The notes under the pieces: generated by a model
What the model saw: the letters and a program-made list of their open reading frames with translations, nothing else
Told to the model about the DNA's origin: nothing
Databases searched by the model: none
Program-made: the position numbers and the translations under genes
Source of the DNA: Candidatus Zhuqueibacterota bacterium
Lineage (GTDB): Bacteria; Zhuqueibacterota; Zhuqueibacteria; Residuimicrobiales; Krinioviventaceae
Direction: 5' to 3'
Length of the DNA: 53,504 nucleotides
Assembly (NCBI GenBank): GCA_034506455.1
Contig: JAPDPN010000004.1
Coordinates: 1 to 53,504, forward strand
Shown here: positions 1 to 53,504 of the stretch, piece after piece
How the letters are laid out: each line of letters starts with the position of its first letter
Position numbering within the stretch: the first letter of the stretch is position 1

Positions 1-1378
1 TTGGAAAAACATTTAAACGATAAAAGAGATCGGAGCGAAAATTGCCCTTATTCACCTCTTCCTGCAGGTCACGGTTGGTGGCGGCAATAACGCGCACGTC
101 CACTTTGATTTGCTTTGTGCTTCCCAAACGTTCAAAGGTACCGTTTTCCAGCACGCGCAACAGCTTTGCCTGAGTTTCGATGGGCATTTCACCGATTTCG
201 TCCAGGAAAATCGTCGAGCCGTCGGCCACTTCAAAGCGGCCGATCTGCCGAGTGAGCGCGCCGGTATAAGCGCCTTTTTCGCGACCGAAAAGCTCGCTTT
301 CCATGAGCGAGGCCGGCATTGCAGCACAATTGACCACTACCAATGGGCGGTCCTTGCGGGGACTCATACTGTGGATGTACCGCGCCAAAAGCTCCTTTCC
401 GGTTCCGGTCTCACCCAGAATTAGAACGGTGGAGGTGGTCTGTGCGACTTGCTTCGCCTGAGCCAGAATATTTTGCATAACCTTGCTTTCGGCAACAATA
501 TTGCCGTGCTCGGCAACCATGCGAATCTCATTGAGAAGATAAACGTTTTCCGCTTCGAGCTTTTCCTTCAGAAGGCGGATCTCTTCCAACGCGTCGCGCA
601 GCTTTTGCTCGGCTTGCTTACGTTCGGTAATATCCTGGACGATTCCGGATGCAAAAATAACCTCGCCTTTACTGTTTTCGATTCGATCTCCGGGATGAGC
701 CCAAACATGGATGATCTTATCTTTTCCGCGTCGCAGACGGAACTCGCATTCTTTAAACTTGTTTTCTTTTATAAAGGCTTGATGCACATTCAAAACGGTC
801 TCTCGATCCTCTTCATGAACGGTTGATTCAAGGAGCTCGTAGAGGTTGCCTGAAAATTTCCCATCGTCGATGCCGAAGATTCGAAAAAATTCTTCCGATC
901 CGCTAAATTGATTCGCAGCGAAATCCCAAGTCCAGTGTCCAAGATGAGCAATCGCCTGTGAACGCTTGAGCTGCAGTTCGCTGAGCCGGACCACTTCGTC
1001 CATCTTGTGCTTATAGAGCGCCATTTCGATGGTCGTACGCAAGGTCTGATCATCGAAGGGTTTGACGATATAACCGAACGTTTCGGCTTCTTTGGCGCGA
1101 AACAGGGTGGCGTCATCAGCATAGGCGGTCAGAAAGACAACCGGTCGATGGTACAATTCTCTAATTTTGATTGCCGCATCAATACCGTTCATCTCGCCGC
1201 TGAGACGAATGTCCATTAACACCAAGTCCGGCGCAAGATCGCCGGCTATTTCAACGGCTTTTTCGCCGCTCGTTGTTCGACCTAATACCTGATAACCAAG
1301 ATGGATAAGTCGACTTTTAATATCCTCAGCAACGACCGGCTCATCTTCGACAATAAAGATCTTGGAGTCTTTAGGCAT
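1..1378 (-). CDS. sigma-54-dependent response regulator (REC-PAS-AAA+ enhancer-binding protein); the C-terminal HTH runs off the window
   Basis: Absent from the ORF track because it has no stop in the window. I translated it from the ATG at 1378..1376. It reads MPKDSKIFIVEDEPVVAEDI...DLVLMDIRLSGEMNG (receiver with acceptor Asp), then a PAS-like middle region (HLGHWTWDF...GIVQDITERKQAE). The AAA+ module has Walker A GETGTGKE, the sigma-54 contact loop GAYTGA (GAFTGA type) and Walker B FLDEIGEM. It ends ...RVIAATNRDLQEEVNKGNFRSDLFYRLNVFP at position 2. Confidence 0.85.
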   Translation of the reverse strand, partial: MPKDSKIFIVEDEPVVAEDIKSRLIHLGYQVLGRTTSGEKAVEIAGDLAPDLVLMDIRLSGEMNGIDAAIKIRELYHRPVVFLTAYADDATLFRAKEAETFGYIVKPFDDQTLRTTIEMALYKHKMDEVVRLSELQLKRSQAIAHLGHWTWDFAANQFSGSEEFFRIFGIDDGKFSGNLYELLESTVHEEDRETVLNVHQAFIKENKFKECEFRLRRGKDKIIHVWAHPGDRIENSKGEVIFASGIVQDITERKQAEQKLRDALEEIRLLKEKLEAENVYLLNEIRMVAEHGNIVAESKVMQNILAQAKQVAQTTSTVLILGETGTGKELLARYIHSMSPRKDRPLVVVNCAAMPASLMESELFGREKGAYTGALTRQIGRFEVADGSTIFLDEIGEMPIETQAKLLRVLENGTFERLGSTKQIKVDVRVIAATNRDLQEEVNKGNFRSDLFYRLNVFP

Positions 1379-1530
1379 ATCGAGCTACCTGGTTTTGCAT
1401 AGACTAAATCAATATGACCATAGTGAGATTTAAAAGAATAGAGAATAATCTTGATGAAACCTGAAAAAAAACGTTTCCCAATCGACGAATCAAAAAGAGC
1501 AAAGTGTGGTCTCGGAATACCGTTTTATAT

Positions 1531-1588
1531 TACAAAAGCGGATTGTTAAAAGCAAGCTCGAAATCCTTTTCGACTTGAAAACAATCCG
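1531..1588 (-). terminator. putative terminator hairpin after the last tad-operon gene
   Basis: About 40 nt after the stop at 1631. A 9-bp stem, CGGATTGTT (1539..1547) with AACAATCCG (1580..1588), encloses a smaller TCGAAA/TTTCGA hairpin. On the minus strand it is followed by CTTTTGTAAT. Confidence 0.4.
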
Positions 1589-1630
1589 AGTGATTAAAAA
1601 ATTATAGATCTTTAAGTATGTTGGGAATTT

Positions 1631-2605
1631 TTAGAGAACCTTGGGAATGAACCGGTATCTGACGGCAGAGGCATAGTCCCGATAGGCGGGATCCTGCAAA
1701 AGCAGTTTTTCTTCAGCGATCGCCCGCCAAAATTGCCCTGCAATTATGAAAACTAAAAGAGCAATATTCCAAATACTGGTATTACCCAACACGTAGCCAA
1801 AGTAGAAGAAAATTTCCGCGCTGTAAAGCGGATGCCGAACGATCCGATAAGCGCCGCAACGCTGGATCGACCGGTTGGCCGGAATAATGCCGAAACTTCG
1901 TCCTAAGCTCCCGAGAGAAAAGATGACGCCGATGATACCGATGCTTTGTACGCCGATTGCAACCGCAAGAGGAACAACAGCGGAATGAGATGGACGAAAA
2001 CTCATGGCCGCCAACAGAACTGCAAACGGAATAAGCCAATCGAGAATTTTACGCGAAGTCTGCCTGCTTTCCCTTCGAATCAGAAAAAACACCATCAATA
2101 ATGAATTATGCACCAAGACCGCCATATTCAAAAAAGTGACCTCTTGGCGTAAAGCAAAAGTCAAGGCTAATACCAGGCGAAACCAAAAAACAGCCAAGAG
2201 AAAATTCAGCGGCCAATGGAGCAGGCTGCGCAGAGAATCGGGGTGAATTTTATGGCTCCTGTCGATTTCAATCTGCACGCGGGAGCCGACCTTTAGCCCG
2301 GCCGCAGTCGTCCAACCTGCCGCACCTTCAAGAACCGCCTGCGCAGCTTTAGGAAAGAAAACCATTTTCTTAGGTGCTATGTTTTGGGCAATCTCGATTA
2401 CTTTTCCATCAGCATCAACGGCCACTGCGTCGAGGGGATATCTCATTCCAAAGGTGTGAATACTCCGGCAGGGCGAAAAGAGCAGCAAAAGATTGCGCAA
2501 CGGCTCGTTGGTTCCCAATAAACCGACCGCCCGGCTGACAGGATTGGCGGCGTGAGCTATGATAAAAGGCAGGATTTTCTTATCCGGAAGAAGGGCAATC
2601 GGCAT
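1631..2605 (-). CDS. fusion protein: N-terminal DUF192-like domain plus C-terminal polytopic ICMT/PEMT-like membrane methyltransferase
   Basis: The first ~115 aa fit the DUF192 pattern (RAVGLLG...LLLLFSPCRSIHTFGMRYPLDAVAVDADGKVIEI...AVLEGAAGW..GLKVGSRV). The rest has about 5 hydrophobic helices and the ICMT-family signature YRIVRHPLYSAEIFFYFGYVLG. It starts 14 nt downstream of tadC on the same strand. Confidence 0.7.
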   Translation of the reverse strand: MPIALLPDKKILPFIIAHAANPVSRAVGLLGTNEPLRNLLLLFSPCRSIHTFGMRYPLDAVAVDADGKVIEIAQNIAPKKMVFFPKAAQAVLEGAAGWTTAAGLKVGSRVQIEIDRSHKIHPDSLRSLLHWPLNFLLAVFWFRLVLALTFALRQEVTFLNMAVLVHNSLLMVFFLIRRESRQTSRKILDWLIPFAVLLAAMSFRPSHSAVVPLAVAIGVQSIGIIGVIFSLGSLGRSFGIIPANRSIQRCGAYRIVRHPLYSAEIFFYFGYVLGNTSIWNIALLVFIIAGQFWRAIAEEKLLLQDPAYRDYASAVRYRFIPKVL

Positions 2606-2619
2606 AAACAGAATCAGCT

Positions 2620-3552
2620 TTATTTAGCAAAGGTATCGAGAATCATGATTACGGCAGGGCCGATGAGGACGATAAACAGAGCCGGCAGAATGAACATCAC
2701 CAGCGGCAGCAGCATTTTCACACTGGCCTTGGCGGCGTTTTCTTCTGCACGTTGATGAATTCTGGTCCGCAACGCCTCGGCTTGTGCGCGCAGGGTGCTT
2801 GCAATGCTGGTTCCCAGCTTATCGGCCATGATCAATGCACCGACCAGGATGCGCAGATCTTCAACTCGGTTGCGGTCGCTCATGCCTCGGAGTGCCTTCT
2901 CACGCGTCTGGCCTATTCTCAAGTCCTGAGCAGCGCGCAGCAGTTCCTGGCTAAGGGACTTGTTACGAATTCCCATATCCTGCCCGACGCGTTGAATCGC
3001 TGCATTGAGGCCTAAACCGGCCTCCACGCAAATGACCAAAAGATCCAACGCGTCGGGAAGCCCCATGGCAATTTCCCGCTGCCGTTTGTCTACCTTAAAG
3101 CGCAGCAAAATATCGGGCATGATAAATAAAGAGAGGGCGGAGGCGGAAGCCATCAGCAAAATCCAACTGAACGGACGCGTGCTGAACATGCCAAGCAAAA
3201 GGATCAGGAGAAAACCGCCGGCAGATGAAGCCATTTTAATGCCCATTAAGCGCAAATAAGCGGATTCCCCTTGGTAGCCTGCGGCAATCAGATCCGATTT
3301 CAGCTGGGATTCTTTTTTCAAGCTGCCTTTGGCAACACGGCCCAGCTCTTCCAAAAGCTCTTTGGTGTCGAAATGGCGCGGCCACTTGCGCGAATCAATA
3401 TCATTGGTGCTTTGCGATGAACGAATTAGGTTGCCGTTTTCGATCGCCTTCATGCGGGATAGAGCCGGATTGAAATGGGCTGCCAGAAAATTTAATCCAA
3501 GATAATAGATCACGAAAGAAGTAAGAAAAACTAATAGTAAAATCGCGCCCAT
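2620..3552 (-). CDS. tadC: Tad pilus platform protein TadC (T2SS F-family)
   Basis: A 310-aa polytopic membrane protein with a T2SSF-type cytoplasmic domain (LPDALDLLVICVEAGLGLNAAIQRV...). It sits in the tadA-tadB-tadC order. Confidence 0.8.
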   Translation of the reverse strand: MGAILLLVFLTSFVIYYLGLNFLAAHFNPALSRMKAIENGNLIRSSQSTNDIDSRKWPRHFDTKELLEELGRVAKGSLKKESQLKSDLIAAGYQGESAYLRLMGIKMASSAGGFLLILLLGMFSTRPFSWILLMASASALSLFIMPDILLRFKVDKRQREIAMGLPDALDLLVICVEAGLGLNAAIQRVGQDMGIRNKSLSQELLRAAQDLRIGQTREKALRGMSDRNRVEDLRILVGALIMADKLGTSIASTLRAQAEALRTRIHQRAEENAAKASVKMLLPLVMFILPALFIVLIGPAVIMILDTFAK

Positions 3553-3565
3553 CTTTTCGATCCGC

Positions 3566-4545
3566 TCACTGATATTTCACTTCGACAATTTTGTTAATCA
3601 TATAAAACCCGATTCCCTGCAAAATGCCGGCGGTGACCAACATATATTGGCCGATTTTTCGATGAAACATCGGCGTCAAATAGCCTGGACTCATCATGGA
3701 GATAATGAGAATAAAGGCTATAGGCAGAGCGCCTAATATCCAGCCCGACATCCGGCCTTGCGCCGTAAATGTTCGCATTTTACCCATCAGCTTGAATCGT
3801 TCACGGATGGTGGTGCCGATGTTTTCGAGAATTTCGTTCAAATTGCCGCCCGTCTCGCGCTGCAACAGAACCGCCGTCACGAACAAACGCAAGTCCGCAC
3901 TGTCGATGCGTTCGAGCAGATGATTAAAGGCAAGCTGCCAGGTAGCGCCGAGGTTATATTCCTCGACTGTCCGGCGGAATTCGACACTGATGGGATCTGC
4001 CGCCTCCTCGGCGACCATCTGCAGAGCGCGCGGAAACGCATGGCCTGCCCTCAGCGCTCCGTTGATCATATCGATGGCGTCGGGGAATCCGCGTATAAAT
4101 GCATGCAGTCTGGCTTTACGCTTTGTCAAGACATAGATCATGGGTGCATAAAACATAGCGCCTGTTGCTGCGCCCTTGAACAGAATATTGGTACTACGCA
4201 GCGTCAACATGAAGCCGACGGCGCCGCTGACAAGCATCAACAACACCAGTTGGCCGACGCGGATGCTTAACCCTGCCTGTTCTATCGTTCGGCTGAGCTT
4301 TTTCGCCAAATTTAAATGTTCGAGAATTTGATTGAGCAGCGGGATTTCGCTCATACTTTCATCGCGAATGAGCGATAATTCCTTTTCTTTTTTCTTTATC
4401 TCCACTACAGCTTTTTCGTATTCGCTCATTCGTTTTTTAATAACCGGTCCGCTTCCGAAGCGGTGCGAAAGTTTGAGCAGAATTGCCGCAAAGAGCACAA
4501 AAGAGGTCGAGAATACAAATAGGACAACCAGAATCGTCATCTTGG

Positions 4546-4561
<16 letters not shown>
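3566..4561 (-). CDS. tadB: Tad pilus platform protein TadB (T2SS F-family)
   Basis: A 331-aa membrane protein with a T2SSF domain ([25 protein letters not shown]...), immediately after cpaF. The ORF overlaps the cpaF stop by 16 nt, so the real start may be the Met at 4540 (MTILVVLF...). Confidence 0.8.
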
Positions 4562-6000
<1,439 letters not shown>

Positions 6001-6006
6001 CGCAGC

Positions 6007-7215
6007 TTACCCTTGCCGCTTAAAAAATCCTGAAAAAAGACCCGGTTTTTGCTGGGGTTTACCCTTGATCTCCCTTTCCTTCCCGATCAGTTGCAGAGCA
6101 ATATCGACCAAGTCTTCGCTCATTTTGCAGTTGGGCGATTTGAGCACAATCGGCACGCCGTGATTGACGCAAGCCGTCACCACACCGATGTCATGCTCCG
6201 TCACCCTTCCGAACACCGGCCAATGCAGAACTTTTTCCATCTCTGCAGGATTCAAACCGGCATAGTGTTCATAACGGTTGAGAACGACTAGTATTTTTTC
6301 CTGCGGATAATTCAACTTATTAAATAGCTCCAAGCACCGCTTGCTGTTATAGATCGTCGGCAAATCGAGCGTGGAAATCAATAGGATCTTGTCCGAAGCA
6401 TCCAAAGCTTTCAGAGAAATATCATTAAAGAACGGATGATTATCGATTAAAATAAGCTCAAAATTTGTATTAAGAACTTCCAAGAGGCTGCCGACCTGTT
6501 GAGCCGTCACCATTTCGGCTTCTTCGATGCGGAAAAGGCCGGGGAGGAGATAAAGTCCGGAGGCATGCCGCGGCAGCGTTTTAAGAAGAATATCGATGTC
6601 CAGCTTTTCGATATTCTGGACCACATCAAAAAGAGAATACTTGCTGCGTAGGTTGAGAAACAACGCGTCGTGTCCGGACTGCAGATTGAGATCGATCAGC
6701 AGAACCTTGGATTCCGGCATTTCCTGGGCGCAAACCACGCCGACATTGACTGAAAGCGTTGTACAGCCTACGCCGCCTTTGGCGCCGAAAAAGCTGAAAA
6801 TGCGCCCTTTGCCGCTAATCTGGCGTTCGAGTTCTTCATGAAATTTAACGGCCGATTGGATGACCGAATTGATCTCCTCGGCGTCGTAGGGCTGCGAAAG
6901 GAAATCCTTGATGCCGATGCGAATGGCGCTGCGGATCAGTTCGGGCCGCAGCTGCGGCGAGGTAATGATCATGTACGGCTGCCTCTCCGCCTGCAGCCGC
7001 ATAATCTTTTCCGCCAGCCTCAAGCCGGCGCCCTCTTCCGGCACCAGATTGATGATAATAATGTCCGGCGCATAAACCGGAAGGCTCTCGAACAACGCCT
7101 CACCCCAGCTGCTCTCCGATTTGACATCGTACCCGCTGCGAGAGGAGAGCAGATTGACCAGCTGGGTTCGTGAACGCTCGTCACGGTCGATAACAAGTAT
7201 TTTGACGGAATCCAT
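6007..7215 (-). CDS. tadZ: TadZ/CpaE pilus localisation protein (atypical receiver plus ParA/MinD-like ATPase)
   Basis: The N-terminal receiver-like fold has Asn at the acceptor position (DIIIINL). The central deviant Walker A is GAKGGVGCTT. It lies directly upstream of cpaF. Confidence 0.8.
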   Translation of the reverse strand: MDSVKILVIDRDERSRTQLVNLLSSRSGYDVKSESSWGEALFESLPVYAPDIIIINLVPEEGAGLRLAEKIMRLQAERQPYMIITSPQLRPELIRSAIRIGIKDFLSQPYDAEEINSVIQSAVKFHEELERQISGKGRIFSFFGAKGGVGCTTLSVNVGVVCAQEMPESKVLLIDLNLQSGHDALFLNLRSKYSLFDVVQNIEKLDIDILLKTLPRHASGLYLLPGLFRIEEAEMVTAQQVGSLLEVLNTNFELILIDNHPFFNDISLKALDASDKILLISTLDLPTIYNSKRCLELFNKLNYPQEKILVVLNRYEHYAGLNPAEMEKVLHWPVFGRVTEHDIGVVTACVNHGVPIVLKSPNCKMSEDLVDIALQLIGKEREIKGKPQQKPGLFSGFFKRQG

Positions 7216-7244
7216 TGTGCCTGCAACTGTCCTAAAAGATGGTT

Positions 7245-8216
7245 TTAACCGATACGCACAATTTTGCGCAGCATGGAGTAATTATTGCCGTTGTTCCGCG
7301 TACCATTGGCCAAAATGTTCATAAACACGCCGATGACGTCGCCTTTGCCCGACATCCCTTCAAGAAAAAAAGCGCCGATGGCATTGACCTGCACGTTGCC
7401 GCGGCCGCCTGATGGAGGTCTGTTCGGATCGTACATCGGCACGATTAGGATTCTCGGGCTTGTGTAGCCGGGAAAAGCAGAATTTACAACACGCCCATTC
7501 GACCAAACAGCCTGCGGGTCCCTCTCGATGATTTCAGTGACGCCCTTAGTAGTAGGTCCATCCATATTTCCAGGTTCGATCTGGAGGATGTCGCCGATTT
7601 CTACATACGAGGAGGTGCCGTACATGAGATTGTTTAGATAAGCAGAGGCTCCGGTTACGGGATTGCCGCGGTTGACCGGCGGAAAGTCGACAGGATATCG
7701 CCAGCAGGGAGAAATGCCGCTCTCTCCCTTGGCACCGGACTTTAGCACCACACGATCGCCGTTTTGCCACAAGCCGTTCGGCACGCAAAACGGCGCCATG
7801 CCGGTAACCCCTTTGATGGAAAACATCTCCGCCGTTGCCTCAGCGGTCAGCAGCTTTTGCGGCCTGCCGGCCAGACGTAGAAAAAACGTATTCACAGTCC
7901 GCCTGGCCTGCACACGTATGCGTGTATTAGTGGGAAAGCTCACGTCTTCGGCAGTTATGATCACCGGTTGGCCGGCGCATGTGTTCAGAGCAGCATAACG
8001 AATTGCAGCGTTCCGCGCCTCCGTTTGGCCTTGCAGCAGCGCTGCGGCTCCTGCCAAAGACGCCGCATCCACCGCACCTTGCAATTGCTTGTCGGCCACT
8101 AAAATGTATCCGATATCCGTTGCCATCGCCGCAAACAGTAGAAAACTCAGCATGGCGAAAGCAGTAAACATAACAACGTTTCCACGTTCATCCCGGCAGA
8201 ATCTGGTCCCCAACAT
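7245..8216 (-). CDS. TadG/TadE-like (Tad_N) pseudopilin-type protein, paralog A
   Basis: The N-terminus GNVVMFTAFAMLSFLLFAAMATDIGYILVADKQLQGAVDAASLAGA matches the TadE/G-like N-terminal helix. I recognise no vWA motif. It aligns along its whole length with the next gene. Confidence 0.65.
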   Translation of the reverse strand: MLGTRFCRDERGNVVMFTAFAMLSFLLFAAMATDIGYILVADKQLQGAVDAASLAGAAALLQGQTEARNAAIRYAALNTCAGQPVIITAEDVSFPTNTRIRVQARRTVNTFFLRLAGRPQKLLTAEATAEMFSIKGVTGMAPFCVPNGLWQNGDRVVLKSGAKGESGISPCWRYPVDFPPVNRGNPVTGASAYLNNLMYGTSSYVEIGDILQIEPGNMDGPTTKGVTEIIERDPQAVWSNGRVVNSAFPGYTSPRILIVPMYDPNRPPSGGRGNVQVNAIGAFFLEGMSGKGDVIGVFMNILANGTRNNGNNYSMLRKIVRIG

Positions 8217-8245
8217 AATATCATCCCTCTCCTCTTTGTACCCAA

Positions 8246-9205
8246 TTACCCGATAAGGCTCACCTTATGTAATAGGGAATATTCTTCTCCGCGCGTACCA
8301 TTTATAATAATGTCCATAAACACACCGATGACGTCTTTGCCCGACATGCCTTCCAGAAAAAAGGCGCCGAGGGCGTTGACCTGGACATTGCCTCGTCCTC
8401 CTGCCGGAGGGTTGTTCGGATCGTACATCGGCACGATCAGGATTCTTGGACTGGTGTAACCGGGAAACATCGAGTTGATCACGCGCCCGTTTACCCACTG
8501 AGCATCTTTGTCTTGTTTGATGATATCATTGACGGCGGAGGAAGTAGGTCCGTCCATATTTCCGGGTTCGATCTGCAGGATATCGCCTACTTCGACGTAT
8601 GAGGGACAGCCGTTGATGAGATTATTTCGAAAAGCAGCGGCTCCGGTTACGGGATTGCCGCGGTTGATCGGCGGAAAGTCGACCGGGTAACGCCAGCAGG
8701 GGAAAATGCCTGTTTCTCCGGTGCCGCCGCTTTTCAGCACCACTCGATCGCCGTTTCGCCACAAGCCGTTCGGTACACAAAACGGAGCCAATCCGGTCGT
8801 ACCTTTAATGTAAAAGATCTGCGCCGTTGCTTCAGATTGCAGCGTTTTTGTAGGAAAATTGACGACACGAAGAAAAAATGTATTAAAGGTACGCTGTGTT
8901 TGGACACGTATTTGCGTTGGGGTAGGAAACGTCACCTGGCCGGATGCGAGTTGAACAGGCTGGCCCATGCAGGTGTTCTTGGACGCTATATTGACGGCTT
9001 CATTAAGAGCTTCATTTGTACCATAGATCAACTTGGCAGCCCCGGCCAAGGCGGCTGCGTCCACCGCCCGCTGCAGCTGTTTATCGGCAACCAAGATGTA
9101 GCCGATATCTATGGACATCGCCGCAAAAACTGCGATCGCAAATACCGAGGCGGCGACAATAACCAACGTATTGCCGCTTTGGCTTTTCCAAAATTTCCCA
9201 AACAT
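8246..9205 (-). CDS. TadG/TadE-like (Tad_N) pseudopilin-type protein, paralog B
   Basis: The N-terminus is GNTLVIVAASVFAIAVFAAMSIDIGYILVADKQLQRAVDAAALAGA. It shares long blocks with paralog A (APFCVPNGLW.NGDRVVLKSG, CWRYPVDFPP.NRGNPVTGA, GDILQIEPGNMDGPT, PRILIVPMYDPN.PP.GGRGNVQVNA.GAFFLEGMSGK). Confidence 0.65.
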   Translation of the reverse strand: MFGKFWKSQSGNTLVIVAASVFAIAVFAAMSIDIGYILVADKQLQRAVDAAALAGAAKLIYGTNEALNEAVNIASKNTCMGQPVQLASGQVTFPTPTQIRVQTQRTFNTFFLRVVNFPTKTLQSEATAQIFYIKGTTGLAPFCVPNGLWRNGDRVVLKSGGTGETGIFPCWRYPVDFPPINRGNPVTGAAAFRNNLINGCPSYVEVGDILQIEPGNMDGPTSSAVNDIIKQDKDAQWVNGRVINSMFPGYTSPRILIVPMYDPNNPPAGGRGNVQVNALGAFFLEGMSGKDVIGVFMDIIINGTRGEEYSLLHKVSLIG

Positions 9206-9218
9206 GATGCCCTCCCGT

Positions 9219-10310
9219 TTAATTTTTCAAACTGCGAATTTTAGCGGGAAGCCCTTCTTTGTCAACCGGTCGGGCAATTTCCGGCGAAAGAAGGATCAGC
9301 AATTCCGTTTCCTTGTTTTGATACCTGCGGCTCCCGAACAGGATACCTAGGACCGGTATTTTGCTGATAAAGGGCAACCCGGAAATTTTTTCAGTCGTTT
9401 CACGATTCAATAACCCCCCAATAATGAGAAACTTGCCCTCAGCCAATTCTACTGTTGTTTCCGCGCGGCGAGTAATAAGCGCCGGAATTCTGAAACCGCT
9501 CATAATGACGCCATTTTCATAATCTAAAGAACTGACTTCGGCATTAACTTTGATTTTGATTAAAGAAGAATCGATAATATGCGGCTGAAATTTGAGCTTG
9601 ATGCCGAATTCTTTATATGTAATTGTAACACTCTGCATTATTCCGGACCCTGAGACGACCGGAACAGGCACTTCGCCGCCGGCAAGAAAGCTTGCCTCGC
9701 CGTTATCAATAGCGCTTAACGTCGGTTTTGCCAAAGTCTTAAGCAAATTTCTCTCTTCCAATGCTCGAATGATGGATGAAATATTGTTTTGTGGAATTTT
9801 GAAAAACAAATCCACCATTTCATTCAAGATGAAAGGATCATTCGGCGTATTGACTTTGCCGGAAAAGACGCCGATTTCCGTCGAGCCTCCTGATGATTGG
9901 GAAGTTTTTATGTTTTTCGCCCAAAGATTGATGCCGAACTCGCGCAACGCTTTACGATCCACTTCTGCAAAGCGCACGTAAAGCATAATTTGCTTGCCCG
10001 AGCTGGGTTCAGCAACCATCACTTTATATATTTTATAATTTTCACCCTCATCCCAAACAATGACGCTGGTGCTTCCCAACGCTTTCCCGTTGACAAGCAC
10101 CTGGCGCGGTGAAACCACGGTTGCCTCGATGAGTTCAGGATTAGCCAACGATATCCGTTTAATGGAAGTGGGAAAATCCAATATCAATGATTGACCCACG
10201 GTTACGGTAACGGTCTGCGTTTGAACTTGCGCGCCTAAACTGAACAAAGGGAGTAGGAGCGCTGCTGCGAAAACCCTCAAGATGCCGATGCAATAACGAT
10301 GACCAACCAT
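9219..10310 (-). CDS. rcpA: Tad secretin CpaC/RcpA
   Basis: It has a signal peptide, an N-terminal pilus-secretin N domain (VTVGQSLILDFPTSIKRISLANPELIEATVV...) and a secretin core (LAKPTLSAIDNGEASFLAGGEVPVPV...KIPVLGILFGSRRY). Confidence 0.85.
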   Translation of the reverse strand: MVGHRYCIGILRVFAAALLLPLFSLGAQVQTQTVTVTVGQSLILDFPTSIKRISLANPELIEATVVSPRQVLVNGKALGSTSVIVWDEGENYKIYKVMVAEPSSGKQIMLYVRFAEVDRKALREFGINLWAKNIKTSQSSGGSTEIGVFSGKVNTPNDPFILNEMVDLFFKIPQNNISSIIRALEERNLLKTLAKPTLSAIDNGEASFLAGGEVPVPVVSGSGIMQSVTITYKEFGIKLKFQPHIIDSSLIKIKVNAEVSSLDYENGVIMSGFRIPALITRRAETTVELAEGKFLIIGGLLNRETTEKISGLPFISKIPVLGILFGSRRYQNKETELLILLSPEIARPVDKEGLPAKIRSLKN

Positions 10311-10354
10311 GCTGCTTCTGCTCCCGTAGTGATGACCGGCTGATGAAAGTCCTA

Positions 10355-11275
10355 TTAATCCGCACCGAAGGTGATCCGTTCACGCTTATTGGCGTAGAGA
10401 ATCTCCACTGTTTTTCCGGGAATGACCGGTTCAACTTTGGCGGATGTATTCGATGACGACTGCTTTACAGAGGTTGAAGCTGAAGGAGCCGGGGGTTTGG
10501 CTGCCGGTGGAGAAATCGGTTCTGAAGTCTTGAGATTGCCGGCGGAAGACGCAAAATAACCCGCCGGCATCAGCTGACCGAGACGTACACCCGGAGTAGA
10601 AGCTTGATCGTGATCGGCGGAATTCCGCAACGCCAAACGAATTCTCCCTTCCGTTTCCGCCAACGCCAGTTTTTCCGCCTGCTCGGGAGTCACCAGTAGG
10701 GTAGCGTGCTGACCTTCGGCAGGAGCTTCGCCGCCGCTCTGTCCGAATCTTTGATCAATTGCCAATACCAGAACATCCTCGAGGATGATTTTTGTCGCGG
10801 CGGCTTCCTTTTCCATCGATGAGGAAACCGTTACCAGTACATCCACCCGCGAGTTGGGGAAAATGAAGCCGCTGACCCCGGAGACAGGATCGATGGCAAC
10901 CGACATGGCCCGCATGCCGAGAGGAATGAGCCCGGAAACGCCGCCGCTGGAACCGAGCGGCGCCAGTTTACCTTCCAGAATAATTTCTCCCGTAAAAATG
11001 GAGGTTTTAACGACGCGATCGGTCAGAACAGCCGGATCACTAAAGGCACCCATGGGGACCAGTTCAGCCGGAAACTCCGCGACCTTGAGATTTTGCGGAG
11101 TAATTTTCGTTCCCGGAGTCAAATCCATCGTCGCTACCACCGCAGAGGTAAGCACGACCTTTGGTTTTTGTGCCGCCTCCTGCTGTTTTTGAATAAAGCG
11201 CATAACCAGCACGGTGGTAAACAGACTGAGCACCAATGCTAATGGGATGAGGATCTTTTGCTGGAAAAAGCGCAT
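10355..11275 (-). CDS. rcpC: CpaB/RcpC pilus assembly protein
   Basis: It has an N-terminal membrane anchor, a SAF-like segment (VVATMDLTPGTKITPQNLKVAEFP) and an RcpC-type body. A Pro/Ser-rich linker precedes a short C-terminal domain. It sits between tadE and the secretin. Confidence 0.8.
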   Translation of the reverse strand: MRFFQQKILIPLALVLSLFTTVLVMRFIQKQQEAAQKPKVVLTSAVVATMDLTPGTKITPQNLKVAEFPAELVPMGAFSDPAVLTDRVVKTSIFTGEIILEGKLAPLGSSGGVSGLIPLGMRAMSVAIDPVSGVSGFIFPNSRVDVLVTVSSSMEKEAAATKIILEDVLVLAIDQRFGQSGGEAPAEGQHATLLVTPEQAEKLALAETEGRIRLALRNSADHDQASTPGVRLGQLMPAGYFASSAGNLKTSEPISPPAAKPPAPSASTSVKQSSSNTSAKVEPVIPGKTVEILYANKRERITFGAD

Positions 11276-11293
11276 GCACCCGTCTCCGCTGCC

Positions 11294-11701
11294 TTAATTT
11301 TCCCAATGCATGGTGGCGGTTTGCGAAAGTACTCGAGGCCCAAAACCGGGTATTATGCCCTGCGTGAGCGGAACATAGTTCAATCTTACTTGGCAGGATA
11401 CCTCGCCATTGGCATTCGGTCCGCTGATGGTGATGACGGCACCGTTAATGCGCGCAGCGGTGAGTACGTTCTGCGCCGCCGCCGTCGCTTGGGTAACTGA
11501 AGGCGCCGTTATCGCCGCTACCCGTGCTCCCTCGTACGCCGCACTGGTGATGACATTCATGGTCATCCACATACGGCCAAATTCAATGATGGCAACTATA
11601 ATGAGCATAAGCAGCGGCACAACAAGAGCAAATTCGACCACGGATTGGCCTTTTGTGCCTCGAATAAGTTTACGCAATCTGTTCATGGCCTGGTTTCCCA
11701 T
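11294..11701 (-). CDS. tadE: TadE-like pseudopilin
   Basis: Processing-type motif KG/QSVVEFALVVPLLMLIIVAIIEFGRMW in a 135-aa protein. Confidence 0.75.
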   Translation of the reverse strand: MGNQAMNRLRKLIRGTKGQSVVEFALVVPLLMLIIVAIIEFGRMWMTMNVITSAAYEGARVAAITAPSVTQATAAAQNVLTAARINGAVITISGPNANGEVSCQVRLNYVPLTQGIIPGFGPRVLSQTATMHWEN

Positions 11702-12204
11702 AAAATTTTTAGAAAAAAAGCAAAAACGCCTCCCGATATGGCGATTCCATAGGGGAGAGTCTCTGCATTAGGTTTGCACTTGCCTTCAAAAATCGACGTC
11801 TCATCGCTCGTTTTTACATCTATCGATTCCGTTTTCATCGAATTTATCCGGCGTCTTTTAAAGAATAATTGAATACTGGCCATGAGACCGCCTATTAGTA
11901 TAGTATAAAACAGTGCAACTGCAGCAAAGCGAATGCCCAGCCAACATCCGACTGCGGCTCCCAATTTCACGTCACCCGCGCCCATTGCATTGAAAAAATA
12001 GAGCAATAGAAAAAGACCGCCTCCTACCGCCGCTCCCAAAAATGAATTCATTAGACCGTCAATACCGAAATAGATTCCTTGTAGAGCCAAGCCTCCCAAT
12101 AACAACGGCATTGTGACAGAATTCGGTATTCGGCGTTCACAATAATCAAAATAAGCCGCCGTTAATAGCGGAACCGTAATGAGAATCGGCGAAATAAGAA
12201 GCAT
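11683..12204 (-). CDS. tadV: Flp prepilin peptidase (A24 family, TadV/CpaA type)
   Basis: A 173-aa polytopic protein with both catalytic-Asp contexts (AAYFDYCERRIPN and NAMGAGDVKLGAAVG). It has no methyltransferase domain, as expected for the TadV type. Confidence 0.85.
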   Translation of the reverse strand: MLLISPILITVPLLTAAYFDYCERRIPNSVTMPLLLGGLALQGIYFGIDGLMNSFLGAAVGGGLFLLLYFFNAMGAGDVKLGAAVGCWLGIRFAAVALFYTILIGGLMASIQLFFKRRRINSMKTESIDVKTSDETSIFEGKCKPNAETLPYGIAISGGVFAFFLKILWETRP

Positions 12205-12290
12205 AAGTTTCTAAAAAATAACATTCTTTTAAAATAATATAAATTGAATATTTTAATATTGCAATATAAACTTTTTGTCGCTTTTCATGC

Positions 12291-12494
12291 TTAGAACGCA
12301 TTTGCGATGCTGGTAATGAGGTCCGAGTTTGTATTGCCGATCAGCATCAATCCTACTATCGCAATCAAAGCAATTAAAAGCAAAAGAAGCCCATACTCAC
12401 CCAATGTCTGCGCTTTTTCATTTCGCCAATGCCGCCGAAACAACATCAAGGAAACATCCATTCTTTTTTTCAAATTTTTCCACCATGTTTGCAT
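12291..12494 (-). CDS. divergent Flp-family pilin-like protein (flp3)
   Basis: The core QTLGEYGLLLLLIALIAIVGLMLIG aligns with the flp1/flp2 motif QTLSEYALILVLIAVVAIAAVTLLG. The start is moved to the second ATG (12494), which is preceded by AAAGGAGAGG. The ORF track starts it at 12515. Confidence 0.6.
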   Translation of the reverse strand: MQTWWKNLKKRMDVSLMLFRRHWRNEKAQTLGEYGLLLLLIALIAIVGLMLIGNTNSDLITSIANAF

Positions 12495-12757
12495 TGTTCC
12501 GCCTCTCCTTTGCATAATTGTCCTCTTTGTTTGTCGTAATTATTGGACGGCGCATGTCCGAGAATTTAGACAAAGGAGCGTCCAATTTTCAGACCATGTT
12601 TTTCAATTTATAAACCATAAGAATCTAAAATTGTTCATGTCCTGAAAAAGAGAATGAAACCAATCTATCGACAAACCGATAGACCTAAAAACGGCGAAGC
12701 GCGAAGGTTGTTATGGGGATTGAAAAATGAGGGATGAGGAGGTAAAAAGCTGAAAAG

Positions 12758-12880
12758 CGGAAGAATTTACGCTCATACTAATAAAGCCGCAAACATACCT
12801 TAACCTCCACACGCATTCATTTGCATCACCTTACGGCTTCGCTCGTTTGCTTTCCTGCCTTTAATGAGCAAATTCTTCCG
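12758..12880 (-). other. long stem-loop (candidate attenuator or RNA-stability element) between flp1 and flp3
   Basis: A 17-bp helix with one 2-nt bulge: 12758..12776 (CGGAAGAATTTacGCTCAT) pairs with 12864..12880 (ATGAGCAAATTCTTCCG). There is an inner AAGCCG (12784..12789) / CGGCTT (12834..12839) helix. U-rich sequence follows on both strands. Confidence 0.35.
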
Positions 12881-12954
12881 TTTTTGCATGTCAATGGGCT
12901 CCTGCCCATCCGCGCCCGCACGGAGGCGGACACGGATGGGGTAGGAGGGAACTC

Positions 12955-13107
12955 TTACAGGGCGGCAGCGATGTCGTTCAGCACCTGGCTGATCTGGTTG
13001 CCGAGCAGCGTAACCGCGGCAATGGCAACAACGGCGATCAGTACCAGAATCAACGCGTACTCGGACAGCGTCTGCCCTTCCTCACGAACAAACAGGCTCT
13101 TCAACAT
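12955..13107 (-). CDS. flp: Flp pilin (flp1), 50 aa
   Basis: Absent from the ORF track because it is under 60 aa. The reverse-strand translation is MLKSLFVREEG/QTLSEYALILVLIAVVAIAAVTLLGNQISQVLNDIAAAL*, with the canonical G/xxxxEY Flp motif. The RBS AAGGAAGGAG lies upstream. Confidence 0.9.
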   Translation of the reverse strand: MLKSLFVREEGQTLSEYALILVLIAVVAIAAVTLLGNQISQVLNDIAAAL

Positions 13108-13248
13108 GGTTCATGCTCCTTCCTTTGGGTTTCAGATTAAAGATCTCGCCCTTTTTCAGCGCTTAGAGGGCAGCGGCAATGTCGTTCAGCACCTGGCTGA
13201 TCTGGTTGCCGAGCAGCGTAACCGCGGCAATGGCAACAACGGCGATCA
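12971..13248. repeat. 70-nt perfect direct repeat (12971..13040 = 13179..13248) inside the tandem flp genes
   Basis: The string atgtcgttcagcacctggctgatctggttgccgagcagcgtaaccgcggcaatggcaacaacggcgatca occurs twice, offset by 208 bp. Confidence 0.95.
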
Positions 13249-13321
13249 ATACCAGAATCAGGGCGTACTCGGACAACGTCTGGCCCTCTTCCTTCACAAA
13301 CAAGTTTCTGAGCTGCAACAT
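13163..13321 (-). CDS. flp: Flp pilin (flp2), 52 aa
   Basis: Absent from the ORF track. The translation is MLQLRNLFVKEEG/QTLSEYALILVLIAVVAIAAVTLLGNQISQVLNDIAAAL*. The RBS is AAGGAGAG. The predicted mature part is identical to flp1. Confidence 0.9.
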   Translation of the reverse strand: MLQLRNLFVKEEGQTLSEYALILVLIAVVAIAAVTLLGNQISQVLNDIAAAL

Positions 13322-13431
13322 GGTCGTCTCTCCTTCTTTTTTAGTTTAAACTTTTCGGCTCCAAATTGACACTCTTAAAAATCAACCGAAGCCTCCTGAA
13401 CCCTTGTTGATTGCTCTCGCTATTATTCTTT

Positions 13432-13447
13432 AGCAATGCTAATGCCA
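13432..13447 (-). promoter_or_regulatory. candidate sigma-54 (-24/-12) promoter of the flp/tad operon
   Basis: The minus strand reads TGGCATTAGCATTGCT, against the consensus TGGCACG-N4-TTGCW. Both the GG and GC dinucleotides are present with the exact spacing. It lies about 110 nt upstream of the flp2 ATG. Confidence 0.6.
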
Positions 13448-13954
13448 AACTGATCCTTTTTGAATCCCTTAAAGAAGAAGTGATTATAACATATTGATAT
13501 TAATAATAATTATAAAATCGAAAGAGAATCGATATTTATATTTGCTGAATAAAATAATTAAAAATTAGACACGATATATCGAGTGATGCACGAAATATCG
13601 TTTTTCATAATTTAAAATCTCCAATGCGCTAAACGAATTAAAGCTATTTGATTGAGTTTGTCAAAAAACATCATGACGAATCGACAACAAACAATGACAA
13701 ATTGAGCGAAAATCTTTAAGCTTAAAAAACAGTATCGGAATGGTGCATATAATATTCTGAAAAAACAAGAATTAAAATTGATTTATTGTAATGAAATTAA
13801 ATTAAAAATGTAACGTCTTGGTATAACAAAGTTGAAACTGAAATACAATAATGAAACAGATATTGGAAGCAGAGAACTTGATGTAAACACTTTTAAGCTT
13901 ACCTGGCGCTATTTTTTAAGCTAACTTTAGCATTAATTAATGAATTAAGGCATA

Positions 13955-15322
13955 ATGATTGCAATTAATAATATACAATATGGTTTTAAATTTTCTAATT
14001 CGCACCATAAGAACAGCTTGCGACTGCAGACCATGCACAATAACGATTCGAATTTAACCGGTTGCTATTTCCCAAATACCCATAGCCTGTCTGTGCTACT
14101 GCAGAGGATTACTTTCAGGGCAATGGACTTTTTGCAGGCTGAGGACGTTATTCTCTTCCTCAAAGATGGTGAGACAAAAAAGTATACCATTGCCTACGCT
14201 GCCACTCGAGCGGGCGAGACCTTTGCGCCCAAAGCGGAGCTTTTCGACTTTGCCGCCGCTAAAGAGTGCGTACGTTATCGTAAATGGGTGCAAACAGATC
14301 AGCGAACTCCTGAGGGCGTTCGCCCGTGCTTGTGGATTCCGTTATGCTGCGAAAAGGAATGCGTCGGCTTATTGTATCTAATTGATTGTCTGCCCATGCC
14401 TTTTGAGCGCAGCTTGGCAGAGCAAATGAACGCATTTGCCGAATTGTCTGCCAAAGCAATATACAATCATCAAGGGCCGATTGAAAAAGCGAAGGAACAT
14501 CAGCAGGCTGAAACTCGACGCGCTCAGCAGATGGAATCGGCAGGGGAGATGAAAGGTGTCGCTGCAGCTAAAATCGGTCACGAAATCAATAATTTCGTCG
14601 CTGCTGTTAACGCCAACCTTGAGCTTGCATTGGATTTGCTCAACAATGACGGAGAAACCGGCGAAATAAAAGAGCGGATTCTTAAAGCCCAGCAGCTTTT
14701 GATGCAGATTGCACCATTAACCGGCGGCTTGATGTGCAGCTGCATGATGCAGCCGGCTTTTGAAGTAAAAAGTGTTAATCAAGTCGTCAAGGGCTTTATC
14801 GAGTCAATCAAGCCTGTCTATCAGCGCACCGGCGTCAAGTTTCTCTGTCGCCTGCAGCCTAATCTGCCTCTGCTGCGGCTGGATCCACGCCTGCTGAGTC
14901 AGGTTTTGTTCAATCTCTGCAAAAACGCCGTTGAGGCACGGAAGGACGCGCAAATTGTCATCTCAACTCGGTTCGATGCCTGCGAAAGATGCATTCTTTT
15001 AACCATACAGGACAACGGCCCCGGGTTTTCTCCCGAAAAGCTGCAGCGTTTGTTTGCAGAACCATTTACGGATAAGGCAAACGGGCACGGCCTGGGATTG
15101 GCAATCTGCCGCGATATCATAGAAAAACACGGCGGCAGCATTCAGGCCGCCAACGCGGAATGTGGCGGCGCCTGCTTTACCATTCGCCTGCCTCTGCCGC
15201 ACCATGAAGATTATAAGGGATTGGAATTTGAACGCATCGAGCAACCTTGCAGACCCTACGACGATGCGAAGCATCAAAATCCGCGCTCATTGGTGACGCT
15301 TTCCCACGAAAAAGTCAATTAG
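13955..15322 (+). CDS. soluble sensor histidine kinase (GAF-like N-domain, HisKA, HATPase_c)
   Basis: H-box GHEINNFVAAV, N-box LFNLCKNAVEA, G1 IQDNGPGF and G2 GHGLGLAICRDIIEKHGG. I see no TM segments. The start is uncertain because the first ~26 codons are AT-rich; an alternative ATG lies at 14033. Confidence 0.85.
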   Translation: MIAINNIQYGFKFSNSHHKNSLRLQTMHNNDSNLTGCYFPNTHSLSVLLQRITFRAMDFLQAEDVILFLKDGETKKYTIAYAATRAGETFAPKAELFDFAAAKECVRYRKWVQTDQRTPEGVRPCLWIPLCCEKECVGLLYLIDCLPMPFERSLAEQMNAFAELSAKAIYNHQGPIEKAKEHQQAETRRAQQMESAGEMKGVAAAKIGHEINNFVAAVNANLELALDLLNNDGETGEIKERILKAQQLLMQIAPLTGGLMCSCMMQPAFEVKSVNQVVKGFIESIKPVYQRTGVKFLCRLQPNLPLLRLDPRLLSQVLFNLCKNAVEARKDAQIVISTRFDACERCILLTIQDNGPGFSPEKLQRLFAEPFTDKANGHGLGLAICRDIIEKHGGSIQAANAECGGACFTIRLPLPHHEDYKGLEFERIEQPCRPYDDAKHQNPRSLVTLSHEKVN

Positions 15323-15328
15323 CTCCTC

Positions 15329-16729
15329 TTATCTTCCGCAGGTCAAATCGATCATTCGCAAAATTGCCCGGCGGCAAACCGGGCAAAAGTCCGTTAAGGA
15401 TTTGCTGAACATACGGCAGTTCAACGCCGGTCTGTAAATTCCGGTCGAGGCATACCCTGCGCCTTCGAAAGAGCCGACAATTCCAGTGAGATTAGGATCA
15501 CTGAGTATTGCGTCAAGCTGCTTTTGCAGTTCCCCGCGCTTTTTCGGGTCTTTTTCTTTCGCCGAGGCAAGAGCCAAAGAATCGAATGCCGTCTTGTTCC
15601 AGGGCGTGGGGACCAAAACGCCCTGGGTAAGCATTTTTCTCCATTTGCAGCCGCCGTCCGCGTTCAGCGTCGAAATGTTCGGTTCCCAAGGTTCGACATC
15701 AAGAGGATAAAGGTCATTGTAGGCGACTACCGAATTATAGTATTCATCGGCCAGGCCGGCAAAAGAATGACCGAATTCATGGACAAACACATACTCGGCC
15801 CACCATTCCGGCTCCTTTGTTTCTCTACCTGCATAGCACACAGCGAATTGATTGAAAATTCCGCCGCCGCCATATTGAGATGAGTTGATGAGCACATAAA
15901 CGGCGTCATAAGGCGCGGCTGCGGCGATGTCGCGCAGGGCCTGATTTTCCGGACAAAGAACATAGCGCTGGACGTTAAACGTGTTGTAGCGGCAGCCGAG
16001 AGCTGTCTCTTTCCAAATCCCTGCGCGCGGATCGTCGATGCCCGAATTTTGGGAAGGCGCCTCGATGAGACGAATATTGAAATCGGTGCGATGTTCCTTG
16101 AACGGTTCAACCGAAAACAGGACATCGACAAATCGGCGTGCGTCGCGGCGCAGCTTGCCCATTTCTTTGCGGTGATAGCCGTCGCCGAGAATCACCAGAT
16201 CCACTTTGCTTTTAGGGTCGCCGTTGATGACCAGATTGCGGACAAGGCCGCGGGTACGGCAGGGCTCGCGCCGGATATCAGTCGAGGCCGGATCGACGGC
16301 CAAGGACCAAAGAGGCGCAAACTCGTTGCGGCGATTTCGCTTCAAAAATTCGAGCCGCACCGGTTTGCGGGGAAAGGGGATTCGCACGGATTCGTGCATG
16401 GCTCGCCGTAGTCCGTTTAAGGCTTCTTCCGTAGTCTGCCATTCGCCGAATACCGAGCAAAAACCGTGTGCATAAAGAAGCTGACCGCTTTCCTGATCAT
16501 ACACCTGCACGCAATACTGACCGAGATCGAGCGTTTCGGTCAATCTCGCGGTTCGGCCCGGCCAGGCTCCCTCTTCGATGAGCGCCGCCAGGCCGATCTC
16601 TTCTACTCGGCCGTCGCCGCAGTGAACATAATCGACGCGCAGTGTTTTGTCTTCAAACCAGTGATAAAAACCGTTTTCTTTGGCGATGATAATGCCTGAA
16701 AGAGTAAAAAGAAACACAACAATTTTCAT
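15329..16729 (-). CDS. secreted zinc metallopeptidase, M64 (IgA-peptidase-like) family
   Basis: HExxH in the context YVFVHEFGHSFAGLADEY, plus an M64_N-like N-domain. The start is moved to MKIVVFLFTLSGIIIA (a signal peptide) at 16729, preceded by GAGGAAAG. The longer track ORF would overlap the upstream gene. Confidence 0.8.
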   Translation of the reverse strand: MKIVVFLFTLSGIIIAKENGFYHWFEDKTLRVDYVHCGDGRVEEIGLAALIEEGAWPGRTARLTETLDLGQYCVQVYDQESGQLLYAHGFCSVFGEWQTTEEALNGLRRAMHESVRIPFPRKPVRLEFLKRNRRNEFAPLWSLAVDPASTDIRREPCRTRGLVRNLVINGDPKSKVDLVILGDGYHRKEMGKLRRDARRFVDVLFSVEPFKEHRTDFNIRLIEAPSQNSGIDDPRAGIWKETALGCRYNTFNVQRYVLCPENQALRDIAAAAPYDAVYVLINSSQYGGGGIFNQFAVCYAGRETKEPEWWAEYVFVHEFGHSFAGLADEYYNSVVAYNDLYPLDVEPWEPNISTLNADGGCKWRKMLTQGVLVPTPWNKTAFDSLALASAKEKDPKKRGELQKQLDAILSDPNLTGIVGSFEGAGYASTGIYRPALNCRMFSKSLTDFCPVCRRAILRMIDLTCGR

Positions 16730-16737
16730 GACTTTCC

Positions 16738-18993
16738 TCAATAAAGGGTTCGTGCAAGGATTTCCTGCTGAATGTCCGGCGCCAAGTCGATAAAACGGGC
16801 GCTGTATCCGCCGACGCGGACAATGAGGTTGGCATATTTTTCGGGATGAACGAGCGCCTCTTCGAGTTCGTTGCGGCTCACGACGTTGAGCATCGCCTGC
16901 GCGCCGCCCATCTCCCAATAGACCTCGAGCAGCTGGTCCACCTCGCGGCGATTGCGCGTGAACAGCTCCCGCGACAACTTGATATTCTGCACCGCACCGG
17001 CGTGCAGACTGACGGGCGGCTTGACGATCGAGTTGAGAAAAGCGGTGATGCCGTCGGTATCGGCGCCGCTCGAGGGCGCGTTACCGTTGTTCATGGGCGT
17101 AAAGGCCAGGCGACCGTCCGGGGAAGCTGCCGTATATCTTCCCATGACTGTATTGGCATTGTTGTTAATGACGACCACCAGGTAGGAATCCAATCCCACC
17201 CTCTGAGCCTGATTGCGGGTGACTGTAAAAACATGCCGGTCGACTGAGACGAGCATTTCATCGGCTTCATCCAGGTCATTGCCGTATTTGGGCGCTTGGA
17301 CGAGAAGCCGCCTTTCCCGGCCAAAACCGACGAAATTTGCGTCGAGCATTTGTCGCAGCTGCGCAAGGGAGAAGCGTTTTTCTTGGAAAACCAGTTTCCG
17401 GATTGCCGTCAGGCTGTCGGCCGTGTTGCTGTTGCCGTAGGTTTCCAATGTGCCCCCTAAATATCGGAGGCCGCCGTCGAAAACCGCCTTGCCGCGTTCC
17501 AGACAGTCGTCCATAAGCAGCGTAAGATAGAGAAAAGGCGCCGTTTGTCCGGCAATGCGATATTCGAGCGCTTCCTGCTCAGCCAAAACCTCAACGTGCC
17601 GTTCCACTTGGCGGCGATAAGCATCCCAAAGCGATTCGAAAGAGTCGATGATCGGCAGCTCATCGGCAGGTATGCCCATGGGAATGCGCCGTGTGGGGTC
17701 GATTCCGTGATTCAGCGTGACCAGAAGAGCCTGCAAAAGATTGATGACGCCGCTCGGCGTGCCGAAGCTTTTATGCTCGAGCACGTACTCGCCGCAGCCG
17801 AACGGCACATAGTTCGTCGCCTCGTCTTCCGAAACATCAAATGCCGCTGCAACGGCCGGAATGTTCACGTCGTCGTTATAGAGAATCGGATAAGGATTGT
17901 TACTGGAAATACAATCGAGTGCTCTTTGATAAAGCAGGGGATTTTGCCCTTTATAAAAGCGCAGCGACAATTGCGGCATGACCAATCGGGTGCGACGGGT
18001 CGCTTCGATGCACAAAAGCGCGAGGCGATCGGCGACTGCCTCATTGGCGCGGCCCTTACCTCCGATAATGACGCGCGAGTCGAACATCCAAACGCCGTTT
18101 TCGCGCTCGGCCATCAGGCGCCAGAGCGAGCTCAGCAGCGCCACGACGCTTTCCTCCGAAAGTCCTGCGGCTTTATCAGCAGCGTACAATTCAACAAACG
18201 TGCGATCAAAGCGTCCATAGTTGGCATTGCCGGAGAGCAGAGCATAAAGCCAACACAGCTGGAGTCCTTGATGCAGTGTTTCCGGCGGTTTTTCTGAAAT
18301 GTGGAGGAGGCAGCGGACGAGCTCGGCGCGCACGTCGGCGGGCAAATCGGACTGCTGCGCTTTTTCAGCATACCAAAGACAGACCTCGGCGAGCAGGTCG
18401 ATGCTGCCGACGAGTGCGCGATAGAGCGCAGCCCCTGCAGGTTTGCGCTGCATATGCTCCTCCAGCTCGCGACGCAGGCCGCCGATGCCGAGGCGGATCA
18501 ATTTGGCATAATCTAACGTCGACCCAGCCATACGGTAAAGGGGAAAGGCAATGCCCGATTCGAAGTTCCAATTGTCGCTGGGCAGGAGTTTGGCCAGTTC
18601 GCCCGAGTAGGCGCGCCGCGTTTTGGCAGCCGTATGGTTTTCCCGCCAAAAATCGAGAAGAACCGTCAGCCGACTGCGCAGTTCATCGGAAAGCTCCGGT
18701 TCGCGCAGCAAAGCGACAAACTCCTCTTCTTTCAGGTAATAGCCGAAGCCGCTGCCCATCTGCGGCGAAAAGCCCACCGGCGCATGCAGCACACGGCCGA
18801 CGAACCGATCTTCAGGCTGAGGCGGCAGCAAAACAGCGGGGTATTGAGCGCAAAGACAGGCGAGCTCCCGCTCGATTGGAGCGTCATCACCGAACGCAAG
18901 ATAGATTCGGGTAAACTCGAGAATTTGCCGAGCTGTTTTTTCTGCACCGTTTTTCGGCGTAAAGGTAATGTCGACGGCGGATTCAAGGGTCAT
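16738..18993 (-). CDS. glycyl radical enzyme, PFL2/dehydratase-lyase-like, substrate unknown
   Basis: C-terminal glycyl-radical motif LIVRVGGYSARFIDL and active-site loop VPFGCGEYVLE (Cys-x-Glu type). The start is set at MTLESAV (18993), the first ATG after the activase stop. No ATG, GTG or TTG occurs in frame between 18994 and 19054. Confidence 0.85.
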   Translation of the reverse strand: MTLESAVDITFTPKNGAEKTARQILEFTRIYLAFGDDAPIERELACLCAQYPAVLLPPQPEDRFVGRVLHAPVGFSPQMGSGFGYYLKEEEFVALLREPELSDELRSRLTVLLDFWRENHTAAKTRRAYSGELAKLLPSDNWNFESGIAFPLYRMAGSTLDYAKLIRLGIGGLRRELEEHMQRKPAGAALYRALVGSIDLLAEVCLWYAEKAQQSDLPADVRAELVRCLLHISEKPPETLHQGLQLCWLYALLSGNANYGRFDRTFVELYAADKAAGLSEESVVALLSSLWRLMAERENGVWMFDSRVIIGGKGRANEAVADRLALLCIEATRRTRLVMPQLSLRFYKGQNPLLYQRALDCISSNNPYPILYNDDVNIPAVAAAFDVSEDEATNYVPFGCGEYVLEHKSFGTPSGVINLLQALLVTLNHGIDPTRRIPMGIPADELPIIDSFESLWDAYRRQVERHVEVLAEQEALEYRIAGQTAPFLYLTLLMDDCLERGKAVFDGGLRYLGGTLETYGNSNTADSLTAIRKLVFQEKRFSLAQLRQMLDANFVGFGRERRLLVQAPKYGNDLDEADEMLVSVDRHVFTVTRNQAQRVGLDSYLVVVINNNANTVMGRYTAASPDGRLAFTPMNNGNAPSSGADTDGITAFLNSIVKPPVSLHAGAVQNIKLSRELFTRNRREVDQLLEVYWEMGGAQAMLNVVSRNELEEALVHPEKYANLIVRVGGYSARFIDLAPDIQQEILARTLY

Positions 18994-19054
18994 GCGATGC
19001 CTATTTAAAACAAGATTTTTGGAAAAATCCGGGATCTTTTTGTAATAATTCTGA

Positions 19055-19957
19055 TCATCCAAGGCCGACGTTCCGACAGCCCAACGCGGCCAGGCGGGCG
19101 ATCCAGCGCGCTGCCGTTTCTTCATCGACGCTTGTCTGTGCAAGCAGCCAGGGTTTGCCGATCTCCTTTGCCTTTGATCTGCCATAGTCATGATAGGGCA
19201 GGACATCGACGGCTTCAATGCATGCGTACTCCCTACACAGCTCGGCAATTCGGCAAAAATGCTCTAGGTTATCGTTGATGCCGGGAATAATCGGACAACG
19301 AAGTCGTACCCTCGCTCCTATAGTCGCTAAACGCTCGAGACCCTCCAAAACCTGAAAAAGGGAAGTTCCGACATGATTTCGGTGTTGCATCTCTTCCGAT
19401 GCTTTGTAATCTAATAAGAAAAGGTCCACAGCATCGGCAGTTTGTTCAAGAGGATCAAGCAGTACTCCGGCCGTTTCAACGGCTGTGCTTATGCCGAGCC
19501 GATGAGCTGAACGAAGCAGCGCTTCGGCAAACTCGGCCTGCATCAGCGGCTCGCCGCCGGAAAGCGTCATGCCGCCGCCGGATTTTTCGTAATAAAGAAA
19601 GTCACGCTTGACAACGTCCATGACTTGTTCAACCGAAAGCTCTTTTCCGATTCGCCGCAATGCTCCGTTTGGGCAAGCCTCTATGCAGGCAAAGCAGCCT
19701 TTACAGCGGTCGACGTCCCAAAGATGCTTTCCCCGAACCGTAATATGAGCCCCATGCGGACATTCGCCAACGCAGGCCAGACAGTGCGAGCACTTGTGCT
19801 CGGCAAATGCTAATTGAGGCGAGGGTGACTGGGATTCGGGGTTGCTGCACCATGTGCAATGCAATGGACAACCTTTGAGAAAAACGGTTGTCCGGATTCC
19901 CGGGCCGTCATGGAGCGAAAATCTTTGGATGTCGAAAACGATGCCTCTTGTGCTCAT
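19055..19957 (-). CDS. glycyl-radical enzyme activating enzyme (radical SAM with two auxiliary 4Fe-4S motifs)
   Basis: Radical-SAM motif CPLHCTWCSNPE, ferredoxin-type motifs CSHCLACVGECP and CKGCFACIEACP, and the GGE motif LSGGEPL. Confidence 0.9.
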   Translation of the reverse strand: MSTRGIVFDIQRFSLHDGPGIRTTVFLKGCPLHCTWCSNPESQSPSPQLAFAEHKCSHCLACVGECPHGAHITVRGKHLWDVDRCKGCFACIEACPNGALRRIGKELSVEQVMDVVKRDFLYYEKSGGGMTLSGGEPLMQAEFAEALLRSAHRLGISTAVETAGVLLDPLEQTADAVDLFLLDYKASEEMQHRNHVGTSLFQVLEGLERLATIGARVRLRCPIIPGINDNLEHFCRIAELCREYACIEAVDVLPYHDYGRSKAKEIGKPWLLAQTSVDEETAARWIARLAALGCRNVGLG

Positions 19958-20101
19958 GAATCAATTTATCGATTTCAATCGTATTTTTCAAACGTGATGA
20001 AGGATTGCCGATTGTGCAAGTTGTTTGCTTTTAATGACGAACATTCATTTCGGCTCTTCCGTTTTTAAGGGTGAATTTTACAATTAAAGGGAGTTTAAAT
20101 T

Positions 20102-22570
20102 ATGAAAACGGCAAAAGTAATCTATAAATTAGCACTGGCGTTAACTCTATTGGGACCCGTCATTACAGAAGCCTCCCCCGCACCGGAAATGCCGGCTCCG
20201 CCAGCAGCGGCAAAAGGGGCGGTAATCAAGGGTGTAATCATGGATTCCTTGTTGGCCGTTCCGATCGAGTATGCCAACGTCGTGCTAATGACCGCAAACG
20301 GCGGACAGCAGGTAGACGGCACGGTCAGTCGCAAAGACGGAACATTTTTGTTGAACAACATCAAGCCGGGCGCCTATGAGCTGCACGTCAAATTCATAGG
20401 CTACTATGAAAAAGTGCTGCCCAACATCCGCGTCGCGCCGAACAGCTCGGAAATCGATCTCGGCAAAATCGAGTTGATGCAGGCCGTGATCATGCTGCAG
20501 GGCGTGGAGGCGACGGCGGAAAAGGCGCCCATTGAATATCAGATCGACAAAAAGGTCATCAACGTCAGCAAGCAGTACACGGCCGCATCGGGGACGGCGA
20601 TTGACGTCCTCGAAAACGTGCCGTCCGTTACGGTTGATCTCGAAGGTAACGTTGCATTGCGGGGCAGCTCGAACTTTCGGCTTCTGATCGACGGCCGGCC
20701 GACGATCATGGAGGCTGCCGACGCGCTGCGGCAGATTCCCGCCAGCAGCATCGAGAACATTGAAATCATCACCAACCCGTCGGCCAAATTTGATCCGGAC
20801 GGCACGGCCGGAATCATCAACTTGGTGCTCAAAAAGAATGCGCTGCAGGGCATTAACGGCATGATCAGCCTTAACGGCGGCATCAACGACCGCTACGGCA
20901 GCGATATTCTGCTCAACCGCCGGACCGGCGGCGTGAACGTCTATCTCGGCGTCAATTATATGCGGCGCTATAATCCGGGCACCATGATCCAGCGCAATCA
21001 GACATTTGCGGCGGACACCGTCTCGTTCGTCAATGCCGACGGCAGCGGAGACCGCAATTTCGGAGGCTACGGGCTGCGCGCCGGTGTGGATTGGGACATC
21101 ACCAAGCAGGACCTGTTTACCCTCGGCATCCGCCTCGGTAACCGCGGCATGAACAACAATCAGACATCGAACTATGCTTCTTGGACAACTCCGGGCCTCG
21201 ATGTGTTTCGATATACAAGCTCAGGAATCGAAAAGCGAGGCGGCATGAGCGGACAGGTCAATTTAAGCTATAAGCACAAATTCGACAATCAAGGACATGA
21301 GCTCACCCTGGAAAGCAATTATGAAAACGAGACGAGCGATGAAGAATCGAGGGATGAGCTGCTGAATGCCCTCGGCGAACTGGAAAGCGGCCGGCGAGCC
21401 ACCGAAAAAGGGCCGCAGAACGATCTGCGTCTTAAGGCAGATTATGTGCGGCCTTTGGGCGGTGCCGCGCGCCTGGAAGCCGGTCTTCAGAGCCGTCTGG
21501 CTCGATCGGAAGAACGTAACGACCTCTACGAATACAGGCCGGCGCTGCGGACGTACATTTATTCGCCGCAATTCAGCTACGCCATGGATTTTACCCACGA
21601 TATTCATGCCGCATATCTGATGTACGCAAACAAGCTGGGGAAACTCGGTTATCAGGCCGGACTGCGCGGTGAATATACCTATCGCATTCTGGCATCCAAG
21701 GACCAGGATGAGCGTTACACCATTAATCGCATGGATTACTTTCCGACTCTGCACTTTTCCTATGAACTGCCGGCCGGTCAACAGGTGATGGCCAGCTATA
21801 CGCGAAGAATCGAACGTCCTCGAGACTTTTTCCTTGAGCCTTTCCTGGTGTGGATGGATGCCTATAACGTGCGAAGGGGCAATCCGTCGCTATTGCCGGA
21901 GTACATCAATTCGTATGAATTCAGCTATCAAAAGAACGTAGGGCGCAACCTTTTCTCGGCTGACGTCTATTATCGTACTACGGAAAACCGTATTGAGCGC
22001 ATCCAGAGCGTTTATGCGGAAAACGTCATGTTGACCACTATGGCCAACATCGGCACCGATGAGATGCTCGGCGGAGAACTCATGCTCAATTTTGATTTGA
22101 AGCGCATGTGGAACGTCAATTTGATGGCAAACATTTTCGACTATACCATCAAGGGCGTCATGCGGGGCGAAAACTTTGAGCGCAGCAGTTTCAACTGGAA
22201 TGTGCGTATGAACAACACGCTGCGATTTTCGCAAACCACCCGCATGCAGGTCAACTTGATGTACAACAGTCCCTCGGTCTCGGCTCAGGGCCGGCGGGAA
22301 GGCTTTTTCATCGCTTCAGCAGCCGTGAGAAAGAGCTTTCTCAATGACAAGTTGGAGGTCATTCTGCAGGTCAACGATTTGTTGCGCACCGGCAAATTCG
22401 AATTCTATGCGCAGGGACCCGATTTTTATCGTTACAATAGCTTCAAGCGCGAAGCACCTATGGTCAGCCTTACGTTGAACTATATTTTGAACAACTTTAA
22501 ACAACAGCGTCAGCAGCGTAATGGAGGAGAGGAGGAAAACGGCTACTCCGGATTCGATATGGTAGAATAA
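20102..22570 (+). CDS. TonB-dependent-receptor-like outer-membrane beta-barrel (CarboxypepD_reg, plug, barrel)
   Basis: It has a signal peptide, a CarboxypepD_reg segment (IKGVIMDS...DGTFLLNNIKPGAYELHVKFIGYYE) and a plug-like segment (AIDVLENVPSVTVDLEGNVALRGSSNFRLLIDGRP), followed by a long alternating beta-strand region. Confidence 0.8.
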   Translation: MKTAKVIYKLALALTLLGPVITEASPAPEMPAPPAAAKGAVIKGVIMDSLLAVPIEYANVVLMTANGGQQVDGTVSRKDGTFLLNNIKPGAYELHVKFIGYYEKVLPNIRVAPNSSEIDLGKIELMQAVIMLQGVEATAEKAPIEYQIDKKVINVSKQYTAASGTAIDVLENVPSVTVDLEGNVALRGSSNFRLLIDGRPTIMEAADALRQIPASSIENIEIITNPSAKFDPDGTAGIINLVLKKNALQGINGMISLNGGINDRYGSDILLNRRTGGVNVYLGVNYMRRYNPGTMIQRNQTFAADTVSFVNADGSGDRNFGGYGLRAGVDWDITKQDLFTLGIRLGNRGMNNNQTSNYASWTTPGLDVFRYTSSGIEKRGGMSGQVNLSYKHKFDNQGHELTLESNYENETSDEESRDELLNALGELESGRRATEKGPQNDLRLKADYVRPLGGAARLEAGLQSRLARSEERNDLYEYRPALRTYIYSPQFSYAMDFTHDIHAAYLMYANKLGKLGYQAGLRGEYTYRILASKDQDERYTINRMDYFPTLHFSYELPAGQQVMASYTRRIERPRDFFLEPFLVWMDAYNVRRGNPSLLPEYINSYEFSYQKNVGRNLFSADVYYRTTENRIERIQSVYAENVMLTTMANIGTDEMLGGELMLNFDLKRMWNVNLMANIFDYTIKGVMRGENFERSSFNWNVRMNNTLRFSQTTRMQVNLMYNSPSVSAQGRREGFFIASAAVRKSFLNDKLEVILQVNDLLRTGKFEFYAQGPDFYRYNSFKREAPMVSLTLNYILNNFKQQRQQRNGGEEENGYSGFDMVE

Positions 22571-22582
22571 ACTCCCAAGACC

Positions 22583-22617
22583 AAAAACGGCGCGTCTTGA
22601 ACGCGCCGTTTTTTTTT
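22583..22617. terminator. bidirectional rho-independent terminator
   Basis: AAAAA, then stem CGGCGCGT (22588..22595), loop CTTGA, stem ACGCGCCG (22601..22608), then T9. It lies between convergent genes. Confidence 0.8.
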
Positions 22618-23734
22618 AAAAGCAGGATCTTTCTTTGGCGGTTTGATAGAGCTTGGGGATTGCGCCGACAAAAGTGGTGTCAAAGAAAACCTGCGGCCGC
22701 AGATTGATCAACTTTTGTATCTGAAAAGCAGTGACATAGGGGTCATCCTTCAAATCGGGAAGTTTTTCCATTTTCAAGCGACAGACTTCGGCTTCAATTA
22801 ATTTCATGACATTGGTATAGTCTGACTGCAGCAAAGGTTTTAGGTTTTTATCTTCGGCCAATTTGGCAGGCTCGAAATAGCGCATACCGACTTCCTGGAC
22901 AAAGCCGTTATAGAGACTGAGGCGGTCCTGCTGAGCTCCCAGAATGACCTTTTCAGGCCCGATGCGTGCGGCCAAAGCCGGCGTTTCCGGGCAGAGCATC
23001 ACCACAAATTCGTTGTAAGGATAGGTTGTTTCGAACGCTTTTTGCCAATAATCGAATATGCGCAAAGCTTCAAACTCTTTTCGATAATCGTTGGTGTCGA
23101 GAGACGAGATCTTTTTCTTGTACTCCTCGCGATATCGCGGCCATAATTCGCGCATGTAGGCATCCCAGATGTCGATGATGCGGATCACGACCTCCTCGCG
23201 TCCGGCATAGGCGGATTTGAGGAGACGGAGAGAAGGCTCGCAATACCATCGCTGCCAATTTTTCGTCTCCGGATAATTGCGGGTAAACACATCCAGCGAG
23301 CCGGTGCCGACAAACTCTTGGATCACTTTGAACTGTCGATGCAGCTCTTCAGGGTTTTCCGGATCGAGATAAGCGGGCATATGGTAGAGGAACTTTTGCA
23401 GCGGCTGGTTGAAGAGCGCTTTGGTCGATCCGCATTCCATCAAAAGAGGCGATAATTGTCTGTACCATGTTTCCATTTTCGGATCGAGGGTGCTGTTCCA
23501 CAAACCAAGCCTGCGCAGGCCATGCCAATAGAGCGCGCTGTAATAACTGAATTGTATTTTGAGAGGAGAAGATTTGTAGCCGGCGACTGAGCGAAGTGTA
23601 AGCGGTTGATTCGGCTTTTGCGCCTCGTGCTTTTTGCCGCAGGAAACCCAAAGCAGCACCAAAAAAGTCAGTCCCAACACTCCGGCGATGCCTGCAAATT
23701 CAACTCTGCTCTTTTTGTCCATGTTCTTTGTCAT
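22616..23734 (-). CDS. hypothetical lipoprotein
   Basis: I recognise no domain. The start is moved to MTKNMDKKSRVEFAGIAGVLGLTFLVLLWVSC (a lipobox-like VSC) at 23734. An alternative start is 23722. The track start at 23848 would overlap the upstream gene. Confidence 0.5.
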   Translation of the reverse strand: MTKNMDKKSRVEFAGIAGVLGLTFLVLLWVSCGKKHEAQKPNQPLTLRSVAGYKSSPLKIQFSYYSALYWHGLRRLGLWNSTLDPKMETWYRQLSPLLMECGSTKALFNQPLQKFLYHMPAYLDPENPEELHRQFKVIQEFVGTGSLDVFTRNYPETKNWQRWYCEPSLRLLKSAYAGREEVVIRIIDIWDAYMRELWPRYREEYKKKISSLDTNDYRKEFEALRIFDYWQKAFETTYPYNEFVVMLCPETPALAARIGPEKVILGAQQDRLSLYNGFVQEVGMRYFEPAKLAEDKNLKPLLQSDYTNVMKLIEAEVCRLKMEKLPDLKDDPYVTAFQIQKLINLRPQVFFDTTFVGAIPKLYQTAKERSCF

Positions 23735-23771
23735 ACGACATTGTCGGGTTTTGGTCGTTACACGAGACGGC

Positions 23772-24512
23772 TCATCGTCCTTCCTGTTTAAGCAGATTGG
23801 TTTTTTTCTTGATCGTACGAAGAACAAGAAAGAGGATGCCGCCGACAATCAGAAGCGTACGCCAGTACTTACCGAGAGTCAGCCTGCGATTGATGTAGGA
23901 ATCGATCATAAGGTTGACGAGGCTAAAGCTGACGACCAAGGAGTAAGCACTTTGGTATTCGTTACGAATGGCTTTCCGCAGAGAAAACGAGAGTTCCGGC
24001 TTGCGCCATTGACTGAAAGTCGGGAAGAAAGAGCGCGTATGGGATGCCCATTCGGTAAATTGTCGGCCGAACTTGCCCCGCAGAAATTCTTCTTCTGCGA
24101 ACATAATCCGCTCATAATAAAGCCAAAAGATCAAAACGATCGTTAGGCTCAACCACCAGGTGCGGAAATATAGAAATAACCCGAACCACATGAGAAAATT
24201 ACCGAGATAGAGCGGATGCCGCACGATCGAGTAAAAGCCTGTGGTGTTGAGAGATTCGGCCACCTGCTTTCCGCGGTTTGTACCGGACGTGCCTGCCGGC
24301 GTAAAGCCGATGGTAAAAAAGCGGATAAGAAGCCCTAAAAACGCGATGGAAGCGCAAACCACCTCCCAAGTTAAATTCTCTTTTTGCGTTTTGCCGGGAT
24401 AATTAAAGAGTGGAAGGCCTGCTAATATCAAAAAGAACAGAAGGGGCGGTAAATAACCGCGCAGTTTGAACAAACGGTTGCCTGTACGGATGAACTCTTC
24501 GTAGAGCGCCAT
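23772..24512 (-). CDS. ICMT/PEMT-like polytopic membrane methyltransferase
   Basis: Signature FYSIVRHPLYLGNFLMWFGLFLYF plus several hydrophobic helices. It is a paralog of the C-terminal half of 1631..2605. Confidence 0.7.
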   Translation of the reverse strand: MALYEEFIRTGNRLFKLRGYLPPLLFFLILAGLPLFNYPGKTQKENLTWEVVCASIAFLGLLIRFFTIGFTPAGTSGTNRGKQVAESLNTTGFYSIVRHPLYLGNFLMWFGLFLYFRTWWLSLTIVLIFWLYYERIMFAEEEFLRGKFGRQFTEWASHTRSFFPTFSQWRKPELSFSLRKAIRNEYQSAYSLVVSFSLVNLMIDSYINRRLTLGKYWRTLLIVGGILFLVLRTIKKKTNLLKQEGR

Positions 24513-24682
24513 AATCCCTCAAGGTTTTTGAATTGTCGTCTGCTTCGGGAACTTGTTTTAATACCATTAATTTAATAAATTGCAACTGAAAATCAATGAG
24601 CTTAGATCAACGATCTGCGAATATTCCTTTTTTGATTTTTGTTTTATAGTTTCCCAAGATGCGCTAGTGAGCGGAGGTTTAT

Positions 24683-27600
24683 ATGAAAGTTCGTTTGAGT
24701 TTTCTTTTCCTGCTCTTGCCGGTGGTTGTTTTTGCGCGCACTGAGCAGAATTCCCTTGCCTGGCAAAAGGCGAGGTTTCAGTCCGAAGTGATTCGGCGAA
24801 TGCAGTTCGGCCAAGAGAATTCGACGACTATAGTATCGAATGCAAAGATTTTAGGCTTTATTCACAACCAAGGCTTCGGAAGCATCAGCGGACGGTTATA
24901 CAACGTAGAGCCTGAAGCTCTGGCAAATGCCTGGGTGGAGGCCTTTTCGGCGGATTTTTCCTCCGATCAGGAAGGTTTTGCCAAGGGACTTTCTTTGGTG
25001 GATAAGTCTGGGAGTTATCGCATCACTGATCTGCCGGAAGGCAACTATTATGTGCTGGCTTATGCAGAAGGATATGAGCCGCTTTTTTATCGAGATGCGG
25101 CGGATATCATTCAAGCCCTGGCGGTAGCGGTTTCGGCTAACCGCGATACCGAGGGTATTGATTTTAACATGCAGCGGGTGCAGGAAGGAAAATCGACCAT
25201 CACCGGACGCGTGACGGATGCAGCATCCGGTAAGAGCATTGCCGGCGCACTAGTCAGCGCTATCGGTGTGGTGAGCGGAGAGAGCGGATGGGCTGAAACC
25301 GATGAGAACGGCAACTATACTTTGACGAAACTTAAAGCAGGCACCTATTATCTCGTCGCGTGGGCTCAAGGATACCTGCAGCAATACTACAACAACAAAA
25401 GCTCCTTTATGGAGGCCGATCAGATTGCCGTAGGCGATTCGGTGGTGCTCAATAATTTCAATTTTCGTCTGCAGCGTGGCGGCTCGATTTCCGGTCGGGT
25501 AACCTATGAAAGCGGCCGTCCTGTCGTTGAAGCATATTTAACTGCCTCACCCGTAGGTACTTTTGACCCCGAGACCGAACCGACTTTCGGCAAGACCATT
25601 ACAGATGAAAACGGCAATTACATCATTGAAGGCCTCCGCAGCGGCGACTATATCGTCGAACTTCAGGCGCGCACTAAATGGCAGTGGTTTACTCTTTGGT
25701 ATAACCAAAAAACGAACTCTGATGAGGCAGACAAGGTGCGGGTTGTGGTCGGTCAAAATACCAACGACATTAATTTCACCGTGCCGATTCAAGAAGCCTC
25801 CGGCAGTATCAGCGGTATTGTAAAAGATACGGAGGGGAATCCGATTTTCGGCGCTTATATCGGCGTGCAATCCGCCGATCCGAATCAATGGATTTATGCT
25901 TATGCCTCGACTGATGAAGAGGGGAGATATCTCGTTGAAGAGCTGCCGGACGGCCGCTATTACGTTTCCGTCGGAGTGCAGAACGGATGGCAATATATCT
26001 ACCGCTGGTGGCCGGGAGTGGAGCGATTCGAGGAAGCTCAGCCCATTTTTGTGAGCAAAACGGCACCGGCAACTGCGGATTTTACGCTGCCGCTGATCGT
26101 CGGCCGATCCTCGATCGCGGGCCGCGTTACGGATACAAACGGGCGCCCGCTGGCCGGCGCAAGTCTTTCCATTATGCCGGCTTCCGGCGACAATCCCGAT
26201 GGAGTAATCAATGCGGTTTGGGCCTGGGCAATGACGGATTCCGAGGGCTATTATCGCGTCAAACAATTGCCTGCCGGCCGCTATCAGATTTACTGCAGCT
26301 ATTGGGAAGAGCAAAAATTCGGGGAACAATGGTGGAACCATAAGGACAGCCAGGAGAAAGCAGATGTTCTGGTATTGGGAGCCGAAGAGGAACGGAACGG
26401 AATCGACTTTACTTTGACCGTAAAACCTGTCTTTGGCGCAATTGTCGGTGCCGTTTTTGATTCACTCACCGGCATGCCGGTGCAAAGAGCGCTTGTGCAA
26501 ATTACCGCTGCCCCAAGGGACGGGTTAGGGAGCAACAATATTGCGGCTGCATATCGCTTTTATTGGCGACGCATGGCGGCCATTACCGATGAAAACGGTC
26601 GTTTTGCCGTCGATTGGCTCTATGAGGGCGACTATTATGTTTCGGTCTATGCAAACGGAGCTTTTGAGTATTTTGAAAATGCACCGGTCATCGAGTTGGC
26701 CAAGCGGGTTAAAGTGAACGGCGGTGAAAAAAGCGAAATTGCCGTCAAAATTGCGCCCAGACGCGATGGAAAAGGCATGATCAGAGGGCGTGTTCTGATG
26801 GAGGGAACGCAGACCCCGTTCGAGATTGCCGTTGTAACCGCTCAACCGGCCATTCGCGCCCAGGTATGGCCGCAGTCGGAAATGTTCTATACCGCGGTTG
26901 CCGATACCAACGGGTACTTTGTATTGACAGGACTTCCGGAAAATACAGAGTTTCTAATCTACGCTTTTTCGATGTGGACGGTAGGGGAGTACTATAACAA
27001 TGCCTACGACCCCGAAGAGGCGACGTTGGTGCGTTCCGGCTATCCGAATGCAACTGTGCTCAAGGACATCGAATTGCCCGTATATCGGTGGTTGTGGAAT
27101 GGTCCCGAAGACGGCGGCAAAGGCGTGATGACCGGACAGGTGGTCGGCCGTGTGACGGACGGCGACGGCGAACCGATTGCAGGGGCGCGGATTATCGCAT
27201 TTAACGAAAGCCGCCAGCCTGTTGCGGATGCTCTCACCGACAGCCAAGGCAACTATGAATTAAGCGGCCTGCCGTTCGGCAATTACATTTTGCGGGCGGG
27301 ACGTTTTGGATATAAATCGGTCTTTAATAACAACGCAGAATCTTTCGAAGACGCCAAACCGATCACTCTGGGAGCCAATCGAATACAAGTGGATTTCGTT
27401 CTCACTCTCAAAACGGAGGTTGTCGAAGAGAAAGAATCTGCTCCCACCAAGTTCGAGCTGTTGGGCAATTATCCCAATCCCTTCAACCCGGAGACCGTTA
27501 TCGTTTTCCGGGTGCCGAGCCGGAGCCGCGTATCGTTGAACGTTTTCAACCTTTCCGGCAAAAAGGTGGCCGCGCTGGTCGACGAACCGCTTGAGGCCGG

Positions 27601-27724
27601 CCGTTATGAAATCAAATGGAACGGTCGAGACGATACCGGCAAATTGGTAGGCAGCGGCGTTTATATCTACTCTCTCCAAGTCGACGATGTGATCAAATCC
27701 GGCAAAATGGTGTTGATCCGCTGA
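24683..27724 (+). CDS. secreted protein with about 8 tandem CarboxypepD_reg-like repeats and a T9SS C-terminal sorting domain
   Basis: Signal peptide MKVRLSFLFLLLPVVVFA. The repeated module is I.GRV.D..G.P...A...//TD..G.Y....LP.G.Y.....A.GY. The C-terminus reads FELLGNYPNPFNPETVIVFRVP...GVYIYSLQ...SGKMVLIR. Confidence 0.8.
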   Translation: MKVRLSFLFLLLPVVVFARTEQNSLAWQKARFQSEVIRRMQFGQENSTTIVSNAKILGFIHNQGFGSISGRLYNVEPEALANAWVEAFSADFSSDQEGFAKGLSLVDKSGSYRITDLPEGNYYVLAYAEGYEPLFYRDAADIIQALAVAVSANRDTEGIDFNMQRVQEGKSTITGRVTDAASGKSIAGALVSAIGVVSGESGWAETDENGNYTLTKLKAGTYYLVAWAQGYLQQYYNNKSSFMEADQIAVGDSVVLNNFNFRLQRGGSISGRVTYESGRPVVEAYLTASPVGTFDPETEPTFGKTITDENGNYIIEGLRSGDYIVELQARTKWQWFTLWYNQKTNSDEADKVRVVVGQNTNDINFTVPIQEASGSISGIVKDTEGNPIFGAYIGVQSADPNQWIYAYASTDEEGRYLVEELPDGRYYVSVGVQNGWQYIYRWWPGVERFEEAQPIFVSKTAPATADFTLPLIVGRSSIAGRVTDTNGRPLAGASLSIMPASGDNPDGVINAVWAWAMTDSEGYYRVKQLPAGRYQIYCSYWEEQKFGEQWWNHKDSQEKADVLVLGAEEERNGIDFTLTVKPVFGAIVGAVFDSLTGMPVQRALVQITAAPRDGLGSNNIAAAYRFYWRRMAAITDENGRFAVDWLYEGDYYVSVYANGAFEYFENAPVIELAKRVKVNGGEKSEIAVKIAPRRDGKGMIRGRVLMEGTQTPFEIAVVTAQPAIRAQVWPQSEMFYTAVADTNGYFVLTGLPENTEFLIYAFSMWTVGEYYNNAYDPEEATLVRSGYPNATVLKDIELPVYRWLWNGPEDGGKGVMTGQVVGRVTDGDGEPIAGARIIAFNESRQPVADALTDSQGNYELSGLPFGNYILRAGRFGYKSVFNNNAESFEDAKPITLGANRIQVDFVLTLKTEVVEEKESAPTKFELLGNYPNPFNPETVIVFRVPSRSRVSLNVFNLSGKKVAALVDEPLEAGRYEIKWNGRDDTGKLVGSGVYIYSLQVDDVIKSGKMVLIR

Positions 27725-27726
27725 CC

Positions 27727-27765
27727 AAAAGCTCCGAGGCGCTTAGGCCTCGGAGCTTTTTTTTT
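27727..27765 (+). terminator. rho-independent terminator
   Basis: Stem GCTCCGAGGC (27731..27740), loop GCTTAG, stem GCCTCGGAGC (27747..27756), then T9. It begins 3 nt after the stop. Confidence 0.85.
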
Positions 27766-27879
27766 CGACAGACATTTCTCCTTCACTGTCTCCGATAAAA
27801 TCCGATAGCCTTCCTTTGCGTTCTATTCTATTGCTGCCCTAATCATATTTTGGGTTTTACCGCAATTAATATTTTCAGA

Positions 27880-27908
27880 TTGACAATTTATGAAAAATGA
27901 CATAAAAT
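27880..27908 (+). promoter_or_regulatory. candidate sigma-70 promoter (TTGACA-17-TAAAAT)
   Basis: TTGACA at 27880..27885 and TAAAAT at 27903..27908, about 110 nt upstream of the 28016 start. Confidence 0.4.
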
Positions 27909-28015
27909 ATAATCGACTTATTTTACAAATTCATGGACTGCAAGAGATACAACCGCTTGAGCCGACTATCGCCCTCTTTTAAGACCTTAAATCAAAAATC
28001 TAAGGAGGTAAGATT

Positions 28016-29320
28016 ATGCGAACTCTATGGGCGGTATTGTTTGCGTGGCCGTTCATTGCCCTTGGCTCTGCAAATCTGATTGTCAACCCGAGCTTTGAAG
28101 ACGGCGCAACCGGCTGGACATTACTTAACGCCTCGATTGAACCTGGGGATATGATTCACGGATCTTACCTTTGCGCAGTTCATGCGGGCGGAGAGGGAAG
28201 CGTTTCGCAGACTGCAGCGGTGACCGTAGGCAAGAGTTACGTGGCTTTAGTTTGGATCAAAATGGGCACATGGGGAGAAGCCGGTTGGCTGGAAGTAAAA
28301 TATGGCGAATTTGATATTCACTTTCAGGAAATTACTCCCGGACAATGGCATCTCTATGCTGTTCCTTTTTGGGCTAAACAGGATCAGGTTACGATTACTT
28401 TTCGCGTGGCGTCCAGTACGCGGGGCGCTTTTTGCGACATGTTCTGCCTTGCCGAGTATGAAGAGCTTTTGAGGGACGGCTCTTTTGAAATGGGCGGGAG
28501 CGATTTATGGAAGTGGAACGCCTGGAACTGGGGTGCGAGCATATCCGACTGGGAAGCGCATACCGGTTTGTATGCCATGAAAGCCGAAGCAAGCAGCGGC
28601 GGCGGTTTTGGTTATTATCCCGATATTTTTGCCCCCGGAGAAATAATTATTGCCGCTGCCTGGATCCGCACCGGTGAAAACTCGCTCTGGTACCCCGGTT
28701 TTCGCGATCATACGGGCTGGACAAACCTGGGCTGGTGGGCCGTGCGCAAGGAAAAACATGTTACAGAGATCAACATCGAATACTCGGACGTCAGCTGGAA
28801 TCAGTATGTCATACCCTACAAAATTCCGCTAAACGGTTTCAATCCCGAAATTCTTTGGTGGCAACAGAACGGCGAATCGGAAAGCTATTGCGACGATTTG
28901 ATGTTGTTCCGCAGCCCTTACAAAGACTCGGAAATCCCTTGGAAATTCATCATGAATGACCCCGAGGGCATCTGGAACATTTGGCCGAATCCGGACGATC
29001 CAACCTGGCCGTTGACGCCCGCCGTGTCCGTAGAAAAAATGCAGGACGCATTGCCGCAGAGTTTTGTGTTGCGTCAGAACTACCCGAATCCCTTTAATCC
29101 GGAAACGCGGATACCCTTTTCGCTGATGCGGGCTGGTCGCGTGAGATTGTCCGTATACAACGCCAAGGGCGCATTGGCGGCGCGGCTGGTCGACAGCTAT
29201 TTGTCGGCCGGTGAGTACGAAATCAAGTTCAACGCGGGTTCTTTGCCTGCCGGCATCTACTTTTATCAGCTCGAAGGGGAGGGGGAAACACAGGTGAAAA
29301 AGATGGTGTTGGTAGAATAG
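28016..29320 (+). CDS. secreted protein with two CBM4/9-like beta-sandwich modules and a T9SS C-terminal sorting domain
   Basis: It has a signal peptide. NLIVNPSFEDGATGWT and LLRDGSFEMGGSDLWKW are typical openings of CBM_4_9-type modules. The C-terminus is LRQNYPNPFNPETRIPFSL...GIYFYQL...KKMVLVE. RBS TAAGGAGG. Confidence 0.7.
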   Translation: MRTLWAVLFAWPFIALGSANLIVNPSFEDGATGWTLLNASIEPGDMIHGSYLCAVHAGGEGSVSQTAAVTVGKSYVALVWIKMGTWGEAGWLEVKYGEFDIHFQEITPGQWHLYAVPFWAKQDQVTITFRVASSTRGAFCDMFCLAEYEELLRDGSFEMGGSDLWKWNAWNWGASISDWEAHTGLYAMKAEASSGGGFGYYPDIFAPGEIIIAAAWIRTGENSLWYPGFRDHTGWTNLGWWAVRKEKHVTEINIEYSDVSWNQYVIPYKIPLNGFNPEILWWQQNGESESYCDDLMLFRSPYKDSEIPWKFIMNDPEGIWNIWPNPDDPTWPLTPAVSVEKMQDALPQSFVLRQNYPNPFNPETRIPFSLMRAGRVRLSVYNAKGALAARLVDSYLSAGEYEIKFNAGSLPAGIYFYQLEGEGETQVKKMVLVE

Positions 29321-29483
29321 GGCAGGAGGGGCGGCAAAGCCGTCATGGGAAAGAGTGAATTTCGTAAAGGCGGCTTTGCCGCTGCTTCTATTGAGTGGCT
29401 TTACAGGTTTTGAACGATCGGCGCATCAGCCGCACCCGGAGCGAGCGGAGCGTGTAGGCTGCATGCGCTTGTTAGGCCGCCGG

Positions 29484-32400
29484 TTATAGAACATTGGCTT
29501 CCACCTGCGGGTATATCCGGTCAATCTGATCCTGCAACCCCATCGTACAAGCGATAGCAGTCGCGATATGGATGTAGCGTACCGGGTCGTCCATCAAGCG
29601 GCCCTTGCGGTCTTTCAGGTATTTTTCCAGCACCTGATAGCCGCCAATCTGATACTCCCACATCTGCGGCGTGACGCCCTCGAAGTATTTGCCGCCGTTG
29701 ATGGCAACGCGCCCGCTGGCCGGGTCATACCGCACAAACTCTATTGTGTCGCTGCCCTGCCCCTGATACCTGACGCCCGGCGGCTGCGGGACTTGACGCA
29801 GCAGGTGCAGGTCGATCAACTCCTGCCCCAAAGCCGCCATCCGGCGGAAGAGGTCAGGGTCAGACGTGAAGGGAACGCGAGGGAAGTCGGTGCGCAGTTC
29901 TTGGGCATACTTTTGGCGGTAGGCGGGGCTGTAGAAGACGGCGTAGATATAGGCCAGCACTTCCTCCGGCGCGGGCGTGAAGCCATAGGCAGCGCTCAAT
30001 TTGGGCAGCAGCCACTCCGCCAGGTTGGGCTTGCGCGCCTGATGGAACATGTCCGGCGATTCGGTAGAGGGGTAGAGGTAGAGAGGGCAGTAATAGTTAA
30101 TGTCAAATGCCGCTACGGTTTTATGACCGCCAATGTTAGCGGTGATATATGCTCCAAATTCTTCTTTGTGCTGTTTAGGAGTAATCAATGCGATATTCTC
30201 CCCCGCCAGCATGTGGCGCATGACTTCGGGACGGGGCATGCAGTGAAAGCCACGCGAGCGTCCGGTGTAGTAAGTATAGCGGACGTCAAAGGGGCGGTAC
30301 AAAATCGGCACGACTTTGTCCTTGTGCGGTCCACCATCGCGTTTCAAGTCTTGTTGGGCGAGCAAAACTTTCCAGTCGCGGGCATCTTTTCCCAATTGAT
30401 AAGCCTGCCGGGCGAGTTCAGCGTCCATCTGGCTGAAATTGAGCACAGTCGTCCAGGCCTCATGTGCCGTCCAGTGAATGGTGAGATTATCCCTCGCCGT
30501 GACGATGCCGACGCTGTTGACCGGGAAAATCTCCGTGATTTGCGGCCAGGAAAGATAGTTCTGGAGGCCCTGGGTCTGGCGCGGGACAAAGAAGTAGGAG
30601 GGCGGGGCCGGCTGGACGGGCTGGTAGCCGGCGCTGGTCAGGTTGTGGGTTTTCAGCCAGCGGTATTTCTCTTCGCGCAGGCCGTAGAGGTCGGCGTGAT
30701 AGACGCCACGCCGTTCGCGCTGGCCATGCTTGACGAAGAGCGCAATTGCCACCCCCTGACGGATGTCGAAGACATTTTCATCCGGGCTGCCGTCAGGAGC
30801 GGTTTCGCGCTTCAGGCTGTTGCCGTGCAGGTTCAGCAGGTAGATTTCGTCGAAGGTTTTCAGCAGGCTCTGGCGCATTCCCCGAAAGGTGGGGTTATCC
30901 AGGTAGCCGTGATTGGTAATCATCGCCACGATGCCGCGCCCGGCCTTATGGATTTTCCACTGGGCAAAGCGCAGGAACTTGACGTAGTCATCCTGCAGCC
31001 ATTTGGGGTTCTTCTCGCCCAGCGGCTGGCCGTCCACTTCGTAGTAACTCTGCGCCCCATCCAGGCTGGTCTTGAGCAAGCGCTCTGTCCAATCGTTTTG
31101 ATTTGCCGAGAGGCCGGAATAGGGCGGATTGCCCAGGATGACGAGAATCGGCTCGTTCTTCTTGACCTGCGCGGCGTGATGGCTTTCCTCGGAGAGCGAG
31201 GCCAGGCCGGGGATGGCAATCTGTTGCAGGTCTTCCATCTCCAGCGCGTTGGTCAGGAAGGATTGGAAGCGTTCGCCGTTCTGGAGCGGGACGCCGAGCG
31301 CTTCGAGCAGGAAACCGATTTTGAGATGGCCGATGGCGTAAGGCGCCATGAGCAACTCGAAGGCGTAAAAATGCGGCAAGATGTGTTTGCGCAGAAAGGT
31401 CTCTTTTGCCCCGTCTCCATACTTGCCTGTGAACTCCTCGAAAGCCCGGCGGATGGCTTCGGCTGGGAAGGTGAGCGTGCCGGCGGCCGGGTCGAGCAGG
31501 GTGACGCGTTCATCGGCCAGGCCATCAGTCAGTTGAAAGCGCGTTTGCAGCAGATGGTGAACTGCGCGGACGATATAGTCCACCACCGGCTGGGGGGTAT
31601 AGTACACACCGCGCCGCTCGCGCGTTTCGGGGTCATATTCCGCCAAAAAGGTCTCGTAAAAGTGCAAAATGGGGTCATCGCCTTTGCCCTGACGGTAGTA
31701 CTGGGTCAAGATGGCCTGCACATCGGCGGCGTTCAACACAGCGGCGATGTCGTCCACGATGACTTCCATCTGCGGCGAGGGCTTGCCCAGCGAGATGAAT
31801 TGAAAGACATCGCGCAGGATGCCGATGGTAGAGGGGATGAGCGAGTAGGCCATCTGGCGGTTGAAATTGTTCTGGGCGCGGGTGCGGGCGGCAAAGAGGC
31901 CGTAGGTAATCGTCTGTGCATAGAGGTCGGTGAACTGCTCTTCGGTCAGACCGGCGATGAGATACTTTTGGAAAGCATCGTAGAAGCCGTAGATGTCGCC
32001 CTGTTTTTGAACAATTTGCCCGGCCAGTTCCGGCAATATCACCTGGTCACGCAAGAAGCGGGTACGCCGCGCCAATTCCACGGAAAGGGTTTCGGGCGTC
32101 AGCGCGGACGGCAAGGTGAACGAGAAAAACGTCCGAAAGAGACTCTTCAGAGCCACTTCCTGTTCAATGGGAGGTTTGGTCTTGAGGGATTGCGCAATGA
32201 ACGGACGGGCGAGGAGAGCGCGCTCGATAAGAACTCCCTGGTGATAAAGGCGAAATTCGTAGAAATCGGTCAGGATGAGATTGGGAAACGTGTGCAGGTA
32301 ACGGAGGAGTTGTTCTGAAGTCTCGACCAGGTCGAGTTTTGAGCCCGGCGCTTTGGCTTCGATGTAGCCGATGACCTGATACGAGCCATCCCAAACGCGA

Positions 32401-32582
32401 AAATCAGGGTTGCCGGCTTCGGTCTTTTTGGGCAGCACGGTGACCTGAATAGCGCGTCCCTCGGACTGAGCAAGCGATTCGAGTAGGTCTTTCAGCGCTG
32501 GGTAGTAGCTCTCCTCGCGGGCATCGCCGCGCTGTGTGAGGTCTGCGATAGCCTGAAGGTAAGATTTCAATAGATTATTCAT
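29484..32582 (-). CDS. type IIG restriction-modification fusion enzyme (PD-ExK nuclease, gamma-class N6-adenine methyltransferase, C-terminal specificity domain)
   Basis: The N-terminus GNPDFRVWDGSYQVIGYIEAKAPGSKL...QLLRYL resembles the MmeI-type D...ExK nuclease block. MTase motif I is LLDPAAGTLTF and motif IV is ILGNPPYSG. The C-terminal EYQIGGYQVLEKYLKDRKGR tail is like that of YeeA/type ISP C-terminal domains. There is no helicase module. Confidence 0.75.
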   Translation of the reverse strand: MNNLLKSYLQAIADLTQRGDAREESYYPALKDLLESLAQSEGRAIQVTVLPKKTEAGNPDFRVWDGSYQVIGYIEAKAPGSKLDLVETSEQLLRYLHTFPNLILTDFYEFRLYHQGVLIERALLARPFIAQSLKTKPPIEQEVALKSLFRTFFSFTLPSALTPETLSVELARRTRFLRDQVILPELAGQIVQKQGDIYGFYDAFQKYLIAGLTEEQFTDLYAQTITYGLFAARTRAQNNFNRQMAYSLIPSTIGILRDVFQFISLGKPSPQMEVIVDDIAAVLNAADVQAILTQYYRQGKGDDPILHFYETFLAEYDPETRERRGVYYTPQPVVDYIVRAVHHLLQTRFQLTDGLADERVTLLDPAAGTLTFPAEAIRRAFEEFTGKYGDGAKETFLRKHILPHFYAFELLMAPYAIGHLKIGFLLEALGVPLQNGERFQSFLTNALEMEDLQQIAIPGLASLSEESHHAAQVKKNEPILVILGNPPYSGLSANQNDWTERLLKTSLDGAQSYYEVDGQPLGEKNPKWLQDDYVKFLRFAQWKIHKAGRGIVAMITNHGYLDNPTFRGMRQSLLKTFDEIYLLNLHGNSLKRETAPDGSPDENVFDIRQGVAIALFVKHGQRERRGVYHADLYGLREEKYRWLKTHNLTSAGYQPVQPAPPSYFFVPRQTQGLQNYLSWPQITEIFPVNSVGIVTARDNLTIHWTAHEAWTTVLNFSQMDAELARQAYQLGKDARDWKVLLAQQDLKRDGGPHKDKVVPILYRPFDVRYTYYTGRSRGFHCMPRPEVMRHMLAGENIALITPKQHKEEFGAYITANIGGHKTVAAFDINYYCPLYLYPSTESPDMFHQARKPNLAEWLLPKLSAAYGFTPAPEEVLAYIYAVFYSPAYRQKYAQELRTDFPRVPFTSDPDLFRRMAALGQELIDLHLLRQVPQPPGVRYQGQGSDTIEFVRYDPASGRVAINGGKYFEGVTPQMWEYQIGGYQVLEKYLKDRKGRLMDDPVRYIHIATAIACTMGLQDQIDRIYPQVEANVL

Positions 32583-33369
32583 TGTTCGTTGGCTCTTTAG
32601 TCATTCGATAAAGCGGCCTAATGATCTCGATCAGCTGAGATAAATCTTCGATGCGCTGAAAGGCGAGGCCAAAGTCGCCGTCTCTCGTCAGGTCTGTGGG
32701 TGCAGCAATACAGCGCAAACCGGCGGCAGCAGCCGAACGCACGCCTCGCTCACTGTCTTCGACGGACAAAGTCTCCGAGGGCTGCAGATTGTATAATCGA
32801 AGAGCCGTCAAATACGGATCCGGATGCGGCTTGCGAAAACGAAAATCTTCGAGCGTCAGCACAAAGCTAAAATAGGGCAGCAGGCTTGTGCGGGCATGCA
32901 TGATCTCAAAATGCCGTCGCTTTGCATTGGTGACGACGCCGAATCGGCAACGGTCTCGTAGAGCTTCAAGTACTTGCCGAATCCCTTCCCGTTCGACCGT
33001 TTCGGCCATCAGCAGTTGCTCATACAGCGCGTCTCGGCGCTGCCGCAGCGTCGAAAGAAATCCTTCATCTGCCTGCCCCTTTAACGCCGTTGCGAGACAG
33101 CTTTTCCCCTGGCGCAACGAGATCTCGCAAAAATCGTCGAGCGTCAGTTCAACGCCTATCTCGGCAAGGGCGGCGCGATTTGCCTCGAAAAAAAGCTTTT
33201 CGGTATCGACCAAAACGCCGTCGTTGTCAAAGATGATCGTCTTAACCAGCTTTTTTTCTCCAAGGTGTTTAAAAGGTGACGCCGACCGTAAAGGTGGACG
33301 TAAAGCCGAGCAGGCCAATGTCCTTGTAGGCGTAGTCCAGCTTGAGCAGCTTGTTGCCCAACAGAGCAA
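32575..33369 (-). CDS. HAD-superfamily hydrolase (phosphatase/beta-phosphoglucomutase-like); start uncertain
   Basis: Motif I IIFDNDGVLVDTE, motif II VVTNA, motif III/IV region SVEDSERGVRSAAAAG. The first ~40 codons of the track ORF overlap the PorV-like gene and look non-coding. The true start is probably near 33249. Confidence 0.75.
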   Translation of the reverse strand: MLCWATSCSSWTTPTRTLACSALRPPLRSASPFKHLGEKKLVKTIIFDNDGVLVDTEKLFFEANRAALAEIGVELTLDDFCEISLRQGKSCLATALKGQADEGFLSTLRQRRDALYEQLLMAETVEREGIRQVLEALRDRCRFGVVTNAKRRHFEIMHARTSLLPYFSFVLTLEDFRFRKPHPDPYLTALRLYNLQPSETLSVEDSERGVRSAAAAGLRCIAAPTDLTRDGDFGLAFQRIEDLSQLIEIIRPLYRMTKEPTNNE

Positions 33370-34321
33370 TGTGCGCCCCGCCGCCGAAGGTTATGCCGTA
33401 TTCCGATTTATCCATATACAGACCCCGGTAACCGACGCGCAGCATAAAGCGGCCGCGTCCGGGAATCGTATAGGCGTACTCGGCGCCGAGGTTGAGCGAT
33501 TCGCTGTTATTGTTGGGATGCAGAGCATCGACGGCAAGGGTGAGCAGCTGAGTGTCGGTGGCAATGGGATACGCCGCAACGCCGAGCCGCAGGATCAGCG
33601 GCAGCTCCCATGACTGAAGCCGAAATTGGCCCTCCACGTCTTTGTAGTTTCCATTTTGATTCGGCAAAATATCGATAGGGCGCAGCAGATCCATGCCGTC
33701 GTAGCGCATACGCATGCCATAATTGGAAATGCTCATGCCGATCGCCAACCCCTTTTCACGGTCGCCGTCAGGGGCGAAAAAATGCGTATTGACCAGCACG
33801 CCCAAGTCCATGGCGGCGGCTTTGGCATTGAGATGCCATATATTGGAAGAGATGAATTTGGCCGAAGCGCCGAAAGCAAACCACTGGGCCAATTTGCGGG
33901 CGTACGAAAACGACGCGGCATAGTCGGCGGCGGCATAGGTTTCGCCTGTACCTTCCTGCATATCCAGCGAGGTCACAGGCGTGCGGCCGTAATTCATACC
34001 GGTAATGCCGATCGCCAACACGCCGATGCGCGGCACAGTCACCCCGGCACCTAAAAAGCTTACTTTAATTTCCGCAATCCACGGCTGGATCGAAAACTGA
34101 ATTTCGTTTTTCTCCATGTAGGCCAAGCCGGCGGGATTCCAATAGATCGAGGCCAAGTCCCTGGTTGCCGCGACCTGCGCTTCGCCCATGGCGTTTGCGG
34201 CGCTGCCGATGCCCATTTCCAAGAAATTTGCCGCCGTTGTGCCGACGCGAAACGGCCTGTTTTGGCCATAGGCCGTTGCAGTCAACGCGGCTGTCAAAAG
34301 CATTATCGTCAACTTTTTCAT
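33269..34321 (-). CDS. PorV/PorQ-family outer-membrane beta-barrel (T9SS-associated)
   Basis: It has a signal peptide, the family-typical N-terminus GTTAANFLEMGIGSAANAMGEAQVAATRDLASIYWNPAGLAYM and a C-terminal Phe (TFTVGVTF). Confidence 0.7.
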   Translation of the reverse strand: MKKLTIMLLTAALTATAYGQNRPFRVGTTAANFLEMGIGSAANAMGEAQVAATRDLASIYWNPAGLAYMEKNEIQFSIQPWIAEIKVSFLGAGVTVPRIGVLAIGITGMNYGRTPVTSLDMQEGTGETYAAADYAASFSYARKLAQWFAFGASAKFISSNIWHLNAKAAAMDLGVLVNTHFFAPDGDREKGLAIGMSISNYGMRMRYDGMDLLRPIDILPNQNGNYKDVEGQFRLQSWELPLILRLGVAAYPIATDTQLLTLAVDALHPNNNSESLNLGAEYAYTIPGRGRFMLRVGYRGLYMDKSEYGITFGGGAHIALLGNKLLKLDYAYKDIGLLGFTSTFTVGVTF

Positions 34322-34360
34322 GATGTTACTCCAGGCTTGAATCTGTAATTCGCTGACAAG

Positions 34361-37300
34361 TTATTTGATCACGGCAAATTTACCCACTTTTTCATCGCCG
34401 CTGACTTTGGATTTGACGTGAAAGATGTACATGCCTGCGGCGATCTCTAATCCTTCGCGTGAGAGCAGGTCCCAATGAACGGCACCGTTTTCCGGCTCAT
34501 TGTTCACGTCGATTTCATCCACCAAAACGCCGGAAACGGTAAAGATGCGGATCTTGCATTGCGCCGGTATGTGGGTGAACATGATCCGTCGCCGCTGATT
34601 GAGGTATTTGTTGGCCACCGCCGGTTCCATTTCGTTGGTGGCAATGTAGGGGTTGGGTACGACTTTGATGGAATCCATCGTCGTCTTGATGTCGCGAACG
34701 TTTTGTGCGTCCTCGGGACTGACGGTGAAGACGAGCTTGTCGGCTGAGGTCAGCGGCCGGATGAGACGCAGCCTGTAGACGTCGTTCGGCTTCGGCAGGC
34801 GGTCGGCGCTGCCGGCATTGCGCATGTCAATCGACAAAACCGTTCCCGCCCAATAGATTTTTCCCATGTAATTGACTGCATGTCCTGCCAAAATTAGGTC
34901 CTGATCCCAGTCGTAAACCCCGTTGCCGTTCAAATCATGGGTGAGCAGATCGAGCTTTTCATACTCGCCGGTCGAATCAACGGACGCGAGATTGCGCACA
35001 TAAAAAGGATAAGAAACATTGAGCAACAGATCATTGCGGCGCAGAGGGTTGTCAAAAACGTCGCGGATTTGGGAAATGACGGAGGTTTTTGTTCGGTAGA
35101 CCTCACTGCCGGTAAAAACGATCTCGTACTCATAAGGAAAGTATTTCGTCTCCGGCCCGATCAGCACCTCGATGGGGCTGTTGCCGGTAATCCAGCCGGA
35201 ATTGACGTAATCGATCATCACCGAATCGACGGCGCGCGACATGTCCACCGTTAGTTGAATGCCGTCGAAAATGTCGGTCAGAATCGGAGCATCGGTTCGG
35301 TACCGCCAAAACTTTGCATCTGCGTCATAATAGAGATGATCTTCAGGAAAAGAGTTCGGCGTTTCTTCGTACACCAATTCCCGTTTGCCGCCCGTCACAT
35401 CCCAGACCTGAAAACCGTTGGTGAGCAATTGGCCGTCGAGCGGATGACGATAGCGCTCGCCGCGCAAATAATCGATGACGTCGGCTGTAAAAGTGATCTC
35501 GTAAGTATGGTTTTTTTGCGCATGGCCGATGTCCACGACCGCCGGCGTGATGAGTCCCTGAGGAACCGTCGGTGAGCTCGCCTGCTGATCGATAACAATA
35601 TTCGGCGCAAGATAGCCGGCGGCGCGGGCATGTGGCGTGACGACCGCCACGTTTTGTCCGATGCGGACAATCTCTTCCGCCTCGTTTAACTCGATGACGA
35701 CATTGTTTTCAGTCGGCGATACGCCGAACTCCGGAATACCGTAATCGTAGGCAACGATCGCATAATAATAGGTCACGCCGTTTTTAACATCGTCGTCGAT
35801 GTAATAATGGCGGATGCCGGTATCGTCGCCCAAATAATAAGCCACGCCCTCGACGATGCCGTAATCCGCATAGCCTTGAATGTGATCGATGAGGTCGCAT
35901 TGAAAGAGCGGCACTTTGGCAAACTTGTCGCCTTGTCCTGTGGTGATCAGCTCGGCGTCGGAGAACATTTTGTCCGTTGCGCGATACAGCTTGTAGCCTT
36001 CAAAGTCGTTGACGTTTTGGAGAAACGGCTCGTGCGTACGCTTATCGGCCAGATCATCCCACGTTAAAATCACTTTGCCGTCGCCGGCGGTGGCGCGCAG
36101 TTTCGGCAAAATGGGAGGTTGGGCGAACCGATAATCGCGCTCATAGATGAGCTGAGCAGTTTCCTTCAGGCGGAACATTTTCGGCGCATAATGGCCGGGA
36201 GCCCGCAATTGCGCAAGATTATCGCGCGTAAACATGATCCCCATGGAGATCCGCTCCGTGCGGCCTTTGTAAAAGGGGAAAGGAGTCGAAGCGAACACCT
36301 CATATACCGAGCCGGGGCCGCCGGAATAGATGTAGGTGTCCAGGTTATGGGAATCCATCAGTTTCCACATGGTACGGTCCTGGCCGATGAAATAGTTCAT
36401 GCTCTGCCACTGCGGCCAATCGAACAACGCAAATGAAGTGAGGCCGATCATGTCGGCCTCGGAAACGTCAACGGCGGCAAAGTTCGGCTCGCAGCCCACA
36501 CCTTCGATAAAATCAGGGCGATGATTGCATTCGCCTTCATCCGGACCGTTATAGTTAATGTCCAGCGGCCCGACGCCGTCCAGACCGACGTCGTCCCCAG
36601 GATACTCTCCGTCTTCGAGGTACCACATCCCGTTTGCCCCCTGATAGGCATAGACGCCGTTGCCGTTCTTATCATAGCCGTCCTGCCAATCCTGATCCTC
36701 ATCGCCTTCATAATGGGGATGCAGGTTCTCCGGCTTGTAGTGGTAAAAGCGCAAAAAATTGTCGAGATTGGCGATGCCGTCGGTCGGTCCTACAAGCGCG
36801 CCGGCAGGATTATCGCGCTTTTCGTCGATCAGACCGTCTTCATCGTTATCACCGCTGTCATAAGCGCGGCCGGGACTTTCCAAATAAGCAATACCCACTA
36901 CGCCGGGGATCAGGCCGCCTTCGCCCACGCCGATGGATTCCCAAACGTAGCACAAGTCGAGCACGTCGTCAAAGGCGCCTTCTTCCTTGTCGCCGCCTGT
37001 ATCGCCGCCGATGCTGTTGTCGATAAAATAGCCGAAGCCGCAGGTGATCAGATCGTAATCGGAAATGTTGGATATATTGTATTCCCAAAAGATCATGTCT
37101 TTGGCTTCGGGATTATTCCACTGAAATCCGCGAACCGAAACGCGCAGCCCCAAACCGCCCCACGGATAGCCGCGTTGAATTGTCACGTCCGGATCGTTAT
37201 AACCGATGACCTTACCGGGGCGGGGATAATAGCGCAGCCCCTTGGTAATCAGCCTCTCCTGAGGATCGTTGCGCTGAATGATATATTCCATATCCTGGGC

Positions 37301-37918
37301 GTCGTTGGCGACGAAATAGGTTTCCAGATCGGCATAATGAATGCCGCGGCCGAAGCGGCCGTCCCACTCGCCGGGCCATTTCTTTTCCAAGCCGGTCGAC
37401 GGCCATCCCTTCAGCGGCCAAGAATCGGGCTTGTTGCTCATGGCCGGATAGTCCTGCAAAGGATTCAGATACCCGGGCACCGGATAAAATCCCCATTCCA
37501 CGGTGCCGTCATAGTTACGGTCCATATTGGCCGGCGAGAAGCTGCTCGATTGGATGTAAAAGAGCGTGTCGATTTGTTTGACCGCCGAAAGCTGCGCCAC
37601 CAACAGCGGATCGGTCACCGGCTCGCATTCGTTTTTCAAATAGACTTCACCGCCGATCATCACCGAGACGACGTCCAACATACGCGTGCCGGTATAGTCG
37701 TTCGGCCATTTGGAAGTGTTGATGCGCGGATAGTCGGCGATCTGCGTGTTGTTTTCAAAATAGAGCAATACCCGATTGCCGTTCATCGTGCCGGCGCGTT
37801 CCCAGGCAATGTCGCCGGCCGGATCATCGGGGCCCTCATAAGGCTTGCCTTGGCCGAACGCTCCGCAGGCGATGATGAGTATGAAAAACAAAAATGAAAT
37901 GTTGAAAAGCCGCTTCAT
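34361..37918 (-). CDS. large secreted protein (1185 aa) with Ca-binding-like Asp-rich repeats and a T9SS-like C-terminal domain
   Basis: It has a signal peptide and D-x-D-x-DG-like stretches (GDNDEDGLIDEKRDN, DGYDKNGNGVY, GDDVGLDGVGPLD, DLNGNGVYDWDQD). The C-terminus is KVVPNPYIATNE...KIRIFTVSGVLVDEI...GMYIFHVKS...GKFAVIK. Confidence 0.6.
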   Translation of the reverse strand: MKRLFNISFLFFILIIACGAFGQGKPYEGPDDPAGDIAWERAGTMNGNRVLLYFENNTQIADYPRINTSKWPNDYTGTRMLDVVSVMIGGEVYLKNECEPVTDPLLVAQLSAVKQIDTLFYIQSSSFSPANMDRNYDGTVEWGFYPVPGYLNPLQDYPAMSNKPDSWPLKGWPSTGLEKKWPGEWDGRFGRGIHYADLETYFVANDAQDMEYIIQRNDPQERLITKGLRYYPRPGKVIGYNDPDVTIQRGYPWGGLGLRVSVRGFQWNNPEAKDMIFWEYNISNISDYDLITCGFGYFIDNSIGGDTGGDKEEGAFDDVLDLCYVWESIGVGEGGLIPGVVGIAYLESPGRAYDSGDNDEDGLIDEKRDNPAGALVGPTDGIANLDNFLRFYHYKPENLHPHYEGDEDQDWQDGYDKNGNGVYAYQGANGMWYLEDGEYPGDDVGLDGVGPLDINYNGPDEGECNHRPDFIEGVGCEPNFAAVDVSEADMIGLTSFALFDWPQWQSMNYFIGQDRTMWKLMDSHNLDTYIYSGGPGSVYEVFASTPFPFYKGRTERISMGIMFTRDNLAQLRAPGHYAPKMFRLKETAQLIYERDYRFAQPPILPKLRATAGDGKVILTWDDLADKRTHEPFLQNVNDFEGYKLYRATDKMFSDAELITTGQGDKFAKVPLFQCDLIDHIQGYADYGIVEGVAYYLGDDTGIRHYYIDDDVKNGVTYYYAIVAYDYGIPEFGVSPTENNVVIELNEAEEIVRIGQNVAVVTPHARAAGYLAPNIVIDQQASSPTVPQGLITPAVVDIGHAQKNHTYEITFTADVIDYLRGERYRHPLDGQLLTNGFQVWDVTGGKRELVYEETPNSFPEDHLYYDADAKFWRYRTDAPILTDIFDGIQLTVDMSRAVDSVMIDYVNSGWITGNSPIEVLIGPETKYFPYEYEIVFTGSEVYRTKTSVISQIRDVFDNPLRRNDLLLNVSYPFYVRNLASVDSTGEYEKLDLLTHDLNGNGVYDWDQDLILAGHAVNYMGKIYWAGTVLSIDMRNAGSADRLPKPNDVYRLRLIRPLTSADKLVFTVSPEDAQNVRDIKTTMDSIKVVPNPYIATNEMEPAVANKYLNQRRRIMFTHIPAQCKIRIFTVSGVLVDEIDVNNEPENGAVHWDLLSREGLEIAAGMYIFHVKSKVSGDEKVGKFAVIK

Positions 37919-37954
37919 GTCGTTCTCCCTTTAGACTGACGATTCGTGTTGTGG

Positions 37955-40678
37955 CTAAAAAATTATGCCGAAACCTAACTTGACCTGCCGCGGCGCCGAA
38001 AAGCAGGAGGGATTCTGCACGCGATCTTCGAACGTGTTGAAATCGCTGCGGTGATTGGTTCGGTCTGATTCAAAAATGATCGTTGTGTACGGCTGACCCG
38101 TGTCCCCATAGACCCAGATTGCATTCTTTCGATCGAACAGATTGTATACATTGAGCTGCAATTGCCCTTTGATCTGCTTGAAAAGCGGAATATTGTAATA
38201 CAAAGCCAGGTCGAAACTATAACCCGCAGGTTTGTAGGCGTTGTTTTCGTAAAGATTGATGAGCGACAACGGACTGATTTCGATTGGGGAGTAGGTGTAG
38301 GGAGTTCCGGAATTGTAGTAGCCGATCAGCGAAGCGCTCCAGGACTTTTCGGCCCAGCGCACGGTCAGGTTAAAAGTATGCCGCTGATCCCAGGACATTG
38401 GAATGAGACGGGCGATCGGATCCATGCTGTTGCCGGCGCGCGTAAAGGTGTGCGTCGGGTTGTCGGCATTGCCGCGCGTATAAGCCAACGTGTAGTTGAT
38501 GCCGGTGAAAAACTTGCCGTATGCATAGTCCCACTTGACTTCCAGACCGCGGGCATTGCCATAGTCCTTGTTGGTGTACAATCCGTACTCGATTTGATTA
38601 TAGGTGGAAATGATGGCGGTACTCAGCAGATCATAAATGTCGCGATAGTACAGCGCCAGCTCCAATCCCATGCCCTTAATGATCTCCTGCCAGATGCCGA
38701 TTTCGTATTGGATGGTTTTTTGCGGTTTCAGCAAAGCGTTTCCCATGGTAATTCCGTAATCGTTCACCGGCACGCGGAATATGTTGTTGGCATAGAGGGC
38801 GTACATCGGCGGCATTTGGAAAAAGTGCCCGTAGCTGATGTGCAGAACCGCCTGGTCGCTCAACCGATAGGCAAGACCGAAGCGCGGACTGGTCTGGGTC
38901 TGCGGCGGCGCTTTCGGATAAGTCGACATCATGCTGTCCGGGAGAATCAATTGATTTGCCGGATTGCGCCGATCCGAGGGATAGACCTGATTCGAATTGA
39001 AATAGTCATAGCGCACTCCCAGATTGATGACCATTTCGTTGAATTCCATCTTGTCCTGGAGATACGCCGAAAACTCGTTGGGATAGACGGTATAGACATC
39101 CATCGTTTTGTTGGTGATCGGCATGATTTCCAATTGATAAAAAGGAAAGGAGATCTTGCCGGTCTGCGGATCCTGGATCCGATCGTTCTCCATCGAGAGG
39201 CCGGAGTAGACGTTACGGACGTCGACACGGTAGCGGTCGATTTTGTGATGGGTATAAAGAAAACCGGTCTTGAAGCTGTGATTCTTGTTCGCCTGCCAGT
39301 AGAGGTCAAGCTTTACGTTTGTATCCTCAAAGGTGTCGCGACTCTTGCCCGGGTCATCGTTGCCGCCCGTGGCAAAGCCGGTCGTGTTCGTGCCGCGATG
39401 CATCGGATGCACGTAGCGCGGATCGATCGGATCTTTATAGAGATAACTTTGATTGATGTTTTGCAGAAAGCCCAATTTGAGGTCGTAAAACAGCGAAGGC
39501 CGAATCATGTGGTTGAGCGATAAAGAGACATAATGCGAAGTGTTGTAATACGTCCGGAGAGGCAACGGATTGTATTTCCAGTAGTGATTGTAATTCTTGT
39601 TGCTGCCGTCATTGTATGTGTACATGGCGGCGAGTTTGAGATTGCGTCCGGGTTTGAATGTGAGCTTGCCGCTGAAATTGTCGTAGCGGTCGTGATCCAT
39701 GGAAACGTACTCGCCGGTGCCGGTGTGCTCGATGTGCCAGTCAGCCGGATTGTCGCTGGGAAAGTCGTTATAGTCCCAAGGATTGAAGCGATGAATGCCG
39801 TTGAGATAGCCGTTGAGGTTTTGGTGCCGATAGTTGAAGAAAAAGTTCAGGCGGTCACGGATGATGGGGCCTTCTAATTGGACTTTATAGTCCTGGCTGA
39901 GGTTGAGATCAAAGGAACTGCCCAGACCCGGAAAGACATCCGTGTGAGCGGTATAATAATTTGCCAGTGCTCCGGATAGGGACCCATGGTATACATTGCC
40001 GCCGTCCTTGGTGACGACATTCACCACGCCGCTCATCGCCCGGCCGTATTCGGCGTTAAAGGTTCCAGTAATCACTTCGAGGTCTTGAACCGCCTCTTTT
40101 TCCACGCTGACCGCGCCGTAGGTGCCCCAAAAGCTGTTGTCGACCTGCATGCCGTCGATCATGTAGGTCACTTCGGTGTTGCGGCCGCCGCGGAAATGGC
40201 CGTTGACGACGCCCGCCTGCAGATTGATCACCTGACCCAGTCCTTCCACCGGCAACAGAGCCATCTCTTCGGAGGAGACGTTACGCACCGAGCTGGTTTG
40301 GTCTTTTTTCACCTGAATTTTGTCTGCCGTCACCACCACTTCGGCGCCTTCAATAACCGTCGGCTTGAGTTTGGCGACCACTTCATAGGTGCGGTTGACC
40401 GACACTCGAACCTCATTCAGCACCAGGGTTTCGTAACCCATCATCTGAATGCGCAGAGTGTAAAGGCCAGGCGAGACGTTGATGATAAAGAACGAACCGT
40501 CTGCTGCCGCCGCCGCGCCCATCGAGGTGCCGACAACAACAATATTAGCGCCGGGCAACGGATCGTTGGTCTGCTGATCGAGAACAACGCCCGCTATTTT
40601 GCCTGTCGTTTGTCCGAAAAGCAGCGGAAACATCGCAAGCAACAAAAAGCAGATCTTGAGGCAATGGGTCTGGGTCAT
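37955..40678 (-). CDS. TonB-dependent receptor with N-terminal CarboxypepD_reg domain
   Basis: GKIAGVVLDQQTNDPLPGANIVVVG...GLYTLRIQMMGYE, then a plug (NVSSEEMALLPVEGLGQVINLQAGVV...TYMIDGMQV), a long barrel and a terminal Phe (KLGFGIIF). Confidence 0.85.
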   Translation of the reverse strand: MTQTHCLKICFLLLAMFPLLFGQTTGKIAGVVLDQQTNDPLPGANIVVVGTSMGAAAAADGSFFIINVSPGLYTLRIQMMGYETLVLNEVRVSVNRTYEVVAKLKPTVIEGAEVVVTADKIQVKKDQTSSVRNVSSEEMALLPVEGLGQVINLQAGVVNGHFRGGRNTEVTYMIDGMQVDNSFWGTYGAVSVEKEAVQDLEVITGTFNAEYGRAMSGVVNVVTKDGGNVYHGSLSGALANYYTAHTDVFPGLGSSFDLNLSQDYKVQLEGPIIRDRLNFFFNYRHQNLNGYLNGIHRFNPWDYNDFPSDNPADWHIEHTGTGEYVSMDHDRYDNFSGKLTFKPGRNLKLAAMYTYNDGSNKNYNHYWKYNPLPLRTYYNTSHYVSLSLNHMIRPSLFYDLKLGFLQNINQSYLYKDPIDPRYVHPMHRGTNTTGFATGGNDDPGKSRDTFEDTNVKLDLYWQANKNHSFKTGFLYTHHKIDRYRVDVRNVYSGLSMENDRIQDPQTGKISFPFYQLEIMPITNKTMDVYTVYPNEFSAYLQDKMEFNEMVINLGVRYDYFNSNQVYPSDRRNPANQLILPDSMMSTYPKAPPQTQTSPRFGLAYRLSDQAVLHISYGHFFQMPPMYALYANNIFRVPVNDYGITMGNALLKPQKTIQYEIGIWQEIIKGMGLELALYYRDIYDLLSTAIISTYNQIEYGLYTNKDYGNARGLEVKWDYAYGKFFTGINYTLAYTRGNADNPTHTFTRAGNSMDPIARLIPMSWDQRHTFNLTVRWAEKSWSASLIGYYNSGTPYTYSPIEISPLSLINLYENNAYKPAGYSFDLALYYNIPLFKQIKGQLQLNVYNLFDRKNAIWVYGDTGQPYTTIIFESDRTNHRSDFNTFEDRVQNPSCFSAPRQVKLGFGIIF

Positions 40679-40787
40679 AAGGATTCCCTCTTGCTTTTTA
40701 GAGATACAAAAACCAAATGATCATCTTGCAAACATCGATTTTAAGAATCGACCGGTGGGAAAGCTAGACGGTTTACTTGTTAAATCG

Positions 40788-40816
40788 AATGTATTGAAAT
40801 GAACTAACTATTGCAA
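40788..40816 (-). promoter_or_regulatory. candidate sigma-70 promoter for the TBDR operon (TTGCAA-17-TACATT)
   Basis: The minus strand has TTGCAA (40811..40816) and TACATT (40788..40793), about 110 nt upstream of the ATG at 40678. Confidence 0.3.
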
Positions 40817-41320
40817 AAAGTTTTTTAACTTTTTTGAAAAAGTTTTGACATTTGCAATAATTTCTCTATCACATCGAAGGGTGAGCAAGCTGATTAACAA
40901 GGGGGAGCTGTGCGCCGAGTTGACATGACTGATTCCTGTTTGTTCAATTATAAATACCATATTTTTTGCTATATAGGCATTTCGCTGCTGAATGAAATAT
41001 TATGGTGACACCATAGCTGATCCTTATGGTCATTCGGCCGAAGAATAATGATTTTGAACGAAAAAAAATTTTTATAGTACCGATAAACTTTTTTTCCCGA
41101 AATGAAAGAATGGCTGTTTATTCACCAATTAACTTGAATTTTTGACCGGCGGAAAAAAAAACAAGAGATTAATGGATAACTAATCGCCATGTTTGGAAAA
41201 TAGTATAACCTGCCGAGATTTAAAAGTACAAGAAGGGGGGTATGCATTCATTCCCTGATCGGCACAATAAAGAGGCTGGTAAAGAGAGGAGTATTAATTC
41301 GAATCACGTACATGAAAATA

Positions 41321-41346
41321 AAAAAGCCGTCTTTACGACGGCTTTT
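41321..41346 (-). terminator. rho-independent terminator downstream of tRNA-Val
   Basis: The minus strand reads AGCCGTC-GTAAA-GACGGCT followed by TTTTTATTTT, starting immediately after the tRNA 3' end. Confidence 0.7.
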
Positions 41347-41347
41347 C

Positions 41348-41424
41348 TGGTGGGCGATACTGGAATCGAACCAGTGACCTCCGGTATGTGAGACCGGCAC
41401 TCTGACCAACTGAGCTAATCGCCC
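41348..41424 (-). tRNA. tRNA-Val (anticodon CAC), CCA encoded
   Basis: The reverse complement is GGGCGATTAGCTCAGTTGGTCAGAGTGCCGGTCTCACATACCGGAGGTCACTGGTTCGATTCCAGTATCGCCCACCA. It folds as a cloverleaf: acceptor GGGCGAT/ATCGCCC, anticodon stem CCGGT/ACCGG, loop CTCACAT and T-loop TTCGATT. Confidence 0.9.
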
Positions 41425-41432
41425 TCTGACAA

Positions 41433-41461
41433 AATATATTGCAAATTTCAATGAAATGCAA
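41433..41461 (-). promoter_or_regulatory. candidate sigma-70 promoter of tRNA-Val (TTGCAT-17-TATATT)
   Basis: The minus strand has TTGCAT (41456..41461), a 17-nt spacer and TATATT (41433..41438). The -10 box ends 8 nt before the mature tRNA 5' end. Confidence 0.5.
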
Positions 41462-41575
41462 GTTTTAAATCGACAAGCCGCTTGTCGCCAAAAAACCTTC
41501 GCTTTTTTTCAAATATTTAAATACATTCTGGAAAAATTATGAAAACGTTTGTCCAAAAAGCAAAGGGATCGGATC

Positions 41576-43402
41576 ATGCATCTGCACGCAATCGACCTCG
41601 GCATTATTGCGCTTTATCTGGCTGCCACGATCTTTATCGGCTTTTACATCTCGAAGCGAGCCTCGCGAGGCCTCGATTCCTACTTTTTAGGTGACCGCGG
41701 CATGCCGTGGTATGTGCTGGGCGTGTCGAACGCTTCTGGAATGTTCGACATTACCGGCACCATGTGGCTGGTTTATATTTTGTTCGTCTACGGCCTTAAA
41801 AGCGTCTTTCTGCCCTGGGTTTGGCCGGTTTTCAACCAAATCTTTCTCATGGTTTACCTGTCGGCTTGGCTGCGCCGGTCGAACGTCATGACCGGAGCCG
41901 AATGGATTACGCTCCGTTTCGGCAAGGGTAAAGGCGCGACGCTTTCCCATCTCAGCGTCGTGGCGTTTGCACTGATCAGCGTCGTCGGTTTTCTCGCCTA
42001 CGATTTCAAAGGCATCGGCAAGTTTGCGACCCAGTTTCTGCCATGGGACTTGACCAACGTCATTCCGGGGATCTCTTCGGCCAACATGTACGCCTTTATC
42101 TTTATGGGCATCACGGCGCTTTATGTCATCTCCGGCGGCATGTTCAGCGTAGTATTCACCGAAGTCCTGCAGTTCATGATCATGACCGTTGCCTCGATTG
42201 CCGTCGGCGTGATCGCCATGGCCAAAGTCTCACCGCAAATGCTGGAACGAGTCCTGCCCGCCGGATGGAAAAACATCTTTTTCGGCATGCATTTGGACTT
42301 GGACTGGACGGGCATCCTCAATTCCGCCAACAGCAAAATTGCCTCGGACGGCTATTCGCTTTTCGGCTTTGTCTTTATGATGCTGATCTTTAAGGGCTTC
42401 CTGGTCAGTATGGCAGGCCCGGCACCCAATTACGACATGCAGCGCATCCTCGCCACGCGTTCGCCGAAAGAAGCGAGCATGATGAGCTGGTTCGTCAATA
42501 TCGTTTTGTTTATCCCGCGGTATATGATGATCGCCGGCGTGACCGTTTTGGCGTTGGGATATTTCCTGCCGGAACTGCGCGCCATGGGGGAGAACGTCGA
42601 TTTCGAGATGGTGCTGCCCTATGCCGTCAGCCGGTTCATACCCATCGGACTTCTCGGCCTGCTGCTGGCGGGTCTGATCTCCGCCTTTATGTCCACTTTT
42701 GCCGCTACGGTCAATGCGGCGCCCGCTTATATTGTCAACGACATCTATAAGCGCTACATCAACCCGACGGCGGACGACAAACGTCTGGTCTTCCTGAGCA
42801 AAGCGGCATCGCTGGCTGTGGTCATCGTCGGCATGGGATTCGGTCTCATCGTCGAATCGATCAATTCAGTGACCCTAATGATCGTAAATGCTCTATGGGG
42901 CGGATACGCCGCCGCCAATGTCCTGAAATGGTACTGGTGGCGGTTCAACGGCTACGGTTATTTCTGGGGCATGGTCTCGGGCATTCTGACAGCCGCCGTT
43001 TTCTACGCCTTTGACCCCAACATGGCGCCGATAAAGTCTCTGAGCATTTTTCCGGCCATTCTTGCCGTTTCCATGCTCTTTTGCGTCATCGCCAGTCTGC
43101 TGAGCAAACCCGACCCCGATGAGGTTCTAAAAGAATTCTATCGCCGCGTCCGTCCCTGGGGATTCTGGAAACCCATACATGACAAAGTCGTCGCCGAACA
43201 TCCGGAATTCAAAAAGAACACCAATTTCAAGCGCGACTGGGTCAATATCTTTGTCGGAATCATTTGGCAAACCTCACTCGTTGCCTTTCCGATCTTTCTC
43301 ATCATCCGCGAATGGACCTCTCTCATCATTACGATTCTTGTGATCGCCCTGACCAGTTTTGCCCTTAAAAAGAACTGGTACGATAAGCTCGAAGAGGATT
43401 GA
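41576..43402 (+). CDS. sodium:solute symporter family (SSF) transporter
   Basis: About 13 to 14 predicted helices. The SSF-typical N-terminus is IDLGIIALYLAATIFIGFYISKR...YFLGDRGMPWYVLGVS. The start is set at ATG 41576; the track start at 41549 is a TTG. Confidence 0.85.
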   Translation: MHLHAIDLGIIALYLAATIFIGFYISKRASRGLDSYFLGDRGMPWYVLGVSNASGMFDITGTMWLVYILFVYGLKSVFLPWVWPVFNQIFLMVYLSAWLRRSNVMTGAEWITLRFGKGKGATLSHLSVVAFALISVVGFLAYDFKGIGKFATQFLPWDLTNVIPGISSANMYAFIFMGITALYVISGGMFSVVFTEVLQFMIMTVASIAVGVIAMAKVSPQMLERVLPAGWKNIFFGMHLDLDWTGILNSANSKIASDGYSLFGFVFMMLIFKGFLVSMAGPAPNYDMQRILATRSPKEASMMSWFVNIVLFIPRYMMIAGVTVLALGYFLPELRAMGENVDFEMVLPYAVSRFIPIGLLGLLLAGLISAFMSTFAATVNAAPAYIVNDIYKRYINPTADDKRLVFLSKAASLAVVIVGMGFGLIVESINSVTLMIVNALWGGYAAANVLKWYWWRFNGYGYFWGMVSGILTAAVFYAFDPNMAPIKSLSIFPAILAVSMLFCVIASLLSKPDPDEVLKEFYRRVRPWGFWKPIHDKVVAEHPEFKKNTNFKRDWVNIFVGIIWQTSLVAFPIFLIIREWTSLIITILVIALTSFALKKNWYDKLEED

Positions 43403-43419
43403 CAGTCGGCTGATGCGGC

Positions 43420-44643
43420 ATGATGCAGGACTCAACTCATCATGCCGCAGTAAAGATGAATCCCCCACTTATGAAGCCCGTTATACTGCACGTTGCGCCC
43501 ATGCCGCCGCAACTCGGCGGCATGGAAGCCTTTGCAGGTCATCTGATGCCTGCGTTATCGCCTCATGTCGATGTCATTGTCCTCGATATTGCAAAACCGC
43601 TTTTATTTGCGCAACCCAACTATAGGGTCAATGTCGGTTATACGCTTTTTAAAAGACCTTGGCAGCAGACGGCACTGAGCTATACCTACTCTGCCGCTGC
43701 CTTTAAAAAATTTCTGCTTTTATTGCGTTATCGCAAGATTGACCTTATTCATCTCCACACTGCATCCTATACTTCGTTCTGGGAAAAATGCCTATACATC
43801 ATTGCGGCGCGGTTGGCCGGCAAACCTGTCGTGCTGCATGTTCATGGAGCGCTGTTCGACCAGTTTTATGACTCCAGTCCCCGCATTGTGCGGTTGATGA
43901 TTAACCTTTTCCTAGCTCAGTGCTGGTCGATTATTGTCTTAGGCGAAAAATGGCGGCGGTTTTTTCAAAAGATCGTCTCGGCGCAAAAACTCACGGTTAT
44001 CGAAAACGGCATAGCCTTGCCTGCTGCGCCGAAGCGAACGCCGCACGCCGATCCGCTCGTCTTTCTCCATTTGGGCGAGATCAGCGAGCGCAAAGGCATC
44101 AGCGATTTATTGCGCGCATTTTCTTTGGTCAAGGAACAACGCAGCGATTTTATACTGCGCCTCGTAGGCGGCGGACAGCTCGAAAATGCGGCGCAGCTTG
44201 TCGAGACTCTCGGTTTAGGGGAAAACGTGGAGATCCATGGGCCGAAAGTCGGCGAAGAAAAGTGGAAAATGCTTTTTGACTCCGATGTCTTTGTCTTGGC
44301 GTCCCATGCCGAAGGGATGCCTATTGCTCTCATTGAAGCCCTGGCGGCAGGCATGCCCGTTATTGCCGCCAAAGCGGGAAGCGTACCGGAAATGATTCAC
44401 GATGGGCGGAACGGCTTCCTCATTGAACCAGGGGATTTTCATGGCTTGGCTGCAGCTGCCTTGACCTTATTATCGCAACCTCATCTTTGCGAATTGATCG
44501 GTCGTGAGAACCGGTCTTTAGCCGAGAAAAGGTTCGACATACGCATCTGTGCCGAAAAAATGGCGCGGCTTTATCAACGTCTTTTGTCAAGCTGGAACAA
44601 TTGCAAAGCAGGACAAAATAATATCCGGCACCTTCTCCAATGA
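43420..44643 (+). CDS. glycosyltransferase family 4 (GT-B, group 1)
   Basis: The C-terminal GT1 signature is FVLASHAEGMPIALIEALAAGMPVIAAKAGSVPEMIHDGRNGFL. The start may be a downstream Met at 43456 or 43471 (MKPVILHVAP). Confidence 0.8.
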   Translation: MMQDSTHHAAVKMNPPLMKPVILHVAPMPPQLGGMEAFAGHLMPALSPHVDVIVLDIAKPLLFAQPNYRVNVGYTLFKRPWQQTALSYTYSAAAFKKFLLLLRYRKIDLIHLHTASYTSFWEKCLYIIAARLAGKPVVLHVHGALFDQFYDSSPRIVRLMINLFLAQCWSIIVLGEKWRRFFQKIVSAQKLTVIENGIALPAAPKRTPHADPLVFLHLGEISERKGISDLLRAFSLVKEQRSDFILRLVGGGQLENAAQLVETLGLGENVEIHGPKVGEEKWKMLFDSDVFVLASHAEGMPIALIEALAAGMPVIAAKAGSVPEMIHDGRNGFLIEPGDFHGLAAAALTLLSQPHLCELIGRENRSLAEKRFDIRICAEKMARLYQRLLSSWNNCKAGQNNIRHLLQ

Positions 44644-44664
44644 ATTATTGAATGCTTTTTTACC

Positions 44665-44693
44665 TTGCAATTTATTGAATTTATTGCTAATAT
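44665..44693 (+). promoter_or_regulatory. candidate sigma-70 promoter (TTGCAA-17-TAATAT) upstream of sppA
   Basis: TTGCAA at 44665..44670 and TAATAT at 44688..44693. Confidence 0.35.
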
Positions 44694-44720
44694 TTCAACA
44701 TGGACGAAAAAGTTTGAGAT

Positions 44721-45593
44721 TTGACAGTGGCTGCCAAGCAGGACAAATATATTTTGATTGCGATTCTTTTGATTTTCGGTGTCGGCGGTCTTTTGCTGCT
44801 GCTTGCAGTCAATAGTTCCTCTCTGCATGACGGCGGCGCCAAAATAGGAATTGTAGAGATCAAAGGAACGATTTTCAATTCCGAGCCGATCGTCAAGCAG
44901 CTGGAAACGTTTCGCAAAGATGCCTCGATCAAGGCCGTCGTCGTCCGCATCGAAAGCCCGGGCGGTGGCATCGCCGCTTCGCAGGAGATTTACGAACATG
45001 TGCGGCGTGTGCGGGATTCCGGCAAACCGGTCATCGCCTCAATGGGCAGCGTTGCCGCTTCCGGCGGCTATTATGTCGCACTGGGGGCTGATTCGATTAT
45101 GGCAAATCCCGGAACGACAACCGGAAGCATAGGAGTGATTGCCGAATTCCCCAATGTCGATAAACTGATGGACAAACTAGGTATTGAAATGACGGTCGTC
45201 AAAAGCGGCCGGTTCAAGGATACGGGGTCGCCGTTTCGGCAGCCGACGGAGCAGGAGATTCGATATTTACAGCAATGGATCGACGACGGCTATGCCCAAT
45301 TTATTGAAATTGTCGCGAAGGAAAGAAATCTCCCTGAAAACCAGGTGCGGGAACTGGCTGACGGACGCATCTACAGCGGCAGACAGGCATTGGCTTTGGG
45401 GTTGATCGATACTTTGGGAACCTATCGAGATGCCGTCGCCTTGGCGGCAAAAGCCGCAGGCGTAAAGGGAGAACCCAAGCCGGTTCGTCTGCAGAAAAAG
45501 AAAATGACGCTGGTCGAGCTGATCCTGGGTGAAGATGCCCGCGAGAGATTGATCAGGCAGCTTGCGCCGCAGATGCTTTATTTGCTCCAATAA
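44721..45593 (+). CDS. sppA: signal peptide peptidase SppA (S49, 36K type)
   Basis: It has an N-terminal TM segment, then KAVVVRIESPGGGIAASQEI and the Ser-nucleophile context MGSVAASGGYYVA. The start is TTG at 44721 or GTG at 44727. Confidence 0.85.
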   Translation: MTVAAKQDKYILIAILLIFGVGGLLLLLAVNSSSLHDGGAKIGIVEIKGTIFNSEPIVKQLETFRKDASIKAVVVRIESPGGGIAASQEIYEHVRRVRDSGKPVIASMGSVAASGGYYVALGADSIMANPGTTTGSIGVIAEFPNVDKLMDKLGIEMTVVKSGRFKDTGSPFRQPTEQEIRYLQQWIDDGYAQFIEIVAKERNLPENQVRELADGRIYSGRQALALGLIDTLGTYRDAVALAAKAAGVKGEPKPVRLQKKKMTLVELILGEDARERLIRQLAPQMLYLLQ

Positions 45594-45618
45594 GTCATGA
45601 CGCAGGAGATCACTCATC

Positions 45619-45912
45619 ATGACAAAGGCGGACATTGTCGAAAGAATCGCAGAAGGTGTAGGACTTACCAAACTTGAAACCCAGGCGGTTATCGACGGTT
45701 TTTTAGCCATCGTAAAATATGCTTTGCAAAAACATCAGCGCGTCGATTTGCGCGGCTTTGGTAATTTCGTCGTAATCCAGCGCAAGGCGCGTGTTGCCCG
45801 CAATCCCGGTACGAATGAAGAGGTCCGGGTGCCGCCGCGATATGCCGTCGTTTTCAAGCCTTCCCAGGAGCTGAAAAAGCTCATCAACAAAGAGGACGAT
45901 ACAATAGGATAA
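45619..45912 (+). CDS. HU/IHF-family DNA-binding protein
   Basis: MTKADIVERIAE...LRGFGNFVVIQRKARVARNPGTNEEVRVPPRYAVVFKPSQELK is the classical HU/IHF arm motif. Confidence 0.9.
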   Translation: MTKADIVERIAEGVGLTKLETQAVIDGFLAIVKYALQKHQRVDLRGFGNFVVIQRKARVARNPGTNEEVRVPPRYAVVFKPSQELKKLINKEDDTIG

Positions 45913-45931
45913 CCAGGAGGAGGTGATAAGT

Positions 45932-46027
45932 TTGCCGAGCGGTAAAAAACGAAAACGTCATAAAATTGCGACTCATAAGCGTAAAAAACGCCTGCGCAAG
46001 AATCGCCACAAGAAGAAAGGGAAATAA
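45932..46027 (+). CDS. 31-aa highly basic microprotein, bS22/mS38 (AURKAIP1/COX24)-like candidate small ribosomal protein
   Basis: Absent from the ORF track. The TTG start is preceded by the strong SD AGGAGGAGGTGA. It translates to MPSGKKRKRHKIATHKRKKRLRKNRHKKKGK* and is followed by a hairpin and T-tract. Confidence 0.55.
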   Translation: MPSGKKRKRHKIATHKRKKRLRKNRHKKKGK

Positions 46028-46033
46028 GAAAAA

Positions 46034-46062
46034 AAGGGCTGAGAGAATTTCTTAGCCCTTTT
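46034..46062 (+). terminator. putative rho-independent terminator
   Basis: Stem AAGGGCT (46034..46040) pairs with AGCCCTT (46054..46060), followed by TTATCTGTTTTT. Confidence 0.5.
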
Positions 46063-46080
46063 ATCTGTTTTTAGGAGCCT

Positions 46081-47337
46081 ATGCGAAATCCGGCCGAGAA
46101 CCTGCCGATGCCGGTTTTTTCGGTAAGCGGCATCACGCTCGAGATTAAAGAGCTTCTGGAGATCAATCTGTCGGAGGTTTGGGTCGAGGGCGAGGTATCC
46201 AATTTCGTCCATCACACCTCCGGTCACCTTTACTTTACGCTAAAGGACGAAAACGCGCAGTTGGCCTGCGTCGTTTGGCGGCAGAGAGCCGCAATGCTCA
46301 TGCTCACCCCTCGCGACGGTCTCAAGATTCGTGCATATGGTTCCATCCGCGTCTATGAAAAGCGAGGCGTTTACCAGCTCGATATTCTGCGCATCCTTCC
46401 GGCCGGCATCGGCGAACTGCAGGCGGCCTTTGAAGAGCTAAAAGCCAAACTGCGCAACGAAGGGCTTTTCGATGCGCAACATAAAAAGCCCTTGCCGCCC
46501 TTTCCGCAGGCGATCGGCATCATCAGCTCCGCCGACGGGGCAGCCGTACGCGACATTCTGCAAATTCTCAATCGACGTGCTCCCTATGTCAAAAAAATTT
46601 TGCGACCCACTTTGGTCCAAGGCGACGGCGCTCCGGCCGATATTGTTGCGGCCCTGCGCGATTTTAACGACTACGGCCAAGTCGACCTGATTATTCTTGC
46701 CCGCGGCGGCGGGTCTATCGAAGATTTGTGGGCTTTTAATGAAGAGGCCGTGGTGCGGGCGATTTTCGCTTCCAAAATACCGGTCGTTTCCGCCGTCGGC
46801 CATGAGGTTGACTTTACGCTGGCGGATTTTGTGGCGGATATGCGTGCTCCAACTCCTTCTGCTGCAGCAGAATTGGTGGTTAAACCTAAAGTAGAACTTG
46901 CAGCTTTTTTGACCGACCTATATCGAAAACAAATTGGTTCGTTGCGGCGCGCCATCGAAAACCGCAAGACTCGTCTGCAGTGGCTGAAGGCGGCTTATGC
47001 CTTTCGTCGACCAACAGACTTGGTGCATCAACGTGCGCAAAGGATGGATGAGCTGCAACGGAACCTCTGGTTGCAGCAGCATACCCGCACGCTTTTGCTG
47101 AAGGAACGCCTTCAAAACCTAAGCAACCGTTTGCGCAATCTGCACCCGGCCTCGGTTCTGCAGCGCGGCTACGCTCTGGTTCACGATCCCAGCCGCAATG
47201 TTTGGATCGCAGAGGCCGATAAGGTCGATGAAACCGGTACAATGCAGGTTTTTTTTCGCAAAGGTGCCGTATCCGCCGCTATTTTATCTAAGGACCTTTC
47301 CGCAAAGCTGCCGTTCAATCTCGAGGAAACCTTATGA
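46081..47337 (+). CDS. xseA: exodeoxyribonuclease VII large subunit
   Basis: An OB-fold N-terminus (VWVEGEVSNFVHHTSGHLYFTLKDE), the catalytic region (LARGGGSIEDLWAFNEE) and a C-terminal coiled coil. It overlaps xseB by 4 nt. Confidence 0.9.
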   Translation: MRNPAENLPMPVFSVSGITLEIKELLEINLSEVWVEGEVSNFVHHTSGHLYFTLKDENAQLACVVWRQRAAMLMLTPRDGLKIRAYGSIRVYEKRGVYQLDILRILPAGIGELQAAFEELKAKLRNEGLFDAQHKKPLPPFPQAIGIISSADGAAVRDILQILNRRAPYVKKILRPTLVQGDGAPADIVAALRDFNDYGQVDLIILARGGGSIEDLWAFNEEAVVRAIFASKIPVVSAVGHEVDFTLADFVADMRAPTPSAAAELVVKPKVELAAFLTDLYRKQIGSLRRAIENRKTRLQWLKAAYAFRRPTDLVHQRAQRMDELQRNLWLQQHTRTLLLKERLQNLSNRLRNLHPASVLQRGYALVHDPSRNVWIAEADKVDETGTMQVFFRKGAVSAAILSKDLSAKLPFNLEETL

Positions 47338-47558
47338 CGCATGAACCGGAAATCTCTTTTGAATCCGCAATGGAGCGATTAGAGGAAATCGCCGCGCATT
47401 TGGAAAGCGGCGAGGTCTCTTTGGATGAAAGCATAAGCCTCTTTGAAGAGGCAAATCGCTTGTTCCGCTTTTGTCGGGAAAAATTGCGGCAAGCAGAGGA
47501 AAAGCTCTATATTTTAGAACGAGAGGGTAATTCGTTTAAAGAAAAACTTGAAGAATAG
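47334..47558 (+). CDS. xseB: exodeoxyribonuclease VII small subunit
   Basis: 74 aa, reading FESAMERLEEIAAHLESGEVSLDESISLFEEANRLFRFCREKL. Confidence 0.9.
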   Translation: MTHEPEISFESAMERLEEIAAHLESGEVSLDESISLFEEANRLFRFCREKLRQAEEKLYILEREGNSFKEKLEE

Positions 47559-47564
47559 ATTGCC

Positions 47565-49493
47565 ATGAACCGGACGCTCTTGGAAGCAGTCAATTCGCCG
47601 AAGGACATCAAGAGTCTAACGCATGAAGAACTGCGCCTGTTGGCGCAGGAACTGCGCGAGATCATCATCGAGACGATCGCCCGGAACGGCGGCCATTTGG
47701 CGCCTTCTCTCGGGGTCGTCGAGCTGACGCTCGCCCTTCATTATGTGTTCGACACTCCCGATGATCAGATTATTTGGGATGTGGGCCACCAATGTTATGC
47801 GCACAAGCTGCTAACCGGCAGAAAGGATCGCTTTCATACCATTCGCTGCTATAAGGGCATCAGCGGTTTTCCGAAACCGGCTGAAAGCGAATACGATGCC
47901 TTTGGCGTCGGTCATTCGAGTACGGCGATTTCCGCCGCCTTCGGCATGGCGTGCGCGCGCGATCTAAAGAACGAGCGCTTTAAAGTGATCGCCGTGGTCG
48001 GCGACGGCGCCCTGACCGGAGGGCTGGCCTATGAAGGACTGAACAACGCCGGTGCTTCGGGAAAAGATTTGATCGTCATACTCAACGACAACAGTATGTC
48101 GATTTCGCCGAATGTGGGCGCCATTTCCAATTATCTCACCAGCATTATCGCCAACCCAGTTTACAACCGCATTAAAAGCGATGTGTGGGAATTGACCGGT
48201 AAAATGGAAAGCATGGGTCCGGTCATCCGCAAAATCGTGCGCCGATTGGAAGAAAGCCTGAAGGCTTTTATAACGCCGGGAGTCCTTTTCGAGCGTTTGG
48301 GTTTCCGTTACTTTGGACCAGTCGACGGTCATGATATCGGCGATATGATCAACCTTTTTCAGGAGATCAAAAACTTAAAGGGACCTTTGCTGGTTCACGT
48401 CATTACCAAAAAGGGCAAAGGGTATCCGCCGGCCGAACAGAATGCAACGGTCTTTCACGGTTTGGGCAAATTCGATCTTGCGACCGGAGAGCCGCTCAAG
48501 ACAAACGGCCCCACCTACACGCAAATCTTTGGTCAAACCATCGTTGAATTGGCGGAGCGCGAGCCTCGATTGATCGCCATCACCGCCGCCATGAGTTTGG
48601 GATCGGGATTGAGCGCCTTTTCGCAAAAGTTCCCTACCCGATTCTTCGATGTCGGCATTGCCGAAGGACATGCCGTTACATTTGCCGCGGGACTCGCCAA
48701 ACAGGGCATGCGGCCATTTTTTGCCGTCTATTCTTCGTTCCTGCAGCGCGCATTCGATATGATTATCCATGACGTGGCCTTGCAAAACCTGCCAGTGGTT
48801 TTCTGCATCGACCGCGGCGGGTTGGTCGGCGACGACGGACCCACTCATCACGGCGCCTTTGACCTGGCTTATCTGCGCACCGTTCCTAATATAGTAATCA
48901 TGGCTCCCAAAGACGAAAACGAGCTCCGTCATATGCTTTACACTGCCTTGAGCTACGACCGCGGTCCCTGCGCTGTTCGGTATCCGCGCGGAGAGGGGTG
49001 GGGAATTCCGCTCGATTCCGAGCTCGCCGCCTTGCCGATCGGCAAAGCCGAAGTACTCGAGGCGGGAGAAAGCATCGCTCTGCTTGCACTCGGCTCAATG
49101 GTCTATCCCGCCTGGCGCGCTGCACAACGCTTTGTGCAGGAATTCGGTAAAAAGCTGACCGTCGTGAATGCCCGCTTTGTCAAACCGCTCGACGGCGATT
49201 TGATCGCCGATTTGGCCAAAACGCATCGAACCGTTGTTACACTCGAGGAGGGGACCTTAAACGGCGGTTTCGGCAGCGCCGTCGCCGAGCTGCTCGCAGA
49301 CCGCGGCATCGAGGGCGTGGAGCTGATACGGCTCGGCATTCCCGATCAATTTATCGAGCAGGGCGAGCGTCATGAACTATTGGCCGCTTTGGGATTGACG
49401 GAAGAAGGAATCTACAAAACGTTGCTGCACTCGCGCACCGGCCATCACTTGATCCAGCGCCATAAAATTTTGCCCTCATTTCTTTTCCGATGA
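47565..49493 (+). CDS. dxs: 1-deoxy-D-xylulose-5-phosphate synthase
   Basis: GGHLAPSLGVVELTLALHYVF, IWDVGHQCYAHKLLTGR and the TPP motif VVGDGALTGGLAYEGLNNAG. Confidence 0.95.
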   Translation: MNRTLLEAVNSPKDIKSLTHEELRLLAQELREIIIETIARNGGHLAPSLGVVELTLALHYVFDTPDDQIIWDVGHQCYAHKLLTGRKDRFHTIRCYKGISGFPKPAESEYDAFGVGHSSTAISAAFGMACARDLKNERFKVIAVVGDGALTGGLAYEGLNNAGASGKDLIVILNDNSMSISPNVGAISNYLTSIIANPVYNRIKSDVWELTGKMESMGPVIRKIVRRLEESLKAFITPGVLFERLGFRYFGPVDGHDIGDMINLFQEIKNLKGPLLVHVITKKGKGYPPAEQNATVFHGLGKFDLATGEPLKTNGPTYTQIFGQTIVELAEREPRLIAITAAMSLGSGLSAFSQKFPTRFFDVGIAEGHAVTFAAGLAKQGMRPFFAVYSSFLQRAFDMIIHDVALQNLPVVFCIDRGGLVGDDGPTHHGAFDLAYLRTVPNIVIMAPKDENELRHMLYTALSYDRGPCAVRYPRGEGWGIPLDSELAALPIGKAEVLEAGESIALLALGSMVYPAWRAAQRFVQEFGKKLTVVNARFVKPLDGDLIADLAKTHRTVVTLEEGTLNGGFGSAVAELLADRGIEGVELIRLGIPDQFIEQGERHELLAALGLTEEGIYKTLLHSRTGHHLIQRHKILPSFLFR

Positions 49494-50383
49494 AGCTCGG
49501 CATAATCGCAAATATCCAAAAACCCAAGGCCGTTTCTGCGGCAAAAACATTTGCTGCTTTGCTGCAAACGCGCAACCTTGATTATTTTTTTTCCGAGGAT
49601 CTGAAAAGGTTCCTCGATTCGCCCGAAAAGGAAAAAGTTTTAAGGATCGAACGGCTGGCAGAGATCTGCGATGTTTTGGCGACGTTCGGCGGTGACGGTA
49701 CCATACTCTCTACCGCCAGGCAAATCGGCGCCGCCGGCAAACCGATCCTCGGCATCAACATCGGTACTTTGGGTTTTTTGGCCGAAGTTTTGATGGAAGA
49801 AGTCGAGCAGACATTGGATGATCTCATTGCAGGGCACTATACCCTCATCGACCGCATGGCTCTGCGCATCACCGTCGAGCGAAAATACCTGAGACGCACT
49901 TTTTACGCCCTCAATGATGTCGTCGTCGACCGCGGCCCGACAACGAAACTGATCTACATCGATGCCCGCGTCAACGGCAGGTTTCTCAACTCCTATCGCG
50001 CCGACGGACTGATCGTCGCGACTCCAACCGGCTCCACAGCTTATTCGCTCTCGGCCGGCGGACCGTTGCTCATGCCGACTATGAATGCGCTGATCGTGAC
50101 GCCCATCTGCCCTCATTCGTTGTCGGTTCGCCCGATTGTGCTCACCGATGACTGCATTGTGGAGCTGTCGATACGCAAAGAGGCCGAACCGGTGCAGATC
50201 AATATCGACGGTCAAAACCAATGTCAACTCTTGGCCAAAGAAAGGCTTCTCGTCGCAAAAGCCGAATACAGCGTCAAATGGATCTCTATCGGCCAGAGGG
50301 ACTTTTTTGCCGTCCTGCGCTCCAAACTAAACTGGGGCAGCGAAAACAACAGCAGTACATCTGATTCGAAACAGAGTTTATGA
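49490..50383 (+). CDS. nadK: NAD+ kinase
   Basis: GGDGT motif (LATFGGDGTILS) and ADGLIVATPTGSTAYSLSAGGP. It has 4-nt overlaps with dxs and mutS. Confidence 0.9.
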   Translation: MKLGIIANIQKPKAVSAAKTFAALLQTRNLDYFFSEDLKRFLDSPEKEKVLRIERLAEICDVLATFGGDGTILSTARQIGAAGKPILGINIGTLGFLAEVLMEEVEQTLDDLIAGHYTLIDRMALRITVERKYLRRTFYALNDVVVDRGPTTKLIYIDARVNGRFLNSYRADGLIVATPTGSTAYSLSAGGPLLMPTMNALIVTPICPHSLSVRPIVLTDDCIVELSIRKEAEPVQINIDGQNQCQLLAKERLLVAKAEYSVKWISIGQRDFFAVLRSKLNWGSENNSSTSDSKQSL

Positions 50384-53010
50384 AGTCGGAACTGGCGACA
50401 ACTCCGCTGATGGAGCAATATCACCGCATCAAAAAGCAGCACAAAGATGCCGTGCTGTTCTTCCGGATGGGCGATTTCTATGAAATGTTCTACGAGGATG
50501 CTCATATCGGCGCCAAGGTGCTGGGCATTACCCTGACCTCTCGTTCCCACGGCAAGGCTGCCGATGTTCCGCTGGCCGGATTCCCGCACCATGCGCTGGA
50601 AACCTATTTGGCGAAAATGATCAAAGCCGGCTATCACGTGGCCATCTGCGAACAGGTCGAAGACCCGAAACTCGCCAAAACGGTCGTTAAAAGGGAAGTC
50701 ATCGAAATTGTCACTCCGGGCACGGCTGTCTCGGATGATCTGCTGGAGAGCAAAAAGAACAATTTTCTTCTGGCTCTCTGCTTTGAAAAGAACGCCTTCG
50801 GCATCGCCAAAACAGATGTGTCGACGGGTGAGTTTGAAGTAGGCGAGTTCCCGCTCTCTCGTTTAGAGGAAAAGATCCGCTCGATCGAACCGGCAGAAAT
50901 TCTCGTCTCCGAAACCCAAGAAGAAACGCTGCGCCGTCTCTGCCGCTCTCTAAACGACATACCGATTACGGTGCGGGAAGAATGGCATTTCAACTATGAC
51001 TTGGGACGCGATCTTTTGTTGGAGCACTTTGGCACACTTTCCTTGAAAGGGTTCGGCATCGAGGGCCTCACGCTGGGGATCGCCGCCGCCGGAGCAGCCT
51101 TTGCCTATTTACGTGAAAACCAAAAAGAACGCCTTCGCCATATCGCAAAAATCTCGCTGCTGGCGGATGACGAGATCATGCAGATCGACAGCACCACGCG
51201 TCGGAATTTGGAATTGATAGCGCCGATGAACGTATCGAATCGACGTGCCACCCTGCTGTCGGTCATCGACCAAACTCTGACGCCGATGGGAGGCCGCAAG
51301 CTGGTTCATTGGCTGCTTTATCCTTTATTGAATGTGGAAAAAATTCGTCACCGCCAGGATGCCGTTGAAGAGCTGATGCAGAACAACGATCTGCGCGAAA
51401 AGCTGCGGGGTCTGCTGAAGCAGATCGGCGACATCGAGCGGCTGCTGACCAAATTTGCCACCAACCGCGCCAATGCACGGGATGCAAATGCCGTTAAAAA
51501 CGCCCTTCTGACCATCGCGCAGATCAAAAGCCGACTCGTCGCCTGCAAGAGTCATCGCCTAGTCGCCATTCGGGAAGGGCTCGATCCGTTGGAACAAGTC
51601 GCCCGACGCATTGCCTCAGCCATAGTCGAAAATCCGCCGTTGTCCGTAACCGAAGGCGGATTTATTCGCCGCGGTTATCATGAGGAACTGGACTCGCTGC
51701 GCGATATTGCCTATTCCGGCAAAGACTGGATCGCCCGTCTGCAGCAGGAGGAGCGGCAAAAGACCGGCATAGCTTCTCTGAAGGTAAACTATAACAAAGT
51801 GTTCGGATACTACATTGAGGTCACCAAGCCCAATCTTGCACGGGTGCCGTCGCATTACATTCGCAAACAAACCTTGGTCAATGCGGAGCGCTTTATCACT
51901 CAGGAGCTCAAAGAATATGAGGAAAAAATATTGGGCGCCGAGGAGAAAATGGCGGCCATCGAATACGAGCTCTTTAACGAACTGCGAGACTATCTCCTCA
52001 GTTTTACCCTGCCTCTGCAGACGAATTCAGCGCTCATTGCCGAGCTGGATTGCTACTTTTCGCTTGCCCAGACGGCGGTCGAGCATCATTATTGTCGCCC
52101 CGACATTGACGAAAGCGACCGCCTAGAAATCAAAGACGGAAGGCATCCGGTCATCGAACGGTTGTTGCCGCCCGGCGAGCAGTTTGTGGCCAATGATCTG
52201 TACATGGACAACAAAACCGAACAGATTCTCATCATTACCGGCCCCAACATGGCGGGCAAATCGACTTTTTTGCGACAAACCGCTTTGATTGCCATTCTGG
52301 CGCAAATGGGCAGCTTTGTGCCTGCCGCCTCGGCCAAGATCGGTTTGTTGGATCGTCTGTTTACGCGCGTCGGCGCATCGGACAACCTGGCGGCAGGGGA
52401 GAGCACCTTTTTGACCGAGATGAACGAGACCGCCAACATTCTCAACAATGCCACCGCCAAAAGCCTGATCATCCTCGACGAAATCGGCAGGGGCACCAGT
52501 ACATTCGACGGGTTGTCGATCGCCTGGTCGGTTGTGGAATACCTGCACAACACGCCGCGGCTTGCAGCAAAAACACTCTTTGCGACGCACTATCATGAAT
52601 TGACGGAACTGGAACTGGTCTTGCCGCGTGTAAAAAACTACAATGTGGCAGTCCGTGAATGGGGCGATCACATTGTGTTTTTGCGCAAAATCGTGCCGGG
52701 CAGCTGCGATCACAGCTACGGCATTCAAGTGGCAAAACTTGCCGGCTTGCCGAAACCGGTTATTGATCGGGCCAAAGAAGTGCTCAAGAACCTGGAAGCG
52801 GAAGCCTTGACGCCGGATAATGAGCCGCGTTTGGCGCTGCATCGACCTCAGCAGGTGCAGGCAGGACGACAAATTGATTTGTTCGAACAGCTCGAAAAAT
52901 CGTTGCGCCAAGAATTGGCGCAGATCAATCCCAACGAACTGACGCCGATCGAAGCCCTGCAAAAGCTGGATCAGCTCAAGCAACTTGCCGGCTCTGCAGG
53001 CAAATCATGA
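50380..53010 (+). CDS. mutS: DNA mismatch repair protein MutS
   Basis: The N-terminal mismatch-binding motif is TPLMEQYHRIKKQHKDAVLFFRMGDFYEMFYEDA. Walker A is GPNMAGKSTFLRQ. It also carries ILDEIGRGTSTFDGLSIAWSV. Confidence 0.95.
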   Translation: MKSELATTPLMEQYHRIKKQHKDAVLFFRMGDFYEMFYEDAHIGAKVLGITLTSRSHGKAADVPLAGFPHHALETYLAKMIKAGYHVAICEQVEDPKLAKTVVKREVIEIVTPGTAVSDDLLESKKNNFLLALCFEKNAFGIAKTDVSTGEFEVGEFPLSRLEEKIRSIEPAEILVSETQEETLRRLCRSLNDIPITVREEWHFNYDLGRDLLLEHFGTLSLKGFGIEGLTLGIAAAGAAFAYLRENQKERLRHIAKISLLADDEIMQIDSTTRRNLELIAPMNVSNRRATLLSVIDQTLTPMGGRKLVHWLLYPLLNVEKIRHRQDAVEELMQNNDLREKLRGLLKQIGDIERLLTKFATNRANARDANAVKNALLTIAQIKSRLVACKSHRLVAIREGLDPLEQVARRIASAIVENPPLSVTEGGFIRRGYHEELDSLRDIAYSGKDWIARLQQEERQKTGIASLKVNYNKVFGYYIEVTKPNLARVPSHYIRKQTLVNAERFITQELKEYEEKILGAEEKMAAIEYELFNELRDYLLSFTLPLQTNSALIAELDCYFSLAQTAVEHHYCRPDIDESDRLEIKDGRHPVIERLLPPGEQFVANDLYMDNKTEQILIITGPNMAGKSTFLRQTALIAILAQMGSFVPAASAKIGLLDRLFTRVGASDNLAAGESTFLTEMNETANILNNATAKSLIILDEIGRGTSTFDGLSIAWSVVEYLHNTPRLAAKTLFATHYHELTELELVLPRVKNYNVAVREWGDHIVFLRKIVPGSCDHSYGIQVAKLAGLPKPVIDRAKEVLKNLEAEALTPDNEPRLALHRPQQVQAGRQIDLFEQLEKSLRQELAQINPNELTPIEALQKLDQLKQLAGSAGKS

Positions 53011-53021
53011 GGAAGATTGCG

Positions 53022-53504
53022 TGAAAAGGCATTTTTTGACGTTGATCATTATTTTTTACTCAAGTCGGACTTTCAGCGCTTCGGTTGCGAAATATGCGGG
53101 CGAATTTATGAGCATGGGAGTCGGGGCGCGAGCACTCGGTATGGGCGGAGCCGCCGTCGCCGTCGCCAACGATGTGACCTGCGGATATTGGAATCCTGCC
53201 GGATCCTCGCGGCTGCTGTATCCGGAAATTGCCTTTATGCATGCCGAACAATTCGCCGGTATGGTCAACTATGACTATGCTGGGCTTTCGCTTCCGTTGC
53301 CGAAAAATGCCGGTTTGACTTTTTCTTTAATTCGCGTCGGAGTTGATGACATTCCCTACACGACTATTCCCCGGCCGGACTTGCGACAAGATACCGTTTT
53401 TGTCGATGCGGACGGCAACCTGGTCGTCAATCGGCCTTATGTCTATCGCACCGTAAGCGACGCCGAATATGCCGCTTATTTCGGTTACAGCCGACGGTAC
53501 GATC
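53022..53504 (+). CDS. PorV/PorQ-family outer-membrane protein, 5' part (runs off the window)
   Basis: Absent from the ORF track. The GTG at 53022 is preceded by GAGGAAG. It translates to MKRHFLTLIIIFYSSRTFSASVAKYAGEFMSMGVGARALGMGGAAVAVANDVTCGYWNPAGSS..., the same N-terminal signature as 33269..34321. The frame stays open to the window end. Confidence 0.6.

Follow-up and report, generated by a model that had tools for sequence, protein, structure and literature searches.

What controls transcription of a Tad/Flp pilus operon that is bracketed by a sigma-54-type response regulator (RR) and a soluble histidine kinase (HK)? We addressed this question for a locus within a 53.5-kb stretch of DNA, here called the window, and in loci of related genomes.

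The tad operon and its flanking regulators

Judged by its gene content, the locus is a complete Tad/Flp (type IVc) adhesive-pilus operon, and its host is an uncultured KSB1-like bacterium of the FCB group. The original prediction had named such a gene-complete operon, with a REC-PAS-AAA+ regulator carrying a GAYTGA loop downstream of it and a cytoplasmic GAF kinase divergent from flp, and had proposed profile searches as a check. Searches against Pfam and NCBIfam upheld 16 of the 16 gene calls, with every named operon gene on the minus strand:

1..1378, minus strand: sigma-54 enhancer-binding RR, REC-PAS_3-AAA+ (Pfam Response_reg 82, PAS_3 41 and Sigma54_activat 243 bits)
1631..2605, minus strand: fusion of DUF192 and a multi-pass PEMT/ICMT-like membrane methyltransferase, last operon gene (Pfam, hydrophobic segments)
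2620..3552, minus strand: TadC, T2SSF platform protein (Pfam T2SSF 71 bits)
3566..4561, minus strand: TadB, T2SSF platform protein (Pfam T2SSF 57 bits)
4546..6000, minus strand: TadA/CpaF pilus ATPase (Pfam T2SSE 218 bits; NCBIfam TadA-family 353 bits)
6007..7215, minus strand: TadZ/CpaE, pseudo-receiver and ParA/MinD-like ATPase (Pfam Response_reg and AAA_31/CbiA)
7245..8216, minus strand: TadG-like minor pilin/assembly protein, paralogue 1 (Pfam Tad 33.5 bits, Tad_C; N-terminal hydrophobic segment)
8246..9205, minus strand: TadG-like protein, paralogue 2 (Pfam Tad 33.2 bits)
9219..10310, minus strand: RcpA/CpaC outer-membrane secretin (Pfam Secretin 140 bits, T2SS-T3SS_pil_N)
10355..11275, minus strand: RcpC/CpaB (Pfam RcpC and SAF; NCBIfam pilus_cpaB 226.8 bits, equivalog cut-off 71)
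11294..11701, minus strand: TadE pseudopilin (Pfam TadE 63 bits)
11683..12204, minus strand: TadV/CpaA prepilin peptidase (Pfam Peptidase_A24 69 bits)
12291..12515, minus strand: flp3, weaker third Flp-like pilin (Pfam Flp_Fap weak match, 16 bits; AQTLGEY, then a hydrophobic segment)
12955..13107, minus strand: flp1, Flp pilin (Pfam Flp_Fap 30.9 bits; EEGQTLSEYALILVLIAVVAI motif)
13163..13321, minus strand: flp2, Flp pilin, first operon gene (Pfam Flp_Fap 30.3 bits)
13955..15322, plus strand: soluble GAF HK, divergent from flp (Pfam GAF and HATPase_c)

At about 30 bits flp1 and flp2 lie slightly below the Flp_Fap cut-off of 32.2 bits, yet both carry the G/QTLSEY motif, and the mature part of flp2 is identical to that of flp1. 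In flp3 the -1 cleavage residue before the QTLGEY motif is Ala instead of Gly, and its true start is probably downstream of 12515; homologues occur in two related loci, L108 and L109, the latter with the canonical Gly. The two TadG paralogues align with 68% identity, and the DUF192 fusion gene is kept at the end of all tad loci in the clade. The TadZ/CpaE receiver has Asn in place of the phospho-acceptor Asp and Gln in place of the conserved Lys.

By its motifs the RR is a canonical NtrC-class sigma-54 activator with all the catalytic motifs of the class, and both the regulator and the kinase were correctly described in the original prediction. The RR translation shows the GAYTGA loop, the phospho-acceptor Asp56 and Walker A/B; it ends at residue 459 at the window edge, placing the C-terminus (AAA lid and HTH_8) outside the window, and its 97% identical orthologue in L108 (601 aa) has AAA_lid_14 and HTH_8. 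No NCBIfam equivalog cut-off was reached by the RR. The HK has the H-box IGHEINN and N, G1 and G2 boxes, and a check for hydrophobic segments found none in it. It probably starts at GTG 14093, as does its 84% identical relative in L108. In NCBIfam it comes closest to AtoS and ZraS, though far under the cut-off of either; these two kinases pair with NtrC-class regulators. The HK is most likely the partner of the RR, synteny being the link between them.

The gene order HK / flp...tad...DUF192 / RR is kept in L108, and again in the diverged pair L109 and L117, where the RR is 65% identical. In L108 (84% identity) and L109 (35%) alike, the HK gene lies at the same place, divergent from flp, and the 35% for the HK vs 65% for the RR in the diverged relative points to much faster evolution of the HK. 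Since L108 represents nearly the same organism (97% identity in the RR), this conservation is backed by a single truly independent relative. L109 and L117 are separate contigs in an assembly of over 7000, in which a second tad locus is present as well; for this reason we infer, rather than observe, that the two come from one genome. RR orthologues (at least 65% identity) were found only at the end of a tad locus of the present type, and the next homologue, at 47%, has no tad genes beside it, nor do the more distant ones. Other members of the tad clade have unrelated enhancer-binding proteins (EBPs) or none beside the locus. The predicted bracketing of tad by RR and HK therefore stands for a narrow sub-clade of two near-identical genomes and one diverged genome, and does not extend to the other clade members.

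A candidate sigma-54 promoter and activator sites

The motifs, sites and conservation described here are, like the gene identities above, read from sequence and its comparison. The noncoding elements around the flp genes are:

12899..12947, minus strand: GC-rich hairpin directly 3' of flp1 (dG -37.9 kcal/mol, z -5.3; Rfam search without a match)
13432..13447, minus strand: -24/-12 element TGGCATTAGCATTGCT, TGGCAT-N5-TTGCT (pattern search)
13487..13499, minus strand: site fitting the IHF consensus WATCAANNNNTTR, located between activator sites and promoter (read from sequence; AT-rich DNA)
13572..13581, no strand: promoter-proximal candidate activator site, palindrome CGATATATCG (motif search; kept in L108 and L109)
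13591..13600, no strand: distal candidate activator site CGATATTTCG (motif search; kept in L108 and L109)

The -24/-12 element, with GG at 13446-13445 and GC at 13434-13433, lies 126 nt upstream of the ATG of flp2, the first flp gene, which would place the transcript start near 13421 and give a 5' UTR of ~100 nt. The original prediction had named this element. It is on the correct strand and has no equal in 53.5 kb: it is the sole match in the window to TGGCAC-N5-TTGCW with at most one mismatch (1.9 expected by chance in 53.5 kb), and again the sole match to a relaxed -24/-12 pattern. The element is identical in L108, and the aligned position in L109 reads TGGCAT-N5-TTGT. Several lines of evidence point to activator sites upstream of it. 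The two candidate palindromes, with the consensus CGAnATnTCG, are 19 bp apart, and this spacing is the same in L108 and L109; exact copies of CGATATWTCGTG number two, both confined to the flp upstream intergenic region. The centre of the promoter-proximal site lies 131 bp from the -24 GG in the window, and the corresponding distances are 130 bp in L108 and 131 bp in L109. Sites and -24 element survive in L109 despite diverged surrounding DNA and an HK at 35% identity, and the CGAnATnTCG motif is absent from tad loci with other EBPs. L108 and L117 have a second module of this kind, site plus GGCAT-N5-TTGT, before the ABM gene that follows the RR gene, at distances of 128 and 126 bp. The -12 part in L109 and in both ABM promoters is TTGT, vs the canonical TTGC. 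The IHF-like site, which has one mismatch in L108, is a weak lead, in AT-rich DNA.

On this evidence flp transcription seems to depend on sigma-54 and to be driven by the RR encoded at the operon end. We propose, and consider probable, that the pilin genes are transcribed from the sigma-54 promoter at 13432..13447, for which the REC-PAS-AAA+-HTH regulator encoded at the far operon end (1..1378) would be the ATP-driven activator. Its Fis-type HTH would bind the two palindromes at 13572..13600, and the bound RR would reach the sigma-54 holoenzyme ~130 bp downstream by DNA looping and contact it through the GAYTGA loop. Phosphorylation of Asp56, with the divergent GAF kinase (13955..15322) as the most likely donor, would control RR activity, and a second signal may enter via the RR PAS domain. 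The conserved hairpin after flp1 would probably yield more pilin mRNA than assembly-gene mRNA, and in relatives a further sigma-54 promoter, before an ABM/REC signalling operon 3' of the RR gene, seems to be driven by the RR as well. We infer RR binding, phosphotransfer, sigma-54 dependence and the hairpin's role from these features.

Alternative readings of the locus

Could the RR and HK be mere neighbours of tad, with the RR acting only on the ABM/REC operon or other targets and flp read from an unrecognised sigma-70-family promoter? A fortuitous -24/-12 match would not be surprising in itself, as one of such quality is expected by chance in the window. A scan for sigma-70-type promoters between the element and flp found none convincing, which speaks for sigma-54 control, although promoters of the host phylum may be of types that such a scan misses. 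Related tad loci do manage without this wiring: in L110 and L113 flp is preceded by a sigma-70-like TTGACA-17-TATATA, and L114 and L115 lack both an EBP gene and a -24/-12 element. Given these differences among close clade members, the wiring is not intrinsic to such tad loci. Nevertheless, ~0.01 such matches would be expected by chance on the correct strand of the 630 bp before flp, the palindromes at flp and at the ABM promoter share the offset of 126-131 bp to the -24 in both diverged genomes, and 7 of 12 clade loci have a relaxed sigma-54 pattern upstream of flp vs 0.013 expected per 800 nt searched. We regard this reading as improbable.

Somewhat less doubtful, though still unlikely, is that the RR drives the sigma-54 flp promoter and is phosphorylated by another kinase (a PAS kinase or the REC-HATPase past the RR gene), the GAF kinase serving a different regulator. 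The fast divergence of the HK relative to the RR, the 12.5 kb between the two genes, which are not co-transcribed, and the kinases just past the RR in relatives leave room for such a partner: in L117 a REC, a REC-HATPase, a REC and two PAS kinases follow directly after the RR gene, and L108 has a stand-alone REC past it. Set against this, the GAF kinase stays divergent from flp in both relatives, its core resembles partners of NtrC-class regulators, and the operon's one further receiver, that of TadZ, lacks the phospho-acceptor Asp. It is a little easier to believe, while still on the doubtful side, that only flp2 and flp1, the genes of the abundant pilins, depend on the sigma-54 promoter, and that most transcription of the assembly genes from flp3/tadV on starts at a constitutive promoter of their own in the 440-bp flp1-flp3 spacer; in that case the two-component system would adjust how much pilin is made, not how much of the machine. 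The spacer is long and has conserved islands, and the very stable hairpin directly after flp1, almost invariant in L108 and the diverged L109, is a candidate attenuator or mRNA-stabilising stem parting pilin genes from assembly genes. For the tad locus of A. actinomycetemcomitans, a 'termination cascade' is named in the title of a paper by Kram et al. from 2008 (listed in PMC7494200). However, the hairpin has no U-tract, and the spacer promoter scan gave nothing above background except a weak site at 12264..12236. A promoter in the spacer would refine, not exclude, activation of flp by the RR, which we favor.

Relation to known pilus systems

The original prediction held that the Tad regulators characterised so far belong to other classes. 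This claim of novelty fails, and sigma-54 RR control of a Tad locus is an already known kind of wiring: DVU2114, a sigma-54-dependent two-component RR of Desulfovibrio vulgaris Hildenborough, has the Flp pilin genes DORF39640-DVU2116 as DAP-chip targets (PMC3333781, Rajeev et al. 2011), binding upstream of them at a cpa/Tad-like locus, DORF39640-DVU2116...DVU2129 (PMC3333781; PMC4641369), and is listed with a 'Pili' regulon (PMC4641369, Kazakov et al. 2015). Several Acidobacteriota loci also have sigma-54-like sites before flp. Both cases have a sigma-54 RR encoded beside a Tad-type locus and its own motif upstream of Flp pilin genes. They differ in host, Desulfobacterota vs a KSB1-like FCB-group bacterium, and in evidence, DVU2114 having DAP-chip binding and the window case being known from sequence. 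The closest homologues of the window RR are not Desulfovibrio proteins; the likeness to DVU2114 is drawn from its published description.

PilS-PilR-RpoN controls the type IVa pilin gene pilA in Pseudomonas aeruginosa, Myxococcus and Geobacter (PMC3333781, PMC6058289). The window shares with it an NtrC-class RR that acts (as predicted here) from sites upstream of a -24/-12 promoter to switch on the major pilin gene, and a kinase gene linked to pilus genes. In contrast, the window pilus is of class IVc (Tad), its RR has an extra PAS domain, and its kinase and RR genes lie at opposite operon ends, not as a pilSR pair. PilS senses within the membrane, which cannot apply to a soluble GAF kinase without transmembrane segments. 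The label 'PilS/PilR-style' thus suits the RR-sigma-54 half of the predicted circuit and not the kinase half.

PprA-PprB, reportedly described by Bernard et al. in 2009, acts at the P. aeruginosa tad locus, and PprB is of the NarL/LuxR class. In Pectobacterium, the OmpR-type two-component system ECA0785/0786 lies beside the tad locus, ECA0785 having the OmpR-type domain (PMC3767616). In both, a two-component system next to tad activates flp/tad genes, but the regulators are not sigma-54 activators.

With respect to canonical Tad loci (A. actinomycetemcomitans flp-tadV-rcpCAB-tadZABCDEFG; Caulobacter pilA-cpaA-F), the window order is essentially classical. Flp, TadV, TadE, RcpC/CpaB, RcpA/CpaC, TadZ/CpaE, TadA/CpaF, TadB, TadC and TadG-like components are common to both. 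In the window operon we could recognise neither TadD-like nor RcpB/CpaD-like genes, nor a second gene of the TadE/F type. It differs further in having two TadG paralogues and in ending with the DUF192 and methyltransferase-like fusion gene.

The tad locus and its gene content

The genes in an unbroken minus-strand run over 1..13321 can be identified by Pfam, and profile searches of the window ORFs (Pfam/NCBIfam) agree with every gene call of the original prediction. The proposed gene-complete Tad/Flp operon is likewise upheld, with ATPase, platform, secretin, CpaB, TadZ, peptidase, pilin, TadE and TadG components all found by Pfam.

Features of the tad locus and its flanks (gene assignments from Pfam)
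1..1378, minus strand: response regulator (RR), REC-PAS_3-Sigma54_activat, 250 bp past the DUF192 fusion gene; leaves the window at residue 459
1631..2605, minus strand: DUF192 fused to a PEMT/ICMT-like membrane domain, last gene of the operon
12291..12515, minus strand: flp3, a third and weaker Flp-like gene
12899..12947: 49-nt hairpin 3' of flp1, -37.9 kcal/mol, z = -5.3, no U-tract
12955..13107, minus strand: flp1, Flp pilin, Flp_Fap 30-31 bits, just short of the 32.2 cut-off
13163..13321, minus strand: flp2, Flp pilin, with a Flp_Fap match in the same range
13432..13447, minus strand: sigma-54 -24/-12 element TGGCATTAGCATTGCT, one mismatch to TGGCAC-N5-TTGCW, 126 nt 5' of the ATG
13487..13499: IHF consensus match, between activator sites and promoter
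13572..13581 and 13591..13600: candidate activator palindromes CGAnATnTCG, 10 bp, two copies 19 bp apart, conserved among aligned relatives
13955..15322, plus strand: GAF + HATPase_c kinase (HK), H-box IGHEINN

The pilins of flp1 and flp2 do not differ in their mature parts. Both carry EEG/QTLSEYALILVLIAVVAI ahead of a hydrophobic helix, and the G/XXXXEY processing motif is present in both as EEG/QTLSEY. Downstream of flp3 lie, in order, genes for an A24 peptidase, TadE, RcpC/CpaB, the secretin, a TadG-like pair, TadZ/CpaE, CpaF/TadA, a T2SSF pair and the DUF192 fusion. By Pfam, the prepilin peptidase (Peptidase_A24, 173 aa, 69 bits) is of the dedicated type that has no methyltransferase domain, the platform proteins TadB and TadC match T2SSF at 57 and 71 bits, and the ATPase matches T2SSE at 218 bits, its best NCBIfam match being the TadA family (353 bits, slightly below the cut-off of 373). 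RcpA/CpaC and RcpC/CpaB are recognized by Secretin at 140 bits and by RcpC at 111 bits, respectively, and CpaB exceeds the equivalog cut-off of NCBIfam pilus_cpaB. The pseudopilin set comprises a single TadE (63 bits) and a pair of TadG-like paralogues (Pfam Tad, 33 bits each), with no separate TadF recognized in the locus. Among the ORFs of the locus, no Pfam family match was obtained for TadD, a TPR lipoprotein, or for RcpB/CpaD; because both are accessory rather than mandatory Tad components, the assignment to the Tad family stands. TadZ/CpaE is a ParA-like ATPase (AAA_31/CbiA) with an atypical receiver N-terminus (Response_reg; window 6841..7215). We considered this receiver as a kinase target and rejected it, since Asn stands in place of the phospho-acceptor Asp and Gln in place of the conserved Lys; in relatives the acceptor position is His, or Asp in one locus of the same tad clade (L116).

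The 49-nt hairpin is almost invariant down to L109, a contig of a diverged relative, and the 440-bp flp1-flp3 spacer (window 12520..12955) contains further islands conserved in that contig and leads on to flp3 and tadV. Comparison with L109 revealed no conserved ORF in the spacer; in particular, a small basic ORF (12800..12889) was rejected as the cause of the conservation because its frame is broken in L109. An Rfam search of 12150..14000 returned no known RNA. Partial termination, or stabilization of the pilin mRNA, is the likely role of the hairpin; Kram et al. reportedly described a 'termination cascade' at the A. actinomycetemcomitans tad locus in 2008.

A DUF192-domain gene is also found directly 3' of tadC in tad loci from many phyla (reference-genome loci L119-L198). 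In 40 of the 73 reference-genome loci with a DUF192 match, TadC has the same orientation and ends less than 1 kb upstream, and 12 carry the fusion to a PEMT/ICMT-like domain seen in the window. We found no link between DUF192 and Tad pili in the literature searched. The window encodes a second membrane methyltransferase of the PEMT/ICMT family, which stands alone (23772..24512). A small lead for Tad research is offered by the conserved hairpin 3' of the pilin genes, and another by the DUF192 gene that recurs downstream of tadC.

The window also encodes proteins with T9SS C-terminal sorting domains (24683..27724 and 28016..29320) and a PorV-like protein, whose gene (33269..34321) adjoins, together with TonB-dependent receptors, an ORF at 34361..37918 (1185 aa). 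Neither this ORF nor that at 22616..23848 (410 aa) has a Pfam match. A Type ISP restriction-modification enzyme (N6_Mtase + Type_ISP_C) occupies 29484..32582; the ORF of 916 aa read from the other strand at 29568..32318 is probably artefactual, owing to the high G+C content.

Candidate sigma-54 control of the flp promoter

The closest relatives of the locus come from two lineages. L108 (GCA_034505495.1), whose RR and HK are 97% and 84% identical to those of the window, represents almost the same organism and matches the window in gene order, from the glycyl-radical enzyme through the M64 peptidase and HK to the divergent flp and tad genes, the DUF192 fusion and RR. The much more diverged relative is represented by two contigs (FWPV01000293.1 and FWPV01005168.1) of the assembly GCA_900174595.1. 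One, L109, has the M64 peptidase, an HK at 35% identity, three flp genes and the front half of the tad locus; the other, L117, has CpaF, TadB, TadC, the DUF192 fusion and an RR at 65% identity. We infer that these contigs likely belong together, in an assembly made up of thousands of contigs, which also contains a second tad locus. Only 42 relatives of the TadG-like protein are in the database, the closest named being from candidate division KSB1, and a metagenome scan with TadG gave five loci, four of them already known. CpaF is uninformative on lineage as an anchor, its best matches being 66% identical and from Acidobacteriota and many other phyla.

The predicted -24/-12 element before flp2 is the sole site in the window with at most one mismatch to TGGCAC-N5-TTGCW, and also the sole match to a relaxed pattern. 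By chance about 2 such sites are expected per window, and about 0.01 on the right strand of the 630-bp flp upstream region. An alignment of the DNA 5' of flp from the window, L108 and L109 shows that the -24 TGGCAT and -12 TTG, the two palindromes and the ribosome-binding region are kept amid poorly conserved AT-rich DNA, the element in L109 reading TGGCATGATGGTTGTC. The longer palindrome form, CGATATWTCGTG, has no copies elsewhere in the window, and CGAnATnTCG was not found in related loci with other sigma-54 enhancer-binding proteins (EBPs). It does recur right after the RR gene in L108 and L117, where GGCAT-N5-TTGT and then an ABM-domain gene come after it. From palindrome centre to the -24 GG the distance is 131 bp (window), 130 bp (L108) and 131 bp (L109) at flp, and 128 bp (L108) and 126 bp (L117) at the ABM promoters; candidate paired palindromes thus stand at a nearly constant offset of 126-131 bp at five promoters in three loci. 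A putative palindromic site for a dimeric Fis-type HTH that recurs before two operons, and in two diverged genomes, at a fixed spacing of some 130 bp to a -24/-12 element is the signature one expects of an EBP and its regulon. The strongest evidence for control of flp by the neighbouring RR is this repetition of the site-plus-promoter module, and we favor the hypothesis that RR activates the sigma-54 flp promoter. A scan for sigma-70 promoters between the palindromes and flp gave no convincing match. The IHF match is taken only as a lead, given the AT-rich DNA and its inexact form in L108. Several of the promoters have TTGT at -12, a departure from the canonical TTGC. In the second tad locus of the FWPV01 assembly (L200), TGGCATATAGATTGTA lies at 5752..5767, about 580 nt 5' of flp; its -12 is again TTGT, and CGAnATnTCG sites are not present.

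RR itself has the features of the NtrC class: a receiver with its Asp (D56; Response_reg, 82 bits), Walker A and B motifs (GETGTGKE, DEIGE), a GAFTGA-type loop (GAYTGA) and a Fis-type HTH, the last known from the L108 orthologue (601 aa), which has AAA_lid_14 and HTH_8 (22.5 bits) in the C-terminal part that falls outside the window. No NCBIfam equivalog cut-off was reached, the best partial matches being FlhA, AtoC, NifA and NtrC. Beyond L108 and L117 the nearest homologue is 47% identical and has no tad genes nearby, and a query of species-representative genomes returned relatives of the AAA+ domain but no orthologue, none having tad genes nearby apart from a secretin-like match in L088. As the homologues at 47% and less are, with that one exception, not linked to tad, orthologues of RR appear nowhere but at the end of the present tad locus. 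Autoregulation of RR was set aside: a single RR-type site 5' of the RR gene in L117 lacks a -24/-12 element and is missing in the window and L108.

In the relatives, RR is followed by an operon (L108 19641..20960 and L117 6027..16026, in the region past position 1 of the window) that has the RR-type palindrome and GGCAT-N5-TTGT in front of it. Its products are, besides the ABM protein, stand-alone receivers and two PAS kinases, a REC-HATPase protein and one with a zinc ribbon, and a T2SSE ATPase with an MshEN domain; this last, a type IV pilus ATPase of the MshE-N type, possibly binds c-di-GMP. A speculative extension, to which we give rather little weight, is that RR heads a small lineage-specific sigma-54 regulon in which the shared module, its -12 often TTGT rather than TTGC, would couple Tad pilin synthesis to the ABM operon and, separately, that the DUF192 gene may be an unrecognized widespread Tad component.

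HK is the candidate kinase for RR. It has no hydrophobic or transmembrane segment and probably starts at GTG 14093, as its relative does, and its gene lies 12.5 kb from that of RR. The positions of both are retained in L108 and in L109/L117, and further kinases adjoin RR in relatives. Partnership of HK with RR rests on this synteny in two lineages, and we regard it as an even proposition. An M64 (IgA-peptidase-like) metallopeptidase, a PFL-like glycyl-radical enzyme and its radical-SAM activase adjoin HK (window 15329..19957), the M64 gene having the same position beside the kinase in L108 and L109.

Distribution of regulators and sigma-54 elements

Conservation of the RR/HK pair next to tad is seen in L108 and L109/L117, whereas other members of the clade carry other EBPs or none. 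Downstream of L110-L113 there is a different REC-PAS-PAS-EBP with a HisKA_2 kinase, and flp is preceded by TTGACA-17-TATATA without a -24/-12 element, a sigma-70-like promoter of textbook form in L110. In L116 the EBP lies upstream and has no receiver, and TGGTATTTAAATTGCG precedes a small ORF that is followed by flp. No EBP is within reach in L114, L115 or the reference-genome members L119-L129. A canonical GG-N10-GC before flp, sought in all clade members, is absent from L110, L113, L114 and L115; together with the sigma-70-like promoter of L110, this argues that sigma-54 control is not intrinsic to the tad clade, and we dropped that possibility.

Within the clade, the relaxed -24/-12 pattern nevertheless lies 5' of flp in seven of twelve loci, against 0.013 expected per 800 nt searched. 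Outside it, 47 CpaF-centred loci with complete flanks represent other phyla, and 10 of them encode an EBP within 10 kb. Sigma-54-like sites (at most two mismatches) occur 72-145 nt 5' of flp-like genes, against a background of 0.05 per 400 nt, in about seven loci, most of them from Acidobacteriota. Elements of this kind lie 82-133 nt 5' of flp genes in L004, L011, L012, L020, L034, L039 and L051, which come from Acidobacteriota and other groups and several of which also encode an EBP; L020 has TGGCACATGCGTTGCG, and L039 has three TGGCAA-N5-CTTGCT copies before tandem flp genes. From these sites inside and outside the clade, predicted sigma-54 promoters before Flp pilins are recurrent, with the activator differing by lineage.

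Comparison with known regulators of pili

To our knowledge, there has been no account of gene regulation in the uncultured candidate phylum KSB1. The analysis provides a testable regulatory model for a surface-adhesion pilus of this phylum, in which promoter, candidate activator sites, regulator and candidate kinase are named. PilS/PilR-style wiring, as first proposed, holds for the step from RR to sigma-54 and fails in other respects: there is no PilR orthology by NCBIfam, and PilS is membrane-bound and encoded adjacent to PilR, whereas the window kinase is soluble and 12.5 kb from RR.

It had also been proposed that characterized Tad regulators belong to other classes. PprB of P. aeruginosa is indeed a Tad regulator of a class other than the sigma-54 activators. 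Regulation of the Pectobacterium tad genes by an OmpR-type system (PMC3767616) agrees as well, but the generalization fails on DVU2114 of Desulfovibrio vulgaris, a sigma-54-dependent two-component regulator that DAP-chip maps to the Flp pilin genes DORF39640-DVU2116, the genes downstream of which were likened by the authors to the Caulobacter cpa/Tad machinery (PMC3333781). The DVU2114 motif is kept 5' of pilin genes in a few related species (PMC3333781), and a study of the sigma-54 regulome places DVU2114 with a 'Pili' regulon, DORF39640-DVU2129 (PMC4641369). Given this precedent, a sigma-54 regulator at the Tad locus described here is of a kind already known; our understanding of Tad pili and of sigma-54 activators is unchanged, and the result is a well-supported annotation rather than a surprise. 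The system differs from that of DVU2114 in the extra PAS domain of RR, in the soluble GAF kinase divergent from the pilin promoter and in its uncultured FCB-group host. With similar elements in KSB1-like and Acidobacteriota loci, sigma-54 control of Flp pilins appears to be commoner than the lone Desulfovibrio case suggests.

Follow-up and report, generated by a model that had tools for sequence, protein, structure and literature searches.

All glycyl radical enzyme (GRE) eliminases and isomerases carry a CXE motif (PMC13450708). Their described members, namely glycerol dehydratase (GDH, 1R8W), propanediol dehydratase (PD, 5I2A), CutC, HypD (6VXC), IslA and YbiW/PflD, have the same two-domain architecture and are accompanied by a cognate activase that carries an additional ferredoxin-like domain. 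Among M64 peptidases, BF3526 of B. fragilis (4DF9/9QDI) is the characterised enzyme closest to the one described here, and it trims peptide N-termini mostly after proline (PMC12402451). M64 cluster CL-I takes in Calditrichota, Ignavibacteriota and Acidobacteriota, and homologues of BF3526 were stated to have no association with carbohydrate-metabolism genes or PULs (PMC12402451). The founding member of M64, the Thomasclavelia ramosa IgA protease, is built of several domains and recognises the Fab region (PMC12402451). We found no paper in the literature searched that named a GRE and an M64 peptidase together, in agreement with the first-pass annotation of the present DNA, which knew of no such pairing.

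In the window, that is, the whole stretch of 53,504 nucleotides that was analysed, from an uncultured bacterium of sediment type near candidate division KSB1, genes for an activase, a GRE and an M64 peptidase follow one another on the minus strand in this 5' to 3' order, and a histidine kinase gene converges on the last of them (Table 1). The open reading frames of the first three were found where the first-pass annotation had placed them. The ATG starts chosen there were backed by homologues, which also favour ATG over the longest-frame TTG starts at 16918 and 19248; we regard the latter as artefacts. Reading of the sequence confirmed the claimed 8 nt between the GRE stop codon and the M64 ATG. 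A purine-rich, Shine-Dalgarno-like box, GAGGAAAG (16739..16732), overlaps the GRE stop codon, and no terminator-like site was found at this junction. Activase, GRE and M64 look like a single operon, with co-transcription suggested by their spacing. The stop codons of M64 and the kinase lie 6 nt apart. The kinase was missing from the earlier account of the locus.

Table 1. Features of the GRE-M64 locus, in coordinates of the whole window.
Feature	Coordinates	Strand	Evidence or remark
Soluble GAF-HATPase histidine kinase, convergent on M64, N-terminal start uncertain	13955..15322	+	PF01590 and PF02518
M64 zinc metallopeptidase, predicted exported, BF3526/BACOVA_00663 type, 466 aa, last gene of the predicted operon	15329..16729	-	PF16217 122 bits and PF09471 280 bits, above cutoffs
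GRE-M64 spacer, 8 nt (ggaaagtc)	16730..16737	-	GRE stop TGA 16740..16738, then M64 ATG at 16729
GRE, 751 aa, uncharacterised CXE-type family	16738..18993	-	PF02901 297 bits and PF01228 71 bits
GRE activase, radical SAM, 300 aa, first gene of the predicted operon	19055..19957	-	TIGR02494 321 bits, cutoff 174
Divergent intergenic region, 144 bp, between activase and outer-membrane protein	19958..20101		Two weak sigma-70-like matches
CarboxypepD_reg/Plug/beta-barrel outer-membrane protein, 822 aa	20102..22570	+	PF14905 339 bits; PF00593, PF13620, PF07715

We looked for GRE-M64 adjacency elsewhere and found it conserved in seven verified distinct loci, the window included, all within one clade; three more loci were inferred from contigs of equal length. 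The linked GREs form a single clade (86/100 bootstrap) with 53-89% identity to the window GRE, and the MAGs that carry them are labelled KSB1, Calditrichaeota and Cytophagia. The order activase-GRE-M64 was constant in the linked loci and the other flanking genes differed. In six of the seven loci (the window, L001, L171, L009, L010 and L004) the spacer is 7-11 nt long and accompanied by a comparable purine box; in L172 it is 262 nt. The GRE and M64 trees, obtained by neighbour-joining only, were congruent, and pairwise distances correlated with r = 0.86 over the 7 verified pairs. Relatives of the kinase (34-81% identity, 308-454 aa) stand directly after M64 in L001, L171, L172, L009, L010 and L173, and one gene further away in L004. 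The kinase is thus part of the conserved block together with activase, GRE and M64, and this block holds no response regulator or transporter.

The block can also be split. In L173, a syntenic contig, M64 and the kinase are present without activase or GRE. L003, whose GRE is the nearest one (67% identity) beyond the lineage of the window itself, has the activase-GRE pair without M64, and the same holds for L090, L169 and L170. Therefore, co-transcription is not obligatory and adjacency may persist by descent alone. We conclude that the gene block is genuine and conserved, yet separable.

We put the probability at about one half that a single small clade of FCB-type anaerobes has inherited the predicted three-gene operon and its convergent kinase together, as one block of four genes in which GRE and M64 are linked by co-expression. 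The activase-GRE pair may instead have landed once upstream of M64 and its kinase, taken or shared their transcription, and then been inherited or moved as a block without any shared function. We consider this explanation possible, but rather unlikely. The separate existence of both halves is in its favour, as is the fact that adjacency arose once and not repeatedly. It also fits the counts in corresponding clades, where 45 M64 clusters stand against 15 GRE sequences in the linked clade, or 18 with basal members. However, with GRE identity as low as 53-59%, the two genes still stand side by side with the very short spacer, all other flanks being different, and only a single loss was seen inside the clade. 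The order of unrelated genes rarely survives so much divergence, which also counts against this explanation.

The GRE shows the characters of its superfamily: a PFL-like barrel, a C-terminal glycine-radical domain with RVxG[FWY], and a radical-SAM activase nearby. It shares the two-domain architecture of the enzymes named above. The glycyl motif reads R726-V-G-G729-Y730 (RVGGY; codon of the radical Gly729 at 16809..16807), and V727, G728 and G729 were invariant across the family. The Cys loop G399-C400-G401-E402, with the codon of the thiyl Cys400 at 17796..17794, was invariant in 176 family sequences, so that the CXE motif of the 1,2-eliminase/isomerase class is present here as GCGE. The activase carries a CX3CX2C motif, read as C30-x3-C34-x2-C37, and an extra ferredoxin-like domain inserted at residues 53-101, as in the known systems; it reached no equivalog cutoff in the NCBIfam profile search. 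In 134 of 168 related loci an activase adjoins the GRE, and it lies upstream of the GRE in every M64-linked locus where upstream DNA was present.

Further, we compared the GRE with the characterised clades and found that it belongs to none of them. Unlike the known eliminases and isomerases, it came near the cutoff of no equivalog model (scores up to about 210 bits, cutoffs from 1000 upwards), and TIGR01774 gave 295 bits against a cutoff of 678. The family profile was equidistant from GDH, CutC, PD, YbiW and HypD, at 345-374 bits. A HypD-type dehydratase had been suggested earlier as a precedent. This suggestion was not supported: the HypD equivalog NF043068, with a cutoff of 1100 bits, scored 212 bits, and with the family profile HypD 6VXC (345 bits) was no closer than GDH, CutC and YbiW (346-374 bits). 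HpyG, HpzG and HplG were likewise no closer than these three. A B12-independent glycerol or propanediol dehydratase was rejected on the alignment only, in which GDH His164 is replaced by the invariant Gly157 and the His281/Ser282 loop by a six-residue deletion. In the profile alignment, GDH residues Tyr339, Asn341, Asp447 and Tyr640 correspond to Asp305, Arg307, Pro413 and Ile609. Since an invariant Gly occupies the position of the general-acid His, the enzyme probably does not act on glycerol or propanediol by the GDH mechanism. We also infer that it does not use hydroxyproline in the manner of HypD.

The wider family was found by motif scan in 295 GTDB species genomes. Its GREs sit among glycoside hydrolases, sugar transporters and AraC/LacI regulators. 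The neighbours counted in 167 loci were AraC (62), PhyH (31), GFO/IDH/MocA (27), GH92 (20), SMP-30 (19), GH5 (18), sugar-binding protein (15) and GH130 (12), and GH3, GH10, GH30, sulfatase, SSF and APC permease genes were also near. The relatives in carbohydrate context have 45-52% identity, and many loci are phylogenetically related, so that the counts are not independent. No peptidase gene was found beside GREs outside the linked clade in these 167 loci. R154, R307, GCGEY, P413, I609-N-N and N614, mapped to the pocket solely by sequence alignment to GDH, were invariant in the 176 sequences, and positions special to the M64-linked clade also occur in basal members without M64. A peptide-specific substrate is unlikely because the pocket-mapped motifs are invariant family-wide, and the peptide-derived substrate of the first-pass annotation was not borne out. 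These Arg- and Asn-rich motifs, together with the carbohydrate genes around the family, point to a small, polar, possibly anionic, sugar-derived metabolite as the most likely substrate.

The peptidase belongs to the BF3526 type of cluster CL-I, with M64_N and M64 domains and the HEXXHXXXGXXD motif. The catalytic motif H317-EFGH-SFAGLA-D328 is intact, and the HEFGHSFAGLAD motif and a C-terminal C-x10-C-x2-C are present. The signal peptide assigned earlier is supported by a Sec-signal-like N-terminus, MKIVVFLFTLSGIIIA followed by KE, and an equal hydrophobic N-terminus was found in 114 of 121 homologues. The match to 4DF9/9QDI scored 284 bits. The enzyme shares with BF3526 and BACOVA_00663 (3P1V) the M64_N beta-sandwich, the catalytic domain, the Cys-rich second metal site at the C-terminus and the signal peptide. 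It differs from both in an insertion of about 40 additional residues (378-417) and in having no lipoprotein Cys, and from BF3526 also in its place in a predicted operon with a GRE. The catalytic motif family is common to this protein and the T. ramosa IgA protease, but the match to the latter is 33 bits over about 90 active-site residues, and the window protein has two domains and none of that enzyme's multidomain build. Judged by these alignments, it should not be named an IgA protease (ThomasA type). The earlier claim that M64 enzymes act at proline was borne out in part, by the preference of BF3526 (PMC12402451).

The outer-membrane protein is divergent over 144 bp, as described earlier, and the intergenic region had no Rfam match. 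Its domain order, CarboxypepD_reg, Plug and barrel, is that of Bacteroidota-type TonB-dependent receptor-like proteins (Plug 31 bits, PF00593 62 bits). In contrast to these, it is not of the SusC/RagA kind, has no SusD partner, and its tie to the operon is lineage-specific. We rejected a Sus-like utilisation locus: no SusD was found, no SusC/RagA model matched, and NCBIfam matches were far below their cutoffs (TIGR01782 38 bits, cutoff 310). The protein was present only in L001/L002 (94% identity) and L173 (73%) and absent from L171, L172 and L004-L006; in L009 and L010 the upstream DNA was too short to judge. In L173 its gene is divergent directly from M64. The outer-membrane protein is therefore a lineage-specific neighbour outside the conserved block, and we infer that it belongs with M64 in the KSB1 lineage and not with the GRE.

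These results bear on the compact four-step utilisation locus proposed in the first-pass annotation, in which M64 releases a Pro/Hyp-type product, the outer-membrane protein takes it up and the GRE then converts it by radical chemistry like that of HypD. The tight and conserved operon structure stood and speaks for such a pathway. So do the cutting after proline near peptide N-termini by the closest characterised M64, the action of several known GREs on hydroxyproline isomers, and an APC-type amino-acid permease between activase and GRE in about six wider-family loci. However, the HypD precedent was not supported. Nor was the uptake step: among linked loci the outer-membrane protein was seen only in near-identical KSB1 relatives, and L173 pairs it with M64 alone. 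The peptide-derived substrate is opposed by about 160 family members with identical pocket-mapped motifs among carbohydrate genes, and by basal clade members with LacI or no partner beside the GRE. We consider a single catabolic pathway quite improbable. That M64 makes or removes a peptide signal and the GAF kinase senses an intracellular ligand, both controlling the GRE, is highly improbable: no other part of the block is conserved as tightly as the convergent M64-kinase pair, which is kept even without the GRE and with stop codons that overlap or nearly touch, but the kinase has no hydrophobic segment in its sequence and therefore could not sense the periplasm directly, the block lacks a response regulator, BF3526-type enzymes act as general peptide trimmers, and convergent genes cannot share a transcript.

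For the block inherited as a unit, we propose the following course of events. The activase would install a radical on Gly729 of the oxygen-sensitive GRE; the radical would move to Cys400, and this residue would abstract a hydrogen atom from the substrate, a small hydroxylated compound. Deprotonation of a hydroxyl by Glu402, the acidic residue of CXE, would then drive the breaking of an adjacent C-O, C-N or C-S bond, the course taken by all known GRE eliminases and isomerases. By analogy with BF3526, the exported M64 would act on peptides that have already been cut and shorten them from the N-terminus, mostly after proline. GRE and M64 may be switched on together, perhaps via the adjoining kinase, during anoxic scavenging of mixed protein and glycan detritus. 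Co-expression is the most likely link between them, and direct transfer of the peptidase product to the GRE is less likely. It is improbable that the block is a new anaerobic route in which an exported peptidase directed to proline and a GRE of a new kind work on the same modified biopolymer, e.g. a glycosylated or hydroxylated proline-rich protein; the wider family, with 295 or more species, would in that case run a radical reaction on a substrate class new for GREs.

The anaerobic reactions carried out by GREs are chemically difficult, and with each family that was newly assigned a new metabolic route came to light (choline, hydroxyproline, sulfonates and anhydro-sugars are examples). The present family is widespread in anaerobic polymer degraders, and a 2026 review contains no characterised member of it. 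Its cultured carriers, Rosettibacter primus, Ruminiclostridium cellobioparum, Clostridium lacusfryxellense and Pelagihabitans pacificus, make GRE assays feasible; Melioribacter roseus was matched only as a MAG. The pairing with a GRE contradicts the published claim that M64 genes of the BF3526 type lack partners among metabolic genes. It is unusual for a GRE to be paired in a conserved manner with an exported peptidase, and this adds a further, though ambiguous, clue to the GRE substrate. If the link is only co-regulation, it still marks an uncharacterised GRE family worth assaying.

The first-pass annotation placed genes for an activase, a glycyl radical enzyme (GRE) and an M64 zinc metallopeptidase on the minus strand of the window, and open reading frames, domains and motifs confirmed this arrangement. 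Exactly 8 nt separate the GRE stop TGA from the M64 ATG, as had been read before, and GAGGAAAG overlaps the stop. The 144 bp gap to a divergent outer-membrane protein (OMP) gene was also confirmed. The N-terminus of the M64 protein, MKIVVFLFTLSGIIIA, is Sec-signal-like, in agreement with the signal peptide claimed earlier; the same feature was found in 114 of 121 homologues, and from this N-terminus M64 looks like an exported protein. The histidine kinase gene that converges on the M64 gene was absent from the earlier account. A promoter and terminator scan detected no terminator at the GRE-M64 junction; for promoters it returned just weak sigma-70-like matches, and it is uninformative for an FCB-type organism. 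Rfam gave no riboswitch or leader RNA match in the activase leader that would name a ligand, and its sole match over the whole window was a tRNA. Most likely, the three minus-strand genes form a real operon and would be co-transcribed.

Genes and other features of the window
Feature	Position	Strand	Remarks
Tad/Flp pilus locus, complete	1631..13369		two T2SSF genes, T2SSE ATPase, TadZ-like receiver + AAA_31, Tad, secretin, RcpC, TadE, prepilin peptidase
Flp-pilin-sized ORFs	~12-14 kb		low-GC stretch (0.39)
GAF-HATPase histidine kinase, soluble	13955..15322	+	converges on M64, stops 6 nt apart
M64 metallopeptidase	16729..15329	-	466 aa; M64_N and M64 domains; HEFGHSFAGLAD
GRE	18993..16738	-	751 aa; PF02901 and PF01228; RVGGY, radical Gly729; GCGE Cys loop
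Activase	19957..19055	-	300 aa; TIGR02494, 321 bits; CX3CX2C at C30/C34/C37
CarboxypepD_reg/Plug/barrel OMP	20102..22570	+	divergent from activase
ORF	22616..23848	-	410 aa; no Pfam or NCBIfam match
Repeat protein	24683..27724	+	1013 aa; seven CarboxypepD_reg repeats, T9SS C-terminal sorting domain
Type ISP gene	29484..32582	-	restriction-enzyme C-terminal specificity domain
ORF antisense to Type ISP gene	29568..32318	+	916 aa; GC 0.58, GC skew
Gene row	33269..40678	-	PorV-like gene, 1185-aa ORF without family match, second CarboxypepD_reg/Plug/TonB-barrel OMP

A set of 173 loci (L001-L173) was searched with the window proteins; taxon names are those on the records of the metagenome-assembled genomes (MAGs). 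The closest GRE match (89% identity; L001/L002) came from a candidate division KSB1 MAG, which is syntenic over the whole neighbourhood: Tad pilus locus, kinase, M64, GRE, activase, OMP, PEMT-like gene and seven-repeat CarboxypepD_reg protein. M64 lies directly downstream of the GRE in seven verified distinct loci, the window included. The other GREs are 66% (L171, and L009 = L089 from a Calditrichaeota MAG), 61% (L010, Cytophagia MAG), 60% (L172) and 59% (L004-L006) identical to that of the window. Three more pairings (P0006/P0123, P0011/P0144, P0019/P0140), which would bring the total to ten, are inferred from contigs of identical length in the GRE and M64 protein searches. The gene order is activase-GRE-M64 throughout, and the spacers between GRE and M64 measure 8, 8, 8, 7, 9 and 11 nt, each accompanied by a box rich in purines; the exception is L172 with 262 nt. 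The remaining flanking genes are not the same from one linked locus to another.

In neighbour-joining trees, the only kind built, the linked GREs group together as a single clade (bootstrap 86/100), basal to which stand three sequences lacking M64 (L090, L169, L170; L169 with a LacI regulator). The three subgroups of the GRE tree reappear in the M64 tree, and pairwise distances of the two proteins correlate across the seven verified pairs (r = 0.86). No M64 was found near any of about 160 distant family members (45-52% identity), and tblastn matches for M64 in 168 loci were confined to the close clade. The adjacency is thus conserved, but only within a small clade. In the library searched, no publication turned up that treats glycyl radical enzymes together with M64; the first-pass annotation, too, knew of no described pairing.

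The kinase is a member of the conserved block, and the OMP is not. A convergent kinase (34-81% identity over 308-454 residues) directly follows M64 in L001, L171, L172, L009, L010 and L173, and lies one gene further away in L004. Its stop codon overlaps that of M64 in L171 and L173. The M64-kinase pairing recurs across all lineages examined and is kept even without the GRE, and no response regulator was found near the pair. The OMP, which had been proposed as a step of the same locus, is present only in L001/L002 and L173. L173 shares the synteny of the window (seven-repeat protein, PEMT, an unknown 385-aa gene, OMP at 73%, M64 at 57%, kinase, Flp/Tad genes); activase and GRE are absent from it, so that the OMP diverges directly from M64. 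The OMP partner in the KSB1 lineage is M64. The same assembly (GCA_900174595.1) holds L003, whose GRE (67%) is the closest one beyond the lineage of the window. In L003, activase and GRE have Fur/rubrerythrin genes on one side and a GH16 gene on the other, with no M64; since this GRE falls among the linked ones in the tree, the arrangement looks like a secondary separation. L171 shows the opposite state to L173, with the four-gene block of activase, GRE, M64 and kinase but no OMP. Taken together, L173, L003 and L171 indicate that activase-GRE and M64-kinase are separable units.

Several neighbouring features were also recorded. The Tad/Flp gene order is the same in L001 and L173. In L001, L171 and L173, the repeat protein adjoins a PEMT-like gene, and counterparts of the 410-aa ORF (368-385 aa) are flanked by the PEMT-like gene on one side and by the OMP or activase on the other. 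Because of the high GC and GC skew, the ORF antisense to the Type ISP gene is probably an artefact. The gene row containing the second OMP may be a T9SS-related surface module.

We compared the GRE with characterised clades, and none fitted: all equivalog scores were under their cutoffs and profile scores were nearly equal. The GRE scored 212 bits against HpsG (cutoff 1000) and 208 bits against CutC (cutoff 1050); scores for GDH, IslA and indoleacetate decarboxylase were far under their cutoffs, and the broad PFL2/GDH subfamily also failed (295 bits, cutoff 678). The HypD-type dehydratase offered earlier as a speculative precedent was not borne out, with 212 bits against an equivalog cutoff of 1100. 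A 55-sequence family profile compared with solved GREs gave GDH 374, CutC 374, PD 362, YbiW 346, HypD 345, 9RCO 342 and HpzG 335. Judged by such scores, the family is a separate branch among the eliminases and isomerases. The CXE motif, common to all of these enzymes (PMC13450708), is retained in it.

Pocket positions were assigned by profile alignment. His164, which is the general acid of GDH, aligns with an invariant Gly157, the GDH His281/Ser282 loop is deleted, and Tyr339, Asn341, Asp447 and Tyr640 of GDH correspond to Asp305, Arg307, Pro413 and Ile609-Asn-Asn. Across 176 family sequences these positions show no variation, and the same holds for Arg154 and Asn614. Positions special to the linked clade (GxW insert 300-302, Asn612, Asn635) also occur in the basal members without M64, so residues give no sign that the substrate changed upon M64 linkage. 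We found no description of the family in the literature, and a 2026 review of GREs lists no enzyme of this kind (PMC13450708). YbiW and PflD, the only sugar-acting GREs named there (PMC13450708), are no closer to the family than other solved GREs.

A scan for the two family motifs gave 295 GTDB species genomes and 358 metagenome loci; Bacteroidota, Ignavibacteriota, Acidobacteriota, Verrucomicrobiota and Bacillota are among the phyla represented. We clustered ORFs within five genes of the GRE in 167 phylogenetically non-independent loci, using a custom simple ORF caller. The neighbours were AraC regulator (62/167 loci), PhyH dioxygenase (31), GFO/IDH/MocA oxidoreductase (27), GH92 (20), SMP-30 lactonase (19), GH5 (18), sugar-binding protein (15), aldo-keto reductase (13), GH130 (12) and nucleoside-hydrolase-like protein (12). 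Among the operon mates on the same strand are GH3, GH10, GH30, sulfatase, permeases of the SSF and APC types, aminotransferase, URO-D and DUF4432; peptidases were not found among them in the wider family. The commonest layout is a GRE-activase bicistron adjoining an AraC gene. This layout and the census point to a substrate that is small and sugar-derived or otherwise polar, rather than a peptide.

Three further observations concern the family. A recurrent variant operon, as in L096, comprises kinase, activase, APC amino-acid-type permease, GRE and membrane polyferredoxin; the permease between activase and GRE could be a clue to the substrate. The PhyH-type Fe/2OG dioxygenase, which is O2-dependent, is a neighbour of the O2-sensitive GRE in L007, L008 and 29 others; possibly it is the aerobic counterpart of the GRE and takes the same compound as substrate. 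L076, assigned to a Haloarculaceae archaeon MAG, holds a family member (48% identity) with its activase, owing to either horizontal transfer or a binning error.

The M64 protein matched Bacteroides fragilis BF3526 (4DF9/9QDI) and BACOVA_00663 (3P1V) with 284 and 282 bits. Similarity to the T. ramosa IgA protease was marginal (33 bits). BF3526, characterised in 2025, is exported, leaves intact IgA and IgG uncut and trims pre-digested proteins at their N-termini, in most cases after proline (VP|CP|VPSTPP); Calditrichota, Ignavibacteriota and Acidobacteriota are represented in its SSN cluster CL-I, and its homologues were not found with carbohydrate-metabolism genes, according to the authors (PMC12402451). 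The window M64 keeps the catalytic motif and C-terminal Cys cluster of this type but differs from BF3526 in an extra insertion of about 40 residues.

In summary, the operon appears real, and we give about an even chance (roughly 0.5) to selection for co-expression as what maintains the four-gene block. Retention of the adjacency by descent alone is a serious rival, though a less probable one: activase-GRE and M64-kinase each occur without the other, the junction arose once, and matching clades hold 45 M64 clusters against 15-18 GRE sequences. Direct hand-over of an M64 product, by way of the OMP, to the GRE as its substrate, the model of the first-pass annotation, is improbable, as the family's neighbours point away from a peptide. 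Under selection for co-expression, M64 would be an exported peptide-trimming enzyme and the GRE would act in the cytoplasm, by radical chemistry, on a small polar metabolite; the adjacent kinase possibly controls their expression. The two enzymes would then be made together when the cell scavenges mixed detritus under anoxia.
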